Of a stretch of 64,000 nucleotides of DNA, positions 1 to 64,000 are shown in pieces. The stretch comes from Arenicellales bacterium (GTDB lineage Bacteria > Pseudomonadota > Gammaproteobacteria > Arenicellales > CBDCFT01). The notes under the pieces were generated by a model, which was not told the DNA's origin, made no database searches, and worked only from the letters and a program-made list of their open reading frames with translations. The translations under genes were made by a program, and so were the position numbers. Every line of letters starts with the position of its first letter. The stretch's first letter is position 1. The DNA lies in assembly GCA_965216735.1 (NCBI GenBank), contig OZ244198.1, positions 39,649-103,648 on the forward strand, given 5' to 3'.

Positions 1-1
1 A

Positions 2-373
2 AAAGGTCAGGACCCGTTACGCATTCTGGGTAAAGGCAATCAAGTGAGGCACTACACGTATGGGGGCGATTTGGCGCGTGGTATTCGAATTGCCATAGAA
101 CACCCCGCAGCTTTAAACAATGATTTTAATCTCTCTACAGCGGATTCAACAACAGTGCTAGAACTGGCGGAGATGATTTGGAAAAAAATTAATTCCGGTA
201 AGCCTTTTCGGTATGTATCGGATGAACCATTTCTCTACGATGTTCAAAAGCGTGTCCCGAAAGTGTCGAAAGCGAGAGAAGTTCTCGGTTTTGAGGCAAC
301 CACCTCGCTAACGGACATTCTGGATGAAGTAATACCCTGGATTGTGCGGCAGGTGGAGCTAGGGAATATTTAG
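2..373 (+). CDS. NAD-dependent epimerase/dehydratase family protein, C-terminal part (5' end outside window)
   Basis: The frame is open from base 2 (KGQDPLRILGKGNQVRHYTYGGDLARG...). This resembles the C-terminal half of SDR-type sugar epimerases. A glycosyltransferase gene follows 7 nt later. Confidence 0.7.
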   Translation, partial: KGQDPLRILGKGNQVRHYTYGGDLARGIRIAIEHPAALNNDFNLSTADSTTVLELAEMIWKKINSGKPFRYVSDEPFLYDVQKRVPKVSKAREVLGFEATTSLTDILDEVIPWIVRQVELGNI

Positions 374-380
374 AAGAACG

Positions 381-1163
381 GTGACTGACTCGCTAAACAT
401 TAAGCAATCAGATCCTGGTAACTCCGTTATTCAAATTCTTGTTCCAATTTATAACGAAGGCAAAAACGTAGATGTCTTATACACAAATCTTATTAAGGAG
501 AATGTTGATTTTGACCGACTGATATTTGTCCATGATCTATATAACGATACGTCGCTACCTTATATAAGAACCATTGCCAAGCGCGATCCACGCGTGATCG
601 CAGATAAAAATAACTTTGGTACCGGGGTAATTAATGCATTACGTTGGGGTTTTTTGCGCTGTTGCCCAGGTCCTGTAATTGTTTTGATGGGCGACAACAG
701 CGATAAGCTGTCGCTTATCCCTAAGATGGTTCAACTGTGGCAGACAGGTGTGACGATCGTCGCGCCCTCTCGCTACATGCGAGGCGGCAAGCAGCACGGA
801 GGAGAGCTGTTAAAAAAAACCATGTCGCGGTTGGCGGGTGTTTCACTAAAATTTTTCGGATTCCCGATCACCGATCCGACCAATAATTTTAAACTATATG
901 ACGGCGAGTGGGTGAGGGATCAGCATATCGAAAGCACTGGTGGGTTCGAGATTGCCCTTGAACTTTGTTACAAAGCTTATATGCAGAATCGTAGCGTTCT
1001 TGAAATTCCTACTGAATGGTATGACCGTGAAAGTGGTGAAAGCCGATTTGACACGAAGAGATGGCTACCTCGATATTTAAAATGGTACACCATGGCGCTT
1101 TGCAAGACCATCGGGCGAGAGGTGGCCGGAAATTTTGTAAAGAATAGAAATTGTTCTATTTAG
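381..1163 (+). CDS. Family 2 glycosyltransferase (dolichyl-phosphate mannose synthase-like)
   Basis: N-terminal ILVPIYNEGKNV motif and a DxD-like MGDNSD are typical of GT-A/GT2 enzymes. GTG start. Confidence 0.75.
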   Translation: MTDSLNIKQSDPGNSVIQILVPIYNEGKNVDVLYTNLIKENVDFDRLIFVHDLYNDTSLPYIRTIAKRDPRVIADKNNFGTGVINALRWGFLRCCPGPVIVLMGDNSDKLSLIPKMVQLWQTGVTIVAPSRYMRGGKQHGGELLKKTMSRLAGVSLKFFGFPITDPTNNFKLYDGEWVRDQHIESTGGFEIALELCYKAYMQNRSVLEIPTEWYDRESGESRFDTKRWLPRYLKWYTMALCKTIGREVAGNFVKNRNCSI

Positions 1164-1210
1164 GTTTATATCAAGAAAAATCCACGGTGAGTGCCGCACC
1201 GAGTGTTGTT

Positions 1211-1630
1211 TTAGCGAGAAGTATTTTCTTCATTATCGCGACTGAATACGTCGTTCGGTAATAGTTGGAAGGTCAATTTGCGATAATGGTTATCGAAGGC
1301 AACTAAACAATGGAAACACTGTGTGAACCGACAGGAGTGGCAGCGGCATCGAATTAGCAACATTGTACAGTCCGCACTACTACTGCTTGCGATGGCGGCG
1401 AGACTGCCTAATTTTAATGCTGTTCCTGTTAATCGGCGTCCGGCACCGGTACCCAGTAACAAAGCCAACGCGCCTGCCGCCATCGCACCCTTACCCATGC
1501 CTTTTAACATTGCATCGCGATCCGGGCCTTCTTCCGGCACGCCAAGCTTGGTTTCCGCGACCTCCTGACCCTGACTGGCCATTTGTTTGGCGGACTGTAA
1601 AAGTTCGTCTAATAGCGATTTTGTATCCAC
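1211..1630 (-). pseudogene. DUF533/TerB-like (YebE-type) protein, only the N-terminal ~83 residues look genuine
   Basis: MDTKSLLDELLQSAKQ...GALALLLGTGAGRRLTGTALKLGSLAAIA matches the Gly/Ala-rich N-terminus of DUF533 proteins as I recall them. The rest of the ORF (SSSSADCTMLLIRCRCHSCRF...) looks like read-through. Confidence 0.5.
1323..1400 (+). pseudogene. 5' stub of a second M48 (HtpX-like) peptidase gene
   Basis: MNRQEWQRHRISNIVQSALLLLAMAA matches 18 of 26 residues with the N-terminus of the intact gene at 2144 (MNKQEWQRHRINNVTQSVSLLLALAT). The similarity then ends. Confidence 0.5.
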
Positions 1631-1730
1631 GGTATTGTCCTTTTGGTTAATGGAGTAGATGATCTATTATCTTCTATTCTTGACGTGAATTCATTGCCAA
1701 AACGACTGCAAAGAAAACTTACGGGTAGCG

Positions 1731-2114
1731 ATGACTATGATTATGTTTGAAGGCAAAAATGTGTTTGGTGAGGAGCTGGAATTGTGTTCAAACTCACCAT
1801 TGACTGGATTCACACGGAGCGGTTGTTGCGATAGTGGACCCGAGGATGTCGGATCACATACGGTCTGTGTGCAGGTCACTAACGAGTTCCTTGAATTTAG
1901 CAAGTCGCGCGGTAACGATTTATCGACACCAGTGCCGGCGTTCGGATTTCAGGGCTTGAGGTCCGGTGACCGTTGGTGTCTATGTGCGGCGCGATGGCAG
2001 GAAGCCTTAGAAGCTGACGTGGCACCAAAGGTAGTTTTGCGTGCGACCCACCAAGCGGCACTCGAAATTGTCGATATTGACAATCTTAAAAAGTATGCGA
2101 TTGACTTGTCCTAA
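1731..2114 (+). CDS. DUF2237 family protein
   Basis: LTGFTRSGCCDSGPEDVGSHTVCVQVTNEFLEFSKSRGNDLSTP...GDRWCLCAARWQEA is the conserved DUF2237 core as I remember it. Confidence 0.75.
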   Translation: MTMIMFEGKNVFGEELELCSNSPLTGFTRSGCCDSGPEDVGSHTVCVQVTNEFLEFSKSRGNDLSTPVPAFGFQGLRSGDRWCLCAARWQEALEADVAPKVVLRATHQAALEIVDIDNLKKYAIDLS

Positions 2115-2143
2115 GTATTGGAACGCTAGTTACGTAACAAACC

Positions 2144-3106
2144 ATGAACAAACAAGAATGGCAACGCCATCGCATTAACAATGTCACTCAGTCGGTGTCG
2201 TTACTGCTTGCGTTGGCGACAATACTTTGTGCGATCGGATGGGCAGTTGCGGGTTGGTCGGGCGCCCTGTTAGCGTTAATCGGTGGAATCATCATGGCGG
2301 TCATTTCACCTAAGATTTCACCGGCACTTATCTTGCGTATGTATCGTACTAAACAATTGACTCATGCCCAAGCACCAGCGCTAATGGATACCGTGACAGA
2401 ATTGTCGAAACGTGCACAGCTAGAGCAAACACCCAAGTTGTACTACGTGCCCAGCCCCGTGTTAAACGCGTTCGCCGTGGGGCATTCGGACAAGGGCGCG
2501 ATCGCGTTAACCGATGGCATTATCCGCAGACTCAATTTACGTGAATTGACCGGTGTATTGGCGCATGAACTTAGTCATATTCGCAACAAAGACACTTGGG
2601 TCATGGGGATGGCGGATTTGTTTAGCCGAATGACTCACACTATGTCCATGGCGGGTCAGTTTCTTTTATTAGTCAGTCTGCCGATGATGTTGTTCGGTGG
2701 AGAAAAAGTAATCGGGTGGCTGGCAATTTTAGTGTTAATTTTCGCACCGGCCGCGAGTAGTTTGATACAACTCGCGTTGTCGCGTACCCGCGAGTACGAT
2801 GCTGACCTGGGCGCGGTCGAGTTGACTCGCGATCCGCATGGCTTAGCGCAAGCGTTGCAAAAAATGCAACAGTATCAAGGCAGAAGATTTGAGCAAATAC
2901 TATTGCCGGGTCGAAAGCTACCCGATCCTTCTTTGTTACGCACCCATCCACCGACTGACGAGCGTATCGAACGGTTGATGGCGTTGAGTGAAACTGGAGA
3001 GTCTACACGAGTCAGCCGAATACCGGATTTTGAACGCTTCAACACCTTACCACCTATACAGCGAGTACCACGTTGGCGTTGGCATATGATGGGGCTTTGG
3101 TACTAG
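2144..3106 (+). CDS. M48 family zinc metalloprotease (HtpX-like)
   Basis: HEXXH motif (HELSHIRNKD), N-terminal and central TM helices, C-terminal THPPTDERI motif. Confidence 0.85.
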   Translation: MNKQEWQRHRINNVTQSVSLLLALATILCAIGWAVAGWSGALLALIGGIIMAVISPKISPALILRMYRTKQLTHAQAPALMDTVTELSKRAQLEQTPKLYYVPSPVLNAFAVGHSDKGAIALTDGIIRRLNLRELTGVLAHELSHIRNKDTWVMGMADLFSRMTHTMSMAGQFLLLVSLPMMLFGGEKVIGWLAILVLIFAPAASSLIQLALSRTREYDADLGAVELTRDPHGLAQALQKMQQYQGRRFEQILLPGRKLPDPSLLRTHPPTDERIERLMALSETGESTRVSRIPDFERFNTLPPIQRVPRWRWHMMGLWY

Positions 3107-3196
3107 ATTCAGGATTACAAAATCCATGAGAGTTCGTTTAATCGGACGCTTTTTCGTTTGCAATCTGTTATTCGCACTAACCGGTTTGAATTAACT

Positions 3197-3601
3197 TTAC
3201 AAGCGATCCCGTAAACCCTGCAGGACAATATCTTTGTAACTAACTACACCAATCACTTTCTCGTTTTGAATCACCGGTGCACGGGTGAGCCCGAAGTTTT
3301 CAAATAGTCTTGCACAATAACGAATGTCCATATCAGGGTACACTGAAATCACAGGTTTACTCATCACCTCATAAACATTGACCCTGTCCGCTGCTTTGTT
3401 GGCGGCTAAAACCTTTTTTGCAATATCTGCTAACAACAGTATTCCGAATTCGTCGTTTTCATGACGCCGGTTAACGATCCAACATTCTGTGTCGATGTGT
3501 TTAGCGTCCCGCAGCGCATCCGCAATGGTTGCGATACCGTCGACCATATCGAATTCGGTTTCCATGACGTCTTTTACCCGTACGATACCATCTTGTGTCA
3601 T
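3197..3601 (-). CDS. CBS domain-containing protein
   Basis: About 130 aa with a tandem CBS pattern (VKDVM...IV...; VYEVMSKPVISV...VIGVVSYKDI). The start overlaps the upstream stop (ATGA). Confidence 0.8.
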   Translation of the reverse strand: MTQDGIVRVKDVMETEFDMVDGIATIADALRDAKHIDTECWIVNRRHENDEFGILLLADIAKKVLAANKAADRVNVYEVMSKPVISVYPDMDIRYCARLFENFGLTRAPVIQNEKVIGVVSYKDIVLQGLRDRL

Positions 3602-3948
3602 AGCTCTTCCTCCACAGCTTGTTGAAGTTTTTCTACTTGATGGGCAACACCAACGGCGTCCTCCACATCGACCTGAAACGCGATACCCGCTCCGGCTTTC
3701 GAATCGAACTCGCCGACGCGAGCAATGTATTCCAATATTTCCCGGCTCATGTGTTCTTCGACGAGAAATAAAATAACATCGCGTTGGGTTTCCAGATTCA
3801 ACCCCAAAAAGGTCTTAGGTGCCTCCAGCCCCTCGCCACGCGCCCGGCTGATAATTGTGGCACCGGTCGCGCCACGTTCACGCGCGGCGTCCATTACCGC
3901 TGCGGTTTTGTCGTCCTGTACAAATGCGCATATAAGTTTGAAATGCAT
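3598..3948 (-). CDS. P-II-like (GlnB-fold) signalling protein
   Basis: MHFKLICAFVQDDKTAAVMDAARERGATGATIISRARGEG... has a PII-like beta-alpha-beta pattern. I moved the start to the internal ATG at 3948, one nt after the upstream stop. Confidence 0.65.
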   Translation of the reverse strand: MHFKLICAFVQDDKTAAVMDAARERGATGATIISRARGEGLEAPKTFLGLNLETQRDVILFLVEEHMSREILEYIARVGEFDSKAGAGIAFQVDVEDAVGVAHQVEKLQQAVEEEL

Positions 3949-3949
3949 T

Positions 3950-4738
3950 TTAGTTCTCCACTTTGGATCGTTGGTTTCGTTTGGCCCACCACTCAGAAAT
4001 TTGCGCATAGGCCATTACCGTAATCATCGGAAATAAACTGGCAAAAGCGATCAGACCGAAACCGTCAATGACCGGATTGCGCCCGGGCACGGTGCTGGCC
4101 AGACCCAGACCCAGAGCCGCTACCAGAGGAACGGTGACGGTGGATGTGGTGACACCGCCGGAGTCGTAGGCCAGCGCGATGATCATGCGCGGCGCAAACA
4201 CCGTTTGAATGACAACGACGATGTAGCCGGCAATGATATACAAATACAAGGGTGTACCCGTCACAATGCGATATGCGCCGAGCGCGATGCCGATGGCGAC
4301 TCCCAGCGCGACCGCGATGCGCAGCCCCCATACACCGATGGCACCTCCGGATACCTGATTTGCCTTTATGGCAACAGCTAACAGCGCGGGTTCCGCAACG
4401 GTGGTTGCAAAGCCAATGGCAAAGGCGAATAAGTAAACCCATTTGTATTGACGCCAGTCGAGTGCTGTCACGTCCGAAACCGTATTCTTGATGCTGCTGA
4501 TAAACGCCGGATCGGTCAATTGTTGCGCCATCAATTTTCCCAGTGGAAATAATGCGAGTTCCAGTCCTTCAAGGAAGAAAGATAAACCCAATAAAACCAA
4601 CACGAATCCGGACAGTACACGGTTGAGATTTGGGATGGGGCGGCGCAATACGAATAGTTGAAACCCAACGATAATCCCCGCGATGGGCAAAACATCCTTA
4701 ATCGTAGATAGCATTGTTTGTATCAACTCGACAAACAT
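3950..4738 (-). CDS. DUF1538 family membrane protein (second copy)
   Basis: Polytopic. It is a paralogue of the upstream ORF and shares motifs (LEGLELALFPLG / [12 protein letters not shown]; [20 protein letters not shown]). Start set at MFVELIQ (ATG 4738). Confidence 0.8.
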   Translation of the reverse strand: MFVELIQTMLSTIKDVLPIAGIIVGFQLFVLRRPIPNLNRVLSGFVLVLLGLSFFLEGLELALFPLGKLMAQQLTDPAFISSIKNTVSDVTALDWRQYKWVYLFAFAIGFATTVAEPALLAVAIKANQVSGGAIGVWGLRIAVALGVAIGIALGAYRIVTGTPLYLYIIAGYIVVVIQTVFAPRMIIALAYDSGGVTTSTVTVPLVAALGLGLASTVPGRNPVIDGFGLIAFASLFPMITVMAYAQISEWWAKRNQRSKVEN

Positions 4739-4742
4739 CTTG

Positions 4743-5474
4743 CTACACCAGCATGCCGTAGGCCATAACAAAAATCATAGGAGTCAGCGAAGCGAACGCG
4801 ATCAGGCCAAAGCCATCAGTCATCGGGTTGCGCCCTTTGATACTGGAGGCGAGACCAACGCCCAGAGCAGTCACTAGAGGTACTGTGATAGTCGATGTGG
4901 TGACACCACCGGAGTCATACGCAATTCCGATAATTTCATCCGGCGCAAAGACGGTCATTACGATAACGCCGATGTAGCCGGCGATAATCAGGTATTGCAC
5001 GGGCCAGCCCCGAACAATGCGCAATACCCCTATGACAATCGCGAAGCCGACCGACAAGGCGACGGTAAAACGCAGTCCCAATGCGTATTTGGCCTGTGCT
5101 TCATCTGAATTAGCGATGACACGCGCCTCGGCGGCTACAGCGGCTGCCTCGCCCGCTACTGCAATTAAAGCGGGTTCGGCGACAGTGGTACCAAAGCCGA
5201 GAGCGAAGGCGAATAACAACAACCACAGTAAACTGCCCTTGCGCGCGAACGAATAAGCCATGGCTTCGCCAATCGGAAACAATCCCATTTCGAGTCCCTG
5301 AATAAACAATGTCAATCCGATGACGACGAACAGTGTCCCAATAATAATTTCGGTAAAGTTTGGGATGGGTTGTTGCAGGACGAATGTCTGAAAAAAGCCA
5401 ATCACCAAAATGATTGGCAGCAGGTCACGAAAACTATCCAATAGAATCTTTAAAAATGCTCGAAGCTGCCTCAC
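4743..5474 (-). CDS. DUF1538 family membrane protein (first copy)
   Basis: Polytopic membrane protein with the same conserved motifs as its downstream paralogue. Confidence 0.8.
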
Positions 5475-5581
5475 CGGTTCTTATTAAGTTATTTCTTGAT
5501 TCTCGATGTCTACAAACTAGATTGGTCAGCCGAGGATTTTATTGACCGGGGACAATAAATGGAAACGAAAAACAGCCAGTT

Positions 5582-6205
5582 TTATTTTTCGCTAATGCGA
5601 TAAGTGCAACGCCTAGCCTCTTCCAGCAAGTATTCTTCCCGGTTAATTCGATAGCCTGATCCCAAAGATTTTTGTAGCAATTGGAGTTCCGAACGGCAAA
5701 ATCCTTGACATTCTTTTGCTGCCGCGCAAATGGGGCAATGATTTTCCATCAATAGAAAGTTCTTATTGTCAATTTCCTTAATCTCAGCCATATATCCCTC
5801 CGCGGAGCGTAGATTCGCCAACGCCTTAACTTTTTCTCTCAAGTTATGGTGGGTTTTTAGTTCGCTTTTATAGTGTTTTAGGGTTTCTGCTTCACGCTTC
5901 GCTATCAATTTGTCCAAGCCCTTTTCGCCGAAGGTTTTTCTTACCGAACGAATTAAATCCAAAGTCAATTGTGCGTGACTGTCCGGAAAACGATTATGTC
6001 CAGTAGGAGAGAGAACCCAATAGCGTTTCGGGCGGCCGACGGATTCTGCAATATCTTCGTATTCAATAAAACCATCGTCGAGTAGTTTAGCTAGATGTTG
6101 TCTTACGCCCGCGGATGTGATCCTAAGGTAACGCGCTAACTCGTCGGCCGTTTGTTTCCCATGGGTTTTTAACCGAAACAGAATTCGTTCTTCACTTTTC
6201 TTCAT
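5582..6205 (-). CDS. Winged-helix transcriptional regulator with C-terminal Cys cluster
   Basis: N-terminal wHTH (TADELARYLRITSAGVRQHLAKLLDDGFI). C-terminal HCPICAAAKECQGFC is a four-Cys motif. Confidence 0.7.
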   Translation of the reverse strand: MKKSEERILFRLKTHGKQTADELARYLRITSAGVRQHLAKLLDDGFIEYEDIAESVGRPKRYWVLSPTGHNRFPDSHAQLTLDLIRSVRKTFGEKGLDKLIAKREAETLKHYKSELKTHHNLREKVKALANLRSAEGYMAEIKEIDNKNFLLMENHCPICAAAKECQGFCRSELQLLQKSLGSGYRINREEYLLEEARRCTYRISEK

Positions 6206-6319
6206 GGTCTTATGACTCTAGCACTGATTTCGAGTTACAACAATAAAGAAAGTAATTACTTGACAAATAATTGTTAGTAATATAGAAAGTAAATACTTAT
6301 TAAACTAAGGAGAAACAAG

Positions 6320-6748
6320 ATGATACGCTTGGAGCACGTCAACATAACCGTCCCCAACATCGACCACGCCATCGATTTTTTGATCCATCTTGAACCTGAA
6401 TTCCGGGTGCGGCATCGAGGCTTATCCCAAGAAACCGGTCGTAACTGGGCTCACTTGGGTACGGATGAAACTTATGTCGCTATCGAGGAACCCCACCTGG
6501 AAACAACACCTGGCACGCAAAGAACTCCATATGTTGATTTTGGTATCAATCACATCGGTTGGGTAGTGAGCGACGTGGAGTCCATTGCAACACGGCTCAG
6601 CAATGCGGGGTATCGCCGTGTTGATTCGAATCAACTGCATCATCCTTATCGCAAAAGGATTTATTTTTATGACAAGGCCGGTTTTGAATGGGAATTGATT
6701 GAGTACTTCACCGAGGATCCAAACAAACGCAACGAATATGAGGTTTAG
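6320..6748 (+). CDS. VOC/glyoxalase-family protein
   Basis: MIRLEHVNITVPNIDHAIDFL... and the later INHIGWVV motif are typical of vicinal-oxygen-chelate folds. Good SD (aaggag) upstream. Confidence 0.7.
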   Translation: MIRLEHVNITVPNIDHAIDFLIHLEPEFRVRHRGLSQETGRNWAHLGTDETYVAIEEPHLETTPGTQRTPYVDFGINHIGWVVSDVESIATRLSNAGYRRVDSNQLHHPYRKRIYFYDKAGFEWELIEYFTEDPNKRNEYEV

Positions 6749-6783
6749 CATATAAATCATCTTCGTTCCCGGAAGTCTCATTC

Positions 6784-7698
6784 GTGCAAAAAATCATTCC
6801 TGTCATTTTTGTCTCAGCACTTGGAATAAGTTGGGGAGTTTATTTTTCCATTGTCAAGATCGCTGCGGAATCCGGGCTTTCCTATACAGGCATTGCGGCA
6901 GTCACCACTATCGGTGTGATGTTGGGCATGATTGTTATCGCGTTGATAAGACAGCGATGGCCGTCTTGGAATAAGAATTCCGTTCTGTTCTATACCACTT
7001 GTGCCATTTGTGGCTATATCGTTCCTTTTCTGATTGAGCTTGTTTGTGCCGCACAACTACATGCCGGCGAATTAACACTTATCGTTACGACATCGCCGAT
7101 TTTCACACTGATTATTGCTTGGCTGGTCAAATCCGATCATCTATCGTGGCGTCGTGGTTTGGGCATTATTACGGGATCGTTGGCCGTTTTATTAGTATTG
7201 TCCGATGAAGCTTCCGGGGTCGTGATCAACCGGTGGGCGGCACTCGCATTGGTTGTGCCGGTTTCGTATGCCTGTTATCACAACTATGTCGCTAAGTTCT
7301 GGCCAGCGGGGTTGGATTCATTTCAAGTGGGTTGTGGCGAGATCATCGCAGCATCGTTATTGCTCATGCCTTTGTATCTTTTCTTTGGAGACTTGGGTGA
7401 CGTTAAAAGTAACTGGCACGCGGGGCATTGGGCGATTGTTTTGATGATCGGGATGGCCATCGTCGATGTCTATCTCTATTTTGAGGTGATTCGTCGTGCC
7501 GGGCCTATTTTTGCATCTCAAGCAAACTATATTACCGTCGTTGCCGGGGTAGTCGGTGGTATGATCGTTTTCTCGGAGAAACCTTCTTCCAACATCTGGA
7601 TCAGTGTGTTGCTTTTATTACTCACCCTTCATTTGCTTTCGAAATCGAAAACCGGTCGCGCTAGCGAGAACGCGTCACAGCGATCATTGGTGAATTAA
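6784..7698 (+). CDS. DMT superfamily (EamA-like) transporter
   Basis: About 10 TM helices with a duplicated EamA-like architecture. Confidence 0.75.
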   Translation: MQKIIPVIFVSALGISWGVYFSIVKIAAESGLSYTGIAAVTTIGVMLGMIVIALIRQRWPSWNKNSVLFYTTCAICGYIVPFLIELVCAAQLHAGELTLIVTTSPIFTLIIAWLVKSDHLSWRRGLGIITGSLAVLLVLSDEASGVVINRWAALALVVPVSYACYHNYVAKFWPAGLDSFQVGCGEIIAASLLLMPLYLFFGDLGDVKSNWHAGHWAIVLMIGMAIVDVYLYFEVIRRAGPIFASQANYITVVAGVVGGMIVFSEKPSSNIWISVLLLLLTLHLLSKSKTGRASENASQRSLVN

Positions 7699-8771
7699 TC
7701 CGTTTTGTTTTTCAGAACATTCTGTGCTTCCGTTGACAGGTCGCGTGTTAACTGGTCCGCGGGTATCTCGTGTGCCAGCGACACGGCTTGACCCGCCCAG
7801 AGCGGGGTAAAGTCGTCAATTGATTGAGCTTCCGCTTTGGTTCGTAGCGGGGTCAAATCGACGGAGGCGAGCGGGAATGCGGGCGCATTATTGTTTATCG
7901 GACCTAGTTCTTTCATCAGGCGGTTAACAATTCCACGCGCCGGCCGGCCGGAGAAAAGATTGGTCAAAGCCGTATTGTCATCTCGTGCATGCTTCAGTGC
8001 CGCTCGATGCAGGTCAGACGTTTTCGCCTCCGGGCAGAGCAAGTATGCGGAACCAATTTGTACGCCCATGGCACCGAGAGCGAATGCTGCTGCGATTCCC
8101 CGGCCATCGGCAATACCGCCCGCTGCGACAACAGGAACACTAACAGCACTGGCGATCTGGGGTACTAACGCCATCGTGCCGGATTGCGACGTCAAATCAT
8201 CGGATAAGAACATGCCGCGATGTCCACCGGCCTCCATGCCTTGGGCGATGATTGCATCGACGCCGATATTCTCCAGCCAACGCGCTTCGGCGACGGTGGT
8301 AGCCGAACTCAAGACCTTGCAACCGGTGTTTTTCACACGTTGGAATAATTCCGTTGCGGGTAGTCCGAAGTGAAAGCTAACAACAGGCGGTTTTATGTAT
8401 TCGACTAATTCACAAGCAATTTTATCGAACGGTCGTCGGATCGCTTTGGTTTCATCCGCACTGAATTCAAGTCCAAACTCTTGATAGTAGGGGGCAAGGC
8501 AGGCGCGCCATCGTTCGATTTCTTGTGGATTGATCTTAGGTTCTTTATGGCAAAAGAAATTAATATTGAAAGGTTTATCCGTCGCAGAACGGAATTGCGC
8601 CGTCTCTAATTCAATTTTATCGGCCGACAGCATGGCACAAGGTAATGAACCCAATCCGCCGGCTTGCGACACAGCAATAGCGAGTTTAGCGTCATTGGAT
8701 CCCGCCATTGGTGCTTGAATGATCGGCAGTTCTATAGCTAACAGATCGAGTAATTCGTGGTTAGGCCACAT
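7695..8771 (-). CDS. Nitronate monooxygenase (NMO, 2-nitropropane dioxygenase family)
   Basis: LPIIQAPMAGS..., GGLGSL, AQGMEAGGHRG and VVAAGGIADGRG motifs of FMN-dependent NMO enzymes. Confidence 0.85.
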   Translation of the reverse strand: MWPNHELLDLLAIELPIIQAPMAGSNDAKLAIAVSQAGGLGSLPCAMLSADKIELETAQFRSATDKPFNINFFCHKEPKINPQEIERWRACLAPYYQEFGLEFSADETKAIRRPFDKIACELVEYIKPPVVSFHFGLPATELFQRVKNTGCKVLSSATTVAEARWLENIGVDAIIAQGMEAGGHRGMFLSDDLTSQSGTMALVPQIASAVSVPVVAAGGIADGRGIAAAFALGAMGVQIGSAYLLCPEAKTSDLHRAALKHARDDNTALTNLFSGRPARGIVNRLMKELGPINNNAPAFPLASVDLTPLRTKAEAQSIDDFTPLWAGQAVSLAHEIPADQLTRDLSTEAQNVLKNKTD

Positions 8772-8900
8772 CAGGTATTTCCAAGTTCTAAAAAGTTATC
8801 GATTACAATGATGCTATATCGGCGGTGAACAAACAAATTTTTGGCGTCCACACATAGAAGACATGCGTTTAAACCTAATCCAAAATTAGCAAGGAAATAT

Positions 8901-9821
8901 ATGACGACGATGCAACAATCCCGGCTTTGGCCATACATTTTAGTATTGTTTGCTGGCGTAGTCTGGGGCGTCACTTTTTCGCTTGCACGTATCGCCACCA
9001 GTGCTGGTGCACATCCGCTGGGTTTGACCTTTTGGCAGGGAGCCGGCGGCGCCATTGTATTATTGGTTATTTGCGCAGTCAGAGGCTGTTGGCCACAGCT
9101 CACCATGCAATATCTCAAGTTTTATGTGTTGCTGGGGCTCATCGGAACCGCAATTCCAGGCGTATTGTTTTTCTATGCAGCACCCCATGTACCCGTTGGT
9201 GTGTTAGCCATCACTGTCGCCACAGTGCCTTTTATCACCTATGCAGGCTCGATGTTAATGAGTATCGATAGTTATTCTGCCAAACGCACTATCGGAATTG
9301 CAGCAGGAATGCTAGCTATCGTTGTCCTCGTCGCGCCAGAAACCAGTTTGCCGGAAAGGTCTATGGTGATATGGATAATAGCCGTCTTGACATCGTCGGT
9401 GTTTTATTCGATCGAAAGTATCTACGTCGATATTTATGTACCTAAAGATACGGACGCGTTCGCGTTACTGGCCGGCATGTTAATAGTTGCCGCGACGTTG
9501 ATCTTGCCAATCGTGCTGGTGTCGGATGCATTCGTGGCGTTGAGTTGGCCATGGGGTGATGTGGAGTGGGCAGTGGTCGTAATGGCCATTGTTAGTAGCT
9601 TGGCATATGCGACGTTTTTGTATGTCATTCAGATCGCGGGCTCTGTATTCGCTACTCAAACAGGTTACGTAGTCACCCTTTCAGGTGTGTTTTGGGGTAT
9701 TGTCATATTTAATGAACAGCACTCTGCTTGGGTATGGTTGGCCCTGCTCCTGGTATTGTTCGGTTTGACGCTAGTATCTCCGCGCGAGAAGGCGCCGATA
9801 TTGATAGAGACGGTCGATTAG
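8901..9821 (+). CDS. DMT superfamily (EamA-like) transporter
   Basis: Polytopic EamA-like protein. Start set at ATG 8901, which is preceded by aagga. Confidence 0.75.
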   Translation: MTTMQQSRLWPYILVLFAGVVWGVTFSLARIATSAGAHPLGLTFWQGAGGAIVLLVICAVRGCWPQLTMQYLKFYVLLGLIGTAIPGVLFFYAAPHVPVGVLAITVATVPFITYAGSMLMSIDSYSAKRTIGIAAGMLAIVVLVAPETSLPERSMVIWIIAVLTSSVFYSIESIYVDIYVPKDTDAFALLAGMLIVAATLILPIVLVSDAFVALSWPWGDVEWAVVVMAIVSSLAYATFLYVIQIAGSVFATQTGYVVTLSGVFWGIVIFNEQHSAWVWLALLLVLFGLTLVSPREKAPILIETVD

Positions 9822-9911
9822 TGACGCGTTAGCGGTTTTAGTAGCAGCAGAAAAATCACACAAGTCGTAGTGATTAGTCGATAATAGGATGCAAACACTA
9901 AAATATTGCTT

Positions 9912-10442
9912 ATGACACCATCGTCCGCCGAAGACGTCACCATCAACCAATCGGTTGCAATACTGATTGACGGGAACAACATCGAACGCAGTATTCACTC
10001 GGAGACTGAAGATACGGGCACGATGCTGAATTTCGATACCTTAATACCACGCCTGCTCGACAATCGCGGATTAAATCGATTGGTCTACTTTCGCGAAGGA
10101 AAGCAAATCTCATCGAAACTAAAAGAACGTTTGCATGATAACTACCACGGATCGGTAAGACCCTGCCACAAAAGTGCGGATATTCCACTGACGATCAAAG
10201 CAACACAGTTGGCCAGTAAGGTCGATACGATCATTATCCTTTCCGGCGACTCTGATTATGTGGAATTGGTTAGGCATTTAAAATCTGAGGGCGTGCGTGT
10301 TGAGATCGCAGCGATTCCTGCAACAACATCCAGTCTATTGGTCGAAGAAGCCGACTATTTTCATGCAATCACTAAGGGCGATTGGTTTACCCTCACACCC
10401 AAGGCGACAAAGAAAAAAACCGGCAGCCGACGGCGTAACTGA
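9912..10442 (+). CDS. NYN domain (LabA-like) protein
   Basis: AILIDGNNIERS... and IIILSGDSDYVELVRHLKSEGVRVEIAA are characteristic NYN/LabA motifs. Confidence 0.75.
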   Translation: MTPSSAEDVTINQSVAILIDGNNIERSIHSETEDTGTMLNFDTLIPRLLDNRGLNRLVYFREGKQISSKLKERLHDNYHGSVRPCHKSADIPLTIKATQLASKVDTIIILSGDSDYVELVRHLKSEGVRVEIAAIPATTSSLLVEEADYFHAITKGDWFTLTPKATKKKTGSRRRN

Positions 10443-10777
10443 GCTGTCAATTGTCAGTTATCGGCGATCAGTATTTGTTGCGGCATTTCTTTGACCGCTG
10501 AAAGCTGAGCGCCGACAGCTATAAATAGAGATTGCGTCGGCGTCCCGCCTCACAATGACTGGCGCCCGTCATGCTGAAGGAGCAAATGCGACTGAAGCAT
10601 CCAGTCAAAATTGTCGCTGCGAGGCGCCGCACCCACAAGAATATCCAAATACTAAATTCTACTCGTGGGAGGCGTGCCCTCACGGCGAGCAGATCGCGTT
10701 CTTTTCGTCAAATCTTTCGCGAGCAAGCTCGTTCCTACCCACTGATAGCTGAAGGCCGATAACTCAGTGCTACAAAC

Positions 10778-11101
10778 TCAAAACTTATAGTAACGTTTGT
10801 TTAGAAATGTCAGTACATCACGCACTTCTTCCTTAGTCCAAGTCAGATTCTGATATTCCTTCCAACGCAAAATATAAGCTTCTATAGCTTCCAACGAACC
10901 CGCTTTTCGTCGCTCGCGCACATGCACAACACTGGTGTGACAGGCGGTGCAATGATTGCCATATAACTCAAAACCACGCGCAAAACCTGCTTCTTCCTGG
11001 GCGTGCGAGTAACCGGCAAAGCTAAGAGTAACGAAACATAAAATCGAATATCGTGTAAGCCACCGTAGTATCGTGTTTTGTTTATACCGATTATCGAACA
11101 C
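10778..11101 (-). CDS. Small secreted c-type cytochrome
   Basis: Signal-peptide-like N-terminus plus a single CxxCH haem motif (CTACH). Confidence 0.65.
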   Translation of the reverse strand: MFDNRYKQNTILRWLTRYSILCFVTLSFAGYSHAQEEAGFARGFELYGNHCTACHTSVVHVRERRKAGSLEAIEAYILRWKEYQNLTWTKEEVRDVLTFLNKRYYKF

Positions 11102-11391
11102 TGCATGCTCCTAACTGTTGGCTGCCTCTAGTGTGTACGAGGCAATACAGTCAAACATTGACTTGGATCAGTTCTGTCGCCGGTAGTGGTCGGGATGCAA
11201 AAGTCATTCCCGGATTCCGTTGTACTTCATCCTGGCTACGCAACTATCGCGCCGGGGCTGTGCCCCACAAGACTCGTCGACAATTGCCAATGGTTGCTGA
11301 GTCGTCGCGAGCCATCTCGCTGTCGATAGCTAAATGCTGAAAGTCGCCTGCTAAAACTAATAGCTAACGGCTAATATCCAACAACTTTAGT

Positions 11392-13209
11392 TCAGCTTGC
11401 TAGACGCGAGGCGCGTTTGCGTTCGTATTCTTTGAGAAATTGTTTGCGTATGCGGATATGATTAGGCGAGATTTCCAATAGTTCATCATCCCCGATGAAT
11501 TCCAGGCCCAATTCCAACGTGATACGCATGGGTGCCGCTAACGACACATTATCGTCCTTGCCGGCGGCACGAATATTAGTCAGCTGTTTGGCTTTCATCG
11601 GATTAACCGTGAGATCGTTATCACGGCTATGTAAACCGATTACTTGTCCTTCGTAAACCTCATGTCCCGGCTCGATAAATAAACGCCCACGTTCCTGCAG
11701 ATTAAACAAGGCATAGGCGAGCGCTTTGCCGGTAACACCGGATATCAATACACCGTTACGCCTGCGTGCGATATCCCCGCGATATGCAGGTCCGTAGTGA
11801 TCGAATACGTGATACAGTAAACCGCTGCCTGAAGTTAGCGTCAGAAACTCGGATTGAAATCCGATTAATCCGCGCGATGGAATCACATAGTCCAAGCGCA
11901 CACGGCCTTTTCCATCGGGTGTCATGTTGTCTAATTCCGCACGCCGTTTGCCCAAAGCTCCCATGACCGTGCCTTGATGGATTTCTTCGACATCGACAGT
12001 GAGTTGTTCATATGGTTCTTCCCTTTGCCCATTGTTGTCGTGATAAATCACCTCAGGACGCGATACTGCTAGTTCGTAGCCCTCCCGGCGCATGGTTTCC
12101 AGCAGAATGGACAAATGCAACTCACCGCGCCCTGACACGATAAATTTTTCCGGGTCGTTGGTTTCTTCGACACGCAAAGCGACGTTGTGAATGGTCTCGC
12201 GAAACAACCGGTCTGATAGTTGGCGCGAGGTGAGGTACTTGCCGTCTTGGCCTGCGAAGGGTGAGTTGTTGACCTGGAATGTCATGCTGATGGTGGGTTC
12301 GTCCACGCTCAGGCTAGGTAGTGCCTCGACCAAAGAAGGATCGCATACCGTGTCGGAGATGCCGAGTTTCTCTATACCGGTCACGGCGACAATATCACCG
12401 GCTTCCGCGGCATCAACTTCAATACGTTCCAGTCCCATGAATCCAAATATTTGCAGCACACGACCGGGGCGCTGATTTCCTTCCCGGTCGACGACGCGAA
12501 CGGGCGAATTTGGAATAATTTTCCCGCGTTTGATGCGGCCGATGCCGATGGCGCCAACATAGGATGTGTAATCCAATGACGATATTTGCATTTGGAAGGG
12601 TCCATCCGAATCGACATCGGGGTAGGGTGTATGCTCAATAATAGTTTCGAACAGTGGCGCGAGATTATCGCCGGGTTGATTCATATCGAGTGTCGCGGTT
12701 CCCTGGGTGGCTGAGGTATATACAACCGGGAAATCCAATTGTTCATCCGTCGCGCCCAAACGGTCGAACAAATCGAATGTGTCGTTCACCACTCGGTACG
12801 GGTTCGCGCCGTCACGATCAATTTTATTGACCACTACAATGGGTTTCAATCCGTGTGCGAATGCTTTTTGGGTAACGAAACGGGTTTGTGGCATCGGCCC
12901 TTCCACCGCGTCGACGAGTAGCAATACAGCATCGACCATAGACAATATGCGTTCCACTTCGCCTCCGAAGTCCGCGTGCCCGGGTGTGTCAACAATATTT
13001 ATTCGATGATCCCGCCAACGGATCGCTGTATTTTTGGCCAGAATGGTGATGCCGCGTTCCTTCTCTAGGTCATTGGAATCCATAATACGTTCAACCGCGT
13101 CGCCGCGTGTATCCAGCGTGCCGGATTGTTGCAGCAGTTTGTCAACCAGTGTGGTTTTGCCATGGTCGACGTGTGCAATAATCGCAATATTGCGAAGATT
13201 TTTAAGCAT
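11392..13209 (-). CDS. typA: Translational GTPase TypA/BipA
   Basis: [26 protein letters not shown]..., [14 protein letters not shown] and NKIDR G-motifs. Length and domain order match BipA. Confidence 0.95.
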
Positions 13210-13383
13210 TTACAGCGAAGCGGAAGTAGAAAGGCGCGCGATTGTAACGGAAATCGGCCCGAAACTCAGCGGGTTTTTACGATCGCTAACAAGTGAGTCC
13301 CGCCACAGGATGGCGCTGACGAAATTATCGAACATCTGGTAACCTCTTGTTAGTTTCCAATTTACTTTTAAAGAGATTTCGCT

Positions 13384-13788
13384 ATGGACCCCAGTATTAA
13401 GAATTTAGAAATTAACATGGACGCCACGGATTTGTATCGGGAGGACACCATCACTGATCGTCGTGCTGGCACCATTCGACGGCTAACACCGATTACATCC
13501 GATGGTGCCGACGATAGTTCCCGAAGTGTGGTTTATGTTGGTCAAGCACAACTGGCAACACCCATGGGTGCTCTGCCTATCGGCTTTGAGATCGATGCCG
13601 TATCGCTGAACGATGCAATCGCTAAATTTCCAGAAGCCGCGAAACTCGCGGTCGCCGAAACGGTCAAGGAGATGAAAGAGTTACAACGTGAAGCGGCTTC
13701 CTCAATTGTGGTACCAGAAACTGGAGCCACAGGTTTGGGTGGACCCAGTGGTTTCGGTGGTCCCGGTGGCAAAATTCAAGTGCCGTAG
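13384..13788 (+). CDS. Conserved hypothetical protein
   Basis: Clean ORF with a Gly-rich C-terminal tail. No family that I can name. Confidence 0.5.
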   Translation: MDPSIKNLEINMDATDLYREDTITDRRAGTIRRLTPITSDGADDSSRSVVYVGQAQLATPMGALPIGFEIDAVSLNDAIAKFPEAAKLAVAETVKEMKELQREAASSIVVPETGATGLGGPSGFGGPGGKIQVP

Positions 13789-13814
13789 CGAAGTTACTAG
13801 TGAAGGTTTTGAAA

Positions 13815-14255
13815 TTATGCCAGGTCGATGACATGGTTTTCGAGATCATCGGGGTGAATGTGGTCTTCGCAAAGCACTCTGCTACGCACTGAAATACCCG
13901 CTTCATGCACCGTATTCAAATCGCCTGAAATCAGCGGATGCCACCATGCTAACTCGCGCCCCTTGTGGAGCACACGGTATGCGCAGGTGTTGGGCAATGT
14001 CTCGAAAACTTCGCGTTCCATTGACCGCAAATCAAGACAATCAGGAACTTTAACTATTCGATGCGGATAGTCACTACAGCGGCAAGTGTCGGTGTTTAAC
14101 AAACGGCAGGCGACGTTAGTATAGTGCAAACGGCCAGTATCGATATCTTCGAGTTTAACCAAACAACAACGTCCACAACCATCGCAGAGTGACTCCCATT
14201 CGTCATCCGTCATTGTATCCAATGATTTGATTTGCCAAAACGGTTCGGGATACAT
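13815..14255 (-). CDS. ycgN: YcgN-family (UPF0260) cysteine-cluster protein
   Basis: FWQIKSLDTMTDDEWESLCDGCGRCCLVKLED...CRLLNTDTCRCSDYPHR matches the YcgN pattern. Confidence 0.85.
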   Translation of the reverse strand: MYPEPFWQIKSLDTMTDDEWESLCDGCGRCCLVKLEDIDTGRLHYTNVACRLLNTDTCRCSDYPHRIVKVPDCLDLRSMEREVFETLPNTCAYRVLHKGRELAWWHPLISGDLNTVHEAGISVRSRVLCEDHIHPDDLENHVIDLA

Positions 14256-14261
14256 GATTGT

Positions 14262-15716
14262 TTAGTCGGTGTTTTGGTCGTCCATGGATTTCAATTGTTG
14301 AAAGGCATCCAGCGCGCGTTGCCGTGCGAATGCGTGATCGACAATAGGATGCGGATAAGTTTCTCCGAGGCGCACTTTGGCATCGTTTAGCACTTGTTCA
14401 GAGGCCTTCCATGGTTCATGAATAAACTTGTTCGATAGCTTTGCTAATTCCGGTACCCAACGACGTACATAGTTACCGTTGGCATCAAATTTTGCTCCTT
14501 GAAGGGTTGGGTTAAAGATTCGAAAGTAGGGCGCAGCGTCCGCACCACAACCGGCGACCCACTGCCAACCAGCGGAATTGTTTGCCAAATCGGCATCGAC
14601 CAAAGTATCCCAAAACCAAGCAGCGCCTTGTTGCCAAGGGATGAGCAGATGCTTTACCAAAAAAGACGCTACGATCATGCGAACACGGTTGTGCATCCAA
14701 CCGGTTTGCCACAACTCACGCATACCGGCATCAACAATGGGGTAGCCGGTTCTGCCTTTTTGCCAGGCCTTTAATGCGGCAGCATCTTCGTGCCAGGGCA
14801 AGGCTCTGAATTGTTCACGAAACGGACGTTCTGGAAAATGCGGCCAATGAAAAAGTAAATGGTAAGAAAACTCTCGCCAGGCGAGTTGTCGTAAATACGC
14901 TTCAGCTCCAGTGTTCAGTGTGGCGTCTCGTGTTAACGAATTGTAGCCGGCTTGCCAAATTTGGTGCGGGCTAATCTCGCCAAAATGCAGGTGTGGGGAC
15001 AATCTTGAAGTAGTCCATCGATCTGGAAAATCTCGTTGATCTTTGTAGTCGGTTACGCAATGCTCGAGAAACTGTTCTAGTTGTTGCCGTGCGCCTGTTT
15101 CTCCCGGTGTCCAGTACTCGCTGAATTGGTTTGCCCAATTCGGACTCGACGGTAGTAACTTCCAGTCGTCCAGCTTATCCGAATCAAGTTTTTCGTTAGA
15201 AAAGTCGATCTTGTCCGGAGTACTTCTCGGTGATCGAGCATATTTTAAACAGGCATTGTAAAATGGGGTAAATACCTTAAATGGATCACCCGCATTCGTT
15301 TTTATTTCATCGGGTTCAAATAGCAGGCTTCCACCAAATCGTCGTGTTTCGATATCTTCTTTTACAAGTACCTCGTGAAGTTTTTGCTCAAGGTCGACTT
15401 GATAAGGCTCATACCCTCTCGTCCAATACACCGATGATGTACCGGTTTGTTCTACTAATTTGGTGAGTTCTGACGACGTTTCGCCCCGTCGGAAAACAAG
15501 CTGCCCCCGACGTTGTTTTATAGCATCAGCTAACGATTGCAAGCTATGATGTAACCACCATCGGCTGGCGCCACCCCTAATCCACCGGCCCGGTGTAACG
15601 TCATCAAGAATAAAACAAGGAATAATCGGTTGGTCCGTTCGAGCAGCGGCATTGAGTGCTGGATGGTCCTGAAGACGCAAATCTTGTTGGAAAAGAACTA
15701 CAATTGGTTTCGTCAT
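14262..15716 (-). CDS. phrB: Deoxyribodipyrimidine photolyase / cryptochrome family
   Basis: N-terminal DLRLQDHPAL and C-terminal FAD-binding motifs (GWMHNRVRMIVASFL, WQWVAGCGADAAPYFRIFNP). Confidence 0.9.
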   Translation of the reverse strand: MTKPIVVLFQQDLRLQDHPALNAAARTDQPIIPCFILDDVTPGRWIRGGASRWWLHHSLQSLADAIKQRRGQLVFRRGETSSELTKLVEQTGTSSVYWTRGYEPYQVDLEQKLHEVLVKEDIETRRFGGSLLFEPDEIKTNAGDPFKVFTPFYNACLKYARSPRSTPDKIDFSNEKLDSDKLDDWKLLPSSPNWANQFSEYWTPGETGARQQLEQFLEHCVTDYKDQRDFPDRWTTSRLSPHLHFGEISPHQIWQAGYNSLTRDATLNTGAEAYLRQLAWREFSYHLLFHWPHFPERPFREQFRALPWHEDAAALKAWQKGRTGYPIVDAGMRELWQTGWMHNRVRMIVASFLVKHLLIPWQQGAAWFWDTLVDADLANNSAGWQWVAGCGADAAPYFRIFNPTLQGAKFDANGNYVRRWVPELAKLSNKFIHEPWKASEQVLNDAKVRLGETYPHPIVDHAFARQRALDAFQQLKSMDDQNTD

Positions 15717-15856
15717 TTACAGTGTGCTACGGAGAATGCAGAAACGAGTTTATAGGATGACTATTCATAGGAAAATGAATGACTATTGGAGGATATAATC
15801 ATGCTGAATGTGAACAGAACGTATACTTGACTTAAATAACGACGCAACTAAAACTC

Positions 15857-16588
15857 ATGAGTGATCGGTACAAAATCTTAGTGTTTCAACACATAGACGT
15901 CGAACATCCAGGGATTTTTCGTCGATTCTTGGCTGAGGATAACATCGACTGGGATGCCGTTGAGCTGGATACGGGAGAGAAAATTCCAGCATTGAATAAC
16001 TACGACGCATTGTGGGTCATGGGTGGACCCATGGATGTGTGGCAAGAGGACGAGCATCCATGGTTGCAAGAGGAAAAATCTATGATTCGTACCGCGGTGC
16101 AAGATTACAATATGCCCTATCTCGGTGTTTGTCTCGGGCATCAACTACTGGCTGATGCACTAGGTGGTCTTGTCGGCAAAGTGGATACACCGGAGGTGGG
16201 CGTGATGCCGGTAAACATGACCGAGTCCGCAAGAAGCGATGCGATTTTTAGTGGTCTGGATTCATCAATTCAAACCTTGCAGTGGCACGGTGCAGGTGTG
16301 TTGGAACCGGCTCCGGGTACGAAAATATTAGCGGATTCACCTCTGTGTGCGGTGCAGGCGATGCGTTGGGGTGATCACGCTTACGGGATCCAATTTCATG
16401 TCGAAGTTGAGGAAGATACCGTAACAAATTGGGGAAAAGTTCCTGAATATGCTACCGCCCTGTGTAATACCCTGGGTGCTAACGCCCTATCTGAATTCGA
16501 AAGTGCCGTCAGCAAAAATATGAACAGTTTCAATCAATCGGCGAGGCAAATTTACAATGGCTTCATGGGCTTGCTTGAAAAACGGTGA
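15857..16588 (+). CDS. Class I glutamine amidotransferase-like protein
   Basis: LGVCLGHQLLA nucleophile elbow and a downstream IQFHVE motif. Confidence 0.8.
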   Translation: MSDRYKILVFQHIDVEHPGIFRRFLAEDNIDWDAVELDTGEKIPALNNYDALWVMGGPMDVWQEDEHPWLQEEKSMIRTAVQDYNMPYLGVCLGHQLLADALGGLVGKVDTPEVGVMPVNMTESARSDAIFSGLDSSIQTLQWHGAGVLEPAPGTKILADSPLCAVQAMRWGDHAYGIQFHVEVEEDTVTNWGKVPEYATALCNTLGANALSEFESAVSKNMNSFNQSARQIYNGFMGLLEKR

Positions 16589-16713
16589 CAGATTTCAGTT
16601 ATCGTTTTGACGATTTTTTCATTTCTTTTGAACCTTGTAACTGGGAAACGGATCAAATGTTCTGTCAATCTTTAGGAAGACTTACTTCGAATATGGGGCT
16701 TTAGGAGAGTACT

Positions 16714-17178
16714 ATGAACAGATTTGTTAGTTTATCGGGCCGCTACGCCTTTGTGTTTGTGGCCCTTGTATTTTTTGCAACGACGACAGTGAATGCCGAT
16801 GCGGGTGGTGGCGGCTCCTCCTCAAAGCTGGGTGAGGTCAAAAAAGTCATCAAGAAAGAAGATTACAATGCGGCAATCGAGGAGTTGGTTCGCCTGAACA
16901 ATGAAGAAGCTGGTGATGCGGACGTGCTTAACTTGCTTGGGTATAGTCATCGCAAGCTAGGGGATTTCGATAAAGCGCTAGATTACTATCAACAAGCCTT
17001 GAACGTTGATCCAAAACATAAAGGTGCGCACGAATACCTGGGCGAATTGTATTTACAAACGAATCAACTCGAAAAAGCGGAGGAACAACTCGCTATATTG
17101 GATGATATCTGCATGTTAACCTGTGGCGAGTACCGTGATTTAAAAAAGTCGATAAAAAAATACAAACAAAATCAATAA
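16714..17178 (+). CDS. Secreted TPR-repeat protein
   Basis: Signal peptide, then TPR-like repeats (LNLLGYSHRKLGDFDKALDYYQQALNVDP...). Confidence 0.7.
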   Translation: MNRFVSLSGRYAFVFVALVFFATTTVNADAGGGGSSSKLGEVKKVIKKEDYNAAIEELVRLNNEEAGDADVLNLLGYSHRKLGDFDKALDYYQQALNVDPKHKGAHEYLGELYLQTNQLEKAEEQLAILDDICMLTCGEYRDLKKSIKKYKQNQ

Positions 17179-17253
17179 CTGGCTAGAGTTTTTTAACAGA
17201 CGATAACTTCAGAAAGTTTTTTATCAGACTGTTCGATCAATCGTTGCAGTGCT

Positions 17254-17964
17254 TTAATCATGCACGATAGCTACGGCCCGATCAAAACTAGGGTGGATGT
17301 GTTTCAATGCATGACAAAATCTATTGCGCTTTCGTTTGTCCCACATTGCCACAGTGAAATAGTGATTCAAAAAACGTTGTAGTCCAAATTGCTTTAATAC
17401 CGATTCGTCCTCGGCATGCCTGACCAACAGCTTAAAATTGCGAACACGCTTCCTGATCCCTAGTGACCACGGGTAAAAACTCATACCAGCAAGATCAATC
17501 AATCCGAATTTACCGCAAGCGGTTACCACGACATTGGCTAAGTGGATCGAGCGAAAATAAATGCCCTGTTCGTGAAGCAACGCAAGGAAAGCGGCGAAAT
17601 CAGCCAGACGTTCATTGGATCGTGTATCTCCACTCATCCATCCGCGTAGGGTTTGACCCGCTAAAGGTTGGTAAAAAACAGCGTCACGTGCCTTGTCCTT
17701 GATACGCAGGACCTCGATAATCGCTACTGTGGGTATCTCTCGCTTTTCCAGTTCTCGTGCTGCGTGAGCAAATCGTGTGGCGTAGGGGTTCCACGCAGCC
17801 GATGACCACTTGCGCTTGCGACGAAAGAGCTTCACCATCTCCCCGCCGGGTAGAAGCAGCACCTTATCGCCGTGTCGATCACGCGATATCACTGTGGCGT
17901 TTTGGACCCGTCGCTCATAGTCTGAAAGGGATATAGTGCGCATCTGCATAGTTCCAGCCAACAT
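17254..17964 (-). CDS. Kdo/WaaP/InaA-like lipopolysaccharide-kinase-fold protein
   Basis: The pattern HGDKVLLLP...KLFRRKR..., LHEQGIYFRSIHLANVVV and GLIDLAG resembles InaA/'toluene tolerance' kinase-fold proteins. Confidence 0.6.
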   Translation of the reverse strand: MLAGTMQMRTISLSDYERRVQNATVISRDRHGDKVLLLPGGEMVKLFRRKRKWSSAAWNPYATRFAHAARELEKREIPTVAIIEVLRIKDKARDAVFYQPLAGQTLRGWMSGDTRSNERLADFAAFLALLHEQGIYFRSIHLANVVVTACGKFGLIDLAGMSFYPWSLGIRKRVRNFKLLVRHAEDESVLKQFGLQRFLNHYFTVAMWDKRKRNRFCHALKHIHPSFDRAVAIVHD

Positions 17965-17973
17965 GAGCAGCCA

Positions 17974-18717
17974 TCATGTCACCGATGTGAACTGTATTTC
18001 TCCGCTGTTCAGAAAGCACGCTTTATTGAAAAGCGTGAGATCCAGGGGATTCGGTAAACGGACATCCTTAAGTCCTGGACACGGATCTACAGATGGGTCG
18101 TAAGACCGATCAATCTGAGAGATGAACACGATAACGCATCCTTGATCACGCGCGAATGACTTCAGTGCAAGAACCTGATCCATAAGTTCCGGGTTCTCCC
18201 GTTTTTGATCCAAGAGTTGCAGGTAATCGATCACCACGACGGTTCCTCGTGATGCATCCACCATCCGCTCGATAATGTACTCAGCGCTGATAGCATCAGA
18301 GTTATAGAACCTGAATCGATCGTTGAATTCTCCAACATCTTCACCGATGCGTTTGAATAAATCTTGGATGTCCTTTTCATTGTATTCGAGTGAAAAAAAT
18401 ACACTTCGACAACCTGATTTCATCGCTTTGACGACGAGTTTCAAACTCATCATCGTTTTTCCATGACCCGGGCGTGCTCCTAAGAGCAGTAGCTCACCAG
18501 GCTTCAATCGAGCAAGCACTAGACCTGCATGGTCAGCATCGGATGCCTGCCTTGTGAGCAGGCTCCATCTGTTGAAACCCTCCTTGTTGGCAACGCGATC
18601 CAGTGCTTCGTGTAATGGAATCCGTTGTTCACGTGCGAGGAGTTTGGCTCGATGCCTTAGACGATAAATAGGTGCAGACAGCTTCATAGAAAACCTCCCG
18701 TTGCGAGCGGTGGTCAC
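17974..18717 (-). CDS. DnaB-C-terminal/KaiC-like RecA-fold ATPase (stand-alone)
   Basis: Walker A GARPGHGKT, Walker B-like VVVIDYLQLLD, and a downstream ISQIDR segment as in DnaB C-terminal domains. No N-terminal helicase domain. Confidence 0.65.
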   Translation of the reverse strand: MTTARNGRFSMKLSAPIYRLRHRAKLLAREQRIPLHEALDRVANKEGFNRWSLLTRQASDADHAGLVLARLKPGELLLLGARPGHGKTMMSLKLVVKAMKSGCRSVFFSLEYNEKDIQDLFKRIGEDVGEFNDRFRFYNSDAISAEYIIERMVDASRGTVVVIDYLQLLDQKRENPELMDQVLALKSFARDQGCVIVFISQIDRSYDPSVDPCPGLKDVRLPNPLDLTLFNKACFLNSGEIQFTSVT

Positions 18718-18971
18718 AGTCCCTCCTTATGTGTTTTGCTCAAACAGTCGGTTCGATGACGATACGGCTCTATACGTTGTGTATTTTCCCAAATGGAGGG
18801 GGGAGGTCTGGGCCATGGCCTGGATATCAGTATGCACCAACCCTTTTCGAAATGAAACTCCCATATCCGCGTTATTGCGTCGAAAGCCACTTCGGTCCGT
18901 CAAGAAAATAAAATTAGTTTATTCAAGGTGGTCAGTGATTAGATCGAGTACTATCTGTCGCGTTGACGATG

Positions 18972-19871
18972 CTACGTTTTTACGGCAGATTCCATCTCTT
19001 CCACAGTACGTGGCCAATCTTTTTTGAGTAAACGTGACAACGAACGATCGGCAAGTACTTTTCCATTTGTCTGGCACCGCGGACAATAGTTTGTCTCGTT
19101 GGTGGCGTAACGAATACGCTGTATGCGTGTGTTGCAAACGGGGCAAGGTTTGTTAGATTTTCCGTGCACCGCCATGTCATCATGAAACCCAGTGACTTTT
19201 TCCGGAAAGTCGTTGCCATAGTCATCCCGTAACTTAGTAGTCCACTGTTCAAGTGTTTCGCGGGTGGCGTCGTAAAGACGTTTAATTTCTTCTTCCGATA
19301 ATTTTTGGCTCATTGCAATGGGAGACAACCTCGCGCGATGCAATATTTCGTCAGAGTATGCATTGCCAATGCCACTGAAAATACGCGGATCGGTCAAGGC
19401 ACGTTTCAGGGTATGGTTGGTTTTGGTTAAGACTTGCTGGAATGTTTTCAAATCGGTTTCTAGTGGCTCTATGCCACCAGGATTAATCGAGTCCAGTGCA
19501 TTTTTGCCCTGTAATAGATGCAGTGAAGCGCGTTTTTTTGTTCCCGCTTCGGTTAACGACAACAATCCATTATCGAATTCAAAGACGGCGCTACAACGTT
19601 TCGTTGGTGGTTTGGAGTCTATTGTGTGCCAATGCAACCTGCCTGCGATCATCAGATGTAATACCACCCATAAGTCACTACTGAATGCGAACGCAATACG
19701 TTTACCGACACGATGTAGCGATGTAACGGATTTCCCTACAAACTGCTCAAAGGGCGGCTCGACAGTTCGTAGTAGAAATGGGTTATGCAAGTGAACCCGC
19801 TGTAGCGGATGATTTACCACCCGTTGTTCCAGGGCTTCGATATATATCTGAATGTCGGGTAGTTCAGGCAA
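18972..19871 (-). CDS. Fpg/Nei-family DNA glycosylase
   Basis: C-terminal zinc finger CPVCNTRIQRIRYATNETNYCPRCQ. A TTG at 19871 gives (M)PELPDIQ, the canonical N-terminal catalytic-proline start, so I moved the start there from the track's 19943. Confidence 0.8.
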   Translation of the reverse strand: MPELPDIQIYIEALEQRVVNHPLQRVHLHNPFLLRTVEPPFEQFVGKSVTSLHRVGKRIAFAFSSDLWVVLHLMIAGRLHWHTIDSKPPTKRCSAVFEFDNGLLSLTEAGTKKRASLHLLQGKNALDSINPGGIEPLETDLKTFQQVLTKTNHTLKRALTDPRIFSGIGNAYSDEILHRARLSPIAMSQKLSEEEIKRLYDATRETLEQWTTKLRDDYGNDFPEKVTGFHDDMAVHGKSNKPCPVCNTRIQRIRYATNETNYCPRCQTNGKVLADRSLSRLLKKDWPRTVEEMESAVKT

Positions 19872-20071
19872 GGGCACTTCTACTGCGTCTTTTTCCGTGA
19901 TTTCTACGTCACCGATTTTTGCTTCTGCAAAATCGGCATACAATACATTCTGAACATAAACACCGCGCTCAGCTCCTCATGTATTGCGTATACACAACGG
20001 CCTCGCACCAGTGCTTTTTCGCATTCACGTAAAAATCCGAACAAATAGCGGTGCCCGCAAGTGCGGAATTG

Positions 20072-21019
20072 CTAGTGGATATTATAAGATTTTAGCAGCG
20101 CGTTTCGGTCCACCGAATTAACAGTAACGGTATGGGTTTCCTTGTTGCGCAAAAATGTTACCGGTATCTCAACACCTGCATCACCTACACCCCAAACGGA
20201 TCGAAACAAGTCGGCCAGTCCGCTGACGGGTTTGCCGTTAATTTCCATAACAATGTCGCCCGCCGCTATTCCCGATTGTGCCGCAGGCCCGCCATCATAC
20301 ACGCCGCCGACAACTAGGGTCGCTTGATTTTCTTGCACAAACCAACCTAACCATGGCCGTGGGGGCTTGTTTTGCCGGCCATAGGTTCGAAGCTCTTCCA
20401 GTATGGGTCTTAGTAGATCGATGGGTACAAACATATTCGCGCTTTCTACGTCGCCGGTTTGATCCACGGTTTGTAACGCAAGGGAACCGATGCCACACAG
20501 TGTGCCGTTGTCATCGAAAAGACCGGCGCCGCCCCAATTGGGATGCGCCGGTGAGGCGAAGATGGCTTCGTCTAGCACATACTCCCAATACCCGGCAAAT
20601 TCCCGCTTGGCGACGACTTCGGCGGTTATGATTTGCTCTTCGCCACCCGCGCCAACAATGATGACCGGGTCCGAAATCTGCAAAGTCGTGGAGGAACCCA
20701 TCGGTGCGGCCGGTAAGTCTATCTTCTGCAACGCCTGCACCAGACCGAATCCGGTTTCCTGATCGTATGCCAATACATAACCCGGTATGGCTTGCGACCT
20801 GTAATCAACAATCCACACGGACTCTGCCTCGGTAACAAGATAACCAATGGTGACGACCAAACCTGGGTCGATAATCACACCATGACCGGAACGTTCGGTG
20901 CCTAGAATAGGGGTAGTGAGGGCATCGTCGGGAATACTCGAGCGTAGTGAGACCACCGATCTTAGTGTAGCTTCAAGATCGAATTGAATGTCAGCCACGC
21001 GTGGTGTGGACATAGTCAT
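20072..21019 (-). CDS. Trypsin-like serine protease with C-terminal PDZ domain
   Basis: Chymotrypsin-fold motifs (GHGVIID..., NWGGAGLF) followed by a PDZ-like GDIVMEINGKPV segment. Confidence 0.75.
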   Translation of the reverse strand: MTMSTPRVADIQFDLEATLRSVVSLRSSIPDDALTTPILGTERSGHGVIIDPGLVVTIGYLVTEAESVWIVDYRSQAIPGYVLAYDQETGFGLVQALQKIDLPAAPMGSSTTLQISDPVIIVGAGGEEQIITAEVVAKREFAGYWEYVLDEAIFASPAHPNWGGAGLFDDNGTLCGIGSLALQTVDQTGDVESANMFVPIDLLRPILEELRTYGRQNKPPRPWLGWFVQENQATLVVGGVYDGGPAAQSGIAAGDIVMEINGKPVSGLADLFRSVWGVGDAGVEIPVTFLRNKETHTVTVNSVDRNALLKSYNIH

Positions 21020-21098
21020 ATTATAAAACAGTGTCGCGAGCGACTGATGAGTTGTTCAACCTATCTTACGCTTATCAACACAAAGTATCTCTATATAG

Positions 21099-22688
21099 CT
21101 ATTCGGGTATTTCAATTTCCAACGTTTGCATCAAATCTTGCGCATGTTGAATTGGCACACCAAGATTGGAGCCACCGAACTCCGGAATAATGGCGGCGTT
21201 AATGGCAATGACGTTTCCACGCAATGTTAATACCGGTCCGCCACTTCCGCCTTGGGTGGTTTCTGCGTCATATACGATGGCATCGTTGGTCACTTGTCCG
21301 ACAATGCCGCGGCTGGCGAGGGGTGTAATAAATTTGTGTTTGGCGAGTTCTTGCGCGACATCCCAGAAGTCGGATTCATCGTTTTCGCTAAGACTGGCCA
21401 CAAAAGATTCGCCCGCTCGGGCGAGCAGGGCACGTATTCCCGTCGGGAAGCCCATTACAATGACCTCGTCACCCGCTTGGGGAACGGAGGTCGACAGCGT
21501 GAGTGGAGTACGCAATCTTGCAGCGTCGGCGCAACGCATAACGGCGATGTCAAATTTGTCGCTGACACCGACCAGTTCAAGGTCAAATGGCTCGGTTTGA
21601 TCAGGTAGATAACCAATCAGACGGTGGTGTCGTGGCGCTAGGCCCAACTGTTGGATACCAATGGCGTCTTCATCTTTTTCCCAAGGTAAGGCGACATGCC
21701 GGTTGGTCAGGAGTGTTCCATTGGGCGCCGCGATGAAGGCGGAACCCGTATAGGTGGCTTCCACTAGCGGTCCTTCGCCTTCCAAGGTAACGAGTGGTCT
21801 GCCGCCTGGAATGCGCATAGGTTCGCCCTCGGCATCAAGCGCCAGACGTAAGGGTTTCCCACTCTCGGGGTCTTCGAATCCAAAACTGCCAAGAATGAAT
21901 ACCACCGCCGGCGCGGAGTTTGCGATAACGCTTTTTGTAGCTTTGGAACGAACTTCCAGAGCGGTGACCCGTTCTTCGGCTGCAATTAGTCCTCGTTCGA
22001 TATCGGAACGTACGGCTTCGAGTTCTTCGCGGGTTAACGCTTCTTGTTCGGCGCGTTCCAATAATTTCGCCAAACCTTGTACACGTTCCTGCTCACGTGC
22101 CAGACGTTCTTCCAATTCGCTGGTTTGCTGGGTGACGGAAACGATAATTGCAGTCAAAGCGGTTATCGCGATGACGACACTGATGCGAAACCAGAGTGAT
22201 GTTTTTGTCACCAGTTCTCGACTGATACCAGACAATAGCGAGGGTAGCTGACGCCACATGGGTCTATCGTCGCGGCGTGCGTAGTCGACACAATCTACGA
22301 AAACATCTTTTACGGATTTGTAGATTTGCGCTCCCGCGGGATATTGGCGAAAACGAAACACCGGCCCACGTTCGATTTCGACCAAATCGCCGGAAGTCAG
22401 CAACCGATTTTTAGTTTTTTCTCCGTTAACCCATATGGATCGTTCCGAAGTTGTTTCGATTTCGTAGCTTTCGCCGGAGCGGTGTAAGGTAGCAATGAGT
22501 CGTTCGGTTGTGACTCCATCAGGTTTAATAAATTCGATTCCAGTGTTACTCGCTTCGATCCAAAGCGTTTTCCCCTCGATTTTTACTGTTTGTCCGCGTT
22601 TTGGCCCGGATAAATGAACAATCGCTACCGTCTTGTCAGTACCATTGGCCTGTACCGTTGCGGCTTGATCATTTTCCTGAACGGACAT
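21099..22688 (-). CDS. FHA-like / TM / coiled-coil / trypsin-like protease multidomain protein
   Basis: N-terminal FHA-like ends (LTSGDLVEIERGPVFRF), one TM helix, a coiled coil (ELEERLAREQERVQGLAKLLERAEQE), and a C-terminal trypsin fold with GGSGGPV. Confidence 0.7.
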   Translation of the reverse strand: MSVQENDQAATVQANGTDKTVAIVHLSGPKRGQTVKIEGKTLWIEASNTGIEFIKPDGVTTERLIATLHRSGESYEIETTSERSIWVNGEKTKNRLLTSGDLVEIERGPVFRFRQYPAGAQIYKSVKDVFVDCVDYARRDDRPMWRQLPSLLSGISRELVTKTSLWFRISVVIAITALTAIIVSVTQQTSELEERLAREQERVQGLAKLLERAEQEALTREELEAVRSDIERGLIAAEERVTALEVRSKATKSVIANSAPAVVFILGSFGFEDPESGKPLRLALDAEGEPMRIPGGRPLVTLEGEGPLVEATYTGSAFIAAPNGTLLTNRHVALPWEKDEDAIGIQQLGLAPRHHRLIGYLPDQTEPFDLELVGVSDKFDIAVMRCADAARLRTPLTLSTSVPQAGDEVIVMGFPTGIRALLARAGESFVASLSENDESDFWDVAQELAKHKFITPLASRGIVGQVTNDAIVYDAETTQGGSGGPVLTLRGNVIAINAAIIPEFGGSNLGVPIQHAQDLMQTLEIEIPE

Positions 22689-22695
22689 TGTTTCG

Positions 22696-23373
22696 TTATG
22701 GATTGGTTTGCTGATGGTCTAACGGCGATAAGCGATAAACCGCCTCAATTAATGAACTCAATCCCTTTTCTTTAAAACGCGGAACCTTATCGAGTATTTC
22801 ATTTCTGCGTAGTTGGTCGACCCTGCGCCAATATTTATACAATTCCCTGACTTCTTCCAGTACAACTGAGAAGGGTGGACCCTCCATTTCATGCTGCTGA
22901 TATTCCAACGTGATGAGTAATGTTTCGGCAGATGGCGGCATTATTTGTCGTAAGTGTTCGACATAACGTTTACGCATAACCAGTGGAAAGGCGATCAACG
23001 ATGCTCGATCGTAAATGGCGCCGACGGAGGCTAAGTGTTGTACTTCGAGATTAAAAAAGTCGCCACACAGGATGTCGATATTGCCCGATTGCCAAAGTTC
23101 GAACGTATCTTTGTTAGATCTCTGTGCAGTTAGATCATTTTCAATAAAGAAATCGCTAACAGCGATAGAGCTAATTTCAATACCCAGAACACGATATCCG
23201 TTTTCTGCCAGCCATAACATATCCAAACTTTTCCCACATAACGGTACGAATACCGTAGTGCCCTTGTTCAGAGAAAATTCCGGCCAATACTTTTGCAGTA
23301 GTGGATTAAAAGCATTCTGGTGAAACGCAATCTCATTGTTACTCCACCGCTCGTGCCAGAATTCTTCTCGCAT
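22696..23373 (-). CDS. tpm: Thiopurine S-methyltransferase
   Basis: FWHERWSNNEIAFHQ...VFVPLCGKSLDMLWLAENGYRVLGIE is the TPMT signature. Confidence 0.85.
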   Translation of the reverse strand: MREEFWHERWSNNEIAFHQNAFNPLLQKYWPEFSLNKGTTVFVPLCGKSLDMLWLAENGYRVLGIEISSIAVSDFFIENDLTAQRSNKDTFELWQSGNIDILCGDFFNLEVQHLASVGAIYDRASLIAFPLVMRKRYVEHLRQIMPPSAETLLITLEYQQHEMEGPPFSVVLEEVRELYKYWRRVDQLRRNEILDKVPRFKEKGLSSLIEAVYRLSPLDHQQTNP

Positions 23374-23676
23374 GTAATGACAAGGCTTCCTTAGTTTGGA
23401 TTAATTAATCGGACAATGTTAAAGATTGTAATGTTTTTACGGATATGAAATTGCATAAAAATGCGCCTGCAAAACCTTAAAACAAGCCATTTATCTCCAT
23501 GTTTTGTGACCAATTTCACTTGTTTGTTGTGAAAACTTGATTTTGGTCAATGACGCTTAGGAGTTATACTATGTGTGGGCGTCGTTTCGGCGGGGATACC
23601 GTGGCAAGCATACTTGTTCGGGCCGAAGCGGCTTGGCGTTGTGATTTCAGTAATAGTGCTGAAACAGGGGGTAACT

Positions 23677-24216
23677 GTGGGCATATTAAAGTGTCAATGG
23701 CGGCAAGCATTCGTTTTTGTTTGTCTATTTTTATTTACGTCGCTAAGCCAATCTGCAATACGCAGCGGTGAGCGTGCGTTCGACTTCGATTCAGGACTAA
23801 TCGCGGACAAGCCGGATTTGTATTTGCGTTCGGCCAGTTTCACACTGGCGGAGCAATGCGAACCCGCGAATCCAGTGATGTATGTCACGGTCGAGATTGC
23901 TAATCTAGGCAAAAATCCTGATTTACTGCGTACCAGAGGTAACTTTGTGTACGCGGTCAACACGCGTATGAAACATTGGGGTAATGGTGTGTTAGTGCCC
24001 ACCGTTTTGCAGGGCGGTACCGAGTCCGTTACTTTTCCAATTTATTACTACGGCGCTTCGCCTAAGTTTATGCCCGGCGTGCACCGGTTTGTGGTCGGCG
24101 TATCTTTAGGTAAGGATGCAGACGAAGCCAACTATGAAAACAACCGCTTCGGTCCGGTCGTGGTTGAACTACCGATAGACTTTTGTGAAACCGGTTTGGA
24201 GTTAACCGAGGGATAG
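23677..24216 (+). CDS. Secreted hypothetical protein (CARDB-like beta-sandwich guess)
   Basis: The track ORF begins at 23575. A GTG at 23677 preceded by caggggg gives a typical signal peptide (KCQWRQAFVFVCLFLFTSLSQSA). VTVEIANLGKNPD resembles CARDB strands. Confidence 0.5.
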   Translation: MGILKCQWRQAFVFVCLFLFTSLSQSAIRSGERAFDFDSGLIADKPDLYLRSASFTLAEQCEPANPVMYVTVEIANLGKNPDLLRTRGNFVYAVNTRMKHWGNGVLVPTVLQGGTESVTFPIYYYGASPKFMPGVHRFVVGVSLGKDADEANYENNRFGPVVVELPIDFCETGLELTEG

Positions 24217-24219
24217 ATT

Positions 24220-24426
24220 TTAACCTTGTAAGAGTTTCACGGCGACTAATACTACGCCTAGTTTTTCTTCCAGTGACTTGACAAGGGAAAGCTCAGCCTC
24301 ATCAAGTTTATCGGTTTTGCTTTCCAAGGTATCGAAAGCGATTAAGATTTTGCCGAGCCGTTTTTCAAGCTGTCTAGTGGCGTCCAGATCCGGCACATCG
24401 ATTTGGTTTGAAATGCTGTAAAGCAC
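24220..24426 (-). CDS. Small hypothetical protein (68 aa)
   Basis: GTG start 6 nt downstream of GGAGGG. The helical, acidic sequence matches no family I can name. Confidence 0.4.
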   Translation of the reverse strand: MLYSISNQIDVPDLDATRQLEKRLGKILIAFDTLESKTDKLDEAELSLVKSLEEKLGVVLVAVKLLQG

Positions 24427-24432
24427 GCTAGT

Positions 24433-24441
24433 CCCTCCGCA
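24433..24441. repeat. Target-site duplication (CCCTCCGCA), left copy, of the IS256-family element
   Basis: An identical 9-mer directly abuts both ends of the element (second copy at 25829-25837). Confidence 0.85.
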
Positions 24442-25828
24442 GAGTTATTGTCAAATCTGGTGTATGAACGAATTGGATTAAGCGGCGATCTGATGGTTTG
24501 AAGTGAGCTCGATTCCGTCTACAAATTTGATTCCGTCAATCACTTTGGCTAGATAATTAAAGCCGCGTAGTCGACGCCAGTTCTTCTCGGCACATTGTCC
24601 TAATTTGAACATCATGTGCAACATACCATCTCGAGTCAAACAGCCCTTGGAGCGTTTGGTTCGGTGTCGGATGGTTCCAAATGTCGACTCAATAGGGTTG
24701 GTGGTTCGCAAGCTCTGCCAGTGTTGAGCAGGGAAGTCATAAAATGACATCAGTTCGGGATGATCTTTTTCTAAACACTGCGTGGCCTTGGGATATTTAG
24801 GCTCATAGGTTTGGATGAACGTGGTGAAAGCGCTTTCAGCTTGTGCTTTCGTCGGTGCTTGCCAGATGTCCTGTAAGGATTGTTTGGCTTTAGGCTGAAG
24901 CGATTTAGGCAAACAATTGAGCACATTCATGCTCTTATGCATCCAGCAGCGTTGGTGACGAGTGTCAGGATAAATTTCATCCAACGCCGACCAAAACCCC
25001 ATGGCCCCATCACCAATGGCTAACTGCGGCGCACCCATTCCCCTGGACTTCAGGTTGAGTAATACCTCGCGCCAACTCTGCGTCGATTCGCGCACACCAT
25101 CGTCTATCGCCAAAAACCGTTTCTGGCCCCGTTCATTGACACCAATAATAACCAGGGCGCAGAGTTTGGCTTGCTCTGCCCTAAGACCACTGTAGACGCC
25201 GTCAGCCCAGATATAGACCCAACCCTCCTTGGACAAATCATCTTTACGAAAGGCTTCATATTCTGAAGCCCACACTTGTTTCAGGCGCGACACCGTACTC
25301 GCCGATAACCCCTGTGCATCCGCCCCCACCAGCGCTTGTAAGGCCTGCGACATCTCGCCACTCGATACCCCTTTCAAATACAACCACGGTAAAGCCGCTT
25401 CCAGCGATCGGGTCTTACGAATATAGGGAGGAACCAACGCGGATCGAAAGGTGACCGGTTCACCACCTCTGGAGCGAACCTTGGGTATCTGCACCGTCAC
25501 CGGTCCAATTCCCGTTTGAATTGCTCGGGTGGGTTGGTAACCATTACGCACAACAGCCGCTTTGCCATCGGCGGTGTGTTGTTCAGAGAATTTATCGATA
25601 AACTCCATCATTTCTGCCTCGACCGCTGTATGGATCAATTGCTGCGCCCCGCTCTGCAGTAGCGCCGTCAGCTGATCGGTAAAACTACCTCGATCTTCAA
25701 GTGAAATAACGTTACTCTTACTCATGAGTGGCGTATCCTCGTTTGATTAAATTAAAGTTCAGCAACTTCAAATTAATCAGATACGCCGCTTTTCTTCAAC
25801 TTCCTAAACACCAGATTCAGTTATAACT
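24442..25828 (-). mobile_element. IS256-family insertion sequence (complete)
   Basis: Terminal inverted repeats GAGTTATTGTCAAATCTGGTGT and the reverse complement of ACACCAGATTCAGTTATAACTC match at 17 of 22 positions. One mutator-type transposase ORF. Flanked by a 9-bp TSD. Confidence 0.9.
24478..25725 (-). CDS. IS256-family (mutator-type) transposase
   Basis: 415 aa. Typical IS256 transposase layout, including the ...RCWMHKSMNVLNCLPK... region. Confidence 0.9.
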   Translation of the reverse strand: MSKSNVISLEDRGSFTDQLTALLQSGAQQLIHTAVEAEMMEFIDKFSEQHTADGKAAVVRNGYQPTRAIQTGIGPVTVQIPKVRSRGGEPVTFRSALVPPYIRKTRSLEAALPWLYLKGVSSGEMSQALQALVGADAQGLSASTVSRLKQVWASEYEAFRKDDLSKEGWVYIWADGVYSGLRAEQAKLCALVIIGVNERGQKRFLAIDDGVRESTQSWREVLLNLKSRGMGAPQLAIGDGAMGFWSALDEIYPDTRHQRCWMHKSMNVLNCLPKSLQPKAKQSLQDIWQAPTKAQAESAFTTFIQTYEPKYPKATQCLEKDHPELMSFYDFPAQHWQSLRTTNPIESTFGTIRHRTKRSKGCLTRDGMLHMMFKLGQCAEKNWRRLRGFNYLAKVIDGIKFVDGIELTSNHQIAA

Positions 25829-25837
25829 CCCCTCCGC
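25829..25837. repeat. Target-site duplication (CCCTCCGCA), right copy
   Basis: Identical to 24433-24441. Confidence 0.85.
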
Positions 25838-26271
25838 ACGGTTATCGCAGGATGTCATCATGGACTTTTGTTATCTTTGATAAAAGATGGTTAGTGAAAT
25901 CATTTGTAGTTGTTATCACTTAACCCTGTGGAACATGGTAAAACTTCATCGAATCTCGGTTGACCAGGTACGACCCGTAGCAGTCGAATTCATAGAAATA
26001 AAATAAAGTCCGAGATAGACCGCAATACCGACGTATAGTAGTTAGTACTCGTAAAAACATCACTGACGTTTGAATCAAATGAAGAGGTCGTGCGTCGTTA
26101 TTTAGTAACGATGCACGTTGCTGTATATCCTGAGGGGCTCAAATCAACAAACGAATGAAGTAATCGGTTGTATGTCTATGTTATGGTTCTACTTGTTTGC
26201 AAAAAATACGACTTTCAAGTAGTGAACTCTGAGTACATCTCAATGAGGGCGATCACGTCCGCTCAAATGCC

Positions 26272-27261
26272 ATGGGCTCGATATTCGACGACATTGACTC
26301 CCTAAATCCACTGCACGAGCAATACGAGAGACTTGAACGTCTTATTCGACCGTACCGTGAGCTGGAAGCGCAGATGGCTCGCTTGATCGAGCCACATGCT
26401 GAACTGTACAAATATGCACTGGAAAGCGCTTCGCCCTTTGCGCAAAGGCATCTAGAGGCAATGCGACTTCTTCAACCATCAGTCTTAAGTGAGCTCGAAA
26501 GAGTACGCGCGGCAATCGAGTCTCCAGCACTTCGGCAGATCGAAGCCGTCATACAACCCCAAAAAAGGTTTGCGGAGCAGCTGCAAAGAGCAATTTCGCC
26601 GTATTCCGATTTGTTTGACTCACTTAGAAAGAACGTCCAGTCACATGCTGAGTTATACCAGCAGATCGCGGAACGCCTCGATCCTCTCCGCAAAATGCTT
26701 GAGCGGCTGGAAGAGTTGGATATCACAGTAACTGAAGATGGAAGGGTTACCGTCGGACGCAATACCGTTTCAGCAGGTGATATCGAATCCGCACTGGATA
26801 GCCTCCCCGAAAGCACGGAAGATGTTGAATCCTTCATTGGCCAATTCATCGATTGGCTAAAGCGGCTTTCGGAGCCTGTTCGCTACGCGATCTTGTACGT
26901 ACTATTGCCGTATCTGGTAACTATCATCGGAAATCTAACAACCCCTCTTTATGAAGATTGGTGGAAAGAACACTCCCAGCTTGATAAACGAGTGGTCAAA
27001 AAGGAAATCGTTCGAAAGGCACAGGAACAATTCGATCCTTCAGATTTGACGGCGTTTAGATTTGTTTATGCCACCTCTTTGAACGTGAGATCAGATCCGA
27101 AGCGAAATGCGGAGATACTGGATACCCTTATCACAGGGAAGGTTGTAAAAGTGATTGAGAGGCGGCGTTCGTGGACCTATATAGAGTATTATGATGATCA
27201 TCTTGAAGAAAACGTAACAGGCTGGGTCTTTTCTCGGTACATTCGAAAGTTCGTGAAATAA
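26272..27261 (+). CDS. Orphan protein: Pro-punctuated helical repeats, one TM helix, C-terminal bacterial SH3 domain
   Basis: About ten 13-14-aa units (RPYRELEAQMARLI / EPHAELYKYALESA / SPFAQRHLEAMRLL ...). TM segment YAILYVLLPYLVTIIGNL. SH3b-like segment LNVRSDPKRNAEILDTLITGKVVKV...WTYIEY...GWVFSRYI. Confidence 0.65.
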   Translation: MGSIFDDIDSLNPLHEQYERLERLIRPYRELEAQMARLIEPHAELYKYALESASPFAQRHLEAMRLLQPSVLSELERVRAAIESPALRQIEAVIQPQKRFAEQLQRAISPYSDLFDSLRKNVQSHAELYQQIAERLDPLRKMLERLEELDITVTEDGRVTVGRNTVSAGDIESALDSLPESTEDVESFIGQFIDWLKRLSEPVRYAILYVLLPYLVTIIGNLTTPLYEDWWKEHSQLDKRVVKKEIVRKAQEQFDPSDLTAFRFVYATSLNVRSDPKRNAEILDTLITGKVVKVIERRRSWTYIEYYDDHLEENVTGWVFSRYIRKFVK

Positions 27262-27858
27262 ATGCTCCTTTGGGGGCGCGAAATAGAAATCTAACGTGGC
27301 CCTCAAACTGACGTTCACACACGCCGACTGGTTTGACCACATAAGGAGGCATCCAGATAGCTGTCGAGCAAAGGAGCACGGTAATATTGTGCCAGAATTT
27401 GAGGGAAGATCACTCCTTGAACGAGCGATCTTAGTTCTAGACCAGGTGTCAGTGTTTCAACTCGTTTGGGTTGCCTTGATCAACGCGTCATGCTCTACAA
27501 CAGTGAGTTTGATTCGAATGAGTTCAAAAGGTCGCTGCTTTGGACATCAAAGCGAGGTTAAAAAACTCCCGTCAAACCGAAGTACAAAATGCTGGAGGTT
27601 TTCCGGCATGGGAGAATCCGGGGGCCTTAAACGAATTGGTCAACGGATTTCTAACGAATACTTCGCCCTTAATTTGCTCAAAATGCACCCCGCTTGTGTC
27701 CGTTGACCGGCGAAACCGACGTTGAAGCCCACATTCAATTGTCCGAACGGTTGCAATATAGCAACAATTCCTGCGCGGTAAGATTTCTTATTCTTCGGAT
27801 TGGGTAGCGAGTGTTCTACTGGCGCTTTAATACTCGTTGCGGCCATTGGGTTATTTAA

Positions 27859-29004
27859 GGAAGCTCTGAACAAGGCGTTCAATTAACGAGCACACGCTCC
27901 GTGAAAAAATAAATGACTTGATTTGGCGGATTGCGCCTAGAAATTGGCCCTTTCTGTGTTGTTTTTCCGTCATTTCCCATTTTATAGACGCATTGCTCCA
28001 TCAAGCGGCCAATTGCCGCCTTGCCAGATAAAAGTTTGCCAGGGCCATTAACGTAAATACCTGACTCGCATTCTTATCTATCCCTGTGTATCTCACCTTT
28101 CGATAACCCCACAGATTCTTCACGACACCAAAGATATGCTCAACACGGGCACGGGTCCGATTGCTCTTGCGATTAAAAGAGTGGTCCGCACAACTGAGCT
28201 TCTTACCCCGACGAGCCTTGCGGTTGATGCGCCAAGTGATACCCGACGATTCCAGGGCTTGCTTCTTCGAGTCACTGGCATACGCTTTGTCACCATAGAC
28301 CGCCTCCTCATCTCCATGGATCAAATCATCCATCAATTGCGAATCGTGTACACTGGCATCGGTCACCGCCACACTGTGGGCGCGGCCTTGCTCATCCGTT
28401 CCCACATGAATCTTCATGCCAAAGTGCCATTGGTTGCCTTTCTTGGTCTGCTTCATCTCCGGGTCCCGTTCCTTCTTCTGGTTCTTCGTCGAACTCGGTG
28501 CCGAGATGATCGTCGCATCCACTATCGTCCCCTCGCTCAATATCAAATTCCGATCCGATAAGTACTTCTCCGTCTTACGAAATAGTTTCTCAGTCAGGTT
28601 ATACCGTTCCAGGCGATGCCGAAACCGGCAAATGGTCGATTCATCTGGTATGCCATCAAGACTTAACCCGGCAAACAATCGCATCGAGGTTATATCATAG
28701 AGACTGTCTTCCATCGCCGGATCACTCAGTCCGTACCATTGCTGCATAAAGTAGATTCGCAGCATTGACTCCAGTTCGATTGGTGGACGTCCGTTTCCTC
28801 GAGCCGGATAGCGGCGTTTGATGACGTTAACAAGCTCTTTCCAGGGCAGTATCTCTTCCATTTCAGACAGAAACAGATCTTTGCGCGTCTTTTTCTTTTT
28901 GACACAATACTCAAGGTCGCTAAAGCTTGATCCAGACATTAGATAGGTAGGGTTGTTGAAGATTAGTCCATTATCTCATTGACAATAACTTTTGCAGAGT
29001 TTCC
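27859..29004 (-). mobile_element. IS5-family insertion sequence
   Basis: 16-bp terminal IRs GGAAGCTCTGAACAAG and GGAAACTCTGCAAAAG (13 of 16 identical). TAA lies immediately outside both ends. One InsH-like transposase. Confidence 0.8.
28001..28939 (-). CDS. IS5-family transposase (InsH-like)
   Basis: FSDLEY...TRKDLFLSEMEEILPWKELVNVI...GNGRPPIELESMLRIYFMQQWYGLSDPAMEDSLYD closely parallels E. coli IS5 InsH as I recall it. Confidence 0.9.
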   Translation of the reverse strand: MSGSSFSDLEYCVKKKKTRKDLFLSEMEEILPWKELVNVIKRRYPARGNGRPPIELESMLRIYFMQQWYGLSDPAMEDSLYDITSMRLFAGLSLDGIPDESTICRFRHRLERYNLTEKLFRKTEKYLSDRNLILSEGTIVDATIISAPSSTKNQKKERDPEMKQTKKGNQWHFGMKIHVGTDEQGRAHSVAVTDASVHDSQLMDDLIHGDEEAVYGDKAYASDSKKQALESSGITWRINRKARRGKKLSCADHSFNRKSNRTRARVEHIFGVVKNLWGYRKVRYTGIDKNASQVFTLMALANFYLARRQLAA

Positions 29005-29253
29005 TAAGGTTAATTGGCGTCGAAGGCTGACCCGTCTTTTTAAGGAATTTTATTTGCTCTAACAATGAGATACACGAAAATTTGGTGGGTCACCGTTCGG
29101 CGCCGATATGGGTCAAATTTCAACGCTGATTGACAACCTATCAAACAGCGTTCATTTTTGAACAATGTCAGCTTCCAAAAAATGATCGGTTTGGGGAGTC
29201 AAAAAATAACTGCTGTAATTTGACAACCCAGATTAATTAAATCGGCATTTAAT

Positions 29254-29667
29254 TTAAATTCTTGATTTAACGCTTTTACACACATGCGGTCGTTGTGTTG
29301 AGCCCCGCACTACAAGCTCGGTGTCGAGTAACACCGAATCTGGCAGTTGTTGTTTGGTAATTGCGTCGATAAGATATTTTGTAGCTATCTCACCCATATC
29401 ATGAGCGGGTACTCGGATCGTAGTGAGTTGTGGCGTAACGTGTTCGGTAATTGGATGGTCATCGAAGCCGATGATTGAAATGTCTTTAGGTACAACATAC
29501 CCAGCCTCCCGACAACCATGAATAGCACCAACAGCTTGAATGTCGTTAGCGGAAAACACAGCCGTTATACCCTTATCCTGTTCCAGGATTCGTTCCATAG
29601 CAATTTGTCCTTCCGTAAACTCAAAATCACACTCCTGAATCAAGTGAGAGTCAACGCTGTTTAACAT
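29254..29667 (-). pseudogene. LacI-family regulator, C-terminal effector-domain fragment only
   Basis: AVFSANDIQAVGAIHGCREAGYVVPKDISIIGFDD...TTIRVP is the distal half of a LacI/PBP-type domain. The HTH and the first subdomain are missing. Confidence 0.7.
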
Positions 29668-29802
29668 TCAGCCAAGAAGAGCCGTTCAGAATATGATGCA
29701 TTGTGGCTCATAAAGTTTCGTCAATTGGCAAACCGAAAGCTTGCAATGTGGCGATTTGATATGCCGAATTGATTGCAGAAATAAGATTCGCGAAGACGGC
29801 AT

Positions 29803-29837
29803 CAGCACAAAAGAACGGGGCGCCGCAGCGCCCCGTT
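29803..29837 (-). terminator. Rho-independent terminator downstream of the acetamidase gene
   Basis: Perfect 10-bp GC-rich stem AACGGGGCGC/GCGCCCCGTT (29814-29837) with a 4-nt loop. On the minus strand it is followed by CTTTTGT. Confidence 0.75.
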
Positions 29838-29920
29838 GGTATCTGACTGGAGAGATCCGTTTGCCAAAACCTACTACGCTGAGGAAAGGTGGGAGCGCCC
29901 CCCCCGATAGGCCAGGACGT

Positions 29921-31378
29921 TTAGCCGCCAGCAAATATGCTCTTCTTCAAGATTGAGTGGACACCCCAATTGCCATCGACCACCTGAGTAATGCCAAAAT
30001 CGACCGCCACCGTGATCAGCGAAATGGCTTCGTCCTCGCTCAGATTCTGGGTAGTCATCAAAAACTGCCGCATCTTTCTAAACGCGTCCCGTAAAGCGAG
30101 ATCAACTGAGGATTTCTCATAGATCTTGCTTTGCGCTTCAGGTCCTAATTCCGCTAGGAAATTCGCAAAACTAAAACCGTGCACGAGCCATTCATTCTGA
30201 GTTTCCAACAGCGGATAGTTGAGTTCCTCCAGTGGAGTACCCTTGAGGCTGTCCCGCTTGTGCACGATCAACTGGAACGTCCCAGTCAAAGAACACTCGA
30301 CAGCAGTTCCACACAGCTCCGAATCGCCCTGAGAGGCGTGAGGATCCCCCGCAGATAACAACCCGCCCGTTACTGCCACGGGGTAGTACATGGTCGCGCC
30401 CTTACCAATGCGCCAGTTATCGATGTTACCTCCTGTATAGCTCGGTGGAATAGAGTCCACTATATCCACCTCGCTGGGTGCCAAACCTATGACACCGAAG
30501 TGTGGCCGAATGGGAATACGGGCGTGCTTCAAAATATCATGACGTTCCTCCACTGAACTATGATCTACCGGGACACCCGGATAATCGATGGTCTTGTGAA
30601 CGACCCCGAATGGGTCTGTCTGGGGTGTCCAACGAAAATTGTACACAGCCCGGGCCCAGTCTATATCTCCTGAAGGATCGACTTCATATATCGTTATCAC
30701 TTCTCGTGGATTCGGCTCCTCAATGAGGTCTTTATAGTGAAATCCCCACCAAGCGGCGGCGTTGCTACCAAAACTGCGGCCTGCGTACTCGGGATTCCCA
30801 CTTGGACGCGGTTGAACGTCAAGGATACGGACTTCCAGGATGTCTCCCGGTTCGGCACCACGAACAAATACTGGACCGGTACAGATATGAACGCCGAAAC
30901 CTTCACCAGCCCCCCGTCCAAGGATCGAAGCATCCATTGGGCCGGCCCCGCGCCGGTCTACACCTTTTCGATCCTTGTCCCAATAGAATACGCTCTCCGC
31001 TCCCGGATCACCTTTTATCATCCGATCGAAATCATCGTTTGCATGATGAGTGAGTGTCTCAAGTGTTACAAAGTCACCCGAGTCCACCTCGACAACGGGT
31101 GGAAGGTTTTTGCTGAAATAACCCCAGTGCACGGTCTTATCGGTCGCGGGAACGTGGTGATGGTTCCTCATGCCGGGTTTCGATAGGCCTTTTAGCCCCT
31201 GGGCTTGGGCGGTAGTCACGTAAGGTAATCCAAGACCTGAAATCGACGCCGTAGTGCCAACAGCGAGGCTGGTTTTAAGAAACTGCCGTCGGTCGTTCGC
31301 GACTACCTCGCCTTCATATTGCTCGTTCTGAGCCCGTATCTTAGAATTCATGCTTCCCGATTCGTCTTTATGAATCAT
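29921..31378 (-). CDS. Acetamidase/formamidase-family amidohydrolase with twin-arginine signal
   Basis: DRRQFLKTSLAVGTTASISGL is a Tat motif. The body has acetamidase/formamidase-like segments (GGNIDNWRIGKGATMYYPV, GDPHASQGDSELCGTA). The start could be 31351. Confidence 0.8.
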   Translation of the reverse strand: MIHKDESGSMNSKIRAQNEQYEGEVVANDRRQFLKTSLAVGTTASISGLGLPYVTTAQAQGLKGLSKPGMRNHHHVPATDKTVHWGYFSKNLPPVVEVDSGDFVTLETLTHHANDDFDRMIKGDPGAESVFYWDKDRKGVDRRGAGPMDASILGRGAGEGFGVHICTGPVFVRGAEPGDILEVRILDVQPRPSGNPEYAGRSFGSNAAAWWGFHYKDLIEEPNPREVITIYEVDPSGDIDWARAVYNFRWTPQTDPFGVVHKTIDYPGVPVDHSSVEERHDILKHARIPIRPHFGVIGLAPSEVDIVDSIPPSYTGGNIDNWRIGKGATMYYPVAVTGGLLSAGDPHASQGDSELCGTAVECSLTGTFQLIVHKRDSLKGTPLEELNYPLLETQNEWLVHGFSFANFLAELGPEAQSKIYEKSSVDLALRDAFRKMRQFLMTTQNLSEDEAISLITVAVDFGITQVVDGNWGVHSILKKSIFAGG

Positions 31379-32502
31379 TTCTATCTCCTCTGGTGCGTCG
31401 TTAACACTTCAGCCTACTTTGGGTAAGCCATTTGTTGACCGCAGCTGCGCTGAAAGCAGCTGGAAAACTTCAGCCAGAATACGGTTACGATAGAAAAGAG
31501 AGCCCGGCCTACTTAGGTCGCCACTAAGAGGAGTCGAAACCTACATGGCCAGGAGTTACCCAAATTCATCCCGTCGCAAGAATTTCGATATCGTCTTATG
31601 GATGACGTGTACCAAGAGTGAAGCGGTTGGTAGTTGGTAAGACGTGCTATCAGCTCTCTAATCGCCATTACTGTTTCCGCCCAAATTGTTTGTTGTCAGC
31701 CCGACAAGCTAACCCTGAAACATCTACGTAAATAAGGTTACTCTTCGTTGACTGTTCGTTCAAGTTCTAGACATTTTATGTGCCGAGAAGGTGGTCGGCT
31801 GTCGGAGCGATCATGTCACCGGTAAGTCCCAAACAAGGGGTTTTGCACCCTAACGAATATGCTCCTATGGCCGGATTGGGTCGGCGTACGTATTATCAGC
31901 CCGGTCTAAAGTAGTCTGCAGTTAGCCGTAAGCGGCTGTCGCGCTGCCCAAAACATTGAGGGTCTTACGTCCGGTGTACGCCATGTTGCACGCATTCCTT
32001 TGAATGCAAGAGCTGGTCGAGATAGGAATTTACAACGTCATCGGGTACGTCCGCTCTAGATGGGAACGGACGTTGAGCCCTGTTCCCAGCGACCGGCAGT
32101 TGTGGATCGATAGTGAGCATTATTGAACTGACAAACAAATTGGTTTCAGCCGAATGGTGAATCTCAGGCAACCATATGTGGGTTCGGAGAGCGCAAGCGA
32201 AAAACACGGATTTCACCCACAGCCTGATCGGCGTGCGAGGCCAACCCGACGTAAATGACCCAGGAGATCATCTCCCCGTCAACACTTGTTATAAATAAGA
32301 TACAACCGGTGGGAAGTGCGAATCAAAGAGATAGAGTGATCAAAATCAACAAGTTAACGCAAGATGTCTCACGTCAATTACTTTGTCCGGTCGGCGTCAA
32401 TTAGGTTGGCCGATGGATTTAGCCTTTCAGTGTGCCACGTAAGGAGGCCGTAGGCCGACTGAAGTGGCACACTGGGCAGCGATGCTCCTGATCGCTGAAT
32501 GA

Positions 32503-33254
32503 TTATTTTGATTTCCTCTTTAGTGATTGTTTTTTACGATAACTGTCTTCGTTACACTCGATAATGGTCGCGTGGTGTACCAAACGGTCAATGGCGGCCA
32601 CCGTCATCATGTTGTCCTGGAAGATTTGATCCCAGTCACTAAAGGCCTGATTGGAGGTAATAATCAATGATCCGGATTCGTAACGATGGGCGATGAGTTC
32701 GAACAATACCTGGGTTTCCATCTCGTTCTTTTTGACATAGCCAATATCATCCACAATCAGTACAACGTACTTGTCGAGTCGATTCAGTGCTTCCATCAGG
32801 CCCAGTTCGGTGCGGGCTTTTTGTAAGTGTTGCACCAGGGCGGTGGCAGAGCTGAACTTTATCCGAATGCCTTTTTCGATCAATCCATAGCCGATGGCAC
32901 AAGCGAGATGGGGTTTACCCACTCCACTGGGACCGAACAGGAGTACATTGTCGCCCTGTTGTACCCATCGCGTATCGTTGATGAATTGAGCGATCTGATT
33001 TTTGCGAACGGTGTTGACCGCATTAAAATCGAATTCACTGAGTTTTTTACCCGCCGGTAGCTGTGCTTCTTTGGTATAGCGCAATAATCGTTTGTGGTAA
33101 CGATTAGCGGCCTCTTGTTCACACAGTGTCGCCAGATAATCTTGTGGTAACCATTGCTCTTCAATGGCTTTATGGGCCGGGTTTCCCAAACGTTGGCGAT
33201 GCCGGCCAACTTCAGCTCTTTGAGTAATACCGGTAAAGAGGCCGCGTTAGACAT
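32503..33254 (-). pseudogene. istB: IstB-like helper ATPase, frameshifted and with degenerate Walker A
   Basis: The N-terminus MSNAASLPVLLKELKLAGIANVWE is in one frame and the rest (..PAHKAIEEQWLPQDYLATLCEQE...) in another, with the junction near 33180. Walker A reads GPSGVGKPH rather than GK[TS]. Confidence 0.75.
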
Positions 33255-33407
33255 AGGCGGCCTCCACGGTGTGCCCCAGCAATTGGTTGTAATCGGCCAA
33301 TGGGTGTTGGTGCGATGGGATATCCGGTAGCGATGGCGGTGGTGGTAGGAAACGTTCGCGATAATCGGCCTGTGTGGGCAAGTGCCCTTGCTGGATTTGC
33401 CTTAACA
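33247..33407 (-). pseudogene. istA: IstA transposase, last ~53 codons only
   Basis: The open frame ...QQGHLPTQADYRERFLPPPPSLPD...LLGHTVEAAYV* ends in the typical 4-8-nt overlap with istB. Everything upstream is missing. Confidence 0.5.
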
Positions 33408-33462
33408 CACTAAACAGTGGTGGGCCCGGTAGGACTCGAACCTACGACCAATGGATTATGAG
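33408..33462 (-). repeat. 55-bp direct repeat DR1 = 3' 45 nt of a tRNA(CAU) (33418-33462) plus 10 downstream bp; island boundary (att)
   Basis: The minus strand reads CTCATAA-TCCAT-TGGTC-GTAGG-TTCGAGT-CCTAC-CGGGCCC-A-CCA, which is anticodon loop through CCA. It is identical to 60990-61044. The flank lacks a D-arm or 5' acceptor. Confidence 0.9.
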
Positions 33463-33587
33463 AACGCCAAAGGAATTGGCAAAGGTATATTTTTCAATAA
33501 CTTATCGGGGCGTCCGTTGCACCGATTTGCAGGGTTTTGCAGCACAATGCACGGCTCATCTACGCAAAATCCCCGCAAGCCCAAGTG

Positions 33588-33629
33588 TTGACTCAATCGA
33601 TACATTGGCATATGTTTAGGCATATGCCA
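33588..33629 (+). promoter_or_regulatory. Putative vapBC promoter with palindromic operator
   Basis: TTGACT (33588-33593), a 17-bp spacer, then TATGTT (33611-16). A perfect 9-bp inverted repeat TGGCATATG/CATATGCCA (33606-33629) overlaps the -10, about 20 nt upstream of vapB. Confidence 0.55.
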
Positions 33630-33648
33630 TATAGGTTGAATTAAAACG

Positions 33649-33891
33649 ATGGAAGATATCGAACGACACGTTAAATTGTTTCGCAACGGCCGCAACCAAG
33701 CACTCCGAATTCCCCGGGATTTTGAGATAAAGGGGGACGAAGCCATTTTACGCAAGGACGGAGATCGACTTATCGTAGAACCCGTTCGAAAAGGACAATT
33801 GTTATCGTTGTTAAGCAGCTTAAGTCCCTTGAAAGAAATATTCCCTGATATAGACAAAGACTTACCTCAACTAGAGGACGCCACTTTGTAA
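33649..33891 (+). CDS. vapB: VapB-type antitoxin (AbrB/SpoVT fold)
   Basis: KLFRNGRNQALRIPRDFEIKGDEAILRKDGDRLIVEP is the AbrB-type swapped-hairpin motif. It sits 1 nt upstream of a PIN gene. Confidence 0.85.
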   Translation: MEDIERHVKLFRNGRNQALRIPRDFEIKGDEAILRKDGDRLIVEPVRKGQLLSLLSSLSPLKEIFPDIDKDLPQLEDATL

Positions 33892-33892
33892 A

Positions 33893-34306
33893 ATGACTCT
33901 TCGGTATCTTCTGGATACGAATATCGTGTCTGATCTTGTCCGAAATCCCCAGGGCATGATAGCTGATCGAATTGCTGCGGTAGGGGAAGATTCTGTTTGT
34001 ACCAGTATTATTGTCTCGAGCGAGTTGCGATACGGTGCGGAAAAATCCAGTTCACAAGCGCTTATTGATCGTGTTGATCTGATACTGTCTGCGATTGAGA
34101 TATTGCCATTTAATGAACCCGCTGATCGTCACTACGGAACACTTCGCCAACAGCTTACAGCTAAGGGAACTCTAATTGGACCAAACGATTTACTCATCGC
34201 CGCGCATGCACTCGCTGAGAGACTGATCATCGTGACTGCAAACTATGGAGAAATTTCCAGAGTGCCGGGGTTGATTGTGGAAAATTGGCTGGGTGAACGT
34301 GGGTAA
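33893..34306 (+). CDS. vapC: VapC PIN-domain toxin
   Basis: YLLDTNIVSDL..., acidic residues in the SSELRYGAEKS region, and NDLLIAAHAL...TAN are typical of VapC. Confidence 0.85.
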   Translation: MTLRYLLDTNIVSDLVRNPQGMIADRIAAVGEDSVCTSIIVSSELRYGAEKSSSQALIDRVDLILSAIEILPFNEPADRHYGTLRQQLTAKGTLIGPNDLLIAAHALAERLIIVTANYGEISRVPGLIVENWLGERG

Positions 34307-34346
34307 CTTTTGGACGTCGATTAGCCTCTAACTCTAATCTGGGTCA

Positions 34347-34499
34347 TTTTTACATGCCGGTACACATGGCAGCTTTATGTAGTATGACCTAGGATTCTTT
34401 GATCTGGATTTGGGGTGCGTAGAACCCGCCCCGAATCCTTATCGTACAGAAACTGTAAACCATGTGCCCGGTACAAAATGTAAACCATGTCTCCGGTAA
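34347..34499 (+). mobile_element. Miniature/internally deleted IS481-type remnant
   Basis: 34383-34470 translates to YDLGFFDLDLGCVEPAPNPY.., which parallels the C-terminus (YDLGFFDQNENRVAPGDNPF) of the intact transposase at 59774-60961. Two copies of the GTAAACCATGT(G/C)(C/T)CCGGTA end-repeat follow. A possible left IR lies at about 34347-34366. Confidence 0.5.
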
Positions 34500-34789
34500 G
34501 GACCGATGTCTTACCGGTAGTGAACACCCTTACATAAGGTGTGACCACGTCTGGGACTGTTGCATCATCCGTGTCAAAGCAGTCAATAGATAAAGTCGTT
34601 AAACACCCAGTTGAATCAGCGATGTCGTTGAGTGTTATGTTCGAATTTATATGTGCACATGTATGCGGAGGACAAGCCAAATGGTCTGCCAAAGCTCGCC
34701 TAAAATCGTTTCGGACGCGAGATCGGTCGCCAGCACGATGAGACCGACGAAATGGTCCGCGCCGCCGGCATCGAAGTCCGGCTTCCAGA

Positions 34790-36868
34790 TCATCGAACTT
34801 GCTCCTCGATAGCGGTCATTTCACGCTTGAATGGCACGGCGTCGGGATCGATATCGGCGTCTAGGTTACGGGCGTACTTGTGACCTGCATACACAGCGGC
34901 GGCGATGGTGCCAGGTGCATAGGCATCGCCGATCAGATCCACGGACTTGATCCCTGCGTCAGCCCAATCCGCTTGTCGGAAGCAAAGCGAAAGGAACAGA
35001 TCGTCATTCGGCAGGCGCGCTGTCACTGGAACGACGACATCGCACGCCACTTCTTCTCTCTCGCCTGTGAATACGCATTCCAATATGGCTGTGCCGTCAC
35101 GCACCTCGACCAGCGCTTTGCTGACGTGAACGGCGTCGCAAACGTCAATGACGGCTTTTTGTATCCGGTGTTGGTCAAGGGCAGCCGTGGACCAGCTAGA
35201 TACGAGGCCGTCAGTGGTGACAAAGGTCACGCTTTTGCCGTCAGCGGCCAATTGTTCAGCCATCAGGCTGCCCATGTAGTAGTGATCGTCGTCGAATATG
35301 AGATAGCTATTGCCGCTTCGTTTTCCAGCCATGACGTCGTCGGGAGTGAGGCTTCGTTCATCTAAACCCGGAACAGCATGTTGATGATATCGGCCGATCC
35401 CGTCTCGGCGCCAATATGATCCCGTTGCAATCGCCACTCGTTCGAAGCCGAGCTCGAGAACATCATCTGTACTAAGATCACTCTCTAAATAAGTTTCGAC
35501 ATTAACCATGGGCAGCAACAGTATCTCCCGATGATCCTTAACGCGTCCCCAGGTCGAGAGGCCAGGCAGACGCGACTCTCTGGCAACCCGCCCACCCAAC
35601 TCGGCCTCCCCTTCAGCAAGGGTCAAATTGTAGCCGCGCTTGCCGAGATGGTGTGCAGCCTCGAGTCCGGTCGGGCCTGCGCCGACGATCAGAATCTTGT
35701 CCTCGGAGCCTTTGGGCGCAGCCTGTTCCGGGTGCCATCCCTTTCGCCACTCCTCGCCCTGGGTCGGGTTCTGTGTGCAACGGATCGGTACGGAGAGCTC
35801 ATCATGTGCGACGCATACGTTGCAGCCGATACACTCTCGAATTTCGTCTACTCGTCCCTCCTCGATCTTCTTAGGCAAGAACGGATCGGCGATCGACGGG
35901 CGCGCCGCGCCAATGAAATCCAAGACGCCGCTCTTGATTTGTCGAACCATGGTATCGGGAGAGGTAAACCTGCCGACGCCAACGACCGGTTTGGTGGTCA
36001 GTTTTTTGATCCGTTTGACGAACGGTTCTTCCACCGCTTCGGGTGAGAACCGCGAGGTTTGAGAGTCGTTGGTCCAATCCGACAACGTCACGTCCCAGAG
36101 ATCTGGAAGCTCCGCGAGCATACCGATCGCGTCCTCCGCCTCCGAGGTCTCCAGTCCCTTGTTGCCGACGAGTTCGTCGATACTGATCCGGATGGCCATG
36201 GCCGCCCGCCCTGCAATCTCCTCACCGGTGTCTTCCAAGACCTCGCGCAATAACCGCACGCGGTTCTCCAGATTGTCGCCATACTCATCATCGCGATGGT
36301 TCCAACGCGGTGACAGAAAGTGAAACAGGACCGACAGGTTGTGCGCGGCATAGACATAGATGATGTCGAAGTCAGCCTTAAGCGCCCGCTTGACTGCCGC
36401 GCGATGCCAACGACGCAGATCGGCAATGTCGCCTTTGTCCATGGCCCTGCACTGAACGGGGTGCAAGTGCCCACCCACTTGTACGGGGAGGTGGCTTGGC
36501 GCAAGCGGGATCTCCCGCGTATACAGACTGGCAACGGCATACGAGTTGTAAACGAGTTCAATACCAGCGAGGGCGCCGTGGCCATGGACGCCGTCGACCA
36601 TCAGCTCCAGGGCAGGCAAGTCGCGATCGTCCCAGATGCGCATTTCCACCAAGGGAGAGCTGTCGGCGGAAGGATGGAACTCGCACTGTTCCGTGTTGAC
36701 GACAGCCCAACCTCCCTCTGCTTTGATCTCGCGCATCCTCGCCATGGCGGAGGCATGCAAGTAACCGAGGCCGTTGCAATGAGGGACCTGATAGAAACGG
36801 TTTCGCGCCGTTTTCGGTCCAATCTGAACAGGCTCGAACAGAATATCGTACCGGGGGTCTCTGGCCAT
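34790..36868 (-). CDS. Trimethylamine/dimethylamine/histamine dehydrogenase-family FMN + 4Fe-4S + ADP-binding flavoprotein
   Basis: (M)ARDPRYDILFEPVQIGPKTARNRFYQVPHC closely parallels the TMADH N-terminus as I recall it, including the Cys used for covalent FMN. Also CIGCNVCV (Fe-S) and VGAGPTGLEAA (dinucleotide fold). The track start is 36883 (GTG). Confidence 0.8.
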   Translation of the reverse strand: MARDPRYDILFEPVQIGPKTARNRFYQVPHCNGLGYLHASAMARMREIKAEGGWAVVNTEQCEFHPSADSSPLVEMRIWDDRDLPALELMVDGVHGHGALAGIELVYNSYAVASLYTREIPLAPSHLPVQVGGHLHPVQCRAMDKGDIADLRRWHRAAVKRALKADFDIIYVYAAHNLSVLFHFLSPRWNHRDDEYGDNLENRVRLLREVLEDTGEEIAGRAAMAIRISIDELVGNKGLETSEAEDAIGMLAELPDLWDVTLSDWTNDSQTSRFSPEAVEEPFVKRIKKLTTKPVVGVGRFTSPDTMVRQIKSGVLDFIGAARPSIADPFLPKKIEEGRVDEIRECIGCNVCVAHDELSVPIRCTQNPTQGEEWRKGWHPEQAAPKGSEDKILIVGAGPTGLEAAHHLGKRGYNLTLAEGEAELGGRVARESRLPGLSTWGRVKDHREILLLPMVNVETYLESDLSTDDVLELGFERVAIATGSYWRRDGIGRYHQHAVPGLDERSLTPDDVMAGKRSGNSYLIFDDDHYYMGSLMAEQLAADGKSVTFVTTDGLVSSWSTAALDQHRIQKAVIDVCDAVHVSKALVEVRDGTAILECVFTGEREEVACDVVVPVTARLPNDDLFLSLCFRQADWADAGIKSVDLIGDAYAPGTIAAAVYAGHKYARNLDADIDPDAVPFKREMTAIEEQVR

Positions 36869-37037
36869 GGGACTAAGCTTCACACTTCCAAATCAAGCTG
36901 TAGTATCAGGCGGATTGCCGACCGTATTTTCTCGCAGAAGCGACGAGCACACCGGAGTCGGCTACGTCCGCTTCTTTGTCTTGAAGAGCGGTGGTCGGCA
37001 GGCACAGCTGCCCCCACCTAGGCTAGTCTTGCAGGGA

Positions 37038-37997
37038 TTAACGTAGCCACGCGGACCAAGTCGCCTTGTTGTCATCCAGCCATTTCTGAACGACGTCTTC
37101 GATGTCTTGACCGTCGACCTCGATATCTCCGAGCATTGTCGACACGTCTTCGCTGCTCATGCGGAAGAGATGAAGCAGTCGGGCCGCTTCCGGAGTCTTG
37201 TCAGTAAACTTCTTGCTGGCGAGTTTCCAGATGTAACCAGGCGTGTACCCGCAATCCCATGTCGCATCCGGGTTCGGTCCCCATGCAGGATCGTCGTAGC
37301 ACGCTTCGTCATGTTCGGGGTAAGTAATGAACTCACCGTCGACACTTTCGAAAAACCAGTGCGGTATAAAACCCCAGCCGATGATCGGCTCTTTCTTGTC
37401 CACGGCAGCCTTGATCGTCGCAACCATAGTGATGGGCGATCCTGAGCTGATCGCTTCAATTTCAAGGCCTAGGCCGTCAAGGCGTTTTTGGGAATCGGTC
37501 TCCCAATCGGCTGGTGCGTCAACCAAGCGGCCACGCGGCTCGGTCTCGACGGTGGAGAGCGCCTTGACGCAGTCTGGATCCTTGAGACCTTCCCAGCTCG
37601 GAAGCCCTGGGCATTGTTCCTTTACGTATGCCGGATACCACCAGCCTTCGACGATTTCTATTCCGGCCGGACCGTAGTTGACGACATTGCCGCTCTTGAC
37701 CGAGTCAATGAAGTTGCCCCAACCGGTCGTATCCCAAAGCGCTGCGGCGACGTCTAGATCGCCGGTTTCCACGGCGGCGACCATCGCAGTGTAGTCGACA
37801 CGCACGAACTCAACATTATAGCCGGCCGCCTTCAAGACGCCACCATACAGATAATTGACGATGTCTCCATCATTGGAGTCCATCAGTGAGATTTTGATTG
37901 GATCCGACGTTTCGACCGCCGGCGCCGGAGCAGCCATGAATGCGAAGGCAAACATGCCTGCGGTAGTACAGCCCAAGATCTTACGCCAAATATTCAT
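37038..37997 (-). CDS. Glycine-betaine/choline-type (ProX/OpuAC-like) ABC substrate-binding protein
   Basis: Signal peptide MNIWRKILGCTTAGMFAFAFMAAPAPA after a ggagg SD. Aromatic-rich WWYPAYV / GWGFIPHWF motifs are typical of quaternary-amine binders. Confidence 0.7.
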   Translation of the reverse strand: MNIWRKILGCTTAGMFAFAFMAAPAPAVETSDPIKISLMDSNDGDIVNYLYGGVLKAAGYNVEFVRVDYTAMVAAVETGDLDVAAALWDTTGWGNFIDSVKSGNVVNYGPAGIEIVEGWWYPAYVKEQCPGLPSWEGLKDPDCVKALSTVETEPRGRLVDAPADWETDSQKRLDGLGLEIEAISSGSPITMVATIKAAVDKKEPIIGWGFIPHWFFESVDGEFITYPEHDEACYDDPAWGPNPDATWDCGYTPGYIWKLASKKFTDKTPEAARLLHLFRMSSEDVSTMLGDIEVDGQDIEDVVQKWLDDNKATWSAWLR

Positions 37998-38221
37998 TGC
38001 TAAGCGCCTCCATTTCGTTTCCACGAGATTGTCTGTTTTGTCCACGCCCCTAGGACCGAACCTCGGCGGCATCGCCGCCACGCATCAAATCCCATCGACG
38101 TTTATGACTTAGTTTCCCATACTAAATACATGGAAAAAAATATGCATTTCCTTAAGCGTACTTGAAGAAATCTAAAAGTATTGCCCATGGATTCGAGAGA
38201 TCTTTTCTCGGGGGTGTGGAG

Positions 38222-39139
38222 CTACCGCCCATCTATCGCGGTCCGAAGGCGCCAGTGGGTCAAAATCGCTGTAAAGGTTTCGAGTGCGAGTGACGCTCTC
38301 TTTCTGGGCCGGGTAATGACGCCGTGCTGCGACTCATAAGTTAGCTCGGTGCGATCAATTCGCGACAACTCGCCTTGCTCGACCCAAGGCTCCGCGTAAT
38401 GGCGCGGCAGGTAGCCGATATAACTACCCGACAGCAGCAATGAGAGCATGCCCTCGATCGTGTTGGTCATTGCTTCCTGGCGGATGACACTCAGATGATC
38501 CCTGTCGAACTCCTGAAGATAGGATCGCACGACCGTCGGGAACGTCGAGAGATCCGCATCTTTTGCTGTCCTAGCGGTCGCGCCAAACAACGTGTGTCCC
38601 CGCCCGCAGTAGACGTCATGCTGTTCGACAAACAATGGCACGAACTGCAAGCTGGAACCGCTGCGACCGAAAGGGCCGATTGCAGCGTGAATGCGGCCAT
38701 CGACAACGTCGCGCTCCAGTTCTTGCTTTGGTGCGATCACCAACTCGATCTCGACGTCGTTGTCGACATTATTGAACTCGCGGATTATCTCGCCGATCGA
38801 GAAATTCGGATGAGACACCAGAGCATCAGACATGCCGATGACGAGCTTGCCTGCAACAAGGCTTTTGACGTGGGCGATCGTGCCAGCGAAGTCGTCGAGC
38901 GATACGAGGATGCCCTTGGTCTCCTCGTAAATGATGCGGCCACGTTCCGTCAGCTTGAAACCGCTCCGTCCACGTTCACAGAGGCGAACTCCCAAACGAC
39001 TTTCGAGGTTGGACATGTGAATGGATATCGTCGAGCTGGAGACGTCCAGATAGGATTCCGCGGCCGCGAATCCGCGTGCCTCGACGACGGTCACGAATAC
39101 CCGAAGCAGTTTTAGATCGACGTCCGAAACTCGTTTCAT
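38222..39139 (-). CDS. LysR-family transcriptional regulator
   Basis: N-terminal LRVFVTVVEARGFAAAESYLDVSSSTISIHMSNLESRLG wHTH. Divergent from the M24/M20 operon. Confidence 0.9.
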   Translation of the reverse strand: MKRVSDVDLKLLRVFVTVVEARGFAAAESYLDVSSSTISIHMSNLESRLGVRLCERGRSGFKLTERGRIIYEETKGILVSLDDFAGTIAHVKSLVAGKLVIGMSDALVSHPNFSIGEIIREFNNVDNDVEIELVIAPKQELERDVVDGRIHAAIGPFGRSGSSLQFVPLFVEQHDVYCGRGHTLFGATARTAKDADLSTFPTVVRSYLQEFDRDHLSVIRQEAMTNTIEGMLSLLLSGSYIGYLPRHYAEPWVEQGELSRIDRTELTYESQHGVITRPRKRASLALETFTAILTHWRLRTAIDGR

Positions 39140-39324
39140 AGCAATGTTGCCGTCAAATCCGCTCTGTCTACTCGGTATGTTTGAAAAAGGCTAAAGTAAA
39201 AGTTTGCTGATTGCAATCCTATCGAAGTCAGTTAACCGATATCATGCCGCCCAATATGCGTCGACAAGAACGGTTCAGTCCAAGACGCATCCGACCGACG
39301 AACAGATTTAAAGGAGGGCGCTTC

Positions 39325-40593
39325 ATGCCGCTGGATAATGATCGCGAGATATTCGAAGTCGCAGAACACACCGAACACGTGACGTTTCAGGCAACGAAAC
39401 GCAAGACGGCGAACGATTTCGACCTACCTATGGTTGAACACGATCGCCTTGCGTTTACGCCGGAAGAGTTTATTCGCCGATACGACACCATTCAGGCGGC
39501 TATGGCCACGAATGAACTTGATGCTCTACTGCTCCGGAGTCCCGAAAATATCACGTACCTCAGCGGTTATGAGACACCCGGTTACTACAAATACCATTGC
39601 ATTGTAGTGCCGAAGGACGGTGAGCCGGTGCTCTTAGTTCGGGATTTCGAGTGGATCAACTCCCCTGAGTTCGCCTGGAATACACGTATCGCGAAGGTCT
39701 ACGACTACGACCATCCTCCGAGCGTGACTGTCAACGTTCTGCAGCAACTTGGTTTGACAGCTGGCAAACGGATCGGTGTCGAGAAGCACAACTTCTTCTA
39801 CACGGTAGACGAGCATGAAACGCTCGTCGCTGAACTTCCGGACAATACTTACGTCGACGGCACGCAAATCCTGTGGGATGCGCGCATGATCAAGTCTGAC
39901 GAGGAGATCGCCGTCATGCGAAAGTCAGCGCATCTCGTGGACCTCGCTATGCAGGCTGGCTATGACGCGACTCGACCGGGCGCGAGCGGCGACGAGATCA
40001 ACGCGATCGTCAATAAGACCCTTTTCGAGAACGGTGGCGAGTACATGGGGTTGCCCCCCTTCGTCCTTGCTGGTGACCGGTCGTGCCTACCGCACCAGAC
40101 AGGTGGCGTGAACAGGCTCGGGGACGATGACGTGATGTACTTCGAGATATCTGCGGCTAAGCATCGTTACACAGCGGCCTTGATGCGAACAATCTTCGTG
40201 GGCAAACCCAAAGACGAATGGATACGCGCCGCCGAAGCATGCATCGAGTCCGTGGGAGCGGCGTTAGAGTTCATTAAGCCTGGCGCTACCTGTCATGATG
40301 CGGACGTTCATGCGCGCGCCGTGATGGAGAAAGCAGGGTTCGGTAAGTATTTTCGGAACCGTTTGGGGTATTCAATCGGAATCAGCTATCCGCCCGACTG
40401 GGGAGAAGGTGAGGTGATTTCGCTCCGTCGGGGGGAGTATCGAGTACTCCAACCTGGTATGACGTTCCATATGCCTCCGATGGCCCTCAAGTACCGCGAG
40501 TACGGTATCGGCTTTTCGGAATCTATCGTCGTGACGGAATCTGGATGCGAGAGACTCTCAAAGTTACCGCGAGAGGTTGTAATTAGGAACTAG
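39325..40593 (+). CDS. M24-family (creatinase/prolidase-fold) hydrolase, copy 1
   Basis: Creatinase_N-like N-domain (FTPEEFIRRYDTIQAAM..NITYLSGYETPGYY) plus a pita-bread C-domain. Start at ATG 39325 after aaaggaggg. Confidence 0.8.
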   Translation: MPLDNDREIFEVAEHTEHVTFQATKRKTANDFDLPMVEHDRLAFTPEEFIRRYDTIQAAMATNELDALLLRSPENITYLSGYETPGYYKYHCIVVPKDGEPVLLVRDFEWINSPEFAWNTRIAKVYDYDHPPSVTVNVLQQLGLTAGKRIGVEKHNFFYTVDEHETLVAELPDNTYVDGTQILWDARMIKSDEEIAVMRKSAHLVDLAMQAGYDATRPGASGDEINAIVNKTLFENGGEYMGLPPFVLAGDRSCLPHQTGGVNRLGDDDVMYFEISAAKHRYTAALMRTIFVGKPKDEWIRAAEACIESVGAALEFIKPGATCHDADVHARAVMEKAGFGKYFRNRLGYSIGISYPPDWGEGEVISLRRGEYRVLQPGMTFHMPPMALKYREYGIGFSESIVVTESGCERLSKLPREVVIRN

Positions 40594-40604
40594 GCTCCAT
40601 CAGG

Positions 40605-41855
40605 ATGCCGCACGCATCTTCTCAGTCCATAAGGGTGGGTCGACTGGTTGCCGATCTCGATACCTTGGCCCGATTCGGATTACGGGAAGACGGTGGCGGC
40701 ATAGACCGCCCAGCGTTCTCTCAGGCCTATCGCCAAGCCGCCGACTGGCTTATTGAAACGATGCGAGAAGCCGGAATGTCGGCGCGGATGGACTCGGCCG
40801 GAAACATTATCGGCCGCCTCGGACCAACAGACGGCCCCGCGGTTGTGTGTGGATCACACATCGATAGCGTACCAACGGCAGGGAAATATGACGGAACCCT
40901 GGGCGTACTGGCCGGCCTCGAGGTTGCCCGTTGCCTGAGCGAAAACAACATCGATCTAGACAAGGCGTACGAGGTCATCGCGTTTATGGACGAGGAAGGA
41001 GCGTTCCTCGGCGAGTTCGGTGCGCGGGCTATGATCGGCGATTTCAATGACGACGAGTTTGAGGATTGTCTCTCCCGTGATGGAACATCCCTCCTCGATG
41101 CGATCAAAGAGTTTGGTCTGGATTCTTCGAAGATTTGTGATGCAGTGCGGTCCGAGGCGGACTTCGACGCTTACGTTGAGCTTCATATCGAGCAAGGCCC
41201 TGTACTCGAAAACGAGGGCGTTGACATTGGAATTGTCGAGAGTATCGTCGGGTTGCAGATCAACGAGCTGAACTTTGAAGGCCAAGCCAATCACGCTGGC
41301 ACGACACCGCTACCCTATCGGCGGGATGCGTTTCGCGCCGCCGCGGAGACCGTAACCACCGCATTCAAAACCCTGGAGGGAGACTTCCCCCCCGATCTTC
41401 GGTTGACCTACGGCGTTGCCGACGTATCACCCGGTGCTCAAAACGTCGTACCGTCCCATGTCCGATTGATACAGGAAATCCGCGCCGGCCAGGAGTACGG
41501 GATCGATGCGGCTTGCAGGATGACGATGCAAGTCGCGGAGAGAATATGTAAGAAGTACGGCGTCAAGGTCGGGTCCCGTCTGATTTCGCGAGACCCCACG
41601 GCAAGAATGTCGGACCGGGTATCCGGTCTAGTCGAGGCCGTCTGTCTGTCGTTGGAACTGAAAGCCAAGCGAATGCCGTCGGGAGCAGGACACGATGCCC
41701 AGATTCTCGCACAGGTGTGCGATGCCGGCATGATCTTTGTGCCAAGCGCGGGCGGTATTAGTCACAATCCTGCCGAGCATACGTCGGTTGCAAATCTGGG
41801 GGCGGGTGCCGCTGTTCTATACGAAACGCTTCTCGGTCTTCTCGAGGCAGCCTGA
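40605..41855 (+). CDS. M20-family amidohydrolase (allantoate amidohydrolase / N-carbamoyl-L-amino-acid hydrolase type)
   Basis: MDSAGNIIGRL...VVCGSHIDSVPTAGKYDGTLGVLAGLEV, YVELHIEQGPVLE and ANHAGTTP motifs of the AllC/AmaB group. Confidence 0.85.
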   Translation: MPHASSQSIRVGRLVADLDTLARFGLREDGGGIDRPAFSQAYRQAADWLIETMREAGMSARMDSAGNIIGRLGPTDGPAVVCGSHIDSVPTAGKYDGTLGVLAGLEVARCLSENNIDLDKAYEVIAFMDEEGAFLGEFGARAMIGDFNDDEFEDCLSRDGTSLLDAIKEFGLDSSKICDAVRSEADFDAYVELHIEQGPVLENEGVDIGIVESIVGLQINELNFEGQANHAGTTPLPYRRDAFRAAAETVTTAFKTLEGDFPPDLRLTYGVADVSPGAQNVVPSHVRLIQEIRAGQEYGIDAACRMTMQVAERICKKYGVKVGSRLISRDPTARMSDRVSGLVEAVCLSLELKAKRMPSGAGHDAQILAQVCDAGMIFVPSAGGISHNPAEHTSVANLGAGAAVLYETLLGLLEAA

Positions 41856-42117
41856 CCGAAAAATCAATTCGCGGGCAAACTTTGGTTCGTGAGAATGGGA
41901 TGGAATGTTGCTTCAGCCAACAATTCGTATGATTAGCCTCTCTAGATGTTATTCACTTTTACATGCGCCAAAGTTAACATCTTTACATCGAGTCTGTTTC
42001 TTGAACTCGCCGTGCTTTAGAGTTGAAGCGCATCGGAAAGGCGCTGGTGTGACCGGGTCGTTCTAACAATGAGTCGATAGTGCTCCTCTGGGGACCAGAT
42101 AAATATTGAGACGGGAT

Positions 42118-43131
42118 ATGAATAAGGCAAAAGCCATTCTTGAGTGCAAAAGCGTCTGGAAAGTATTCGGGCCAAATGCGGAGTCATTCATGGCTGATCC
42201 CGGTCCCGAAGCCGGTACAGAGATGTTTGCGCAAAAGAACATGATTGTTGGTGTCCGCGACGTGAATTTGAACGTCGTTCAGGGCGAAATCTTCATCATC
42301 ATGGGGCTTTCCGGTTCCGGAAAATCAACCCTCGTCCGCTGCATGACGGGCTTACACGACCTCACACATGGCAAGGTCATGATCGAAGGCGTTGATGTCG
42401 CCAATCTTTCGGAAAAGGATCTTGTCCAATTGCGCCGTGAAAAGATCAACATGGTGTTTCAGGATTTCGCGTTGCTGCCTCATCTGACTGTTCTGCAGAA
42501 CATCGCTTTTCCCCTGAGGGTACAGGGAATGAAGCGACGGGACCGTGAGGCGGTCGCACGCGAGATGATCGAACTCGTCGGCCTGAGCGGTCGGGAGTCG
42601 TATTACCCGGACGAGTTGTCCGGCGGCCAACAACAAAGGGTCGGTATCGCACGCAGTCTGACAACGAAGCCGGAAGTCTGGTTCCTCGATGAGCCGTTTT
42701 CTGCGCTCGACCCACTAATTCGCCAGGACATGCAATCCGAGTTTCTGCGGCTCCAGAACATGCTGCATAAGACGATTGTCTTCATCACCCACGACTTCGA
42801 TGAGGCTGTTCGTCTGGCTGACCGTATTGCAGTGATGAAGGACGGAAGAGTCGTGCAAATGGGGACGCCAGAAGAGTTCATCCTCGAACCGGCCGACGAC
42901 TACATTGGGGAATTCACCAAGGATATTCCAAAGAACAAGGTTTTGCGCGTCCGTTCCATCATGGACAGCGCCGCCGAACCCACGAACGATGTAGAACTGA
43001 AAGCCGATTCACGAATATCAGAAGTCATCGCGCAAGTAGTTGAAAGTGACGGCCGTCACCCGGTCGTTGCGCCGGATGGCAGCGTCATCGGCTCCCTTCA
43101 CCGGCGCGACCTCGCACCCTACTTGGTGTGA
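42118..43131 (+). CDS. ProV-like ABC transporter ATPase with C-terminal CBS region
   Basis: Walker A GLSGSGKST, signature LSGGQQQRV, Walker B WFLDEPFSALD, and a CBS-like tail. Confidence 0.9.
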   Translation: MNKAKAILECKSVWKVFGPNAESFMADPGPEAGTEMFAQKNMIVGVRDVNLNVVQGEIFIIMGLSGSGKSTLVRCMTGLHDLTHGKVMIEGVDVANLSEKDLVQLRREKINMVFQDFALLPHLTVLQNIAFPLRVQGMKRRDREAVAREMIELVGLSGRESYYPDELSGGQQQRVGIARSLTTKPEVWFLDEPFSALDPLIRQDMQSEFLRLQNMLHKTIVFITHDFDEAVRLADRIAVMKDGRVVQMGTPEEFILEPADDYIGEFTKDIPKNKVLRVRSIMDSAAEPTNDVELKADSRISEVIAQVVESDGRHPVVAPDGSVIGSLHRRDLAPYLV

Positions 43132-45146
43132 ACGGGGACGTGTCGATGAGCGTAGCGGTCATGAATGCACTGCCGCGAATCCGAGTTCAATACGTTGTAT
43201 TTGTCGGCACCACCGTTGTCGCTACCTTGATCTGGTTGCTGTTGGATCGAGACAGCCCGTGGGTGGTCTACCCGCGGGGTTGGATCTTGGATCTACAGTC
43301 GCCGCTCGGCGATGGGATGAAGTTTCTCGCAAGAGAGTACGAGATTGGTCCCATCAAGTTCTCTGAAATCACGCGCGGCTTTGGATGGCTGATCTCTCAG
43401 CCGTTCGAGTTCTTGGGTGGAATCCTTGCTAAAGGGTTCACGTTCTACAAACTGGATGCACCCCCCGACGTCATTCCGCCGCTTCCGTGGATCGGCATTG
43501 CTGCAGTTTTCACACTGATCGCTTGGAACTTTGGTACCGCCGGCCTTGGAATCTGGACAGCCTCGACGTTCATCCTATTCGCTGTATTCGACCTGTGGGA
43601 GTCGGCAATGTTGACCATGGCGTCTGTCCTCATCGCCGTCGTCATGGGCGTTGTCGGCGGCACCATGCTCGGAATCTGGGGGTATCGGAACAAATTCGTC
43701 GATGCGGTCTTGCAGCCCTTCTACGACGTCATGCAGACGCTGCCGCTGTTCTCGTACTTGGTACCGATGATCTTGTTCTTCGGATTTGGCCCAATCGCCG
43801 CGTTGATGGCGACCGTCATTTTCGCAATGCCGCCGATGGCACGTGTAACGACCCAAGCGATGTACTCGGTGCCGGCCACAGTGGGCGAGTTCGGCAGAAT
43901 CGCAGGGTGCAGCCGCTTCCAATTGACGTGGCTCGTCATGGTGCCGGCGGCTCGAAAAGAGCTCCTGCTTGGTGTCAATCAAGTCATCATGTTGTCGCTC
44001 GCAGTCGTGATTGTCGCTTCCATTATTGGCGCCGGCGGCCTCGGCGGAGACGTTCTGAAGGCGCTGCGCTCCATGCGCATCGGCGACGCGTTAGCCGCCG
44101 GTTTGGCCATTACGTTCATGGCGATCATGTTGGACCGCGTATCCTACTTGATTGCGATGCGCCGCCCGGTCCACGAAACCGAAGATCCGGCTTGGTACAT
44201 CCGGCACAAGTTGCTCATTGCTTCGTTCTTCATCCTGGTCGGGACGACAGTGTTGTCGTTGGCAATTCCGGCGATACACACGTGGCCCGAAGAATGGACG
44301 ATCTCGGCAGGTCGTTACGGCAATGGCTTAGTGACCTGGATTTCGACAACATTCGACAGTCAAATCGGCGCACTGCGCGACGGCGCACTCCGCCACGTCT
44401 TGAAACCTACAAAGATCTTCTTCCTGGCAGTGCCGTGGTCGAGCTTCGTTCTCGTCGTCGGGGTGGTTGGTTGGCTGCTTGGCGGGTGGCGCACGGCGCT
44501 TCTGGGGTGCTCGGTTTTCGTCGCCATTGCGGCGCTTGGTTATTGGAAGAAAGCCATGATCTCGCTCTATCTGGTGTTTCTCTCGGTCATCGCGGCCATG
44601 GCGATCGGATTCTTGCTTGGGCTTTGGGCCGGATTGAATCGGCATGCCCACAGGGTGCTCATTCTGATCGTCGATCTGTTGCAAACTCTACCGACGTTCG
44701 TTTACCTGATTCCCGTCGTGATGATCTTCAGCATCGGAGATTTTCCGGCCCTCATCGCCATTACTCTGTACGCGATTGCGCCGGCCATCCGGTACACGGA
44801 TGCGGGTATCCGACATGTCCGGGAATCTTTGGTCGAGGGCGCGAGGATGTCGGGGTGCGACAGGCGCCAGATCCTCTGGCTTGTCAAGGTGCCGCTCGCC
44901 TTGCCCACGATCCTGCTCGGTCTCAATCAAGTAGTGATGATGGCGTTCGGCATGCTGGTCATTACTGCGCTAGTCGGGTCCCGCGGCCTTGAGGAGTTGA
45001 CTCTTCGAGCGATCGCGCGAGTCGAGCCAGGTGACGGTCTGTTGGCCGGCCTAGGCATTGCAGGCATGGCCATCGTGTTCGACCGCTACATCAAGGCAGG
45101 GAATCGCAAGCTTGCGGATTATCTCGGCATTCCCGTGCCGAGGTGA
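43128..45146 (+). CDS. Fused double ProW-like ABC permease
   Basis: Two homologous halves, each with an EAA-type loop (QTLPLFSYLVPMILFFGFG...AMPPMARVT and QTLPTFVYLIPVVMIFSIG...AIAPAIRYT). GTGA overlap with the ATPase gene. Confidence 0.85.
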   Translation: MNGDVSMSVAVMNALPRIRVQYVVFVGTTVVATLIWLLLDRDSPWVVYPRGWILDLQSPLGDGMKFLAREYEIGPIKFSEITRGFGWLISQPFEFLGGILAKGFTFYKLDAPPDVIPPLPWIGIAAVFTLIAWNFGTAGLGIWTASTFILFAVFDLWESAMLTMASVLIAVVMGVVGGTMLGIWGYRNKFVDAVLQPFYDVMQTLPLFSYLVPMILFFGFGPIAALMATVIFAMPPMARVTTQAMYSVPATVGEFGRIAGCSRFQLTWLVMVPAARKELLLGVNQVIMLSLAVVIVASIIGAGGLGGDVLKALRSMRIGDALAAGLAITFMAIMLDRVSYLIAMRRPVHETEDPAWYIRHKLLIASFFILVGTTVLSLAIPAIHTWPEEWTISAGRYGNGLVTWISTTFDSQIGALRDGALRHVLKPTKIFFLAVPWSSFVLVVGVVGWLLGGWRTALLGCSVFVAIAALGYWKKAMISLYLVFLSVIAAMAIGFLLGLWAGLNRHAHRVLILIVDLLQTLPTFVYLIPVVMIFSIGDFPALIAITLYAIAPAIRYTDAGIRHVRESLVEGARMSGCDRRQILWLVKVPLALPTILLGLNQVVMMAFGMLVITALVGSRGLEELTLRAIARVEPGDGLLAGLGIAGMAIVFDRYIKAGNRKLADYLGIPVPR

Positions 45147-45176
45147 TAACCTGAGAAGATCGAATAAGAGAACCAA

Positions 45177-46340
45177 ATGCCAAATCCACAGCATGGGGAC
45201 ATCGTGTTTCCGCAAGAAGAGTTCGATCGGCGCGTCGCCAATTTGCGAAGCCTGATGGAAGAGCGGCGGCTGGATGTCGTTGTCCTCGCCATGCCGCACG
45301 ATCTCTTCTATCTCACCGGTTATCAGACGCCAGGCTACTATTGGTTCCAGGTGTTGGTCGTGCCGCTCGAGCACGAGTCGTTCATGGTCACGCGCTTGCT
45401 AGAGTCATCGAACATTCCGGCTCGCACCTGGATCAAGATTAGCAGGCCGTACAGCGATTTCGAGGATCCGACACAGATACTCGCGGACGCATTTCGGGAA
45501 TTCGGTCTCGATAACGCCCGGATCGGCTACGACCGGGACGCCTATTTTTTCCGCGCCTTCGAGCAGGAAGGCTTTATCGCCAAGCTGCCGAACGCAACAT
45601 TCGAAAACTGCACAGGCATAGTCGAGCAGCTTCGGATCGTAAAATCCGACCTGGAGCTCGAAAAGATGGAGCGCGCCGCACGCGCCACAGAAGCCGGCAT
45701 GATGGCCGGCATCAAGGCTTCCGCCCCCAGCGTCAACGAAAATGAGATCGCCGCTGAGATTTATCATGCCATGCTCCGCGCCGGATCCGAATGGCCGGCC
45801 ATGGCGCCTTTCGTCGCGACAGGATGGCGCGGTGCCGTGGGTCACATGACTTGGGAGCACCGAACGCTCGAAGAGCAGGACTACGTCTTCCTCGAAGTGG
45901 CCGGCTGCTACAACAGATACCACGCGCCGATGATGCGGACGGTCACCATCGGCGAAACGCCACAGGCCATCAGGGATGGCGAAAAAGTCTGCCTGGACGC
46001 CATGCAGGCGACCATGGAGGCGATCAAGCCTGGCGTGCTGGCATCCGACATCGACATCATCGCCCGCGACATCATCAAGAAAGGCGCGCCACATGTGGAA
46101 CAAGCGGCGCGGACTGCCTATTCCATCGGCATTGGATTTCCACCTGACTGGGGTGAGGGGCATATCCTGAGCATGGTTAAGGGACATGATCGCCCGCTTG
46201 AGAAGAACATGACTTTTCACTTGATTCCGTGGGTCCAAGTACCGGGGCATGGCGGCGTCGGTATCACCGAATCCATTGTAATTACGAAGGACGGTTGCCG
46301 CTCCCTATTCAATTTCGAACAAAAAGTTTTCACCGCATGA
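45177..46340 (+). CDS. M24-family hydrolase, copy 2 (ectoine hydrolase DoeA/EutD-like by context)
   Basis: Creatinase_N plus pita-bread domains. Directly followed by EutB- and EutC-like genes. Confidence 0.75.
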   Translation: MPNPQHGDIVFPQEEFDRRVANLRSLMEERRLDVVVLAMPHDLFYLTGYQTPGYYWFQVLVVPLEHESFMVTRLLESSNIPARTWIKISRPYSDFEDPTQILADAFREFGLDNARIGYDRDAYFFRAFEQEGFIAKLPNATFENCTGIVEQLRIVKSDLELEKMERAARATEAGMMAGIKASAPSVNENEIAAEIYHAMLRAGSEWPAMAPFVATGWRGAVGHMTWEHRTLEEQDYVFLEVAGCYNRYHAPMMRTVTIGETPQAIRDGEKVCLDAMQATMEAIKPGVLASDIDIIARDIIKKGAPHVEQAARTAYSIGIGFPPDWGEGHILSMVKGHDRPLEKNMTFHLIPWVQVPGHGGVGITESIVITKDGCRSLFNFEQKVFTA

Positions 46341-47341
46341 CCCACATGCCGGCCCTATCGGATATCTACTCTGCGCGACAGCGGATCGCCGGTTCAGTGA
46401 TGCGCACCCCGCTTGTCGAATCCGCCCTGTCGGAGGACATCGGGCATGGAATCCATCTAAAGCTGGAAACACTGCAGCCCATCGGCGCATTCAAGTTGCG
46501 CGGCGCAACGAATGCCATCCACAAACTGACTGACGAGGAAAGACTCCGTGGGGTCGTCTGTTGCTCCACCGGAAATCATGGCCGGGCGGTCGCATACGCC
46601 GCGAGAGCAGTCGGTGTCAAGGCAATCGTTTGCGTTTCGAGCTTGGTCCCCGGGATCAAGGTAAAGGCCATCAAAGCGCTTGGCGCAGAAACTCGTCGGA
46701 TCGGCAACAGCCAAGACGACGCGGAGGTCGAGGTCGAACGGTTGGTCAACGACGAGGGCATGATCAACATGCCACCCTTCGATGATCCGGACGTCATCTC
46801 GGGTCAAGGCACGATCGGTTTGGAAATCCTGGAGGATTACCCAGAGGTCGAAACGATCATGGTGCCGGTCTCCGGCGGCGGGTTGATCTCGGGAATCGCC
46901 GTCGCCGCGAAGACCATAAAGCCATCGGTCCGGATCGTCGGCATCTGCATGAAACACGGCTCAGCCATGGGCTCGAGCTTCGAAGCGGGAGAGCCGGTCG
47001 CCGTCGAAGAGGTTCCGTCACTGGCGGACTCCTTGGGTGGCGGACTTGGCTTTGAGAACCACTACACGTTCGAACTCTGTCGGAAAAACGTCGACGAGCT
47101 TGTTCGGATTGATGAGCCGGAGGTCTACGACGGCATGCGATCCCTGTTCTATCGCGATCGGCTCGTTGCGGAAGGCTCGTCCGCTGTATCACACGGCGCG
47201 ATTGTCGCCGGCCTCGTCAAGATTACCGGACCGACGGCCATTGTTGTCTCCGGGCGGAATGTGGACATGGATCAGTTCTCGGCGGTCGTTGCGGGCGAGC
47301 CCGTGCAACTGGGAGGCCGGCAAGTTGGAGGAATCTGTTGA
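46337..47341 (+). CDS. PLP-dependent threonine/serine dehydratase-family protein (EutB-like)
   Basis: LETLQPIGAFKLRGA (PLP lysine) and CSTGNHGRAVAYAA motifs. ATGA overlap with the upstream gene. Confidence 0.85.
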   Translation: MTHMPALSDIYSARQRIAGSVMRTPLVESALSEDIGHGIHLKLETLQPIGAFKLRGATNAIHKLTDEERLRGVVCCSTGNHGRAVAYAARAVGVKAIVCVSSLVPGIKVKAIKALGAETRRIGNSQDDAEVEVERLVNDEGMINMPPFDDPDVISGQGTIGLEILEDYPEVETIMVPVSGGGLISGIAVAAKTIKPSVRIVGICMKHGSAMGSSFEAGEPVAVEEVPSLADSLGGGLGFENHYTFELCRKNVDELVRIDEPEVYDGMRSLFYRDRLVAEGSSAVSHGAIVAGLVKITGPTAIVVSGRNVDMDQFSAVVAGEPVQLGGRQVGGIC

Positions 47342-47342
47342 T

Positions 47343-48335
47343 ATGGCGAACGACATCTTGATCTTGAGTGAAGCGGAGCTGCACGAAGCGGCTCAACTCG
47401 ATTTGGAAGCCGTCAATGTGATCGAGAGCGTTTTCAATGGCCTTGCAGGCGACGGCGTTGTTATGCCGCCGGTCCTCTCGATGCACTTGGATGATGCTAA
47501 TGGCGAGGTGGACGTGAAGACCGCTTACATTCCGGGTTTCGCATCGTTTGCCGTGAAGATCAGCCCGGGTTTCTTCGACAATCCTAAGCGCGGATTGCCA
47601 AGCACAACGGGCCTCATGGTGTTGCTTTCGGCGGAAACCGGTCTTGTCGATGCCGTGCTCCTGGATAACGGCTACTTGACCAATGTACGAACTGCTGCCG
47701 CAGGCGCTGTCGCCGCACGCCACCTAGCGCCAAGCACCGTTAACACGGCCGGCGTCATCGGTGCGGGCGTACAAGCGCGTATGCAGATCGAGGCGGCGCA
47801 TTTGGTTCGACCGTTCTCCGACGTGCTGCTCTGGTCGCCTGATGATGTCCTAAACGAAAGCGCGGTGGCGGAGATCGCCGAAAAAACAGGAGCAAACGCG
47901 AAAATCGCGACAAGCGCCAAGGAAGTCGTGGCATCGAGCGAGCTTGTCGTCACGACAACACCCGCTAAATCGCCAGTTCTGATGTCCGATTGGATCCACC
48001 CCGGCATGCACATCACCTGCATGGGCGCCGATCAGCCGAGCAAGAACGAGATCGATCCCAAAGTGTTGAAGCGCGCGGATCTTTATGTCTGCGATCGTGT
48101 GGCCCAATGCGAGCTGATCGGGGAACTCCGCACAGCGCGAGAAGCGGGCTACCTCGTGGATATTACGCCGCCGGAACTGGGCCAGATCGTGGCCGGCGGC
48201 GCCGAGGGCAGACGCGATGATTCTGACATCACGGTGTGCGACCTCACCGGCACCGGTGCACAGGATACCGCAATCGCCAACTACGCATTTCAGAACGCCC
48301 AAAACGCCAAGGCCGGTCTGTCCGCCGATCGATAG
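47343..48335 (+). CDS. Ornithine cyclodeaminase/mu-crystallin-family protein (EutC-like)
   Basis: GYLTNVRTAAAGAVAARHLA and GVIGAGVQARMQ Rossmann motifs typical of the OCD family. Confidence 0.85.
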   Translation: MANDILILSEAELHEAAQLDLEAVNVIESVFNGLAGDGVVMPPVLSMHLDDANGEVDVKTAYIPGFASFAVKISPGFFDNPKRGLPSTTGLMVLLSAETGLVDAVLLDNGYLTNVRTAAAGAVAARHLAPSTVNTAGVIGAGVQARMQIEAAHLVRPFSDVLLWSPDDVLNESAVAEIAEKTGANAKIATSAKEVVASSELVVTTTPAKSPVLMSDWIHPGMHITCMGADQPSKNEIDPKVLKRADLYVCDRVAQCELIGELRTAREAGYLVDITPPELGQIVAGGAEGRRDDSDITVCDLTGTGAQDTAIANYAFQNAQNAKAGLSADR

Positions 48336-48347
48336 GTGAAAGGTCAC

Positions 48348-49370
48348 ATGAGAGTTTTCGTCAACGACGACCACCGATTGCATCAAACGAAGTTGGAACT
48401 GGTGCCGGGAAAGTTCGTTCCATGTCTCGACACCATTGCGCGTGTCGATGCCGTTGCCGAGGCGCTTCACGATCGCAACCTCGGGAAATTTGTGTATGCA
48501 ACGGCCGCAAACAAGGCCGATATTCTGGCCGTTCATACCCCGGATTACATCGAGTTCCTGGAGACAGCCTGGGCGGAATGGTGTGAAGCGTTCGATGCTG
48601 AGACCGACGGATTCCCATTTGTATGGCCGAACTGGCGCTTGACGCGAAAATGCCCGAAGACCATCGACGGAAAGATCGGTTACTACAGCATCGACGGGAT
48701 CAGTCCGATCACGGAAGGCGTATGGCCGGCTGCGATCGGGGCGGCTGGAGCGGCGCTCGCTGCTGCGCGATCCGTTATCGATGGAGATCGAATCAGTTTC
48801 GCTTTGTGCCGCCCGCCCGGGCATCATGCAGGTCCCGATCTGATGGGCGGTACAAGCTACATCAATCACACTGCGCTTGCCGCGAACCTGATGACTGTCG
48901 ACGGCGGCCGTACAGCGATCGTCGATATCGACGCGCACCATGGCAATGGAGCCCAACTGATTTTCTGGGACCGAGACGACGTTCTCACGATCTCGGTGCA
49001 CGGCGATCCTGCTTACGAGTTTCCATACTTTTCGGGCTACGCCGACGAGACCGGAGAAGGAGTCGGCGAAGGACTCAACCTGAATCTCCCTTTGCCGATT
49101 GGCGCAACCATTGAGACCTACCTCAGTGCTCTGGATCTGGCCATAGAACGGGTAACGGATTTCGGCCCTGACCTCCTGGTGATCGCGCTGGGTGTCGACG
49201 CGGTCCAAGAGGATCCAGGGGGACACTTAGGGCTCTTGCCGGACGATTTCTCGACGATTGGCGAACGACTCGCGGGTCTCGGTCTGCCGGCTGTTGCTGT
49301 GCTCGAAGGTGGTTACAGGCTGGATGTCATGGGCGCTTGTGTTGCCAATGTGCTCGAGCCGTTTCAGTGA
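48348..49370 (+). CDS. Histone-deacetylase-superfamily amidohydrolase (acetylpolyamine/acetoin-utilisation type)
   Basis: RPPGHHAG, VDIDAHHGNGAQ and FPYFSGY...GEG motifs of Zn-dependent HDAC-like deacetylases. Confidence 0.85.
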   Translation: MRVFVNDDHRLHQTKLELVPGKFVPCLDTIARVDAVAEALHDRNLGKFVYATAANKADILAVHTPDYIEFLETAWAEWCEAFDAETDGFPFVWPNWRLTRKCPKTIDGKIGYYSIDGISPITEGVWPAAIGAAGAALAAARSVIDGDRISFALCRPPGHHAGPDLMGGTSYINHTALAANLMTVDGGRTAIVDIDAHHGNGAQLIFWDRDDVLTISVHGDPAYEFPYFSGYADETGEGVGEGLNLNLPLPIGATIETYLSALDLAIERVTDFGPDLLVIALGVDAVQEDPGGHLGLLPDDFSTIGERLAGLGLPAVAVLEGGYRLDVMGACVANVLEPFQ

Positions 49371-49379
49371 GGACGGGGT

Positions 49380-51023
49380 ATGTCTCACGTAAAAAAGTTC
49401 GACTACATCGTTGTTGGGGCGGGGTCCGCAGGGTGCGCGATTGCCTCGCGGCTGAGCGAAAACCCTAGTATTCGGGTCCTTCTGCTGGAAGCCGGCGGTA
49501 CCGACATCAATCCTTTTGTCGCCTCGCCGCTTGGTGAGACGGCGATGCTGGAGCGCGCGCAGGACTGGAACTTCCCATCCGAGCCCGAACCGATGCTCAA
49601 CAACGCAAAGATGAAGTTGGCCCGCGGCAAGTGCCTCGGCGGAAGCTCGTCGATCAACGGGCAAATCGCTTTTCGCGGTCATCCGGAGGACTACGACGAA
49701 TGGGAGCACCTGGGCAATCCCGGCTGGAGCTACCAAGACGTCCTTCCCTTCTTCAAACGGATGGAGACCTATGAGGGAGGTGAAAGCGCGCACCGCGGTG
49801 GCAGTGGCCCTCTATCCGTAATCAATTCAACATTCTCTCATCCGCTGTGGGACGCGTTTATCGAATGTGGAAGAGAACTTGGTCACAAAGAGATCAAGGA
49901 CTTTAACAGCGGCGATATGGATGGGTTCGGATATTGCCAGCATACTCATTACAAATACCCATTGCTCCGTTGCTCGTCGTCCTATGCCTATCTCCTGAAA
50001 GCTCGATTTCGCGGGAATTTGACAATCAGCAAACACGCATTTGTCCAACGGCTAATCATTGAACAGGGCCAGGCCAAAGGTGTTAGCTATCGAAAAGACG
50101 GACGCATGATCGAGGCCCATGCTCGCTGCGAGGTTATCGTCAGCGCCGGCGCGTATATGAGCTCAAAGCTCTTGCTGATATCCGGTATTGGGCCAAAGGA
50201 CGAAATCGAAGCTGTCGGCGTGGAGTGTATCAACCACCTGCCTGGGGTGGGAAAGAGCCTCACGGACCAGATCGGTTCGTTTGTACAACACCACTCAAGG
50301 CAGCCTATCTCGTACTTCAAGTACACTAGACTGTACAACCAGATCGTTGCAGGGCTGCAGTGGCTGACCTTGGGACGCGGTCCGTTCACCGTCTTTCCGA
50401 TGAACTGCTCTGCGTTCCTTCGCTCGGAAGAGGGACTACGCCAGCCGGATGTGCAATTCTATATGTTCCCCGTCGCGGTAAATGCCTACAAGGACGACAC
50501 GTATGATACCCGGTTCCACGGGTTCAACATTCACTGGGGGCAGATTCATCCGGAGTCCGCCGGCGAGATTACGCTGCGGTCGGACGACCCCGACGAGTAC
50601 CCTCGCATCATCACTAATTTTTTCACGCACGAGAAAGATCGTCAGGTGAACCGCTGGGCGTTTCGCATGGCAAGGAAGATGATGGAAACCAAAGCGCTCA
50701 AGATTTTCAGCGCGGGTGAGGAAACACCTGGAACGCCTTGCGAATCTGACGAGGAGATCGATGAACTCACGAGCCGCTACTTCGCCAATCATTATCACGC
50801 GTCTGGCAGCAACAAGATGGGACCGTCAAGCGACGAGCGGGCAGTCGTTAGTGATGAATTGAAAGTCCATGGAATAGAACGGCTTCGGGTCGCGGATGTT
50901 TCTATCATGCCAAGGCCAGTGAGTGGCGGCTTCAACATCCCATCGATCATGATCGGTGAGAAGGCGTCCGACATGATCCTGACCGATCATGAACGTCTTC
51001 GAGATCAGCAACCGGGAGAATGA
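49380..51023 (+). CDS. GMC-family FAD oxidoreductase (choline dehydrogenase-like)
   Basis: FDYIVVGAGSAGCAIASRLSE, GKCLGGSSSINGQ and a C-terminal HASGSNKMG active-site region. Confidence 0.9.
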   Translation: MSHVKKFDYIVVGAGSAGCAIASRLSENPSIRVLLLEAGGTDINPFVASPLGETAMLERAQDWNFPSEPEPMLNNAKMKLARGKCLGGSSSINGQIAFRGHPEDYDEWEHLGNPGWSYQDVLPFFKRMETYEGGESAHRGGSGPLSVINSTFSHPLWDAFIECGRELGHKEIKDFNSGDMDGFGYCQHTHYKYPLLRCSSSYAYLLKARFRGNLTISKHAFVQRLIIEQGQAKGVSYRKDGRMIEAHARCEVIVSAGAYMSSKLLLISGIGPKDEIEAVGVECINHLPGVGKSLTDQIGSFVQHHSRQPISYFKYTRLYNQIVAGLQWLTLGRGPFTVFPMNCSAFLRSEEGLRQPDVQFYMFPVAVNAYKDDTYDTRFHGFNIHWGQIHPESAGEITLRSDDPDEYPRIITNFFTHEKDRQVNRWAFRMARKMMETKALKIFSAGEETPGTPCESDEEIDELTSRYFANHYHASGSNKMGPSSDERAVVSDELKVHGIERLRVADVSIMPRPVSGGFNIPSIMIGEKASDMILTDHERLRDQQPGE

Positions 51024-51319
51024 GCGTGAGCAACGTGAAGGGACAGTCGCGGTACTTCCCGATCGAAGAGTATGAAACGCGTTGGCAGAAGACCTGGGCT
51101 GAGATTCGCAATCGCGGCTACGAGACAGCCCTGATTTGCGGTAAGACCGGTTTCGTCTACGAGCGTGCCATGGACCTGATCTACCTGTCGAACTATCACT
51201 CTACTCAGGAACAGGAACCCGACACAGTCATGTGGCAAGCGCGGTCTTTCTCGGCCGTGGTGTTTCACGGCAACCCTGAGCCTGCAGTTCACATGGTCAG
51301 GGATAGGAGACGACTTTGA
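51020..51319 (+). CDS. Stand-alone Creatinase_N-like 99-aa ORF (gene fragment or small subunit)
   Basis: YFPIEEYETRWQKTWAEIRNRGYETALICG...DLIYLSNYHS parallels the N-domains of both M24 genes. It has 4-nt overlaps with both neighbours. Confidence 0.4.
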   Translation: MSVSNVKGQSRYFPIEEYETRWQKTWAEIRNRGYETALICGKTGFVYERAMDLIYLSNYHSTQEQEPDTVMWQARSFSAVVFHGNPEPAVHMVRDRRRL

Positions 51320-52188
51320 GTGACATAACGGTCCTTGGAATGGGTGCCATGGGGACGGCGATGGTCAGTGCGTTCATTGAGGGTGGCCTGTCTGTAACGG
51401 CCTGGAACCGGACATCGGACAAATTGGCCGCCGTGGAGGCGCTTGGCGCGCAGTGCATCGCTCAATGCGCCGACGCCATACGGCAGAGCTCGGTCACGAT
51501 CGTCTGTGTATCCGACTACGAAGCTCTTCACGATATTTTCAGCCGGCCCGGTGTCACACCGCTGCTAGACGGCCGAGTTATCGTCAACTTCAGCACCGGA
51601 ACACCGAATGAGGCGCGATCGGCGGAAGATACGATCCATAGCCTGGGAGGTTACTATCTCGATGGTGCTATCCTCGTCTATCCGGCGAATCTCGGAGCGC
51701 CGGACGCAAAAATTCTGGTATCCGGGAGCGCGCGCGTGTTCGCGAGTGTCGAATCCCAACTTCGCCATATGGGTGGCGATCTTCGCTATCTCGGGCAGAA
51801 CGTCGCAGCAGCAGCAGCGCTTGACCTGGCATTCTTGTCACGCTTGATGGCGATCGTGTTCGGCACCGCGCATGGCGCTAGTATCTGCGAATCGGAGGGT
51901 GTCTCTGTCGGTGATTTTGCTGATTTGTTGCCCAACGGCGATCGAGGCCAGATCATTGCGCGGGCGATTCACGACGACAATTTTTCTGTCGGCCCGTCCG
52001 GCGCCGCTTCAGAGGTCTCACAAGGTGCGCTTGCGCGACTCTGCGAGCAGGCGGCATGCGCCGGCATCAACAGCGAGATTCCACGCGTATTGCGCAATCT
52101 GGTTGATCGCGCCGTCGCGCTTGGCCATGGCAAGGAAGAAACAGCGTCGGTGATCAAGATTCTTCGGGCGCTTGAGCCAAGATCGTGA
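51316..52188 (+). CDS. NAD(P)-dependent beta-hydroxyacid dehydrogenase / imine-reductase-like oxidoreductase
   Basis: ITVLGMGAMGTAMVSAFIEGGLSVTAWNRT Rossmann N-terminus. TTG start after ggataggaga. Confidence 0.75.
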   Translation: MSDITVLGMGAMGTAMVSAFIEGGLSVTAWNRTSDKLAAVEALGAQCIAQCADAIRQSSVTIVCVSDYEALHDIFSRPGVTPLLDGRVIVNFSTGTPNEARSAEDTIHSLGGYYLDGAILVYPANLGAPDAKILVSGSARVFASVESQLRHMGGDLRYLGQNVAAAAALDLAFLSRLMAIVFGTAHGASICESEGVSVGDFADLLPNGDRGQIIARAIHDDNFSVGPSGAASEVSQGALARLCEQAACAGINSEIPRVLRNLVDRAVALGHGKEETASVIKILRALEPRS

Positions 52189-52667
52189 GAAAATTGGACG
52201 ATTATGACATCGCCATTCTTCGTACCCTGCAGCGTGACGGTCGGATCACCAAGGCGGCGCTGGCGAAAGCGGTCAACCTGTCGTCAAGCCCCTGCTGGGA
52301 GCGGCTTCGTCGACTCGAGGAGGCTAGCTACATCACTGGTTACCGCGCTGAAGTAGATATACGTAGAATTAGCCCGGTGATCGAGGTCATCGTTGAAGTG
52401 ACGCTGGCAAACCATCAAACAGCAGATTTCCAGCGTTTTGAAACGGCGGTCGAAAAAGTGCCGCAAATCGGGTACTGTGCTGCAACCGGTGGCGGTATCG
52501 ATTATGTCATGAAACTGATCGTCCGGGACGTCGATGCCTACCAACGGCTTATGGACAAGCTTCTCGACGAGGATATTGGTATCGACCGCTATTTCGGTTA
52601 TGTCGTAACCAAGCAGATCAAATCGACCCCGCCATTATTGAATGATTCCGATGATATAAACGGTTGA
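52185..52667 (+). CDS. Lrp/AsnC-family transcriptional regulator
   Basis: LDDYDIAILRTLQRDGRITKAALAKAVNLSSSPCWERLRRLEE HTH plus a RAM domain. Confidence 0.9.
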   Translation: MRKLDDYDIAILRTLQRDGRITKAALAKAVNLSSSPCWERLRRLEEASYITGYRAEVDIRRISPVIEVIVEVTLANHQTADFQRFETAVEKVPQIGYCAATGGGIDYVMKLIVRDVDAYQRLMDKLLDEDIGIDRYFGYVVTKQIKSTPPLLNDSDDING

Positions 52668-52839
52668 GACGGTGTCGCCGGTAGGTCCAGAAGAATACTC
52701 TGTCCGCCATATGACAAGTAATGATTTTTTCTTCTTTAGGCGGCCACAACAAAACAACATTCTTCAATCTTTCCACTAAGATTATCGTATTTAATGCACG
52801 CCGCTCGGAGGCATGCTTCAATGCATTGAGAGATTGAAA

Positions 52840-54330
52840 ATGAATACCAAGGGACACCGACGAACTTGTACAAACCTGCTTCGGCTACTCGACGATCAGA
52901 AGCTGATCCGCGAGTTCAGCTACATCGGTGGCAGCTGGGTCGCCGCTGCGAATGGCGCGACGGTTGAGGTCGAGGACCCCGCGAATGGCGCTTTATTGGG
53001 CAATGTGGCTGCGTTGTCTGCCGCCGAGAGCGCGGCCGCCGTCGACACCGCCCATGACGCATTCCCGGCTTGGGCGGGTTTGCTACCTCAAGAACGCTCC
53101 AAAATTATCCGTCGTTGGTTTGAGCTCGTCGTTGCGCACAAAGAGGACCTGGCGCGGATCATGACGCTGGAACAGGGCAAACCGATTTCGGAGGCCCGCG
53201 GAGAAATTGATTATGCGGCTACTTTTCTCGAATACTACGCGGAGGAAGCTAAGCGGCCGAATATCGAGAGCGTGACCTCGCATTTGCCCGACGCAGAGGT
53301 CGAGGTTTGGCTTGAACCCGTTGGTGTTGCCGCTCTGATCACACCATGGAACTTTCCTTCCGCAATGATCACGCGAAAAGCGGCGGCTGCACTCGCGGCG
53401 GGTTGTACAGTCGTGGTACATCCGTCACACGAAACCCCGTTTTCCGGTTTAGCACTGGCCGAACTAGCCGAGCGTGCCGGTTTTCCGACAGGCGTGTTCA
53501 ACGTAATTGGGGGGCGCGCCTCGGTGGTGGTGCCACCGTGGACTGAGGATCCCCGTGTACGTGTGCTTTCGTTCACAGGTTCCACTGTGGTTGGCAAAGT
53601 GCTCTACGGGAAGTGCGCCGAAACCGTAAAACGCATTGTCATGGAACTCGGTGGTCTAGCCCCATTTATATTATTTGCTGACGGCGATCTGGAACTCGCA
53701 GTCAACGAAGCCATTAAAGCGAAGTTCGCAACTTCAGGACAAGATTGCCTGGGGGCCAACCGCTTTTTTGTAGAGCGGCCGGTTTACGATGAATTTTGCT
53801 GCCAGTTTGCCGACCGCGCAGCGGCATTGACTGTGGGGCCAGGTATCGAAGACCCTGATATCGGTCCGTTGATGAACGAAAAAGCGGTTGCAAAACAGGA
53901 AGAACATATCGCCGATGCGCTTTCGAAAGGTGCCAAACTGGCGTGCGGAGGTCAGCGCCACCACGCTGGACCACTGTTTTTCCAACCTACAGTGTTGACG
54001 GATGTGCCGCTGAATGCGTTGATCATGCACGAGGAGACCTTCGGCCCAGTCGCGGCGATAGCGGCGTTTGACACCGAAGAGGAGGCATTAGACCGAGCGA
54101 ATGATACAGAATACGGTTTGATCGCCTATCTTCACACGCAGGACCCACGCCGGATATACCGTGCGAGCCGCTCGTTGCAATATGGCATGGTTGCGGTCAA
54201 CCGGACAAAAGTCACCGGCGCCCCGATTCCGTTTGGTGGCGTCAAACAATCCGGGTTGGGCCGGGAAGGTGCGCGGTTCGGTATGGAGGCATTCATGGAT
54301 GTGAAATACGTCTGCCGTGACTGGGCCTGA
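52840..54330 (+). CDS. NAD(P)-dependent aldehyde dehydrogenase (succinate-semialdehyde dehydrogenase-like)
   Basis: ITPWNFPSAMITRK, VMELGG and EETFGPV motifs. The catalytic Cys region is GQDCLGANR. The track start is 52813. Confidence 0.85.
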   Translation: MNTKGHRRTCTNLLRLLDDQKLIREFSYIGGSWVAAANGATVEVEDPANGALLGNVAALSAAESAAAVDTAHDAFPAWAGLLPQERSKIIRRWFELVVAHKEDLARIMTLEQGKPISEARGEIDYAATFLEYYAEEAKRPNIESVTSHLPDAEVEVWLEPVGVAALITPWNFPSAMITRKAAAALAAGCTVVVHPSHETPFSGLALAELAERAGFPTGVFNVIGGRASVVVPPWTEDPRVRVLSFTGSTVVGKVLYGKCAETVKRIVMELGGLAPFILFADGDLELAVNEAIKAKFATSGQDCLGANRFFVERPVYDEFCCQFADRAAALTVGPGIEDPDIGPLMNEKAVAKQEEHIADALSKGAKLACGGQRHHAGPLFFQPTVLTDVPLNALIMHEETFGPVAAIAAFDTEEEALDRANDTEYGLIAYLHTQDPRRIYRASRSLQYGMVAVNRTKVTGAPIPFGGVKQSGLGREGARFGMEAFMDVKYVCRDWA

Positions 54331-54352
54331 TAACTATTTACTGGAAAAAACT

Positions 54353-55729
54353 ATGTTAAACAATGATCAACTAAACCGATGGGACCGAGAGACGTTTTTC
54401 CATCCATCCACCCATGTGGCTATGCATGCACGTGGCGAGAGTCCTCAACGTATCGTGGTGGGTGGCGAAGGTGTGTACGTTACAGACAACAACGGACGCA
54501 AGAGCTTGGACGGTTTCGCCGGTTTGTACTGTGTCAACGTCGGTTACGGTCGTAAGGAAATAGCGCAAGCCATCGCCGACCAAGCACAGCAACTCTCGTA
54601 TTACCACGCGTACGCCGGACATGCGAGCGAGGCGGCCATCACGTTGGCCCACATGATTATCGAGCGCGCACCGACGCACATGAGCCATGTCTATTTCGGC
54701 TTATCCGGCTCGGACGCCAACGAAACCAATATCAAATTGGTTTGGTACATTAACAATGTACTCGGCCGACCGGGAAAAAAGAAGATTATTTCGCGTTGGC
54801 GTGGCTATCACGGCTCTGGTGTGATGACCGGGTCACTGACTGGTCTTGAGCTATTTCATAGTGCGTTCGATTTACCGCGTGTCCCTATACTACATACGCA
54901 AGCCCCCTACTATTTTCGCCGCGACGACTTGGATCAGACTGAAGAACAGTTCACCACCGATTGTGCGAAGAAACTGGAAGAACTTATCCTCGCTGAAGGC
55001 CCGGATACCGTAGCAGCGTTTATTGGTGAACCCATTCTGGGTACCGGTGGACTGGTGCCCCCTCCGCAGGGCTATTGGTCGAAGATTCAAGTTGTCTTAA
55101 AGAAGTACGATATCTTGCTCATTGCGGACGAAGTTGTCACCGGTTTCGGCCGCCTCGGATCCATGTTCGGTAGCGAGCATTACGGTATCAGACCGGACAT
55201 CATCACAATTGCAAAAGGGCTAACCTCAGCTTATGCACCCCTATCGGGGTCGATTGTCTCAGAAGAGCTTTGGAAAATTTTGGAACAAGGCTCCGATGAT
55301 CTAGGTGTGTTCGGACACGGCTGGACTTATTCTGCACACCCACTTTGTGCGGCCGCTGGGATTGCGAACCTGAAACTAATCGATCGTCTAGATCTTGTTA
55401 CCAATGCTCGCGATACGGGTGCGTACTTTCAGAAATCACTACATGAAGCATTTGATAATCACCCGATTATTGGCGATGTCCGTGGCGAGGGCCTAATGGC
55501 AGCGCTCGAGTTCGTCGCCGACAAAGACGATCGTGTGTTTTTTGACAGCTCGAAACAAGTTGGGCCGAGGATAGCAGCGGCGGCGCTCGAACATGGCCTC
55601 ATCGCCCGCGCGATGCCGCAGGGAGACATTTTGGGCTTTGCACCACCATTATGTATTTCCAAATACGAAGTGGATGAACTTGTTGACATGACCTTGGCTG
55701 CGGTCACAACGGTTGCCGAAGAACTCTAG
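54353..55729 (+). CDS. Class III (omega) aminotransferase
   Basis: LLIADEVVTGFGRLG and IITIAKGLTSAYAPL (PLP lysine) motifs. Confidence 0.9.
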   Translation: MLNNDQLNRWDRETFFHPSTHVAMHARGESPQRIVVGGEGVYVTDNNGRKSLDGFAGLYCVNVGYGRKEIAQAIADQAQQLSYYHAYAGHASEAAITLAHMIIERAPTHMSHVYFGLSGSDANETNIKLVWYINNVLGRPGKKKIISRWRGYHGSGVMTGSLTGLELFHSAFDLPRVPILHTQAPYYFRRDDLDQTEEQFTTDCAKKLEELILAEGPDTVAAFIGEPILGTGGLVPPPQGYWSKIQVVLKKYDILLIADEVVTGFGRLGSMFGSEHYGIRPDIITIAKGLTSAYAPLSGSIVSEELWKILEQGSDDLGVFGHGWTYSAHPLCAAAGIANLKLIDRLDLVTNARDTGAYFQKSLHEAFDNHPIIGDVRGEGLMAALEFVADKDDRVFFDSSKQVGPRIAAAALEHGLIARAMPQGDILGFAPPLCISKYEVDELVDMTLAAVTTVAEEL

Positions 55730-55857
55730 TCAGGAATGCATGTAACAAAAAAATGAACGTATATCTTTCTGTTTGCTGATACTTCACGGACGACTGACTA
55801 CAGCGAGTTTCGCTATATAATTGATGACAGTGTTGACGTCGCGGGAGACCGGAGTCA

Positions 55858-55941
55858 TTAAGGTTTGTTAGCCATCTGCGCATAACTCGCTATGTCACCA
55901 ACACACCAATTCCTCCACGACAGAGAGCTAACAAACCTTAA
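55858..55941. repeat. Perfect 15-bp inverted repeat with 54-nt spacer
   Basis: TTAAGGTTTGTTAGC (55858-72) pairs with GCTAACAAACCTTAA (55927-41). A third GTTAGC at 55943-48 allows an alternative pairing. Confidence 0.8.
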
Positions 55942-56070
55942 CGTTAGCACGCATTTTTGCTGTTATACAAAATTATCCGTAGTTAGCGTTTTCGGCAGTT
56001 CTATTTGGCGTTAATCCTTCGTGCACATCAAATCACGATTCACCCGAGCGAAATCAAATTATTTTTCCGC

Positions 56071-56098
56071 TATCGGTTCCCTCGCGGGGGAACCGATA
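56071..56098. repeat. Perfect 11-bp stem hairpin (6-nt loop)
   Basis: TATCGGTTCCC / GGGAACCGATA. Shares the GGAAC(C/G)GATATCC motif with the hairpin at 56423-56456. Confidence 0.8.
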
Positions 56099-56164
56099 TC
56101 CAGTGAGTGCGGTGGATAAATGCCTGTAGATTGATACGGTAATGAATCGACTTGGGAATCGAAC

Positions 56165-56213
56165 TCAAAAAGATGCGCGTCACTACGCAATCGTGCATTG
56201 GGTAGTGACGCGC
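56165..56213 (-). terminator. Intrinsic-terminator-like hairpin reading on the minus strand
   Basis: 12-bp perfect stem GCGCGTCACTAC/GTAGTGACGCGC (56175-56213). On the minus strand it is followed by ATCTTTTTG. Confidence 0.6.
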
Positions 56214-56422
56214 CTGGCAACAGCACGTTCAATAAGTAATACCAACACGATTAGCGTGGTGATGGGTTTGTGACGCGATAGATTGTATATATACAAATTC
56301 GATCTTCAGATCGATTTTGCCCACAAAGCCATCACCAACAGTGTCATCGAAATGGGGTCTGGACGAGCTGCTTTTGTGTTGGAATGAAGTCAGTGCAAAT
56401 AGACAAAAAGCCGATGTCAAGA

Positions 56423-56456
56423 GGATATCCGTTCCACAACGGGTGAACGGATATCC
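56423..56456. repeat. Perfect 12-bp stem hairpin (10-nt loop)
   Basis: GGATATCCGTTC / GAACGGATATCC. Confidence 0.8.
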
Positions 56457-57320
56457 CATTGAAAAATTCGTGCGATTGGAAAACAATATGCCACGAATGT
56501 AACAAGAACCGGAATGCTGTCCCGGAGATCGGTCCTCGACAAGAGAAGATCTTGTCCACGACAAAGGCAGTGCCCGCGGCTCCTAAACTCATGAGAGGAG
56601 CACTGGTTCGGTCAATCGACCGGGCCACTGAGTGCCGCCCCGTGTTATCGAAAAATTGGGTAACGCGAAGGGCAACCTTCCTACGGATACCCGTTATCCG
56701 TGTGGTGTGTACCATGCACCTGTTTGCGACTACCCACAAACAGACAGGTGCTTGAGTACGGCACCGAGAGACAAGCGTCATAAGGGACGCGAGGTTGCGC
56801 ATGGGGTTGGTACTCGGTTTTTCAAACCATCATCCCATTCCTGCCTTAAGTTCCCACAACCCTTCCACGAGAAGGTGCTCCCAAATTCGGTCTTGCAGGC
56901 GAACCGGATAGCGGAGCCAAGGGTGATGTCATCCAAGATGACGCTGATGACGATATAACAAGCTGTACCACGGCATCACCCACCTAATCGACCTGCAACC
57001 GGATGACTAAAGTGATCCGGCGGCCTATTACATGAGGGCCCGGCTATGGAAGTACTTGTGTGCATGGCCGTAAAAATCCGCTGATAGAAGATGGTGCAAT
57101 CCTGAACTAAGGGAATTCACCATCAGGCACAGACGAAGTCTGTGACTTGCGGAGCAACACTCACCGATAGAGTTCACACAAGTGATGGATTAGATGTATA
57201 GGAGATCGAGAGTTAAACGAAGGAATGAACGGAAATGGCACACGGCAATGAAATGCAGAAATGAAACGAAGGAGAAAGTGTGATGATGGATAGACAGATA
57301 CGCCATAGAGAGACGTCACC

Positions 57321-58208
57321 ATGAAAAAACTGGCGTGGGAACTCAAACAACTGACGAAGCGTAATCGCGATGGCGCTTTTGCGACCCAGAAAGCGCGACA
57401 GCAACACCTGGATCTATTCGCCCGTCAATTGGAGGCCATGGGTTACAAAAGTATGGGTAGTCACTCATTGCGACAAAAACACGTCGATGCTCTGATTGAG
57501 CGATGGAAGCGTGAAGCATCGTCTCGAACGGGGGAGAAGCTCACCTCCGCGACCATTGCCAATCGTCTTATTGCCCTGCGCTGGTGGGCGGACAAGATCG
57601 GTAAACCGGGTGTGGTCAAGCCCAAGAACAGAGACTACGGTATATATAAGGAGTACGAACGTTTTACCGAAAATAAGGCAAAAGAACTACTGCCCGAACA
57701 CTTAGCGCGTATTCGTGACCCCTATATCCGTTTAAGCCTACAGTTACAGCGCTACTTTGGTTTAAGGCGTGAGGAGGCGATGAAGATTCAACCCAAACTC
57801 GCCGATCAAGGTGATTGTCTGTACCTCAAAGCCAGTTGGACCAAGGGCGGACGCCAACGTACTGTTCCCATATCCAATCAGAGACAAAGGGAATTACTCG
57901 ATGAAGCGAAACAACTAGCTAAAGGCGGATCATTGATACCACCCCATCTTCTATACAAACAACATCTAAAACGCTTCGAGCATCAAACCCATGCAGCGGG
58001 TATGGGCCAAAGCCACGGATTAAGACATCGGTTCGCACAAGAGACTTATGCACAGTTAACGGGATGGCAATCCCCAGCAGCGGGTGGACCTAAACGCAAA
58101 GCATTATCGCAAGAGCAACAACAGGTTGATCTTAAGGCACGCCAACAACTCACCACATGGATGGGTCATGGCCGTATCCGTGTATTGAATGCCTATATCG
58201 GAAGGTAG
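57321..58208 (+). CDS. Tyrosine-recombinase-fold protein (atypical short integrase-domain family)
   Basis: Candidate catalytic residues GLRREEAMK (Arg), HGLRHRFAQ (His-x-x-Arg) and GHGRIRVLNAYIG (Tyr). Confidence 0.65.
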   Translation: MKKLAWELKQLTKRNRDGAFATQKARQQHLDLFARQLEAMGYKSMGSHSLRQKHVDALIERWKREASSRTGEKLTSATIANRLIALRWWADKIGKPGVVKPKNRDYGIYKEYERFTENKAKELLPEHLARIRDPYIRLSLQLQRYFGLRREEAMKIQPKLADQGDCLYLKASWTKGGRQRTVPISNQRQRELLDEAKQLAKGGSLIPPHLLYKQHLKRFEHQTHAAGMGQSHGLRHRFAQETYAQLTGWQSPAAGGPKRKALSQEQQQVDLKARQQLTTWMGHGRIRVLNAYIGR

Positions 58209-58286
58209 TGATAGTAAAACTTCAATATTTATGGAGAACCTTCTTGTGAATGCACAACGGCTAGTCAATGAGAAGATAAGAGCTCA

Positions 58287-58676
58287 GTGACACGCCAACC
58301 ACACGGTAATGAAAGTAGCAACGCGGTAGCTGTTACTACCGTATTGCCACGGCTATTGCGTTTTCGGGATGCCCCGCTGTACTTGGGTATGGACCGAAAC
58401 CGATTTAACCAAGAAGTCAGGCCCTATGTGACCGAGATACCGATTGGCACACAGGGTGTTGCCTTCGACCGACTTGATTTGGACGCCTGGGTGGATCAGT
58501 ATAAACACTGCAACGGGCGTCCCGGTCAACTCATAGGAGAAAGACCATGGGACGTAAAAGAACGCCGGGCCTATACAAACGTAAAGGCACCTGGCATATC
58601 GACAAAAATATCTACGGGCGGCGAGTTTGCCAAAGCACTGGCACTGATCGACTTGAAGAAGCGGAACGTTTCTTAG
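58287..58676 (+). CDS. AlpA/excisionase-like small DNA-binding protein
   Basis: LLRFRDAPLYLGMDRNRFNQEVRPYV...GVAFDRLDLDAWVD resembles AlpA/Xis-type wHTH proteins found upstream of island integrases. The ORF overlaps int by 130 nt, so the 3' end is uncertain. Confidence 0.55.
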   Translation: MTRQPHGNESSNAVAVTTVLPRLLRFRDAPLYLGMDRNRFNQEVRPYVTEIPIGTQGVAFDRLDLDAWVDQYKHCNGRPGQLIGERPWDVKERRAYTNVKAPGISTKISTGGEFAKALALIDLKKRNVS

Positions 58677-59629
58677 CCCGTTTGGTAGAAGGTTCACGCC
58701 AAGCAACTATATACGGCGTAAGACCAAAATGGACGTTCGAACAGGCGGCCGCGAGATTTGTGCACGAGAATCAGCACAAACGTAGTCTGAATGCAGATGT
58801 TTACAGACTACAAAATCTATTGCCCTGGATAGGCACGTTGCCACTGGAGAGTGTTCATAGTGGAACGTTGCAGCCTTGGCTTGAGCATCGACGGAGTGAA
58901 GGTGTTAAAGCTGCAACGATCAATCATGGATTGAAAATAGTGAGACGCATCTTGAATCTCGCCGCAACCGAGTGGATAGATGAACAAGGACTAACGTGGA
59001 TAGCATTTGCACCAAAGATACGACTCTTAGTAGTCAGGGACCAGCGCCAGCCTTACCCACTATCGTGGGAAGAGCAGGATCGTCTGTTTCACGAACTGCC
59101 AAGGTATTTGGCGGACATGGCCTTGTTTGCCGTCAATACCGGTTGTCGTGATCGTGAAATCTGTGGATTGCGTTGGGAATGGGAAGTCAAAATCCCCGAA
59201 CTCACCACGTCCATGTTCATCATTCCGGGTAAAGTGGTTAAGAACGGAGATGAGCGATTGGTGGTTTTGAATCGTGTTGCACGTTCGGTCGTCGAGGGTT
59301 GTCGAAATCAACACCCGACACATGTATTTAGTTGTAAAGGACGGCCCTTGGTACGAATGCTCAGCAATGGATGGCGGGCTGCAAGAGCGCGAGCCGGATT
59401 ACCACAGGTTCGTGTACATGATTTGAAACATACCTTTGGACGACGCCTTCGTTCGGCAGGTGTGAGTTTCGAAGACCGCCAAGATTTGTTAGGACATCGA
59501 TCAGGGAGAATGACGACACACTATTCGGCTGCTGAGCTTTCGAATCTGATTGATGCAGCGAATCGTGTGTGTGAGCGTGATAACGGGCGACCACAATTGG
59601 TCGTTTTGCGAAGACTTTCAGTGGCTTAG
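58547..59629 (+). CDS. int: Tyrosine-type site-specific integrase (P4-like island integrase)
   Basis: PGLYKRKGTWHIDK N-terminus. Catalytic motifs TGCRDREICGLRW, VHDLKHTFGRRL and LLGHRSGRMTTHY. Confidence 0.9.
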   Translation: MGRKRTPGLYKRKGTWHIDKNIYGRRVCQSTGTDRLEEAERFLARLVEGSRQATIYGVRPKWTFEQAAARFVHENQHKRSLNADVYRLQNLLPWIGTLPLESVHSGTLQPWLEHRRSEGVKAATINHGLKIVRRILNLAATEWIDEQGLTWIAFAPKIRLLVVRDQRQPYPLSWEEQDRLFHELPRYLADMALFAVNTGCRDREICGLRWEWEVKIPELTTSMFIIPGKVVKNGDERLVVLNRVARSVVEGCRNQHPTHVFSCKGRPLVRMLSNGWRAARARAGLPQVRVHDLKHTFGRRLRSAGVSFEDRQDLLGHRSGRMTTHYSAAELSNLIDAANRVCERDNGRPQLVVLRRLSVA

Positions 59630-59701
59630 CCGCTAGGTCCCGCAAAATCCCCGCGCGCGCTAGTAGGATAAAAGGTCGAAGGGCGCTAAGTGATTGATGT
59701 A

Positions 59702-60985
59702 TTACCCGATAGATAGGTAACACATTATACCGGAGACATAGGTTACACAATGACGGCATTTGGGGGACCCCAAATGCCGTGGAAAGAGAGTAACCTGATG
59801 GACGAAAGAATTAAGTTTGTTGGCCGCTTGCTAGATGGCGAGAAAATGGCCGTGGTGTGCCGTGAATTCGGAATCTCCCGTAAGACCGGCTACAAGATCT
59901 TTAATCGCTATAAACAATGGGGTCTTGAAGGGCTTGCTGATCAGAGTCGGCGACCCTATCGGCACGGTAACCAGATTCCCTTTCAGATCGAACGGTCCAT
60001 TGTTCGGATCAAGAAAGAACGCCCCAGCTGGGGGGCACCGAAGATTCGCGAGAAGCTGATCAGGCTGTATCCGATGATCAAGCCCCCTGCCAAGAGTACC
60101 GTACACGCCGTGCTGGATCGTCATGGTTTGGTGAAACGCCGCAAACGCAGGCGCTATCGGGCACAAGGCACACCTCTCCACAACGTCAAACGCCCCAATG
60201 CCCTATGGTGTGCCGACTATAAAGGGGAGTTTCGTCTGGGTAATCGGCAGTATTGCTATCCACTCACGATTACCGATTATCACTCCCGCTACCTGCTTGC
60301 CTGTGAAGGGCAATCTTCAACCAAAGAGCGATTCGCCTTTACGGTCTTTGACCAGGCATTTCATGAGTATGGTCTACCTGATGCTATCCGTACCGATAAT
60401 GGTGTGCCGTTTGCCTCGCCACATGCGTTGTTTGGGCTAAGCAGACTATCGGTGTGGTGGTTACGATTGGGGATCGCCATTGAGCGGATTAAACCTGGTA
60501 ATCCACAACAAAATGGGCGACACGAACGCATGCATCTCACGCTCAAGAAAGAAGCCACCAAACCACCCGGCTATAACTTGCTACAACAGCAAAGCCGGCT
60601 AGATGACTTCCAGCAACAGTACAACCATGATCGACCGCATCAAGCCCTCAATATGAAATACCCCGGTGAAGTGTATACACCTTCCACACGAGTCTATACG
60701 CCGCCGCAGAAACCAGATTACCCTTATCATGACAAAACCGTGCGGGTCACGCAGTGTGGTCGCATTTGCATGGGTAGCCGTAAGATCAACTTGAGCGTTG
60801 TGTTTGCAGGGCAAAGCGTGGGAATCCGCGAGGTCGATGACAACATATGGCTTGTCAGCTTTATGCATTATGATCTAGGATTCTTTGATCAAAACGAGAA
60901 CAGAGTCGCGCCGGGAGACAATCCGTTCGCACTAAAAGTGTTACCTATGTCTCCGGTATAAACCGTTACCTATGTTCCCGGTCAA
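59702..60985 (+). mobile_element. IS481-family insertion sequence (ends approximate)
   Basis: Long imperfect terminal IRs (ATAGGTAACACATTATACCGGAGACATAGGTTACAC vs the reverse complement of GTGTTACCTATGTCTCCGGTATAAACCGTTACCTAT). One HTH + DDE ORF. No obvious TSD. Confidence 0.7.
59774..60961 (+). CDS. IS481-family transposase
   Basis: MPWKESNLMDERIKFVGRLLDGEKMAVVCREFGISRKTGYKIFNRY HTH, then an rve/DDE core (WCADYKGEF...IRTDNGVPF...NGRHERMH). Confidence 0.8.
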   Translation: MPWKESNLMDERIKFVGRLLDGEKMAVVCREFGISRKTGYKIFNRYKQWGLEGLADQSRRPYRHGNQIPFQIERSIVRIKKERPSWGAPKIREKLIRLYPMIKPPAKSTVHAVLDRHGLVKRRKRRRYRAQGTPLHNVKRPNALWCADYKGEFRLGNRQYCYPLTITDYHSRYLLACEGQSSTKERFAFTVFDQAFHEYGLPDAIRTDNGVPFASPHALFGLSRLSVWWLRLGIAIERIKPGNPQQNGRHERMHLTLKKEATKPPGYNLLQQQSRLDDFQQQYNHDRPHQALNMKYPGEVYTPSTRVYTPPQKPDYPYHDKTVRVTQCGRICMGSRKINLSVVFAGQSVGIREVDDNIWLVSFMHYDLGFFDQNENRVAPGDNPFALKVLPMSPV

Positions 60986-60989
60986 GACC

Positions 60990-61044
60990 CACTAAACAGT
61001 GGTGGGCCCGGTAGGACTCGAACCTACGACCAATGGATTATGAG
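60990..61044 (-). repeat. 55-bp direct repeat DR2 = tRNA(CAU) 3' fragment (61000-61044) plus 10 bp; island boundary (att)
   Basis: Base-for-base identical to 33408-33462. The integrase lies about 1.4 kb inward. The flank on the 5' side is not tRNA-like. Confidence 0.9.
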
Positions 61045-61109
61045 CCCACAGTGACGAAAAATACAATCAACTAAATCAACATATTACACACGCCGGCCCA
61101 GCGCGAATG

Positions 61110-61166
61110 TGACTTAAAGTGACTAGAGATGACTAATGATGACAGTTTTCAGTCACGTTTTGGTCA
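61110..61166. repeat. Phased TGAC repeat array
   Basis: RTGAC(T/A) occurs at 61110, 61120, 61130 and 61140, an exact 10-bp period. Two inverted copies (GTCAC) follow at 61152 and 61163. An extra GTGAC lies at 61051. Confidence 0.8.
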
Positions 61167-61206
61167 CGGTGGATACCATAAATAAGGTGCCCTGAATCGC
61201 CAGGTT

Positions 61207-62422
61207 CTAAATTTCCAATTCGAGCAAAAACGTTTCAAGAATTTGAGCAGCAATTTCGGCGTCGCCACCGGTAATCGACTCTTCTTTGTTATGGCTAATT
61301 CCTCTTAAACAACGAACAAACAGCATCCCGATAGGCGTTAAGTCCGCCATTGCGGAGGCGTCATGCGTTGCTCCCGACATTAAGTGTGGAATATCTTGAC
61401 CAATTTTCTTCGCAGCGCCTTCGAGAGTTGAGGAAAGCTTCGGATCACATTGTGCGGCATTTTGAGCATACGTTCTTTTAATATCCGTTTGGAGCTGACG
61501 TTGAGCAGCGACTTGTTGAATGTAATTTTTGATGTCGTTGCCGAGCGCCGTCCGAACTTCGTCATCACTAGAGCGTAGCTCAATTTGCAGTTGGGTTTTG
61601 CCGGGTATGGCATTTGGGGCATTTGGATTCACATTTAATTGGCCAACGACGCCTACTGCCTGTTCGGTGTCACGGCATAACCGTTCAACTTCGAGCACAA
61701 TTTCAGCCGCACCGGTTAAAGCGTCTTGCCGTAATTCCATCGGTGTCGTTCCCGCATGCCCAACTCGACCGTGTAGCGTCACAACCCAGCGTTCAATTCC
61801 GCAAATGGCGGTAACAATTCCTACGGGTGATCCCATATTTTCTAACACCGGTCCCTGTTCGATGTGCGTTTCGACATAACCTAAAATGTCATGGCGATTT
61901 CGTTTCAGATTGTTTATTTTTGCTGGTTGAAGACCGAATTCCCGCATTGCTGATTCCATGGAGATATTGTTTCGATCTTGCATTGTCAACACTGCAGAAT
62001 CAAAAGTCCCGGCTAGCGCCCTAGGCGCCGACTAACGCTGTTGGAAAGCGCACACCTTCCTCATCGGCAAATGCCAATACTTCAATAGAAAAGGGCAGTT
62101 CTATGTTCTTTAGATGCTCAAGAACGACAATCGGCAGTACCACCCCTAAAATTCCGTCGTACCTGCCACCCTGGGGAACACTGTCTTGATGCGAGCCTAA
62201 CAAAAGCGTTTTTGAAGTCTTAGTTCCTTCCCGCCGCCCAATGAGCGTGCCAGCGCTATCCAACTCAGTTTTTAGCCCGGCAGATTCCATCCAGCCACGC
62301 AGCAGTGTTAGTGCATTCCTATGTTCGTCAGTAAATGGTAAACGTGTGACGCCTGAGTTGCTCACTGAGCAATTGGCCAAAGTGCCCAATCGTCCCATGA
62401 TTTCATCACCTATTTTTAGCAA
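61207..62422 (-). pseudogene. M20 amidohydrolase (allantoate amidohydrolase / carbamoylase type) split by a frameshift
   Basis: The N-terminal part (62021-62422) ends ...PTALVGA*. The C-terminal part continues in another frame as RALAGTFDSAVLTMQDRNNI... The junction is at about 62016-62029, inside GGCGCCTAGGGCGC. Confidence 0.75.
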
Positions 62423-63072
62423 CGATACGGATCCTCAATAGTGGGCAAGCGCGCAACAAATGACGCATAGTCTTGGGATTGGGTTTTTGCAACCAATGAT
62501 TGCAAATCGTTAATTGGTGTTGCACTGTGATCTATGCGCAAATCGATGGGCGGATAATTGGGTGAGACAACTTTTATCGCTGCCGACATTAGTCCCCGTG
62601 AATCGCCGCCCGCATCTGCCGCTGCTGTCAACGCGTGCAACAGTCTCACAACCAAATCACCATTTGCGTCGATGAACTTATTCGCCATTGCATCGAGTAC
62701 ATTGTCATTCACTAACCAATTACCTGCGACCGCAATGTCCGCGTTCACAGAGTGTGCTTTAGTGTCGTGATTACTCTTTCCTGTCCAGCCAGCGGTCTGC
62801 CCTTGCGCATCGAGCACAATCAGTTGGCGGTAATCCCGGCCCGCGTCTTCATTAGTGATTTGGTCCACGACGATTTCTGGATACTCGCGAACGGCCAAAG
62901 AGGATAGTGTGAGGTTTGCCCACAGCGGGCTAACAGAGAAACCCTGAGTAGCGACCACGCCTACACCCGCCTGGGCGTGCAACACCCAAGCGCCGACGGC
63001 GAGATTTCCGGTTGCTGCTGCGCCGCCAATAGCGTTGGTTTGGGGGTCTCGCGCCAGAATAGAGAAGGTCAT
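62416..63072 (-). CDS. DUF1028 family (Ntn-hydrolase-like) protein
   Basis: MTFSILARDPQTNAIGGAAATGNLAVGAWVLHAQAGVGVVATQG is the canonical DUF1028 N-terminus (Thr2 nucleophile). Confidence 0.8.
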   Translation of the reverse strand: MTFSILARDPQTNAIGGAAATGNLAVGAWVLHAQAGVGVVATQGFSVSPLWANLTLSSLAVREYPEIVVDQITNEDAGRDYRQLIVLDAQGQTAGWTGKSNHDTKAHSVNADIAVAGNWLVNDNVLDAMANKFIDANGDLVVRLLHALTAAADAGGDSRGLMSAAIKVVSPNYPPIDLRIDHSATPINDLQSLVAKTQSQDYASFVARLPTIEDPYRC

Positions 63073-63156
63073 GTTGTTGGTTGTTCGTGTAAACGTATCA
63101 ATATAGCATTTATCATGATAAATTTAGGGTGCAAATCAAAAACAAAGGTAGGAGCC

Positions 63157-64000
63157 ATGAGAAAAATATTCGTTTCCTTCGGCCTTGTTTTGGCCGCGAT
63201 GTTAACCACCACCAATGCAATTTCGCGGACACCTGACAACGTACTAGTCGTAGGCCAAATTGCCGAGCCCAAATCGCTGGATCCAGCCACGGTAACAGCG
63301 GTAAATGATTTCCGTATTCTGATGAATATCTATGACGGCCTCGTCCGTTACAAAGATGGCACTTTGGAAGTCGAACCTTCCCTCGCGGAAAGTTGGACGA
63401 TAAGTGACGACGGATTGACCTACGAGTTCAAACTGCGTGATGGTGTAACCTTTCATGATGGAACATCTTTTAATGCGCAAGCGGTTGAATTTAATTTTGA
63501 TCGTATGCTCGATGAGAATCATCCCAATCACGACACAGGTCCGTTTCCGCTGTCATTTTTCTTTTCATCCATTGCAGACGTTGAAGCAATGGACGATCAA
63601 ACGGTTAAATTCACTTTGTCCGAACCCTATGCACCGTTTTTGTCAAATCTTGCTTACCCAACTGGACTCATCATATCTCCTGACGCGGTGAAGCAACATG
63701 GCAAGGACTTCGGCCGCAATGCGGTGGGAACGGGTCCGTTTAAATTCGCCGAATGGGAATCGAACGCCAAAGTCGTCGTTACACGTAACGATGATTATTG
63801 GGGCGGAGCACCGGCACTTGAGGCTATTGTTTTCCGGCCTATCACCGATGCCAATACCCGCGTTGCGGAAATGCTCTCCGGCGGTATCGATATCATGGTC
63901 GAGATTCCACCCGACAACGTAAGTCAATTCGATGGTAACGGGTACGTTCTGCACGAACAGGCAGGACCGCATGTCTGGTTTCTAATTCTCAACGCAAAAG
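63157..64000 (+). CDS. Family-5 (peptide/nickel, DppA-like) ABC substrate-binding protein, 3' end outside window
   Basis: Not in the ORF track because no stop lies within the window. ATG 63157 follows aggtaggag. Signal peptide MRKIFVSFGLVLAAMLTTTNA, then VVGQIAEPKSLDPA...LVRYKDG...PSLAESW...GVTFHDG motifs. Confidence 0.8.
   Translation, partial: MRKIFVSFGLVLAAMLTTTNAISRTPDNVLVVGQIAEPKSLDPATVTAVNDFRILMNIYDGLVRYKDGTLEVEPSLAESWTISDDGLTYEFKLRDGVTFHDGTSFNAQAVEFNFDRMLDENHPNHDTGPFPLSFFFSSIADVEAMDDQTVKFTLSEPYAPFLSNLAYPTGLIISPDAVKQHGKDFGRNAVGTGPFKFAEWESNAKVVVTRNDDYWGGAPALEAIVFRPITDANTRVAEMLSGGIDIMVEIPPDNVSQFDGNGYVLHEQAGPHVWFLILNAK

What the first reader, a model, noticed from the sequence alone, without database searches (positions are those of the whole stretch)
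33408..61044. 27.5-kb genomic island bounded by perfect 55-bp tRNA(CAU) 3'-fragment repeats, with no intact tRNA at either end
The segments 33408-33462 and 60990-61044 are identical. On the minus strand each reads from the anticodon loop (CTCATAA, anticodon CAT) through the anticodon-stem 3' strand, variable loop, T-arm (GTAGG-TTCGAGT-CCTAC), acceptor 3' strand, discriminator A and CCA, plus 10 more bp. This identifies a tRNA-Met or tRNA-Ile2 (lysidine) gene as the target.

A P4-like integrase with an Xis-like gene sits at the DR2-proximal end, as expected for the tRNA-proximal side. A vapBC addiction module sits at the distal end. Identity stops at the same nucleotide in both copies, and neither flank contains a D-arm or 5' acceptor strand.

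The most economical model is tandem accretion. The intact tRNA would lie beyond 64 kb, the DNA right of DR2 would be a younger insertion, and DR1 would be the oldest displaced 3' end.
Basis: partly seen in the sequence, partly recalled or inferred. Interest (0 to 1): 0.7.

Follow-up and report, generated by a model that had tools for sequence, protein, structure and literature searches.

The report
Decayed tRNA-site island in tandem array
This is an ordinary, partly decayed mobile genomic island that inserted into a tRNA gene and now sits inside a chain of such insertions; the only unusual part is a small jumping gene next to it, whose relatives are always found at the tail end of tRNA genes.

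Summary
Two perfect 55-bp direct repeats (33408-33462, 60990-61044) carry the last 45 nt (C32 to CCA) of a tRNA(CAU) gene. That gene is intact in 31 gammaproteobacterial MAGs. The window has no tRNA.

The segment is an integrase-type island with a VapBC pair at the far end. At the tRNA-proximal end it has a conserved recombinase / Xis-like / integrase module.

- The integrase (58547-59629, 360 aa) is not P4-like.
- The 403-aa ORF touching DR2 is an IS481-family transposase, not an integrase.
- In eight homologous loci this integrase lies about 65-80 nt from an intact tRNA (Lys, Phe or CAU). A fragment at DR2 is therefore abnormal.
- One metagenome contig shows the same abnormality.
- DNA right of DR2 starts with 4 of 5 anticodon-stem bases. 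It then has four 10-bp-phased repeats, built like the arm inside DR1 but with a different motif.

This fits tandem accretion. The neighbouring element and the intact tRNA lie outside the window, so they are untested.

DR1's outer flank is a 5'-truncated IS21, not native chromosome. The high-GC cargo is a (hydroxy)ectoine-type catabolic cluster.

Side finding: the IS481 clade always abuts tRNA 3' ends at fixed spacing.

The parts
32503..33407 (-). IS21 remnant. It has an intact istB (32503-33189) plus only the last ~54 codons of istA (33190-33407), cut off exactly at DR1.
   Evidence: Pfam IstB_IS21 E=1.4e-61. The minus-strand frame reads ...PLADYNQLLGHTVEAAYV* into the istB start. Weak tblastn to Thiothrix IstA aa 453-504 runs up to position 33408.
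33408..33462 (-). DR1: tRNA(CAU) positions 32-76 plus 10 nt downstream (attL-type core).
33463..33600 (.). Distal (P-type) arm of the island. It has four TGCA[C/G] motifs at exact 10-bp spacing (33518/28/38/48) and the 14-mer CGCAAAATCCCCGC (33563-33576).
   Evidence: Motif positions. The 14-mer occurs only here and at 59641-59654, with 0.03 matches expected.
33649..34306 (+). vapB (33649-33891) and vapC (33893-34306) toxin-antitoxin pair.
   Evidence: Pfam MazE_antitoxin and PIN. NCBIfam VapB/VapC families match, but below their curated cut-offs.
34367..34507 (+). 140-bp right-end remnant of a related IS481-family element, marking the start of the high-GC block.
   Evidence: Repeat families D1 and D3, alignments A1/A2, end-motif match.
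34790..55729 (.). High-GC (0.55-0.58) cargo, a compatible-solute ((hydroxy)ectoine-type) uptake and catabolism cluster. It encodes OYE-type flavoenzyme, OpuAC binding protein, LysR, two DoeA-like M24 hydrolases, amidohydrolase, ABC ATPase/permease, EutB, EutC-like cyclodeaminase, deacetylase-fold protein, GMC oxidoreductase, AsnC regulator, aldehyde dehydrogenase and aminotransferase.
57321..58208 (+). Second tyrosine-recombinase-like gene (295 aa, Integrase_1 + Phage_int_SAM_2), a conserved partner upstream of the integrase.
   Evidence: Pfam. A 47%-identical orthologue sits in the same position in L060, and a related gene in L061.
58287..58676 (+). Xis-like ORF. The conserved part starts at about 58347, and the ORF overlaps the integrase start by 130 nt.
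   Evidence: No HMM hit. It is 52-62% identical at the same place in 8 homologous loci, but other frames there are conserved too. 'Excisionase' is inferred from position and sequence pattern.
58547..59629 (+). Island integrase, a 360-aa tyrosine recombinase.
   Evidence: Pfam PF00589. More than 7000 homologues exist, mostly 360 aa. Homologues lie next to tRNA genes.
59630..59697 (.). Integrase-proximal (P'-type) arm, with the family motif GTCCCGCAAAATCCCCGC (14-mer at 59641-59654) and GCGCTAAGTGATTG.
   Evidence: Comparison with L034/L036/L038/L042/L043/L059-61.
59695..60992 (+). IS481-family insertion sequence (termini uncertain by about 3 nt; transposase 59750-60961). It sits between the P' arm and the DR2 core.
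   Evidence: NCBIfam transpos_IS481 225.3 bits against a cut-off of 224. 45-nt terminal inverted repeats, 82% complementary. 66% nt identity to rhizobial copies.
60990..61044 (-). DR2: the same 55-mer. It is a hybrid junction, with this island's P' arm on one side and a different arm on the other.
61045..61170 (.). Arm of the presumed neighbouring element. It starts CCCAC (4/5 of the anticodon-stem 5' strand), then has four [A/G]TGAC motifs at exact 10-bp spacing (61109/19/29/39) and two inverted copies (61152, 61163).
61207..62422 (-). M20-family peptidase pseudogene, split by in-frame stop codons near 62010-62021.
   Evidence: Pfam on the two ORFs; sequence.

Best explanation
The segment 33408-61044 is a degenerate integrative genomic island of the tyrosine-recombinase kind.

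How it arose (inferred). Its integrase recombined an attP carrying tRNA positions 32-76 with a tRNA(CAU) gene, probably tRNA-Ile2, crossing over in the anticodon loop. This left the two 55-bp att cores.

Anatomy (shown). The integrase end carries a conserved recombinase / Xis-like / Int module. The far end carries the distal arm and a VapBC addiction pair. The middle is a secondarily acquired high-GC catabolic block.

Place in an array (inferred). The island is an internal member of a tandem array made by site-specific accretion. DR2 is a hybrid junction between this island's integrase arm and the distal arm of a second, related element lying to the right. That element's far end should carry the intact tRNA. 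Which of the two elements arrived first cannot be told.

Later decay.
- An IS481-family element landed between the integrase arm and the DR2 core. This probably disables excision (inferred).
- A deletion fused DR1 to a truncated IS21 (the fusion is shown; the deletion is inferred).
For: 1. The repeats match the tRNA 3' part exactly. In five independent orphan copies (DR1, DR2, L020, L024, L042) similarity to the tRNA stops at the same base, C32. This is the signature of a fixed crossover or identity limit, not of random breakage.
2. Integrase homologues (61-77% identity) lie about 65-80 nt from the 3' end of an intact, oppositely oriented tRNA in 8 independent loci: Lys-UUU, Lys-CUU, Phe-GAA and CAU. 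With the IS removed, the window has the same spacing and the same P' arm motifs.
3. The two ends of the island share an exact 14-mer found nowhere else in the window. That 14-mer is the family's P' motif.
4. The DNA just inside DR1 and the DNA just right of DR2 have the same build: a 56-65 nt spacer, then four motifs at exact 10-bp phase. The motifs differ (TGCA[C/G] versus [A/G]TGAC). L042 shows the same build after its orphan fragment.
5. Right of DR2, 4 of 5 anticodon-stem bases persist, as expected for an attP half-site.
6. The source contig (5.18 Mb) encodes a second integrase of the family, 69% identical.
7. GC content is 0.55-0.58 in 34.5-55.7 kb, against about 0.48 around it.
8. Synteny with the only relative found ends at 24.2 kb.
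9. Tandem accretion at att sites is well documented (PMC5704250).
Against: - The neighbouring element, its integrase and the intact tRNA are outside the window and were never seen.
- The 3 kb right of DR2 holds a peptidase pseudogene and a DUF1028 gene, which are not island hallmarks.
- The outer flank of DR1 is a truncated IS21, not chromosome, so the array's left end is not intact.
- The outer identity limits of both repeats coincide with IS-related junctions. This is not explained.
- The arm repeats are called integrase or accessory-protein binding sites only by analogy.
- The 4/5 stem match has a chance probability of about 0.016, which is modest.
- No close relative exists in the databases (best 72-80% aa identity), so no empty site could be shown.
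Confidence: 0.62

Rival explanations
1. A single island once sat next to the intact tRNA. The 5' half of the tRNA was later separated from DR2 by an IS-mediated deletion, inversion or translocation. No second element is involved.
For: The region is IS-rich: IS256-, IS5-, IS21- and IS481-family genes. DR1's outer flank is demonstrably such a scar. The right flank holds a pseudogene.
Against: - The break would have to fall exactly at C32, the same base as in DR1 and in L020, L024 and L042.
- No IS end lies right of DR2.
- The DNA there has the phased-repeat build of a distal att arm and keeps 4/5 stem bases.
Confidence: 0.15
2. The repeats are a product of the IS481-family element rather than of the tyrosine integrase. 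In this reading the DDE element carries or duplicates the tRNA 3' fragment when it moves.
For: The IS abuts DR2, and a remnant of a related IS lies 0.9 kb from DR1. Every clade member examined is followed by a tRNA 3' end or fragment at fixed spacing.
Against: - DR1 has no IS next to it.
- Twin IS copies that are 100% identical in R. tumorigenes are followed by different tRNA-like sequences. The fragment is therefore target, not cargo.
- L042 and L043 have the same integrase-fragment or integrase-tRNA arrangement without any IS.
- Rhizobial copies sit beside intact tRNA-Arg with no duplicated fragment on the other side.
Confidence: 0.05
3. DR2 with its two arms is an intact attP of one element that spans both sides of DR2 and entered the chromosome by another route. 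DR1 would then belong to a different event.
For: The order integrase - P' arm - core - phased-repeat arm is exactly the build of an attP. Metagenome contigs L042, L062, L069 and L071 may be such circular forms. The P' arm contains AAGTGAT, one mismatch from the [A/G]TGAC motif right of DR2.
Against: - The exact 14-mer shared between the P' arm and the arm inside DR1 ties DR1, not the right flank, to this integrase.
- AAGTGATTG also occurs in the P' arm of L042, whose distal repeats are different.
- This reading needs an extra unexplained capture event.
Confidence: 0.1

Closest known systems
Tandem (site-specific) accretion of integrative elements at tRNA or other att sites, such as CIME-ICE, IME-IME and island arrays (reviewed in PMC5704250; Pavlovic 2004 and Bellanger 2011 as cited there)
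   Same: There are several direct att repeats, with internal junctions that are orphan gene fragments. The partly decayed member keeps attL/attR. The integrase lies at the target-proximal end.
   Different: Only one full member and the edge of a second are visible here. The array's outer end is a deletion scar. An IS separates the integrase arm from the core.
P4-like integrase genomic islands of Enterobacteria
   Same: They also target a tRNA, use a tRNA 3'-fragment repeat, place the integrase next to the tRNA, and have a small Xis/AlpA-like gene.
   Different: This integrase is 360 aa and lacks the DUF4102 (Arm-DNA-bind_3) domain. It belongs to a separate family found at the ends of ICE-like elements with AcaB, DUF2857 and FlhC/FlhD-like genes.
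Tycheposons, the tRNA-targeting elements that build tandem island arrays in marine Prochlorococcus (bioRxiv 10.1101/2020.12.28.424599, seen; details from my own knowledge)
   Same: Marine bacteria, tyrosine recombinases, partial-tRNA repeats, arrays of cargo-carrying elements.
   Different: No sequence relation was tested. The host and the recombinase family here are different.
IS481 family insertion sequences (IS481 itself duplicates an NCTAGN target; from my own knowledge)
   Same: DDE (rve) transposase with an HTH/leucine-zipper N-terminus, about 1.3 kb, terminal inverted repeats. It scores just above the NCBIfam IS481 cut-off.
   Different: This clade is found only at a fixed distance from tRNA 3' ends or tRNA-like fragments, in one orientation. 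No target duplication was seen. No description of this behaviour turned up in three literature searches.
ehu/eut/doe (hydroxy)ectoine uptake and catabolism clusters
   Same: EutB scores above its curated cut-off. The cluster also has an EutC-like cyclodeaminase, DoeA-like hydrolases, an AsnC regulator, an aldehyde dehydrogenase, an aminotransferase and an ABC importer.
   Different: Both DoeA-like proteins and the EutC model TIGR02992 score below cut-off. Extra genes are present (OYE flavoenzyme, GMC oxidoreductase, deacetylase-fold protein, carbamoylase-type amidohydrolase). The substrate may therefore be a related solute.

Membership tests
tRNA-integrating genomic island (tyrosine recombinase) | Direct repeats that reproduce the 3' part of a tRNA gene | tested here: met
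   The 55-bp perfect repeats include 45 nt identical to the 3' part of intact tRNA(CAU) genes.
tRNA-integrating genomic island (tyrosine recombinase) | Tyrosine recombinase gene at one end, next to the att core | tested here: met
   PF00589 integrase at 58547-59629. Homologues lie 65-80 nt from tRNA genes. Here the integrase is displaced by a 1.3-kb IS.
tRNA-integrating genomic island (tyrosine recombinase) | Intact tRNA restored at the integrase-proximal end | tested here: not met
   DR2 is a fragment and ARAGORN finds 0 tRNA genes in the window. This is what an internal member of an array would show.
tRNA-integrating genomic island (tyrosine recombinase) | Absent from the same site in relatives (empty site) | tested here: inconclusive
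   The nearest relative is only 72-80% identical at protein level. Synteny ends at 24.2 kb, and none of the 24-64 kb genes lie within 10 kb in L041.
Tandem accretion array | Internal junction joining the integrase arm of one element to the distal arm of another | tested here: met
   The arm right of DR2 has the same build as the arm inside DR1, but a different motif. It also keeps 4/5 stem bases. That these are protein-binding arms is inferred.
Tandem accretion array | Second element with its own integrase, and the intact target gene at the end of the array | not testable with these tools
   The window ends at 64000. The source contig could not be read. A paralogous integrase exists somewhere on the contig.
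P4-like integrase | N-terminal DUF4102 / Arm-DNA-bind_3 domain plus a SAM-like domain, about 400 aa | tested here: not met
   Pfam finds only PF00589. NCBIfam gives only weak Xer-type hits far below cut-off.
IS481 family | Transposase matching the family model, plus terminal inverted repeats | tested here: met
   NF033577 scores 225.3 bits against a cut-off of 224. Inverted-repeat arms at 59704-59748 and 60938-60982.
IS481 family | Short target-site duplication | tested here: not met
   No duplication flanks the window copy. None flanks the two identical R. tumorigenes copies either. The termini are uncertain by a few nt.
VapBC type II toxin-antitoxin | AbrB/MazE-fold antitoxin gene immediately upstream of a PIN-domain toxin gene | tested here: met
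   PF04014 and PF01850, with the two genes 1 nt apart. The NCBIfam VapB/VapC models match, but below their cut-offs.
(Hydroxy)ectoine catabolic cluster | EutB, EutC and DoeA/EutD equivalogs | tested here: inconclusive
   EutB is above cut-off (447 vs 413). The cyclodeaminase PRK08291 model is above cut-off, but TIGR02992 EutC is below (427 vs 472). Both DoeA-like proteins are below cut-off.

The most novel reading that the evidence does not exclude
The IS481-family element beside DR2 belongs to a clade of DDE transposons that home to the 3' end of tRNA genes and to tRNA-like att cores.

They insert in one orientation, about 10 nt from the CCA position, with no visible target duplication. This places them between an island's integrase and its att core, so they can then travel with the island.

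In all 18 clade loci examined (at least 58% aa identity), the T-arm motif starts 22-25 nt after the IS end motif; in two of them (L050, L074) the T-arm is degenerate and was placed by eye. The loci cover:
- intact tRNA-Arg (CCG and TCG) and tRNA-Ser genes;
- orphan fragments related to tRNA-Arg (TCG- and ACG-type) and tRNA(CAU), plus unassigned tRNA-like fragments;
- hosts in Alpha- and Gammaproteobacteria.

More distant IS481 members lack this association.
Probability: 0.55. Interest if true: 0.6.

Novelty: new member of a known kind. Interest (0 to 1): 0.33.

Why it matters
For the island itself, little is new. It is one more example of tRNA-site accretion and decay. It carries a compatible-solute catabolic cluster, which shows how such metabolism moves between marine or sediment Gammaproteobacteria.

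Two points are useful for annotation. A large ORF next to a tRNA fragment is not necessarily the integrase. And 'no intact tRNA at either end' is what an internal array member looks like.

The side finding could matter more. A bacterial DDE transposase that measures its insertion point from a tRNA gene's 3' end would be a compact protein-guided homing system. It would also be a parasite of integrative elements' att sites, and it can be tested directly.

Tried and rejected
1. Reading past the window. Exact look-ups of window proteins (DUF1028, the integrase) and of the paralogous integrase P0080 found no accessible record. The source contig appears to be withheld.
2. Source genome or close relatives through the 45-mer in genome contigs. 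This gave 33 loci, but none shares the window's flanks.
3. Integrase homologues next to the tRNA in those 33 loci. None were found.
4. A third, decayed tRNA fragment after the IS481 remnant at 34507. The local-alignment score is ordinary (572 of 2118 control windows score at least as high), and Rfam finds nothing there. Rejected.
5. Target specificity of P0080 inferred from its nearest homologues. There is no signal: integrases specific for Lys, Phe and CAU are all about 70% identical to one another.
6. Plasmid similarity of the island. Only two short 72-74% matches, both in an aldehyde dehydrogenase gene.
7. Defining the IS21 break with related IS21 DNA. Only istB aligns. A weak IstA C-terminal protein match had to serve instead.
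8. Conserved non-coding element in the gene-less stretch 55.7-57.3 kb. It is not conserved in homologous loci.
9. Exact IS481 termini and target duplication. These remain ambiguous by about 3-5 nt.
10. Literature on tRNA-flank targeting by IS481-family elements. Nothing was found in three searches. This is not proof of novelty.

Full report
**Observation**

The two 55-bp segments at 33408-33462 and 60990-61044 are identical. They are the only copies in the window even when 3 mismatches are allowed, and none is expected by chance.

On the minus strand each reads CTCATAA-TCCAT-TGGTC-GTAGG-TTCGAGT-CCTAC-CGGGCCC-A-CCA plus CTGTTTAGTG. A scan of 185,579 species-representative genomes with the 45-nt tRNA part gave 33 loci, all in gammaproteobacterial MAGs (SAR86, Arenicellales and others). 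In 31 of them ARAGORN calls an intact 77-nt tRNA with a CAU anticodon whose positions 32-76 are this 45-mer. The window itself has no tRNA gene and no Rfam family at gathering score.

The acceptor stem has C4-G69 and C5-G68. From my own knowledge these are TilS determinants in E. coli tRNA-Ile2, so the target is probably tRNA-Ile2 rather than elongator tRNA-Met. I did not test this.

**Gene content between the repeats**

| Coordinates | Feature |
|---|---|
| 33649-34306 | vapB/vapC pair |
| 34367-34507 | 140-bp remnant of the right end of an IS481-type element |
| 34.5-55.7 kb | Block at 55-58% G+C, against about 48% around it |
| 55.7-57.3 kb | Stretch with no credible ORF |
| 57321-58208 | 295-aa recombinase-like gene (Integrase_1 / Phage_int_SAM_2) |
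| 58287-58676 | Xis-like ORF |
| 58547-59629 | 360-aa tyrosine recombinase |
| about 59695-60992 | 1.3-kb IS481-family insertion sequence; its 403-aa transposase ORF (59750-60961) ends 29 nt before DR2 |

The high-GC block encodes an uptake and catabolism cluster of the (hydroxy)ectoine type. EutB is above its curated cut-off. There is an EutC-like cyclodeaminase, two DoeA-like hydrolases below cut-off, AsnC and LysR regulators, an aldehyde dehydrogenase, an aminotransferase and an ABC importer.

The integrase has no P4-type arm-binding domain. The large ORF that actually touches DR2 is a transposase.

**What the integrase family normally does**

The integrase has thousands of homologues of the same length. 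I read the surroundings of eight independent ones at 61-77% identity. In every case the gene is followed, 65-80 nt after its stop, by the 3' end of an intact tRNA gene on the opposite strand:
- tRNA-Lys(UUU) in Sedimenticola selenatireducens;
- tRNA-Phe in a Thiodiazotropha MAG and other MAG and metagenome contigs;
- tRNA-Lys(CUU);
- tRNA(CAU) in the metagenome contig L043.

The short arm between integrase and tRNA is conserved. It has GTCCCGCAAAANTCCCGC at the integrase stop and GCGC(G)TAAGTGATTG a few bases before the tRNA end. The window has both motifs at 59630-59697. If the IS is removed, the spacing to the CCA end equals that of L042 and L043.

The recombinase-like gene upstream is also part of the module (47% identity in L060). 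So is the overlapping Xis-like ORF, although other reading frames in that stretch are conserved too.

So this is the island's own integrase, at its tRNA-proximal end. In the normal state, DR2 would be an intact tRNA.

**Why DR2 is only a fragment**

Five orphan copies of this tRNA part are available:
- DR1 and DR2 in the window;
- L020 and L024 in two MAGs;
- L042, a metagenome contig with an integrase of the family (61% identical).

In all five, similarity to the tRNA stops at the same base, C32, the first base of the anticodon loop. That is the mark of site-specific recombination with an attP carrying tRNA positions 32-76. It is not the mark of breakage.

Right of DR2 the sequence keeps 4 of the 5 bases of the 5' anticodon-stem strand (chance about 0.016). 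After a 65-nt spacer it shows four [A/G]TGAC motifs at exactly 10-bp spacing, followed by two inverted copies. Just inside DR1, after a 56-nt spacer, there are four TGCA[C/G] motifs at exactly 10-bp spacing. L042 has five TTTCG-type motifs in 10-bp phase at the same place after its fragment. I read these as the distal arms of att sites. This is an inference by analogy with arm-type binding sites.

The arm inside DR1 also carries an exact copy of the 14-mer CGCAAAATCCCCGC from the integrase-proximal arm. That 14-mer occurs nowhere else in the window. This ties DR1 to this island's integrase.

DR2 therefore joins this island's integrase arm to the distal arm of a different, related element. That is exactly the internal junction of a tandem array. 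The 5.18-Mb source contig encodes a second integrase of the family at 69% identity, but I could not read its position.

Tandem accretion is well documented (PMC5704250). The same final structure arises in either order: the right-hand element may have entered the restored tRNA later, or this island may have entered the orphan fragment of a resident element.

**Decay**

The outer flank of DR1 is not chromosome. It is the last ~54 codons of an IS21 istA gene running into an intact istB. The IS21 has lost about 1.35 kb at DR1.

Further left lie an IS5-family and an IS256-family transposase gene and a LacI fragment. Synteny with the nearest relative I could find (72-80% protein identity) resumes only at 24.2 kb.

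The M20 peptidase gene right of DR2 is broken by in-frame stops.

The IS481 element separates the integrase arm from the DR2 core by 1.3 kb. This should prevent arm and core from being bridged, so the island is probably immobile (inference).

I cannot explain one coincidence. The outer identity limits of the two repeats both fall at IS-related junctions, and within 0-5 nt of the same position.

**The IS481 element**

The window copy is 66% identical in DNA to elements on rhizobial plasmids, and the BLAST match ran on into the tRNA fragment. Following this up, I found one pattern in every clade member examined (at least 58% transposase identity, 18 loci). The right end (...GTTACCTATGTCTCCGG..GGAC[A/C]) is followed, 9-11 nt later and in the same orientation, by the CCA position of one of the following:
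- an intact tRNA gene: tRNA-Arg(CCG) on S. meliloti pSymB, in two different IS variants; tRNA-Arg(CCG) on an R. leguminosarum plasmid; tRNA-Ser(CGA); tRNA-Arg(UCG);
- a tRNA 3' fragment without a 5' half.

The T-arm motif starts 22-25 nt after the IS end motif. In two of the loci (L050, L074) the T-arm is degenerate and was placed by eye, at +24.

Two copies in R. tumorigenes are 100% identical over 1307 bp but are followed by different tRNA-like sequences. The tRNA part is therefore target, not cargo. No target duplication is visible.

More distant IS481-family members (Leptospira and Cupriavidus, 40-44% identity) show no such neighbour; the Acidisarcina copy (44%) has no ARAGORN tRNA nearby, but its right flank was not examined further.

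In one metagenomic lineage the IS again lies between a different tyrosine integrase and a tRNA-Arg, or an orphan fragment of it. This site preference explains why the IS sits exactly at the edge of DR2. It also explains why a transposase could be mistaken for the island's integrase.

I found no description of this behaviour in three full-text searches. That does not show it is unknown.

**Verdict**

The repeats are real and are tRNA 3' fragments. The segment is an ordinary, decayed tyrosine-integrase island carrying a catabolic cargo. It is most likely an internal member of a tandem array whose intact tRNA lies beyond the window.

The reading is incomplete because the right-hand neighbour could not be seen. 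Interest in the island is low to moderate. The tRNA-end-associated IS481 clade is the item most worth a separate look.

Noticed in passing
window 59695-60992; loci L044, L045, L048-L055, L062-L080: This IS481-family clade has a right end that always lies 9-11 nt from the CCA position of a tRNA gene or tRNA-like fragment, in one orientation. No target duplication is visible. The association holds in all 18 loci examined and is not seen in the more distant family members checked (Leptospira, Cupriavidus).
   Followed up: yes
window 34367-34507: A solo 140-bp right end of a related IS481-type element. The high-GC cargo block begins exactly at its terminus, but no tRNA-like sequence follows it.
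   Followed up: partly
window 34790-55729: A 21-kb block at 55-58% G+C encodes a (hydroxy)ectoine-type uptake and catabolism cluster. EutB is above its cut-off and the DoeA-like proteins are below. Extra genes (OYE, GMC oxidoreductase, deacetylase-fold protein, carbamoylase-type amidohydrolase) suggest the substrate may be a related solute.
   Followed up: partly
window 55730-57320: A 1.6-kb stretch with no credible ORF and a strong excess of A over T. It is not conserved in homologous islands, although L060 also has a gene-less 2.2 kb at the same position.
   Followed up: partly
window 32503-33407: IS21 with an intact istB but only the last ~54 codons of istA, cut exactly at DR1. This deletion junction coincides with the outer limit of the repeat.
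   Followed up: partly
window 24478-25725, 28001-28939, 29254-29667, 31379-32502: An IS256-family transposase gene, an IS5-family transposase gene, a LacI-type C-terminal fragment and 1.1 kb without ORFs. The whole 24.3-33.4 kb stretch is non-syntenic with the nearest relative and may be older island debris.
   Followed up: no
window 61207-62422: An M20-family peptidase gene interrupted by in-frame TAG codons (pseudogene), followed by an intact DUF1028 gene (62416-63072).
   Followed up: partly
window 58547-59629 and homologues: All members of this integrase family read HDLKHTFGRR where tyrosine recombinases usually have H-x-L-R-H. Integrases only about 70% identical to each other use tRNA-Lys, tRNA-Phe or tRNA(CAU), all of which share GGATT at the 3' side of the anticodon loop.
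   Followed up: no
L042 (Ga0136625_1000807) 8700-8820; L062, L069, L071: These metagenome contigs have an integrase next to an orphan tRNA fragment followed by a distal-type arm. They could be tandem arrays or attP junctions of excised circles.
   Followed up: partly
L024 (OZ244194.1, Arenicellales MAG, 4.68 Mb): The only exact copy of the 45-mer in this complete chromosome is an orphan fragment. Its intact tRNA(CAU) must therefore differ by at least one base in the 3' part. The same chromosome encodes a 78%-identical IS481-clade transposase (P0258).
   Followed up: no
L074 versus L072: In two copies of one IS481-clade element, identity extends 15 nt past the usual end motif. The left flank of L074 ends in a tRNA 3'-end-like TGGCGCACCCGGA. 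The true termini of these elements are therefore not settled.
   Followed up: partly

Follow-up and report, generated by a model that had tools for sequence, protein, structure and literature searches.

The question raised by this locus is what a long chain of closely packed genes in a GC-rich block of an Arenicellales contig is for, and whether it encodes a route for degradation of ectoine and hydroxyectoine. An earlier note proposed a variant ectoine/hydroxyectoine-like module with non-canonical parts, and we have examined the block within the 64-kb stretch of DNA around it (the window). We lean towards an island encoding an ectoine-type catabolic pathway with replacement parts for two of the classical steps and a set of extra enzymes, the substrate probably being ectoine or hydroxyectoine; we infer all of the enzymatic steps from gene content, homology and synteny.

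Composition and organization of the island

The GC content is 0.55–0.59 over ~34–55.7 kb of the window and 0.45–0.50 elsewhere, and the GC3 of the island genes is 0.54–0.73; for the block at 34.8–55.7 kb the figures are 55–58% GC compared with ~48%. The GC-rich stretch is bracketed on both sides by mobile-element genes (transposase, toxin-antitoxin, integrase), with the GC rise starting just to the right of the left border zone, in agreement with its prior description as island-borne. There is no tRNA gene, and no clear direct repeats flank the block. It is best explained as a chromosomal island gained by horizontal acquisition. The only sequencing runs containing the window sequence are low-depth metagenomes. 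The gene content and coordinates of the earlier note hold, and the features are as follows.

28001–34306: left border zone (Pfam and ORFs), with an IS5-type DDE transposase (28001–28939), a formamidase, IstB_IS21 (32503–33189) and a MazE-type antitoxin and PIN toxin pair (33649–34306)
34790–36883, minus strand: histamine-dehydrogenase-like FMN/4Fe-4S amine dehydrogenase (Pfam Oxidored_FMN and NAD-binding domains); accessory
37038–38081, minus strand: OpuAC-family periplasmic substrate-binding protein, TmoX-like (Pfam OpuAC, 161 bits); core
38222–39139, minus strand: LysR-family regulator, divergent from the catabolic genes (Pfam HTH_1 and LysR_substrate); core
39325–40593, plus strand: M24b, a second DoeA-like hydrolase of a deep separate lineage (Pfam Creatinase_N and M24); accessory
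40605–41855, plus strand: M20 hydrolase of the carbamoylase/allantoate-amidohydrolase type, proposed EutE/DoeB replacement; core
42118–43131, plus strand: ProV-type ABC ATPase (TIGR01186, 327.5 against a cut-off of 326.6); core
43128–45146, plus strand: fused double ProW-type permease of 672 aa, with two BPD_transp_1 stretches; core
45177–46340, plus strand: M24a, DoeA-like hydrolase proposed to open the ring as the first step of catabolism; core
46337–47341, plus strand: EutB, PLP-dependent hydroxyectoine-utilisation dehydratase; core
47343–48335, plus strand: EutC-like protein of the ornithine-cyclodeaminase/mu-crystallin family; core
48336–49370, plus strand: HDAC-fold deacetylase of the acetylpolyamine-amidohydrolase (APAH) type (Pfam Hist_deacetyl, 223 bits); accessory
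49380–51023, plus strand: GMC flavoprotein oxidoreductase, choline-dehydrogenase-like, under the BetA cut-offs and tightly linked to M24a; accessory
51020–51319, plus strand: orf99 (99 aa), probably the 5′ end of a former third M24 gene
51316–52188, plus strand: IRED, imine-reductase-family NAD(P)H oxidoreductase (Pfam NAD_binding_2 and RedAm-like_C); accessory
52185–52667, plus strand: AsnC/Lrp-type regulator in the DoeX/AsnC position (Pfam HTH_AsnC-type and AsnC_trans_reg); core
52840–54330, plus strand: Ssd/DoeC-type aldehyde dehydrogenase (Aldedh, 509 bits); core
54353–55729, plus strand: Atf/DoeD-type class-III aminotransferase (NF005684/PRK07482, 821 against 687); core
57321–60961, plus strand: right border zone, with two tyrosine recombinases of the phage-integrase family (57321–58208 and 58547–59629; Pfam Integrase_1/Phage_integrase and Phage_integrase) and an IS481-type transposase (59750–60961; Pfam rve/LZ_Tnp_IS481)

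Eight ORFs between 45177 and 52667 are linked by 4-nt overlaps or gaps of 0–9 nt, and the junctions read from the sequence agree with the earlier account of a chain with no gap above 12 nt. M24a overlaps EutB by 4 nt (ATGA), and 4-nt overlaps also join GMC to orf99, orf99 to IRED and IRED to AsnC; the gaps are 1 nt at EutB/EutC, 0 at EutC/HDAC and 9 nt at HDAC/GMC. The permease lies 30 nt upstream of M24a, an AT-rich spacer of 172 nt separates AsnC from Ssd, and Ssd and Atf are 22 nt apart, or overlap by 14 nt with a GTG start.

A conserved core and an accessory layer

Eleven of the window genes have orthologues at 55–82% identity in a 21-kb locus fetched from Defluviimonas salinarum (L025), and these constitute what we refer to as the core: the transporter (OpuAC, ProV, ProW), LysR, M20, EutB, EutC, M24a, AsnC, Ssd and Atf. 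Part of the Defluviimonas order, OpuAC-M24a-AsnC-Ssd-Atf-aspartate ammonia-lyase (NF008909, 652 against 510), mirrors the eutD-(eutE)-asnC-ssd-atf order of canonical ectoine clusters, and the ammonia-lyase at its end suggests that the pathway finishes at aspartate. The HDAC, GMC, IRED, second M24 and amine dehydrogenase genes are all absent from the fetched locus. These five are accessory; the M20 hydrolase, previously listed as an extra, is a conserved part of the variant.

This distribution raises the possibility of a mosaic, in which the core alone is ectoine-type and the five accessory genes derive from separate amine modules (for histamine, agmatine, acetylpolyamines or a choline-like alcohol) joined by recombination. 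It concerns the accessory layer and is compatible with the ectoine-type reading of the core; we regard it as quite possible, if somewhat short of probable. Locus L001 has M24a-HDAC-GMC without EutB or EutC, and the only HDAC orthologue among the loci compared is there (87%); L026, which has no M24 gene, carries HDAC (39%), arginase, OpuAC-ProV-fused ProW (51–63%) and GMC (55%). Signs of rearrangement are the orf99 remnant between GMC and IRED and, in L005, a DDE transposase downstream of IRED. Against a mosaic, L004/L009 have the amine dehydrogenase, M24b, an aldehyde dehydrogenase, an EutA-like gene, EutB and EutC in one co-directional string, and 4-nt overlaps in the window tie the translation of accessory genes to that of core genes. 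Moreover, the GMC orthologue group is small (nine members at ≥75%, including the window's own protein) and six of the eight others are on contigs matching M24a-orthologue contigs in size.

The accessory proteins themselves are diverse. The amine dehydrogenase, earlier described as TMADH-like, resembles histamine dehydrogenase (3k30, 823 bits; 6de6, 803 bits) far more than TMADH (526 bits), and we reject the latter identity. Its full-length alignment to histamine dehydrogenase, a further point for a mosaic, retains the equivalents of Cys35, Gln65, Glu79, Trp267 and Asp358, which we take to be the histamine-site residues; orthologues are in L001 (88%), L005 (76%) and L004/L009 (50%). The HDAC protein matches APAH structures (9gkz, 339 bits; 6phr, 296; 3q9b, 259) and has the motifs PPGHHA, DIDAHHGNG, GVDA and EGGY. 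The GMC protein scores below PRK02106 (563 against 605) and betA (514 against 732), with PDB 9lq0 matched at 366 bits. Its gene occurs in every M24a-orthologue locus examined apart from the L025 locus as fetched, and the known ectoine pathway has no place for such an enzyme, a point against the ectoine-type reading. The best PDB matches of IRED are imine reductases (145–153 bits), and L005 has an orthologue (59%) at the corresponding place. A Creatinase_N identity suggested for orf99 does not survive, there being no match in Pfam (at 1e-3) or NCBIfam. By tblastn, a stretch of 35 aa (49%) lies directly downstream of GMC in L001, the N-terminal ends of M24a orthologues match weakly, and L005 gives no match; orf99 is probably what is left of the 5′ part of a third M24 gene.

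The putative ring hydrolases

M24a and M24b both miss the two curated ectoine-hydrolase cut-offs (M24a: NF038259, 459 against 575; TIGR02993, 232 against 613; M24b, far under both: DoeA_2, 266 bits; eutD, 225 bits), which counts against an ectoine substrate. The best PDB match is nevertheless DoeA in each case (6twk/6twj at 185 bits for M24a; 196 bits for M24b). M24a has orthologues at 67–88% identity in eight loci, which form a clade with 100% bootstrap support in a neighbor-joining tree and group at 99% with proteins whose neighbors are DoeB-like deacetylases (346–390 bits against a cut-off of 403). Two of these DoeB-associated loci, L022 and L023, also have EutB (L022, 482 against 413) and EutC-like genes, L024 has Aminotran_3 and Asd, and an SBP_bac_3 ABC transporter is present in two of the three (L022 and L024). 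M24b forms its own clade (100% bootstrap). Canonical, intermediate and DoeB-associated hydrolases have 31 invariant alignment columns in common, of which the M24a clade keeps 26 throughout; two have clade-wide conservative changes (N to D and E to D), two are variable inside the clade, and for one the variation is confined to M24b, which retains the residues invariant in ectoine hydrolases.

That these are instead creatinases or Xaa-Pro peptidases, with the island serving for creatine, guanidino compounds or peptides, is suggested by the Creatinase_N plus Peptidase_M24 architecture and by the NCBI names of their orthologues (only 'M24 metallopeptidase', 'Xaa-Pro dipeptidase' or 'Xaa-Pro peptidase'), which also speak against the ectoine-type reading. 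We consider this alternative highly improbable: creatinase 1chm reaches just 74 bits with M24b and prolidases reach ~117–120, PepQ and aminopeptidase models are far under their cut-offs, DoeA-type invariant residues are in both proteins, and the neighbors are EutB, EutC, Ssd and Atf, with no sarcosine-oxidase genes.

Proposed deacylation by an M20 hydrolase

Relative to canonical ectoine clusters, the window lacks EutE/DoeB, EutA, EnuR and the Ehu/Ueh transporters; tblastn with related-locus queries found no EutE/DoeB, EutA, EnuR, TRAP UehABC/Usp or Ehu-type binding protein anywhere in the 64 kb (E≤1e-3), bearing out the earlier report that EutA and a canonical deacetylase are missing. Every M24a-orthologue locus does carry a carbamoylase-type M20 gene, immediately upstream of Ssd-Atf in L004/L009 and L007 and immediately after M24a in L002, and it takes EutE's syntenic place. 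The window protein passes NF006771 (415 against 399) and TIGR01879 (345 against 204) but not ErtE (375 against 520), and its best PDB match is the N-carbamoyl-L-amino-acid hydrolase 3n5f (263 bits). L-carbamoylases of this type are known to cleave N-acetyl and N-formyl amino acids as well. A precedent comes from Thermodesulfobacteriota and Bacillales, in which tentative ectoine clusters have been described that carry eutD in two copies, lack eutE and include an abgB (M20) amidohydrolase (PMC13188858).

Deacylases of this type normally act on ureido (N-carbamoyl) compounds, a point against the ectoine-type reading. The same architecture could serve another, ectoine-like substrate, such as a cyclic analogue of the guanidine or ureide kind, or a linear (hydroxy)diaminobutyrate bearing an N-carbamoyl or N-acyl group. 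Opening or de-amidination of this solute by the DoeA-like M24 would yield an N-carbamoyl intermediate, M20 would release the free diamino acid, and EutB/EutC and Atf/Ssd would lead to aspartate. The M20 model matches and the sub-threshold M24 scores are consistent with this, as is the change of the M24a clade's partner from DoeB-like to M20 exactly at its divergence from the sister proteins; so are the betaine/TMAO-type transporter and the absence of EnuR. We nonetheless think it unlikely, given the acceptance of N-acetyl substrates by such enzymes and the EutB and lower-pathway matches below; no natural solute of this kind is known to be common.

The predicted hydroxy branch and lower pathway

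EutB is above both curated hydroxyectoine-specific equivalog models (NF005680, 447 against 413; TIGR02991, 422 against 413). The EutC-like protein passes NF006141 (PRK08291; 457 against 408) and just misses TIGR02992 (427 against 472); it matches the iminosuccinate reductase BhcD at 179 bits and is probably an imine reductase. Identities to a canonical Hoeflea cluster, itself bona fide (EutD, TIGR02993, 748 against 613; EutE, TIGR02994, 584 against 403), are 52% for EutB, 54% for EutC, 50% for AsnC and 74% for Ssd, and Atf shares 67% identity with the aminotransferase that neighbors canonical EutD in Aliiroseovarius. Overall, the lower-pathway genes are 67–76% identical to canonical ectoine-cluster ones. 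The corresponding Defluviimonas values are 68% (AsnC), 76% (Ssd) and 70% (Atf); Ssd is below the SSADH model TIGR01780 (580 against 646). Thus, of the homologues on whose placement the earlier note staked its reading, EutB falls inside the ectoine-utilisation group, EutC is inside by one of two models, and M24a is under the cut-offs yet nested with the DoeB-associated lineage; with the corrections above, that reading is supported.

Transporter and regulators

The transporter is of the ProU type rather than Ehu/Ueh, as previously noted. The choline/ProW permease models match the fused permease twice, with orthologues of 665–675 aa in L001, L004 and L025, and ProV and the binding protein are 73% and 62% identical to their Defluviimonas counterparts. 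The best PDB match of the binding protein is 4xz6 (178 bits), Ruegeria pomeroyi TmoX with TMAO (PMC8918994); that this relative binds TMAO and not ectoine is a point against the ectoine-type reading. The OpuAC-type transporter and M20 are conserved across the gene neighborhoods surveyed, and the transporter, although non-canonical, is not a random addition. The LysR gene has orthologues in L001 (84%), L002 (65%), L005 (62%) and L025 (56%). Absence of the usual regulator, EnuR, from the window likewise counts against an ectoine-type pathway; LysR and AsnC would act in its stead.

A proposed pathway

In the ectoine-type pathway that we favor, the TmoX-like protein, ProV and the fused permease would import the solute, and M24a, perhaps with help from M24b or with M24b acting in parallel, would open the tetrahydropyrimidine (cyclic amidine) ring to give N-acyl-2,4-diaminobutyrate or its 3-hydroxy derivative. 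M20 would strip the N-acyl group, the task of the absent EutE/DoeB, and the APAH-type HDAC may also deacetylate the terminal-N (gamma) isomer. By analogy with BhcB and BhcD of the beta-hydroxyaspartate cycle, EutB would dehydrate the beta-hydroxy-alpha-amino acid to a 2-imino acid for reduction by EutC. Atf would transaminate diaminobutyrate to aspartate semialdehyde, and Ssd would oxidize this to aspartate. The amine dehydrogenase, GMC and IRED may provide transaminase-independent oxidation of the gamma-amine and an oxidation/reduction substitute for the absent EutA epimerase. The block most probably enables its marine host to feed on ectoine-like stress solutes.

Composition and borders of the island

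The GC content is 0.55–0.59 across approximately 34–55.7 kb of the window versus 0.45–0.50 (~0.48) on both sides, and the genes of this block have GC3 values of 0.54–0.73. There are 17 ORFs within it, all of which have Pfam support with the exception of one of 99 aa.

Genes of the GC-rich block (window coordinates, strand, product)
34790–36883 (−), FMN/Fe-S amine dehydrogenase
37038–38081 (−), OpuAC binding protein
38222–39139 (−), LysR regulator
39325–40593 (+), M24b, a DoeA-like M24 hydrolase
40605–41855 (+), M20
42118–43131 (+), ProV
43128–45146 (+), fused double ProW
45177–46340 (+), M24a, a DoeA-like M24 hydrolase
46337–47341 (+), EutB
47343–48335 (+), EutC-like
48336–49370 (+), HDAC-fold deacetylase of acetylpolyamine amidohydrolase (APAH) type
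49380–51023 (+), GMC oxidoreductase
51020–51319 (+), 99-aa ORF
51316–52188 (+), imine-reductase-family enzyme (IRED)
52185–52667 (+), AsnC
52840–54330 (+), Ssd
54353–55729 (+), Atf

The junctions from M24a through AsnC, read from the sequence, are −4, +1, 0, +9, −4, −4 and −4 nt, and the tight chain of eight genes described in the earlier note is therefore correct. The left border carries an IS5-type transposase, an IstB_IS21 gene and a MazE/PIN toxin-antitoxin pair, and the right border two phage-integrase-family genes and an IS481-type transposase; atypical GC content together with mobility genes at both borders bears out the description of the segment as GC-rich and island-borne. There is no tRNA gene in the window, and a search for island-border repeats gave no convincing ones. 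The closest relatives of the cargo lie in loci of 57–62% GC, such as those of Altererythrobacter, Defluviimonas and an alphaproteobacterial MAG. A contig of 5.18 Mb is the recorded source of the window's own GMC protein, and a search of a plasmid collection gave just two weak matches (72–74% identity over ~300 bp) to rhizobial SSADH genes, which rules out a known plasmid module; the block is therefore a chromosomal island. Promoter and terminator scans of the window returned sites that were fewer or no more numerous than in shuffled sequence.

Low-depth metagenomes were the only sequencing runs found to contain the sequence, with no RNA run among them. Over 40000–59999 the locus is present at ~10x in four of these (X1–X4), and no island-free variant was seen. 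In run X3 one low-depth contig joins 41740 to 54034 and skips 12.3 kb, but the join, supported on one side by only 21 nt, was judged unreliable and is probably either an assembly artefact between two M20/Aldedh-like regions or derived from a related strain.

Several other features lie at or near the borders. The MazE/AbrB-type antitoxin and PIN-domain toxin (VapBC-like; 33649–34306, +) are at the left edge, and may be a stabilising module for acquired DNA. Between the IS5-type transposase and the IstB_IS21 gene is a TAT-signal acetamidase/formamidase (FmdA_AmdA; 29921–31378, −), adjoined by an apparent truncated fragment of a LacI-type regulator (29254–29667). Outside of the GC-rich block is a second carbamoylase-type M20 (61207–62422, −), split into a 133-aa N-terminal and a 261-aa C-terminal ORF (Peptidase_M20/M20_dimer) and abutting a 218-aa ORF (62416–63072). 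This gene is probably a native paralogue broken by a frameshift or an interruption.

Relationship to canonical ectoine clusters

As a canonical reference we used the Hoeflea ectoine cluster, whose EutD scores 748 bits on TIGR02993 (cut-off 613) and EutE 584 bits on TIGR02994 (cut-off 403). The island EutB passes both hydroxyectoine-dehydratase equivalog models (NF005680, 447 bits, cut-off 413; TIGR02991, 422 bits, cut-off 413), and Atf passes NF005684 (PRK07482; 821 bits, cut-off 687). The EutC-like protein passes NF006141 (PRK08291, 'cyclodeaminase'; 457 bits, cut-off 408) and is below TIGR02992 (ectoine_eutC; 427 bits, cut-off 472). Identities to the Hoeflea cluster are 74% for Ssd, 54% for EutC, 52% for EutB and 50% for AsnC, and Atf is 67% identical to the aminotransferase adjoining a canonical EutD in Aliiroseovarius; the assignments of Ssd, Atf and AsnC are by orthology and synteny, the scans having given no ectoine-specific curated model for them. 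The lower pathway is thereby represented by Atf/DoeD and Ssd/DoeC, along with AsnC/DoeX, and EutB, the EutC-like gene, AsnC, Ssd and Atf are in a relative order like that of canonical clusters (hydrolase…asnC-ssd-atf). The resemblance to a Eut/Doe subset drawn previously is supported, with M24a below the cut-offs of both ectoine hydrolase models.

Other canonical parts are absent. Three EutE/DoeB-type queries gave no tblastn match at 1e-3 in the whole 64-kb window, and Pfam found no AstE_AspA domain among the island proteins. Neither the Hoeflea protein at the EutA position nor an EutA-like protein from a Granulosicoccaceae locus (L004) matched anything in the window, and the 64 kb also lack any homologue of EnuR, the TRAP (Ueh/Tea) proteins, Usp or an Ehu-type binding protein. 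The absence of EutA and EutE/DoeB and the presence of a ProU-type rather than an Ehu/Ueh-type transporter, both claimed from the sequence initially, are confirmed. In place of the missing parts the island has a carbamoylase-type M20, a LysR regulator in addition to AsnC, and an OpuAC/ProVW (TmoX-like) importer, and its extras are a second M24, an APAH-type deacetylase, GMC, IRED and a histamine-dehydrogenase-like enzyme. By its hydrolase, deacetylase, EutA, transporter and regulator the cluster falls outside the curated ectoine family, but it probably works like a member of it.

The M24 hydrolases

Neither M24a nor M24b qualifies as an ectoine hydrolase (EutD/DoeA) by the curated models TIGR02993 (cut-off 613) and NF038259 (DoeA_2; cut-off 575). 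M24a scores 232 and 459 bits respectively, DoeA_2 being its best model, and M24b 225 and 266 bits; canonical EutD controls show the reverse pattern, with 650–783 on TIGR02993 and 172–199 on DoeA_2. The nearest solved structure is nonetheless the ectoine hydrolase DoeA for both (185 bits for M24a, 196 for M24b), versus ~117–120 bits for prolidases. Creatinase (1chm) gives 74 bits with M24b and is absent from the matches of M24a at 1e-10. Creatinase, prolidase and DddP readings are rejected on score, and it is most improbable that the M24 proteins are creatinases or peptidases.

We aligned canonical EutD/DoeA, intermediate (Bacillota/Desulfobulbaceae) and DoeB-associated M24 proteins with the M24a and M24b orthologues, and examined the 31 columns that are invariant in the first three groups. 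The M24a clade keeps 26 of these throughout; two are changed clade-wide, both conservatively (N42D, E119D), and two vary inside the clade. The one column left is variable in M24b alone, where all the others are kept. The DoeA fold and family-invariant residues are common to the island's first enzyme and canonical clusters, although it is only ~33% identical to EutD/DoeA. In a neighbour-joining tree (100 bootstraps) the M24a clade, M24b, and the canonical plus intermediate proteins each have 100% support, and M24a groups with the DoeB-associated proteins at 99%. M24b is ~30–35% identical to all other aligned M24 proteins and is a separate deep branch. An exact-sequence look-up of M24a gave no match, and the GTDB representatives scanned for its homologues do not include the window's own genome.

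The M24a homologues at 52–56% identity (L022–L024, of Geminicoccaceae, an L023 locus and Anaerolineaceae) all adjoin DoeB-like deacetylases, whose TIGR02994 scores of 346–390 bits fall just short of the 403 required. The hydrolases themselves, with 416–456 on DoeA_2, are on a par with M24a. EutB (482 bits, cut-off 413) and an EutC-like gene (PRK08291, 421 bits, cut-off 408) are present in L022, and counterparts of both in L023; L022 and L024 have an SBP_bac_3 ABC transporter, all three a GntR regulator, and L024 also has Aminotran_3 and Asd among its neighbours. The 99% grouping argues for an origin of M24a inside a lineage that is itself embedded in ectoine-type clusters and whose members are known from sequence alone; in the M24a clade, unlike these relatives, the DoeB-like neighbour has been lost and M20 and GMC have become partners. 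We note an unusual pairing in L024 (Anaerolineaceae JAAYZQ010000266, 7333–12229), where a methylamine-type enzyme of the trimethylamine-methyltransferase family (MTTB) is beside ectoine-type hydrolases: downstream of its gene come a tandem pair of DoeA-like M24 genes and one for a DoeB-like deacetylase.

M20, the importer and the identity of the solute

M24a orthologues (67–88% identity) are present in an ENA metagenome contig (L001), Altererythrobacter (L002/L006), an alphaproteobacterial MAG (L005), Microbulbifer marinus (L007), a Halieaceae genome (L008), a Granulosicoccaceae chromosome (L004/L009) and Defluviimonas salinarum (L025). The survey of their neighbourhoods, called for in the earlier note, shows a carbamoylase-type M20 in every one of these loci. 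It is directly 5′ of Ssd-Atf in L004/L009 and L007, and directly after M24a in L002. The island M20 passes the allantoate-amidohydrolase model (415 bits, cut-off 399) and the carbamoylase subfamily model (345 bits, cut-off 204), and among solved structures it is closest to the Geobacillus L-carbamoylase 3n5f. Defluviimonas, which also has an OpuAC-type importer, is particularly informative. One block consists of ProW-ProV (73%)-M20 (55%) and LysR (56%)-EutB (60%)-EutC (71%)-amidohydrolase, and a second of OpuAC (62%)-M24a (82%)-AsnC (68%)-Ssd (76%)-Atf (70%)-aspartate ammonia-lyase (NF008909, 652 bits, cut-off 510). This order matches the canonical eutD-(eutE)-asnC-ssd-atf with an aspartase at its end, and M20 and the OpuAC-type importer appear to replace EutE and Ueh/Ehu. 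We regard such syntenic replacement as the best evidence for the proposal that M20 takes over the role of EutE.

The best PDB match of the OpuAC binding protein is 4xz6 (178 bits), which is TmoX of Ruegeria pomeroyi (PMC8918994). As in the TMAO importer TmoXWV and other OpuAC/ProU-type systems, an OpuAC-fold binding protein is combined with a ProV-type ATPase and a permease that is long and fused, but the match to TmoX is just 178 bits and the context is not methylamine metabolism. Transporters vary among the relatives, being OpuAC/ProVW, SBP_bac_8 or MFS.

A related but different solute, yielding an N-carbamoyl intermediate, would account for the switch of the M24a lineage from a DoeB-like to a carbamoylase-type partner, the sub-threshold scores of both M24 proteins on the ectoine hydrolase models, the betaine/TMAO-type importer and the lack of EnuR; we nevertheless consider it unlikely. 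On balance we lean towards ectoine or hydroxyectoine as the substrate of the core.

Accessory genes

The HDAC-fold deacetylase, GMC, IRED, M24b and the amine dehydrogenase are accessory by their distribution. Among the loci compared, HDAC is only in the window and L001, and IRED only in the window and L005, while the amine dehydrogenase and M24b are in the window, L001, L005 and L004/L009. The HDAC catalytic motifs are intact in the sequence, and the solved structures closest to this protein are those of acetylpolyamine amidohydrolases (339, 296 and 259 bits). GMC is alongside M24a in all loci except the fetched part of the Defluviimonas locus, which weakens the proposal that the two are invariably linked. 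The group of GMC orthologues at ≥75% has only nine members, one of which is the window's own protein; of the remaining eight, six are on contigs equal in size to those with M24a orthologues. GMC scores 563 bits on PRK02106 (cut-off 605) and 514 on TIGR01810 (BetA; cut-off 732), and a BetA/BetB (choline to betaine) reading is rejected as a claim of membership but may hold as a mode of action. The 99-aa ORF has 35 residues that match directly after GMC in L001, weakly matches the N-termini of M24a orthologues and has no counterpart in L005; in our reading, it is what remains of a third M24 gene.

It is possible, rather than probable, that the accessory genes are separate amine modules joined by recombination, which is compatible with an ectoine-type core. 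A MAG locus (L026) has HDAC, arginase, OpuAC/ProVW and GMC together without any M24, so transporter, GMC and HDAC may be a module of their own. Within this locus (JAVKBW010000087, 2042–11617) the identities are 39% for HDAC, 51% for OpuAC, 63% for ProV, 57% for fused ProW and 55% for GMC, with an IS110 transposase and an arginine-deiminase pathway downstream.

Two further observations concern the relatives. Microbulbifer marinus has an acetyl-CoA synthetase (L007, 1554–3491) a few kb upstream of GMC-Aldedh-M24a-EutB; this would fit release of acetate by deacetylation but may be a coincidence. A Pfam-less ORF of 129–131 aa follows M24a in L001 (11196–11585) and L008 (11247–11642), in the position where the window has EutB-EutC.

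The amine dehydrogenase

The enzyme previously called TMADH-like is indeed an FMN/Fe-S amine dehydrogenase, but it is closer to histamine dehydrogenase. It aligns end to end with the Nocardioides simplex enzyme 3k30 (823 bits, versus 526 for TMADH) and scores 803 bits with that of Rhizobium sp. (6de6). The flavin-linking Cys (equivalent to Cys35), the 4Fe-4S Cys motif and equivalents of Gln65, Glu79, Trp267 and Asp358 are kept, the last four of which we take to be histamine-site residues. The context differs, as the enzyme is inside a catabolic island for a diamino-acid-type solute. In the Granulosicoccaceae genome there is a co-directional string of amine dehydrogenase-M24b-aldehyde dehydrogenase-EutA-like (206 bits, cut-off 318)-cupin-EutB (481 bits, cut-off 413)-EutC-like, so that the amine dehydrogenase seems functionally tied to Eut-like chemistry. 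A reasonable idea is that it would catalyse oxidative deamination of the gamma-amino group of DABA, hydroxy-DABA or N-alpha-acetyl-DABA, instead of transamination. The same region (OZ244967.1, 11343–21170) has, besides M24a, two EutB genes each reaching a curated EutB cut-off, the EutA-like gene, the cupin, a second aldehyde dehydrogenase, M24b and the amine dehydrogenase, and suggests two parallel hydrolase branches.

A candidate pathway

Gene content, homology, synteny and phylogenetic placement lead to a candidate pathway, in which every enzymatic step is a prediction. The solute would be taken up by the TmoX-like ABC system and its ring opened by M24a and/or M24b. M20 would deacylate the product, with the APAH-type enzyme possibly taking the gamma-acetyl isomer, a reported product of Halomonas DoeA (PMC7192451). 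EutB would dehydrate and EutC would reduce a 3-hydroxy intermediate by analogy with BhcB/BhcD of the beta-hydroxyaspartate cycle, which are also a PLP dehydratase and an OCD-family imine reductase in tandem, acting on a beta-hydroxy-alpha-amino acid; the island proteins score 200 (EutB; cut-off 550) and 179 bits (EutC; cut-off 500) on the BhcB and BhcD models, however, and the analogy is mechanistic only. Atf and Ssd would convert DABA to aspartate, the predicted end product as in canonical clusters. GMC and IRED might provide, as a suggestion only, an oxidation/reduction substitute for the missing EutA.

We think it improbable that the conserved core, made up of M24a, M20, EutB/EutC, Atf/Ssd and the betaine-type importer, is instead a route for a marine solute that resembles ectoine but has yet to be described, for example a cyclic guanidine/ureide or an N-carbamoyl (hydroxy)diaminobutyrate, with GMC, IRED and the histamine-dehydrogenase-like enzyme as integral steps. 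If so, the ectoine-hydrolase fold would have new substrate specificities, defined by the M24 proteins.

Novelty and implications

Few microbial stress solutes are more abundant than ectoines, which are a nitrogen-rich food source in the sea. Good descriptions exist of canonical ectoine clusters and of how they are regulated (PMC8739950, PMC3187862). NF038259 was probably modelled on DoeA of the doeBDAC system of Methylotuvimicrobium alcaliphilum (PMC7192451). In a survey by Boas Lichty et al. (2026; PMC13188858), EutD was the query and genomes were retained if EutE and EutB were also present. They describe tentative Thermodesulfobacteriota clusters with two eutD and no eutE, and Bacillales clusters with an abgB (M20) amidohydrolase (PMC13188858). 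These share with the window the two eutD-like genes, lack of eutE, EutB/EutC and an aminotransferase, and in Bacillales an M20, but they differ in phyla, M24 lineages (the TIGR02993-related 'INT' group in our tree), M20 subfamily, transporters and regulators, and GMC, APAH, IRED and amine dehydrogenase are not reported there. We found no literature linking GMC, APAH-, carbamoylase- or histamine-dehydrogenase-type enzymes to ectoine catabolism, and this proteobacterial cluster type is therefore a new form of a known type of cluster.

Surveys of ectoine consumers look for EutD together with EutE (PMC13188858; PMC8739950), and would miss a cluster type that has no EutE, EutA or EnuR and a hydrolase below curated thresholds; if the cluster works, the number of ectoine consumers is underestimated. 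Exactly which reactions EutABC carry out is described as still unknown (PMC8739950), and the cluster type is a natural experiment on deacetylation of N-acetyl-DABA without DoeB/EutE and on the role of EutB/EutC without EutA, made directly testable by two cultured carriers, Defluviimonas salinarum and Microbulbifer marinus CGMCC 1.10657.
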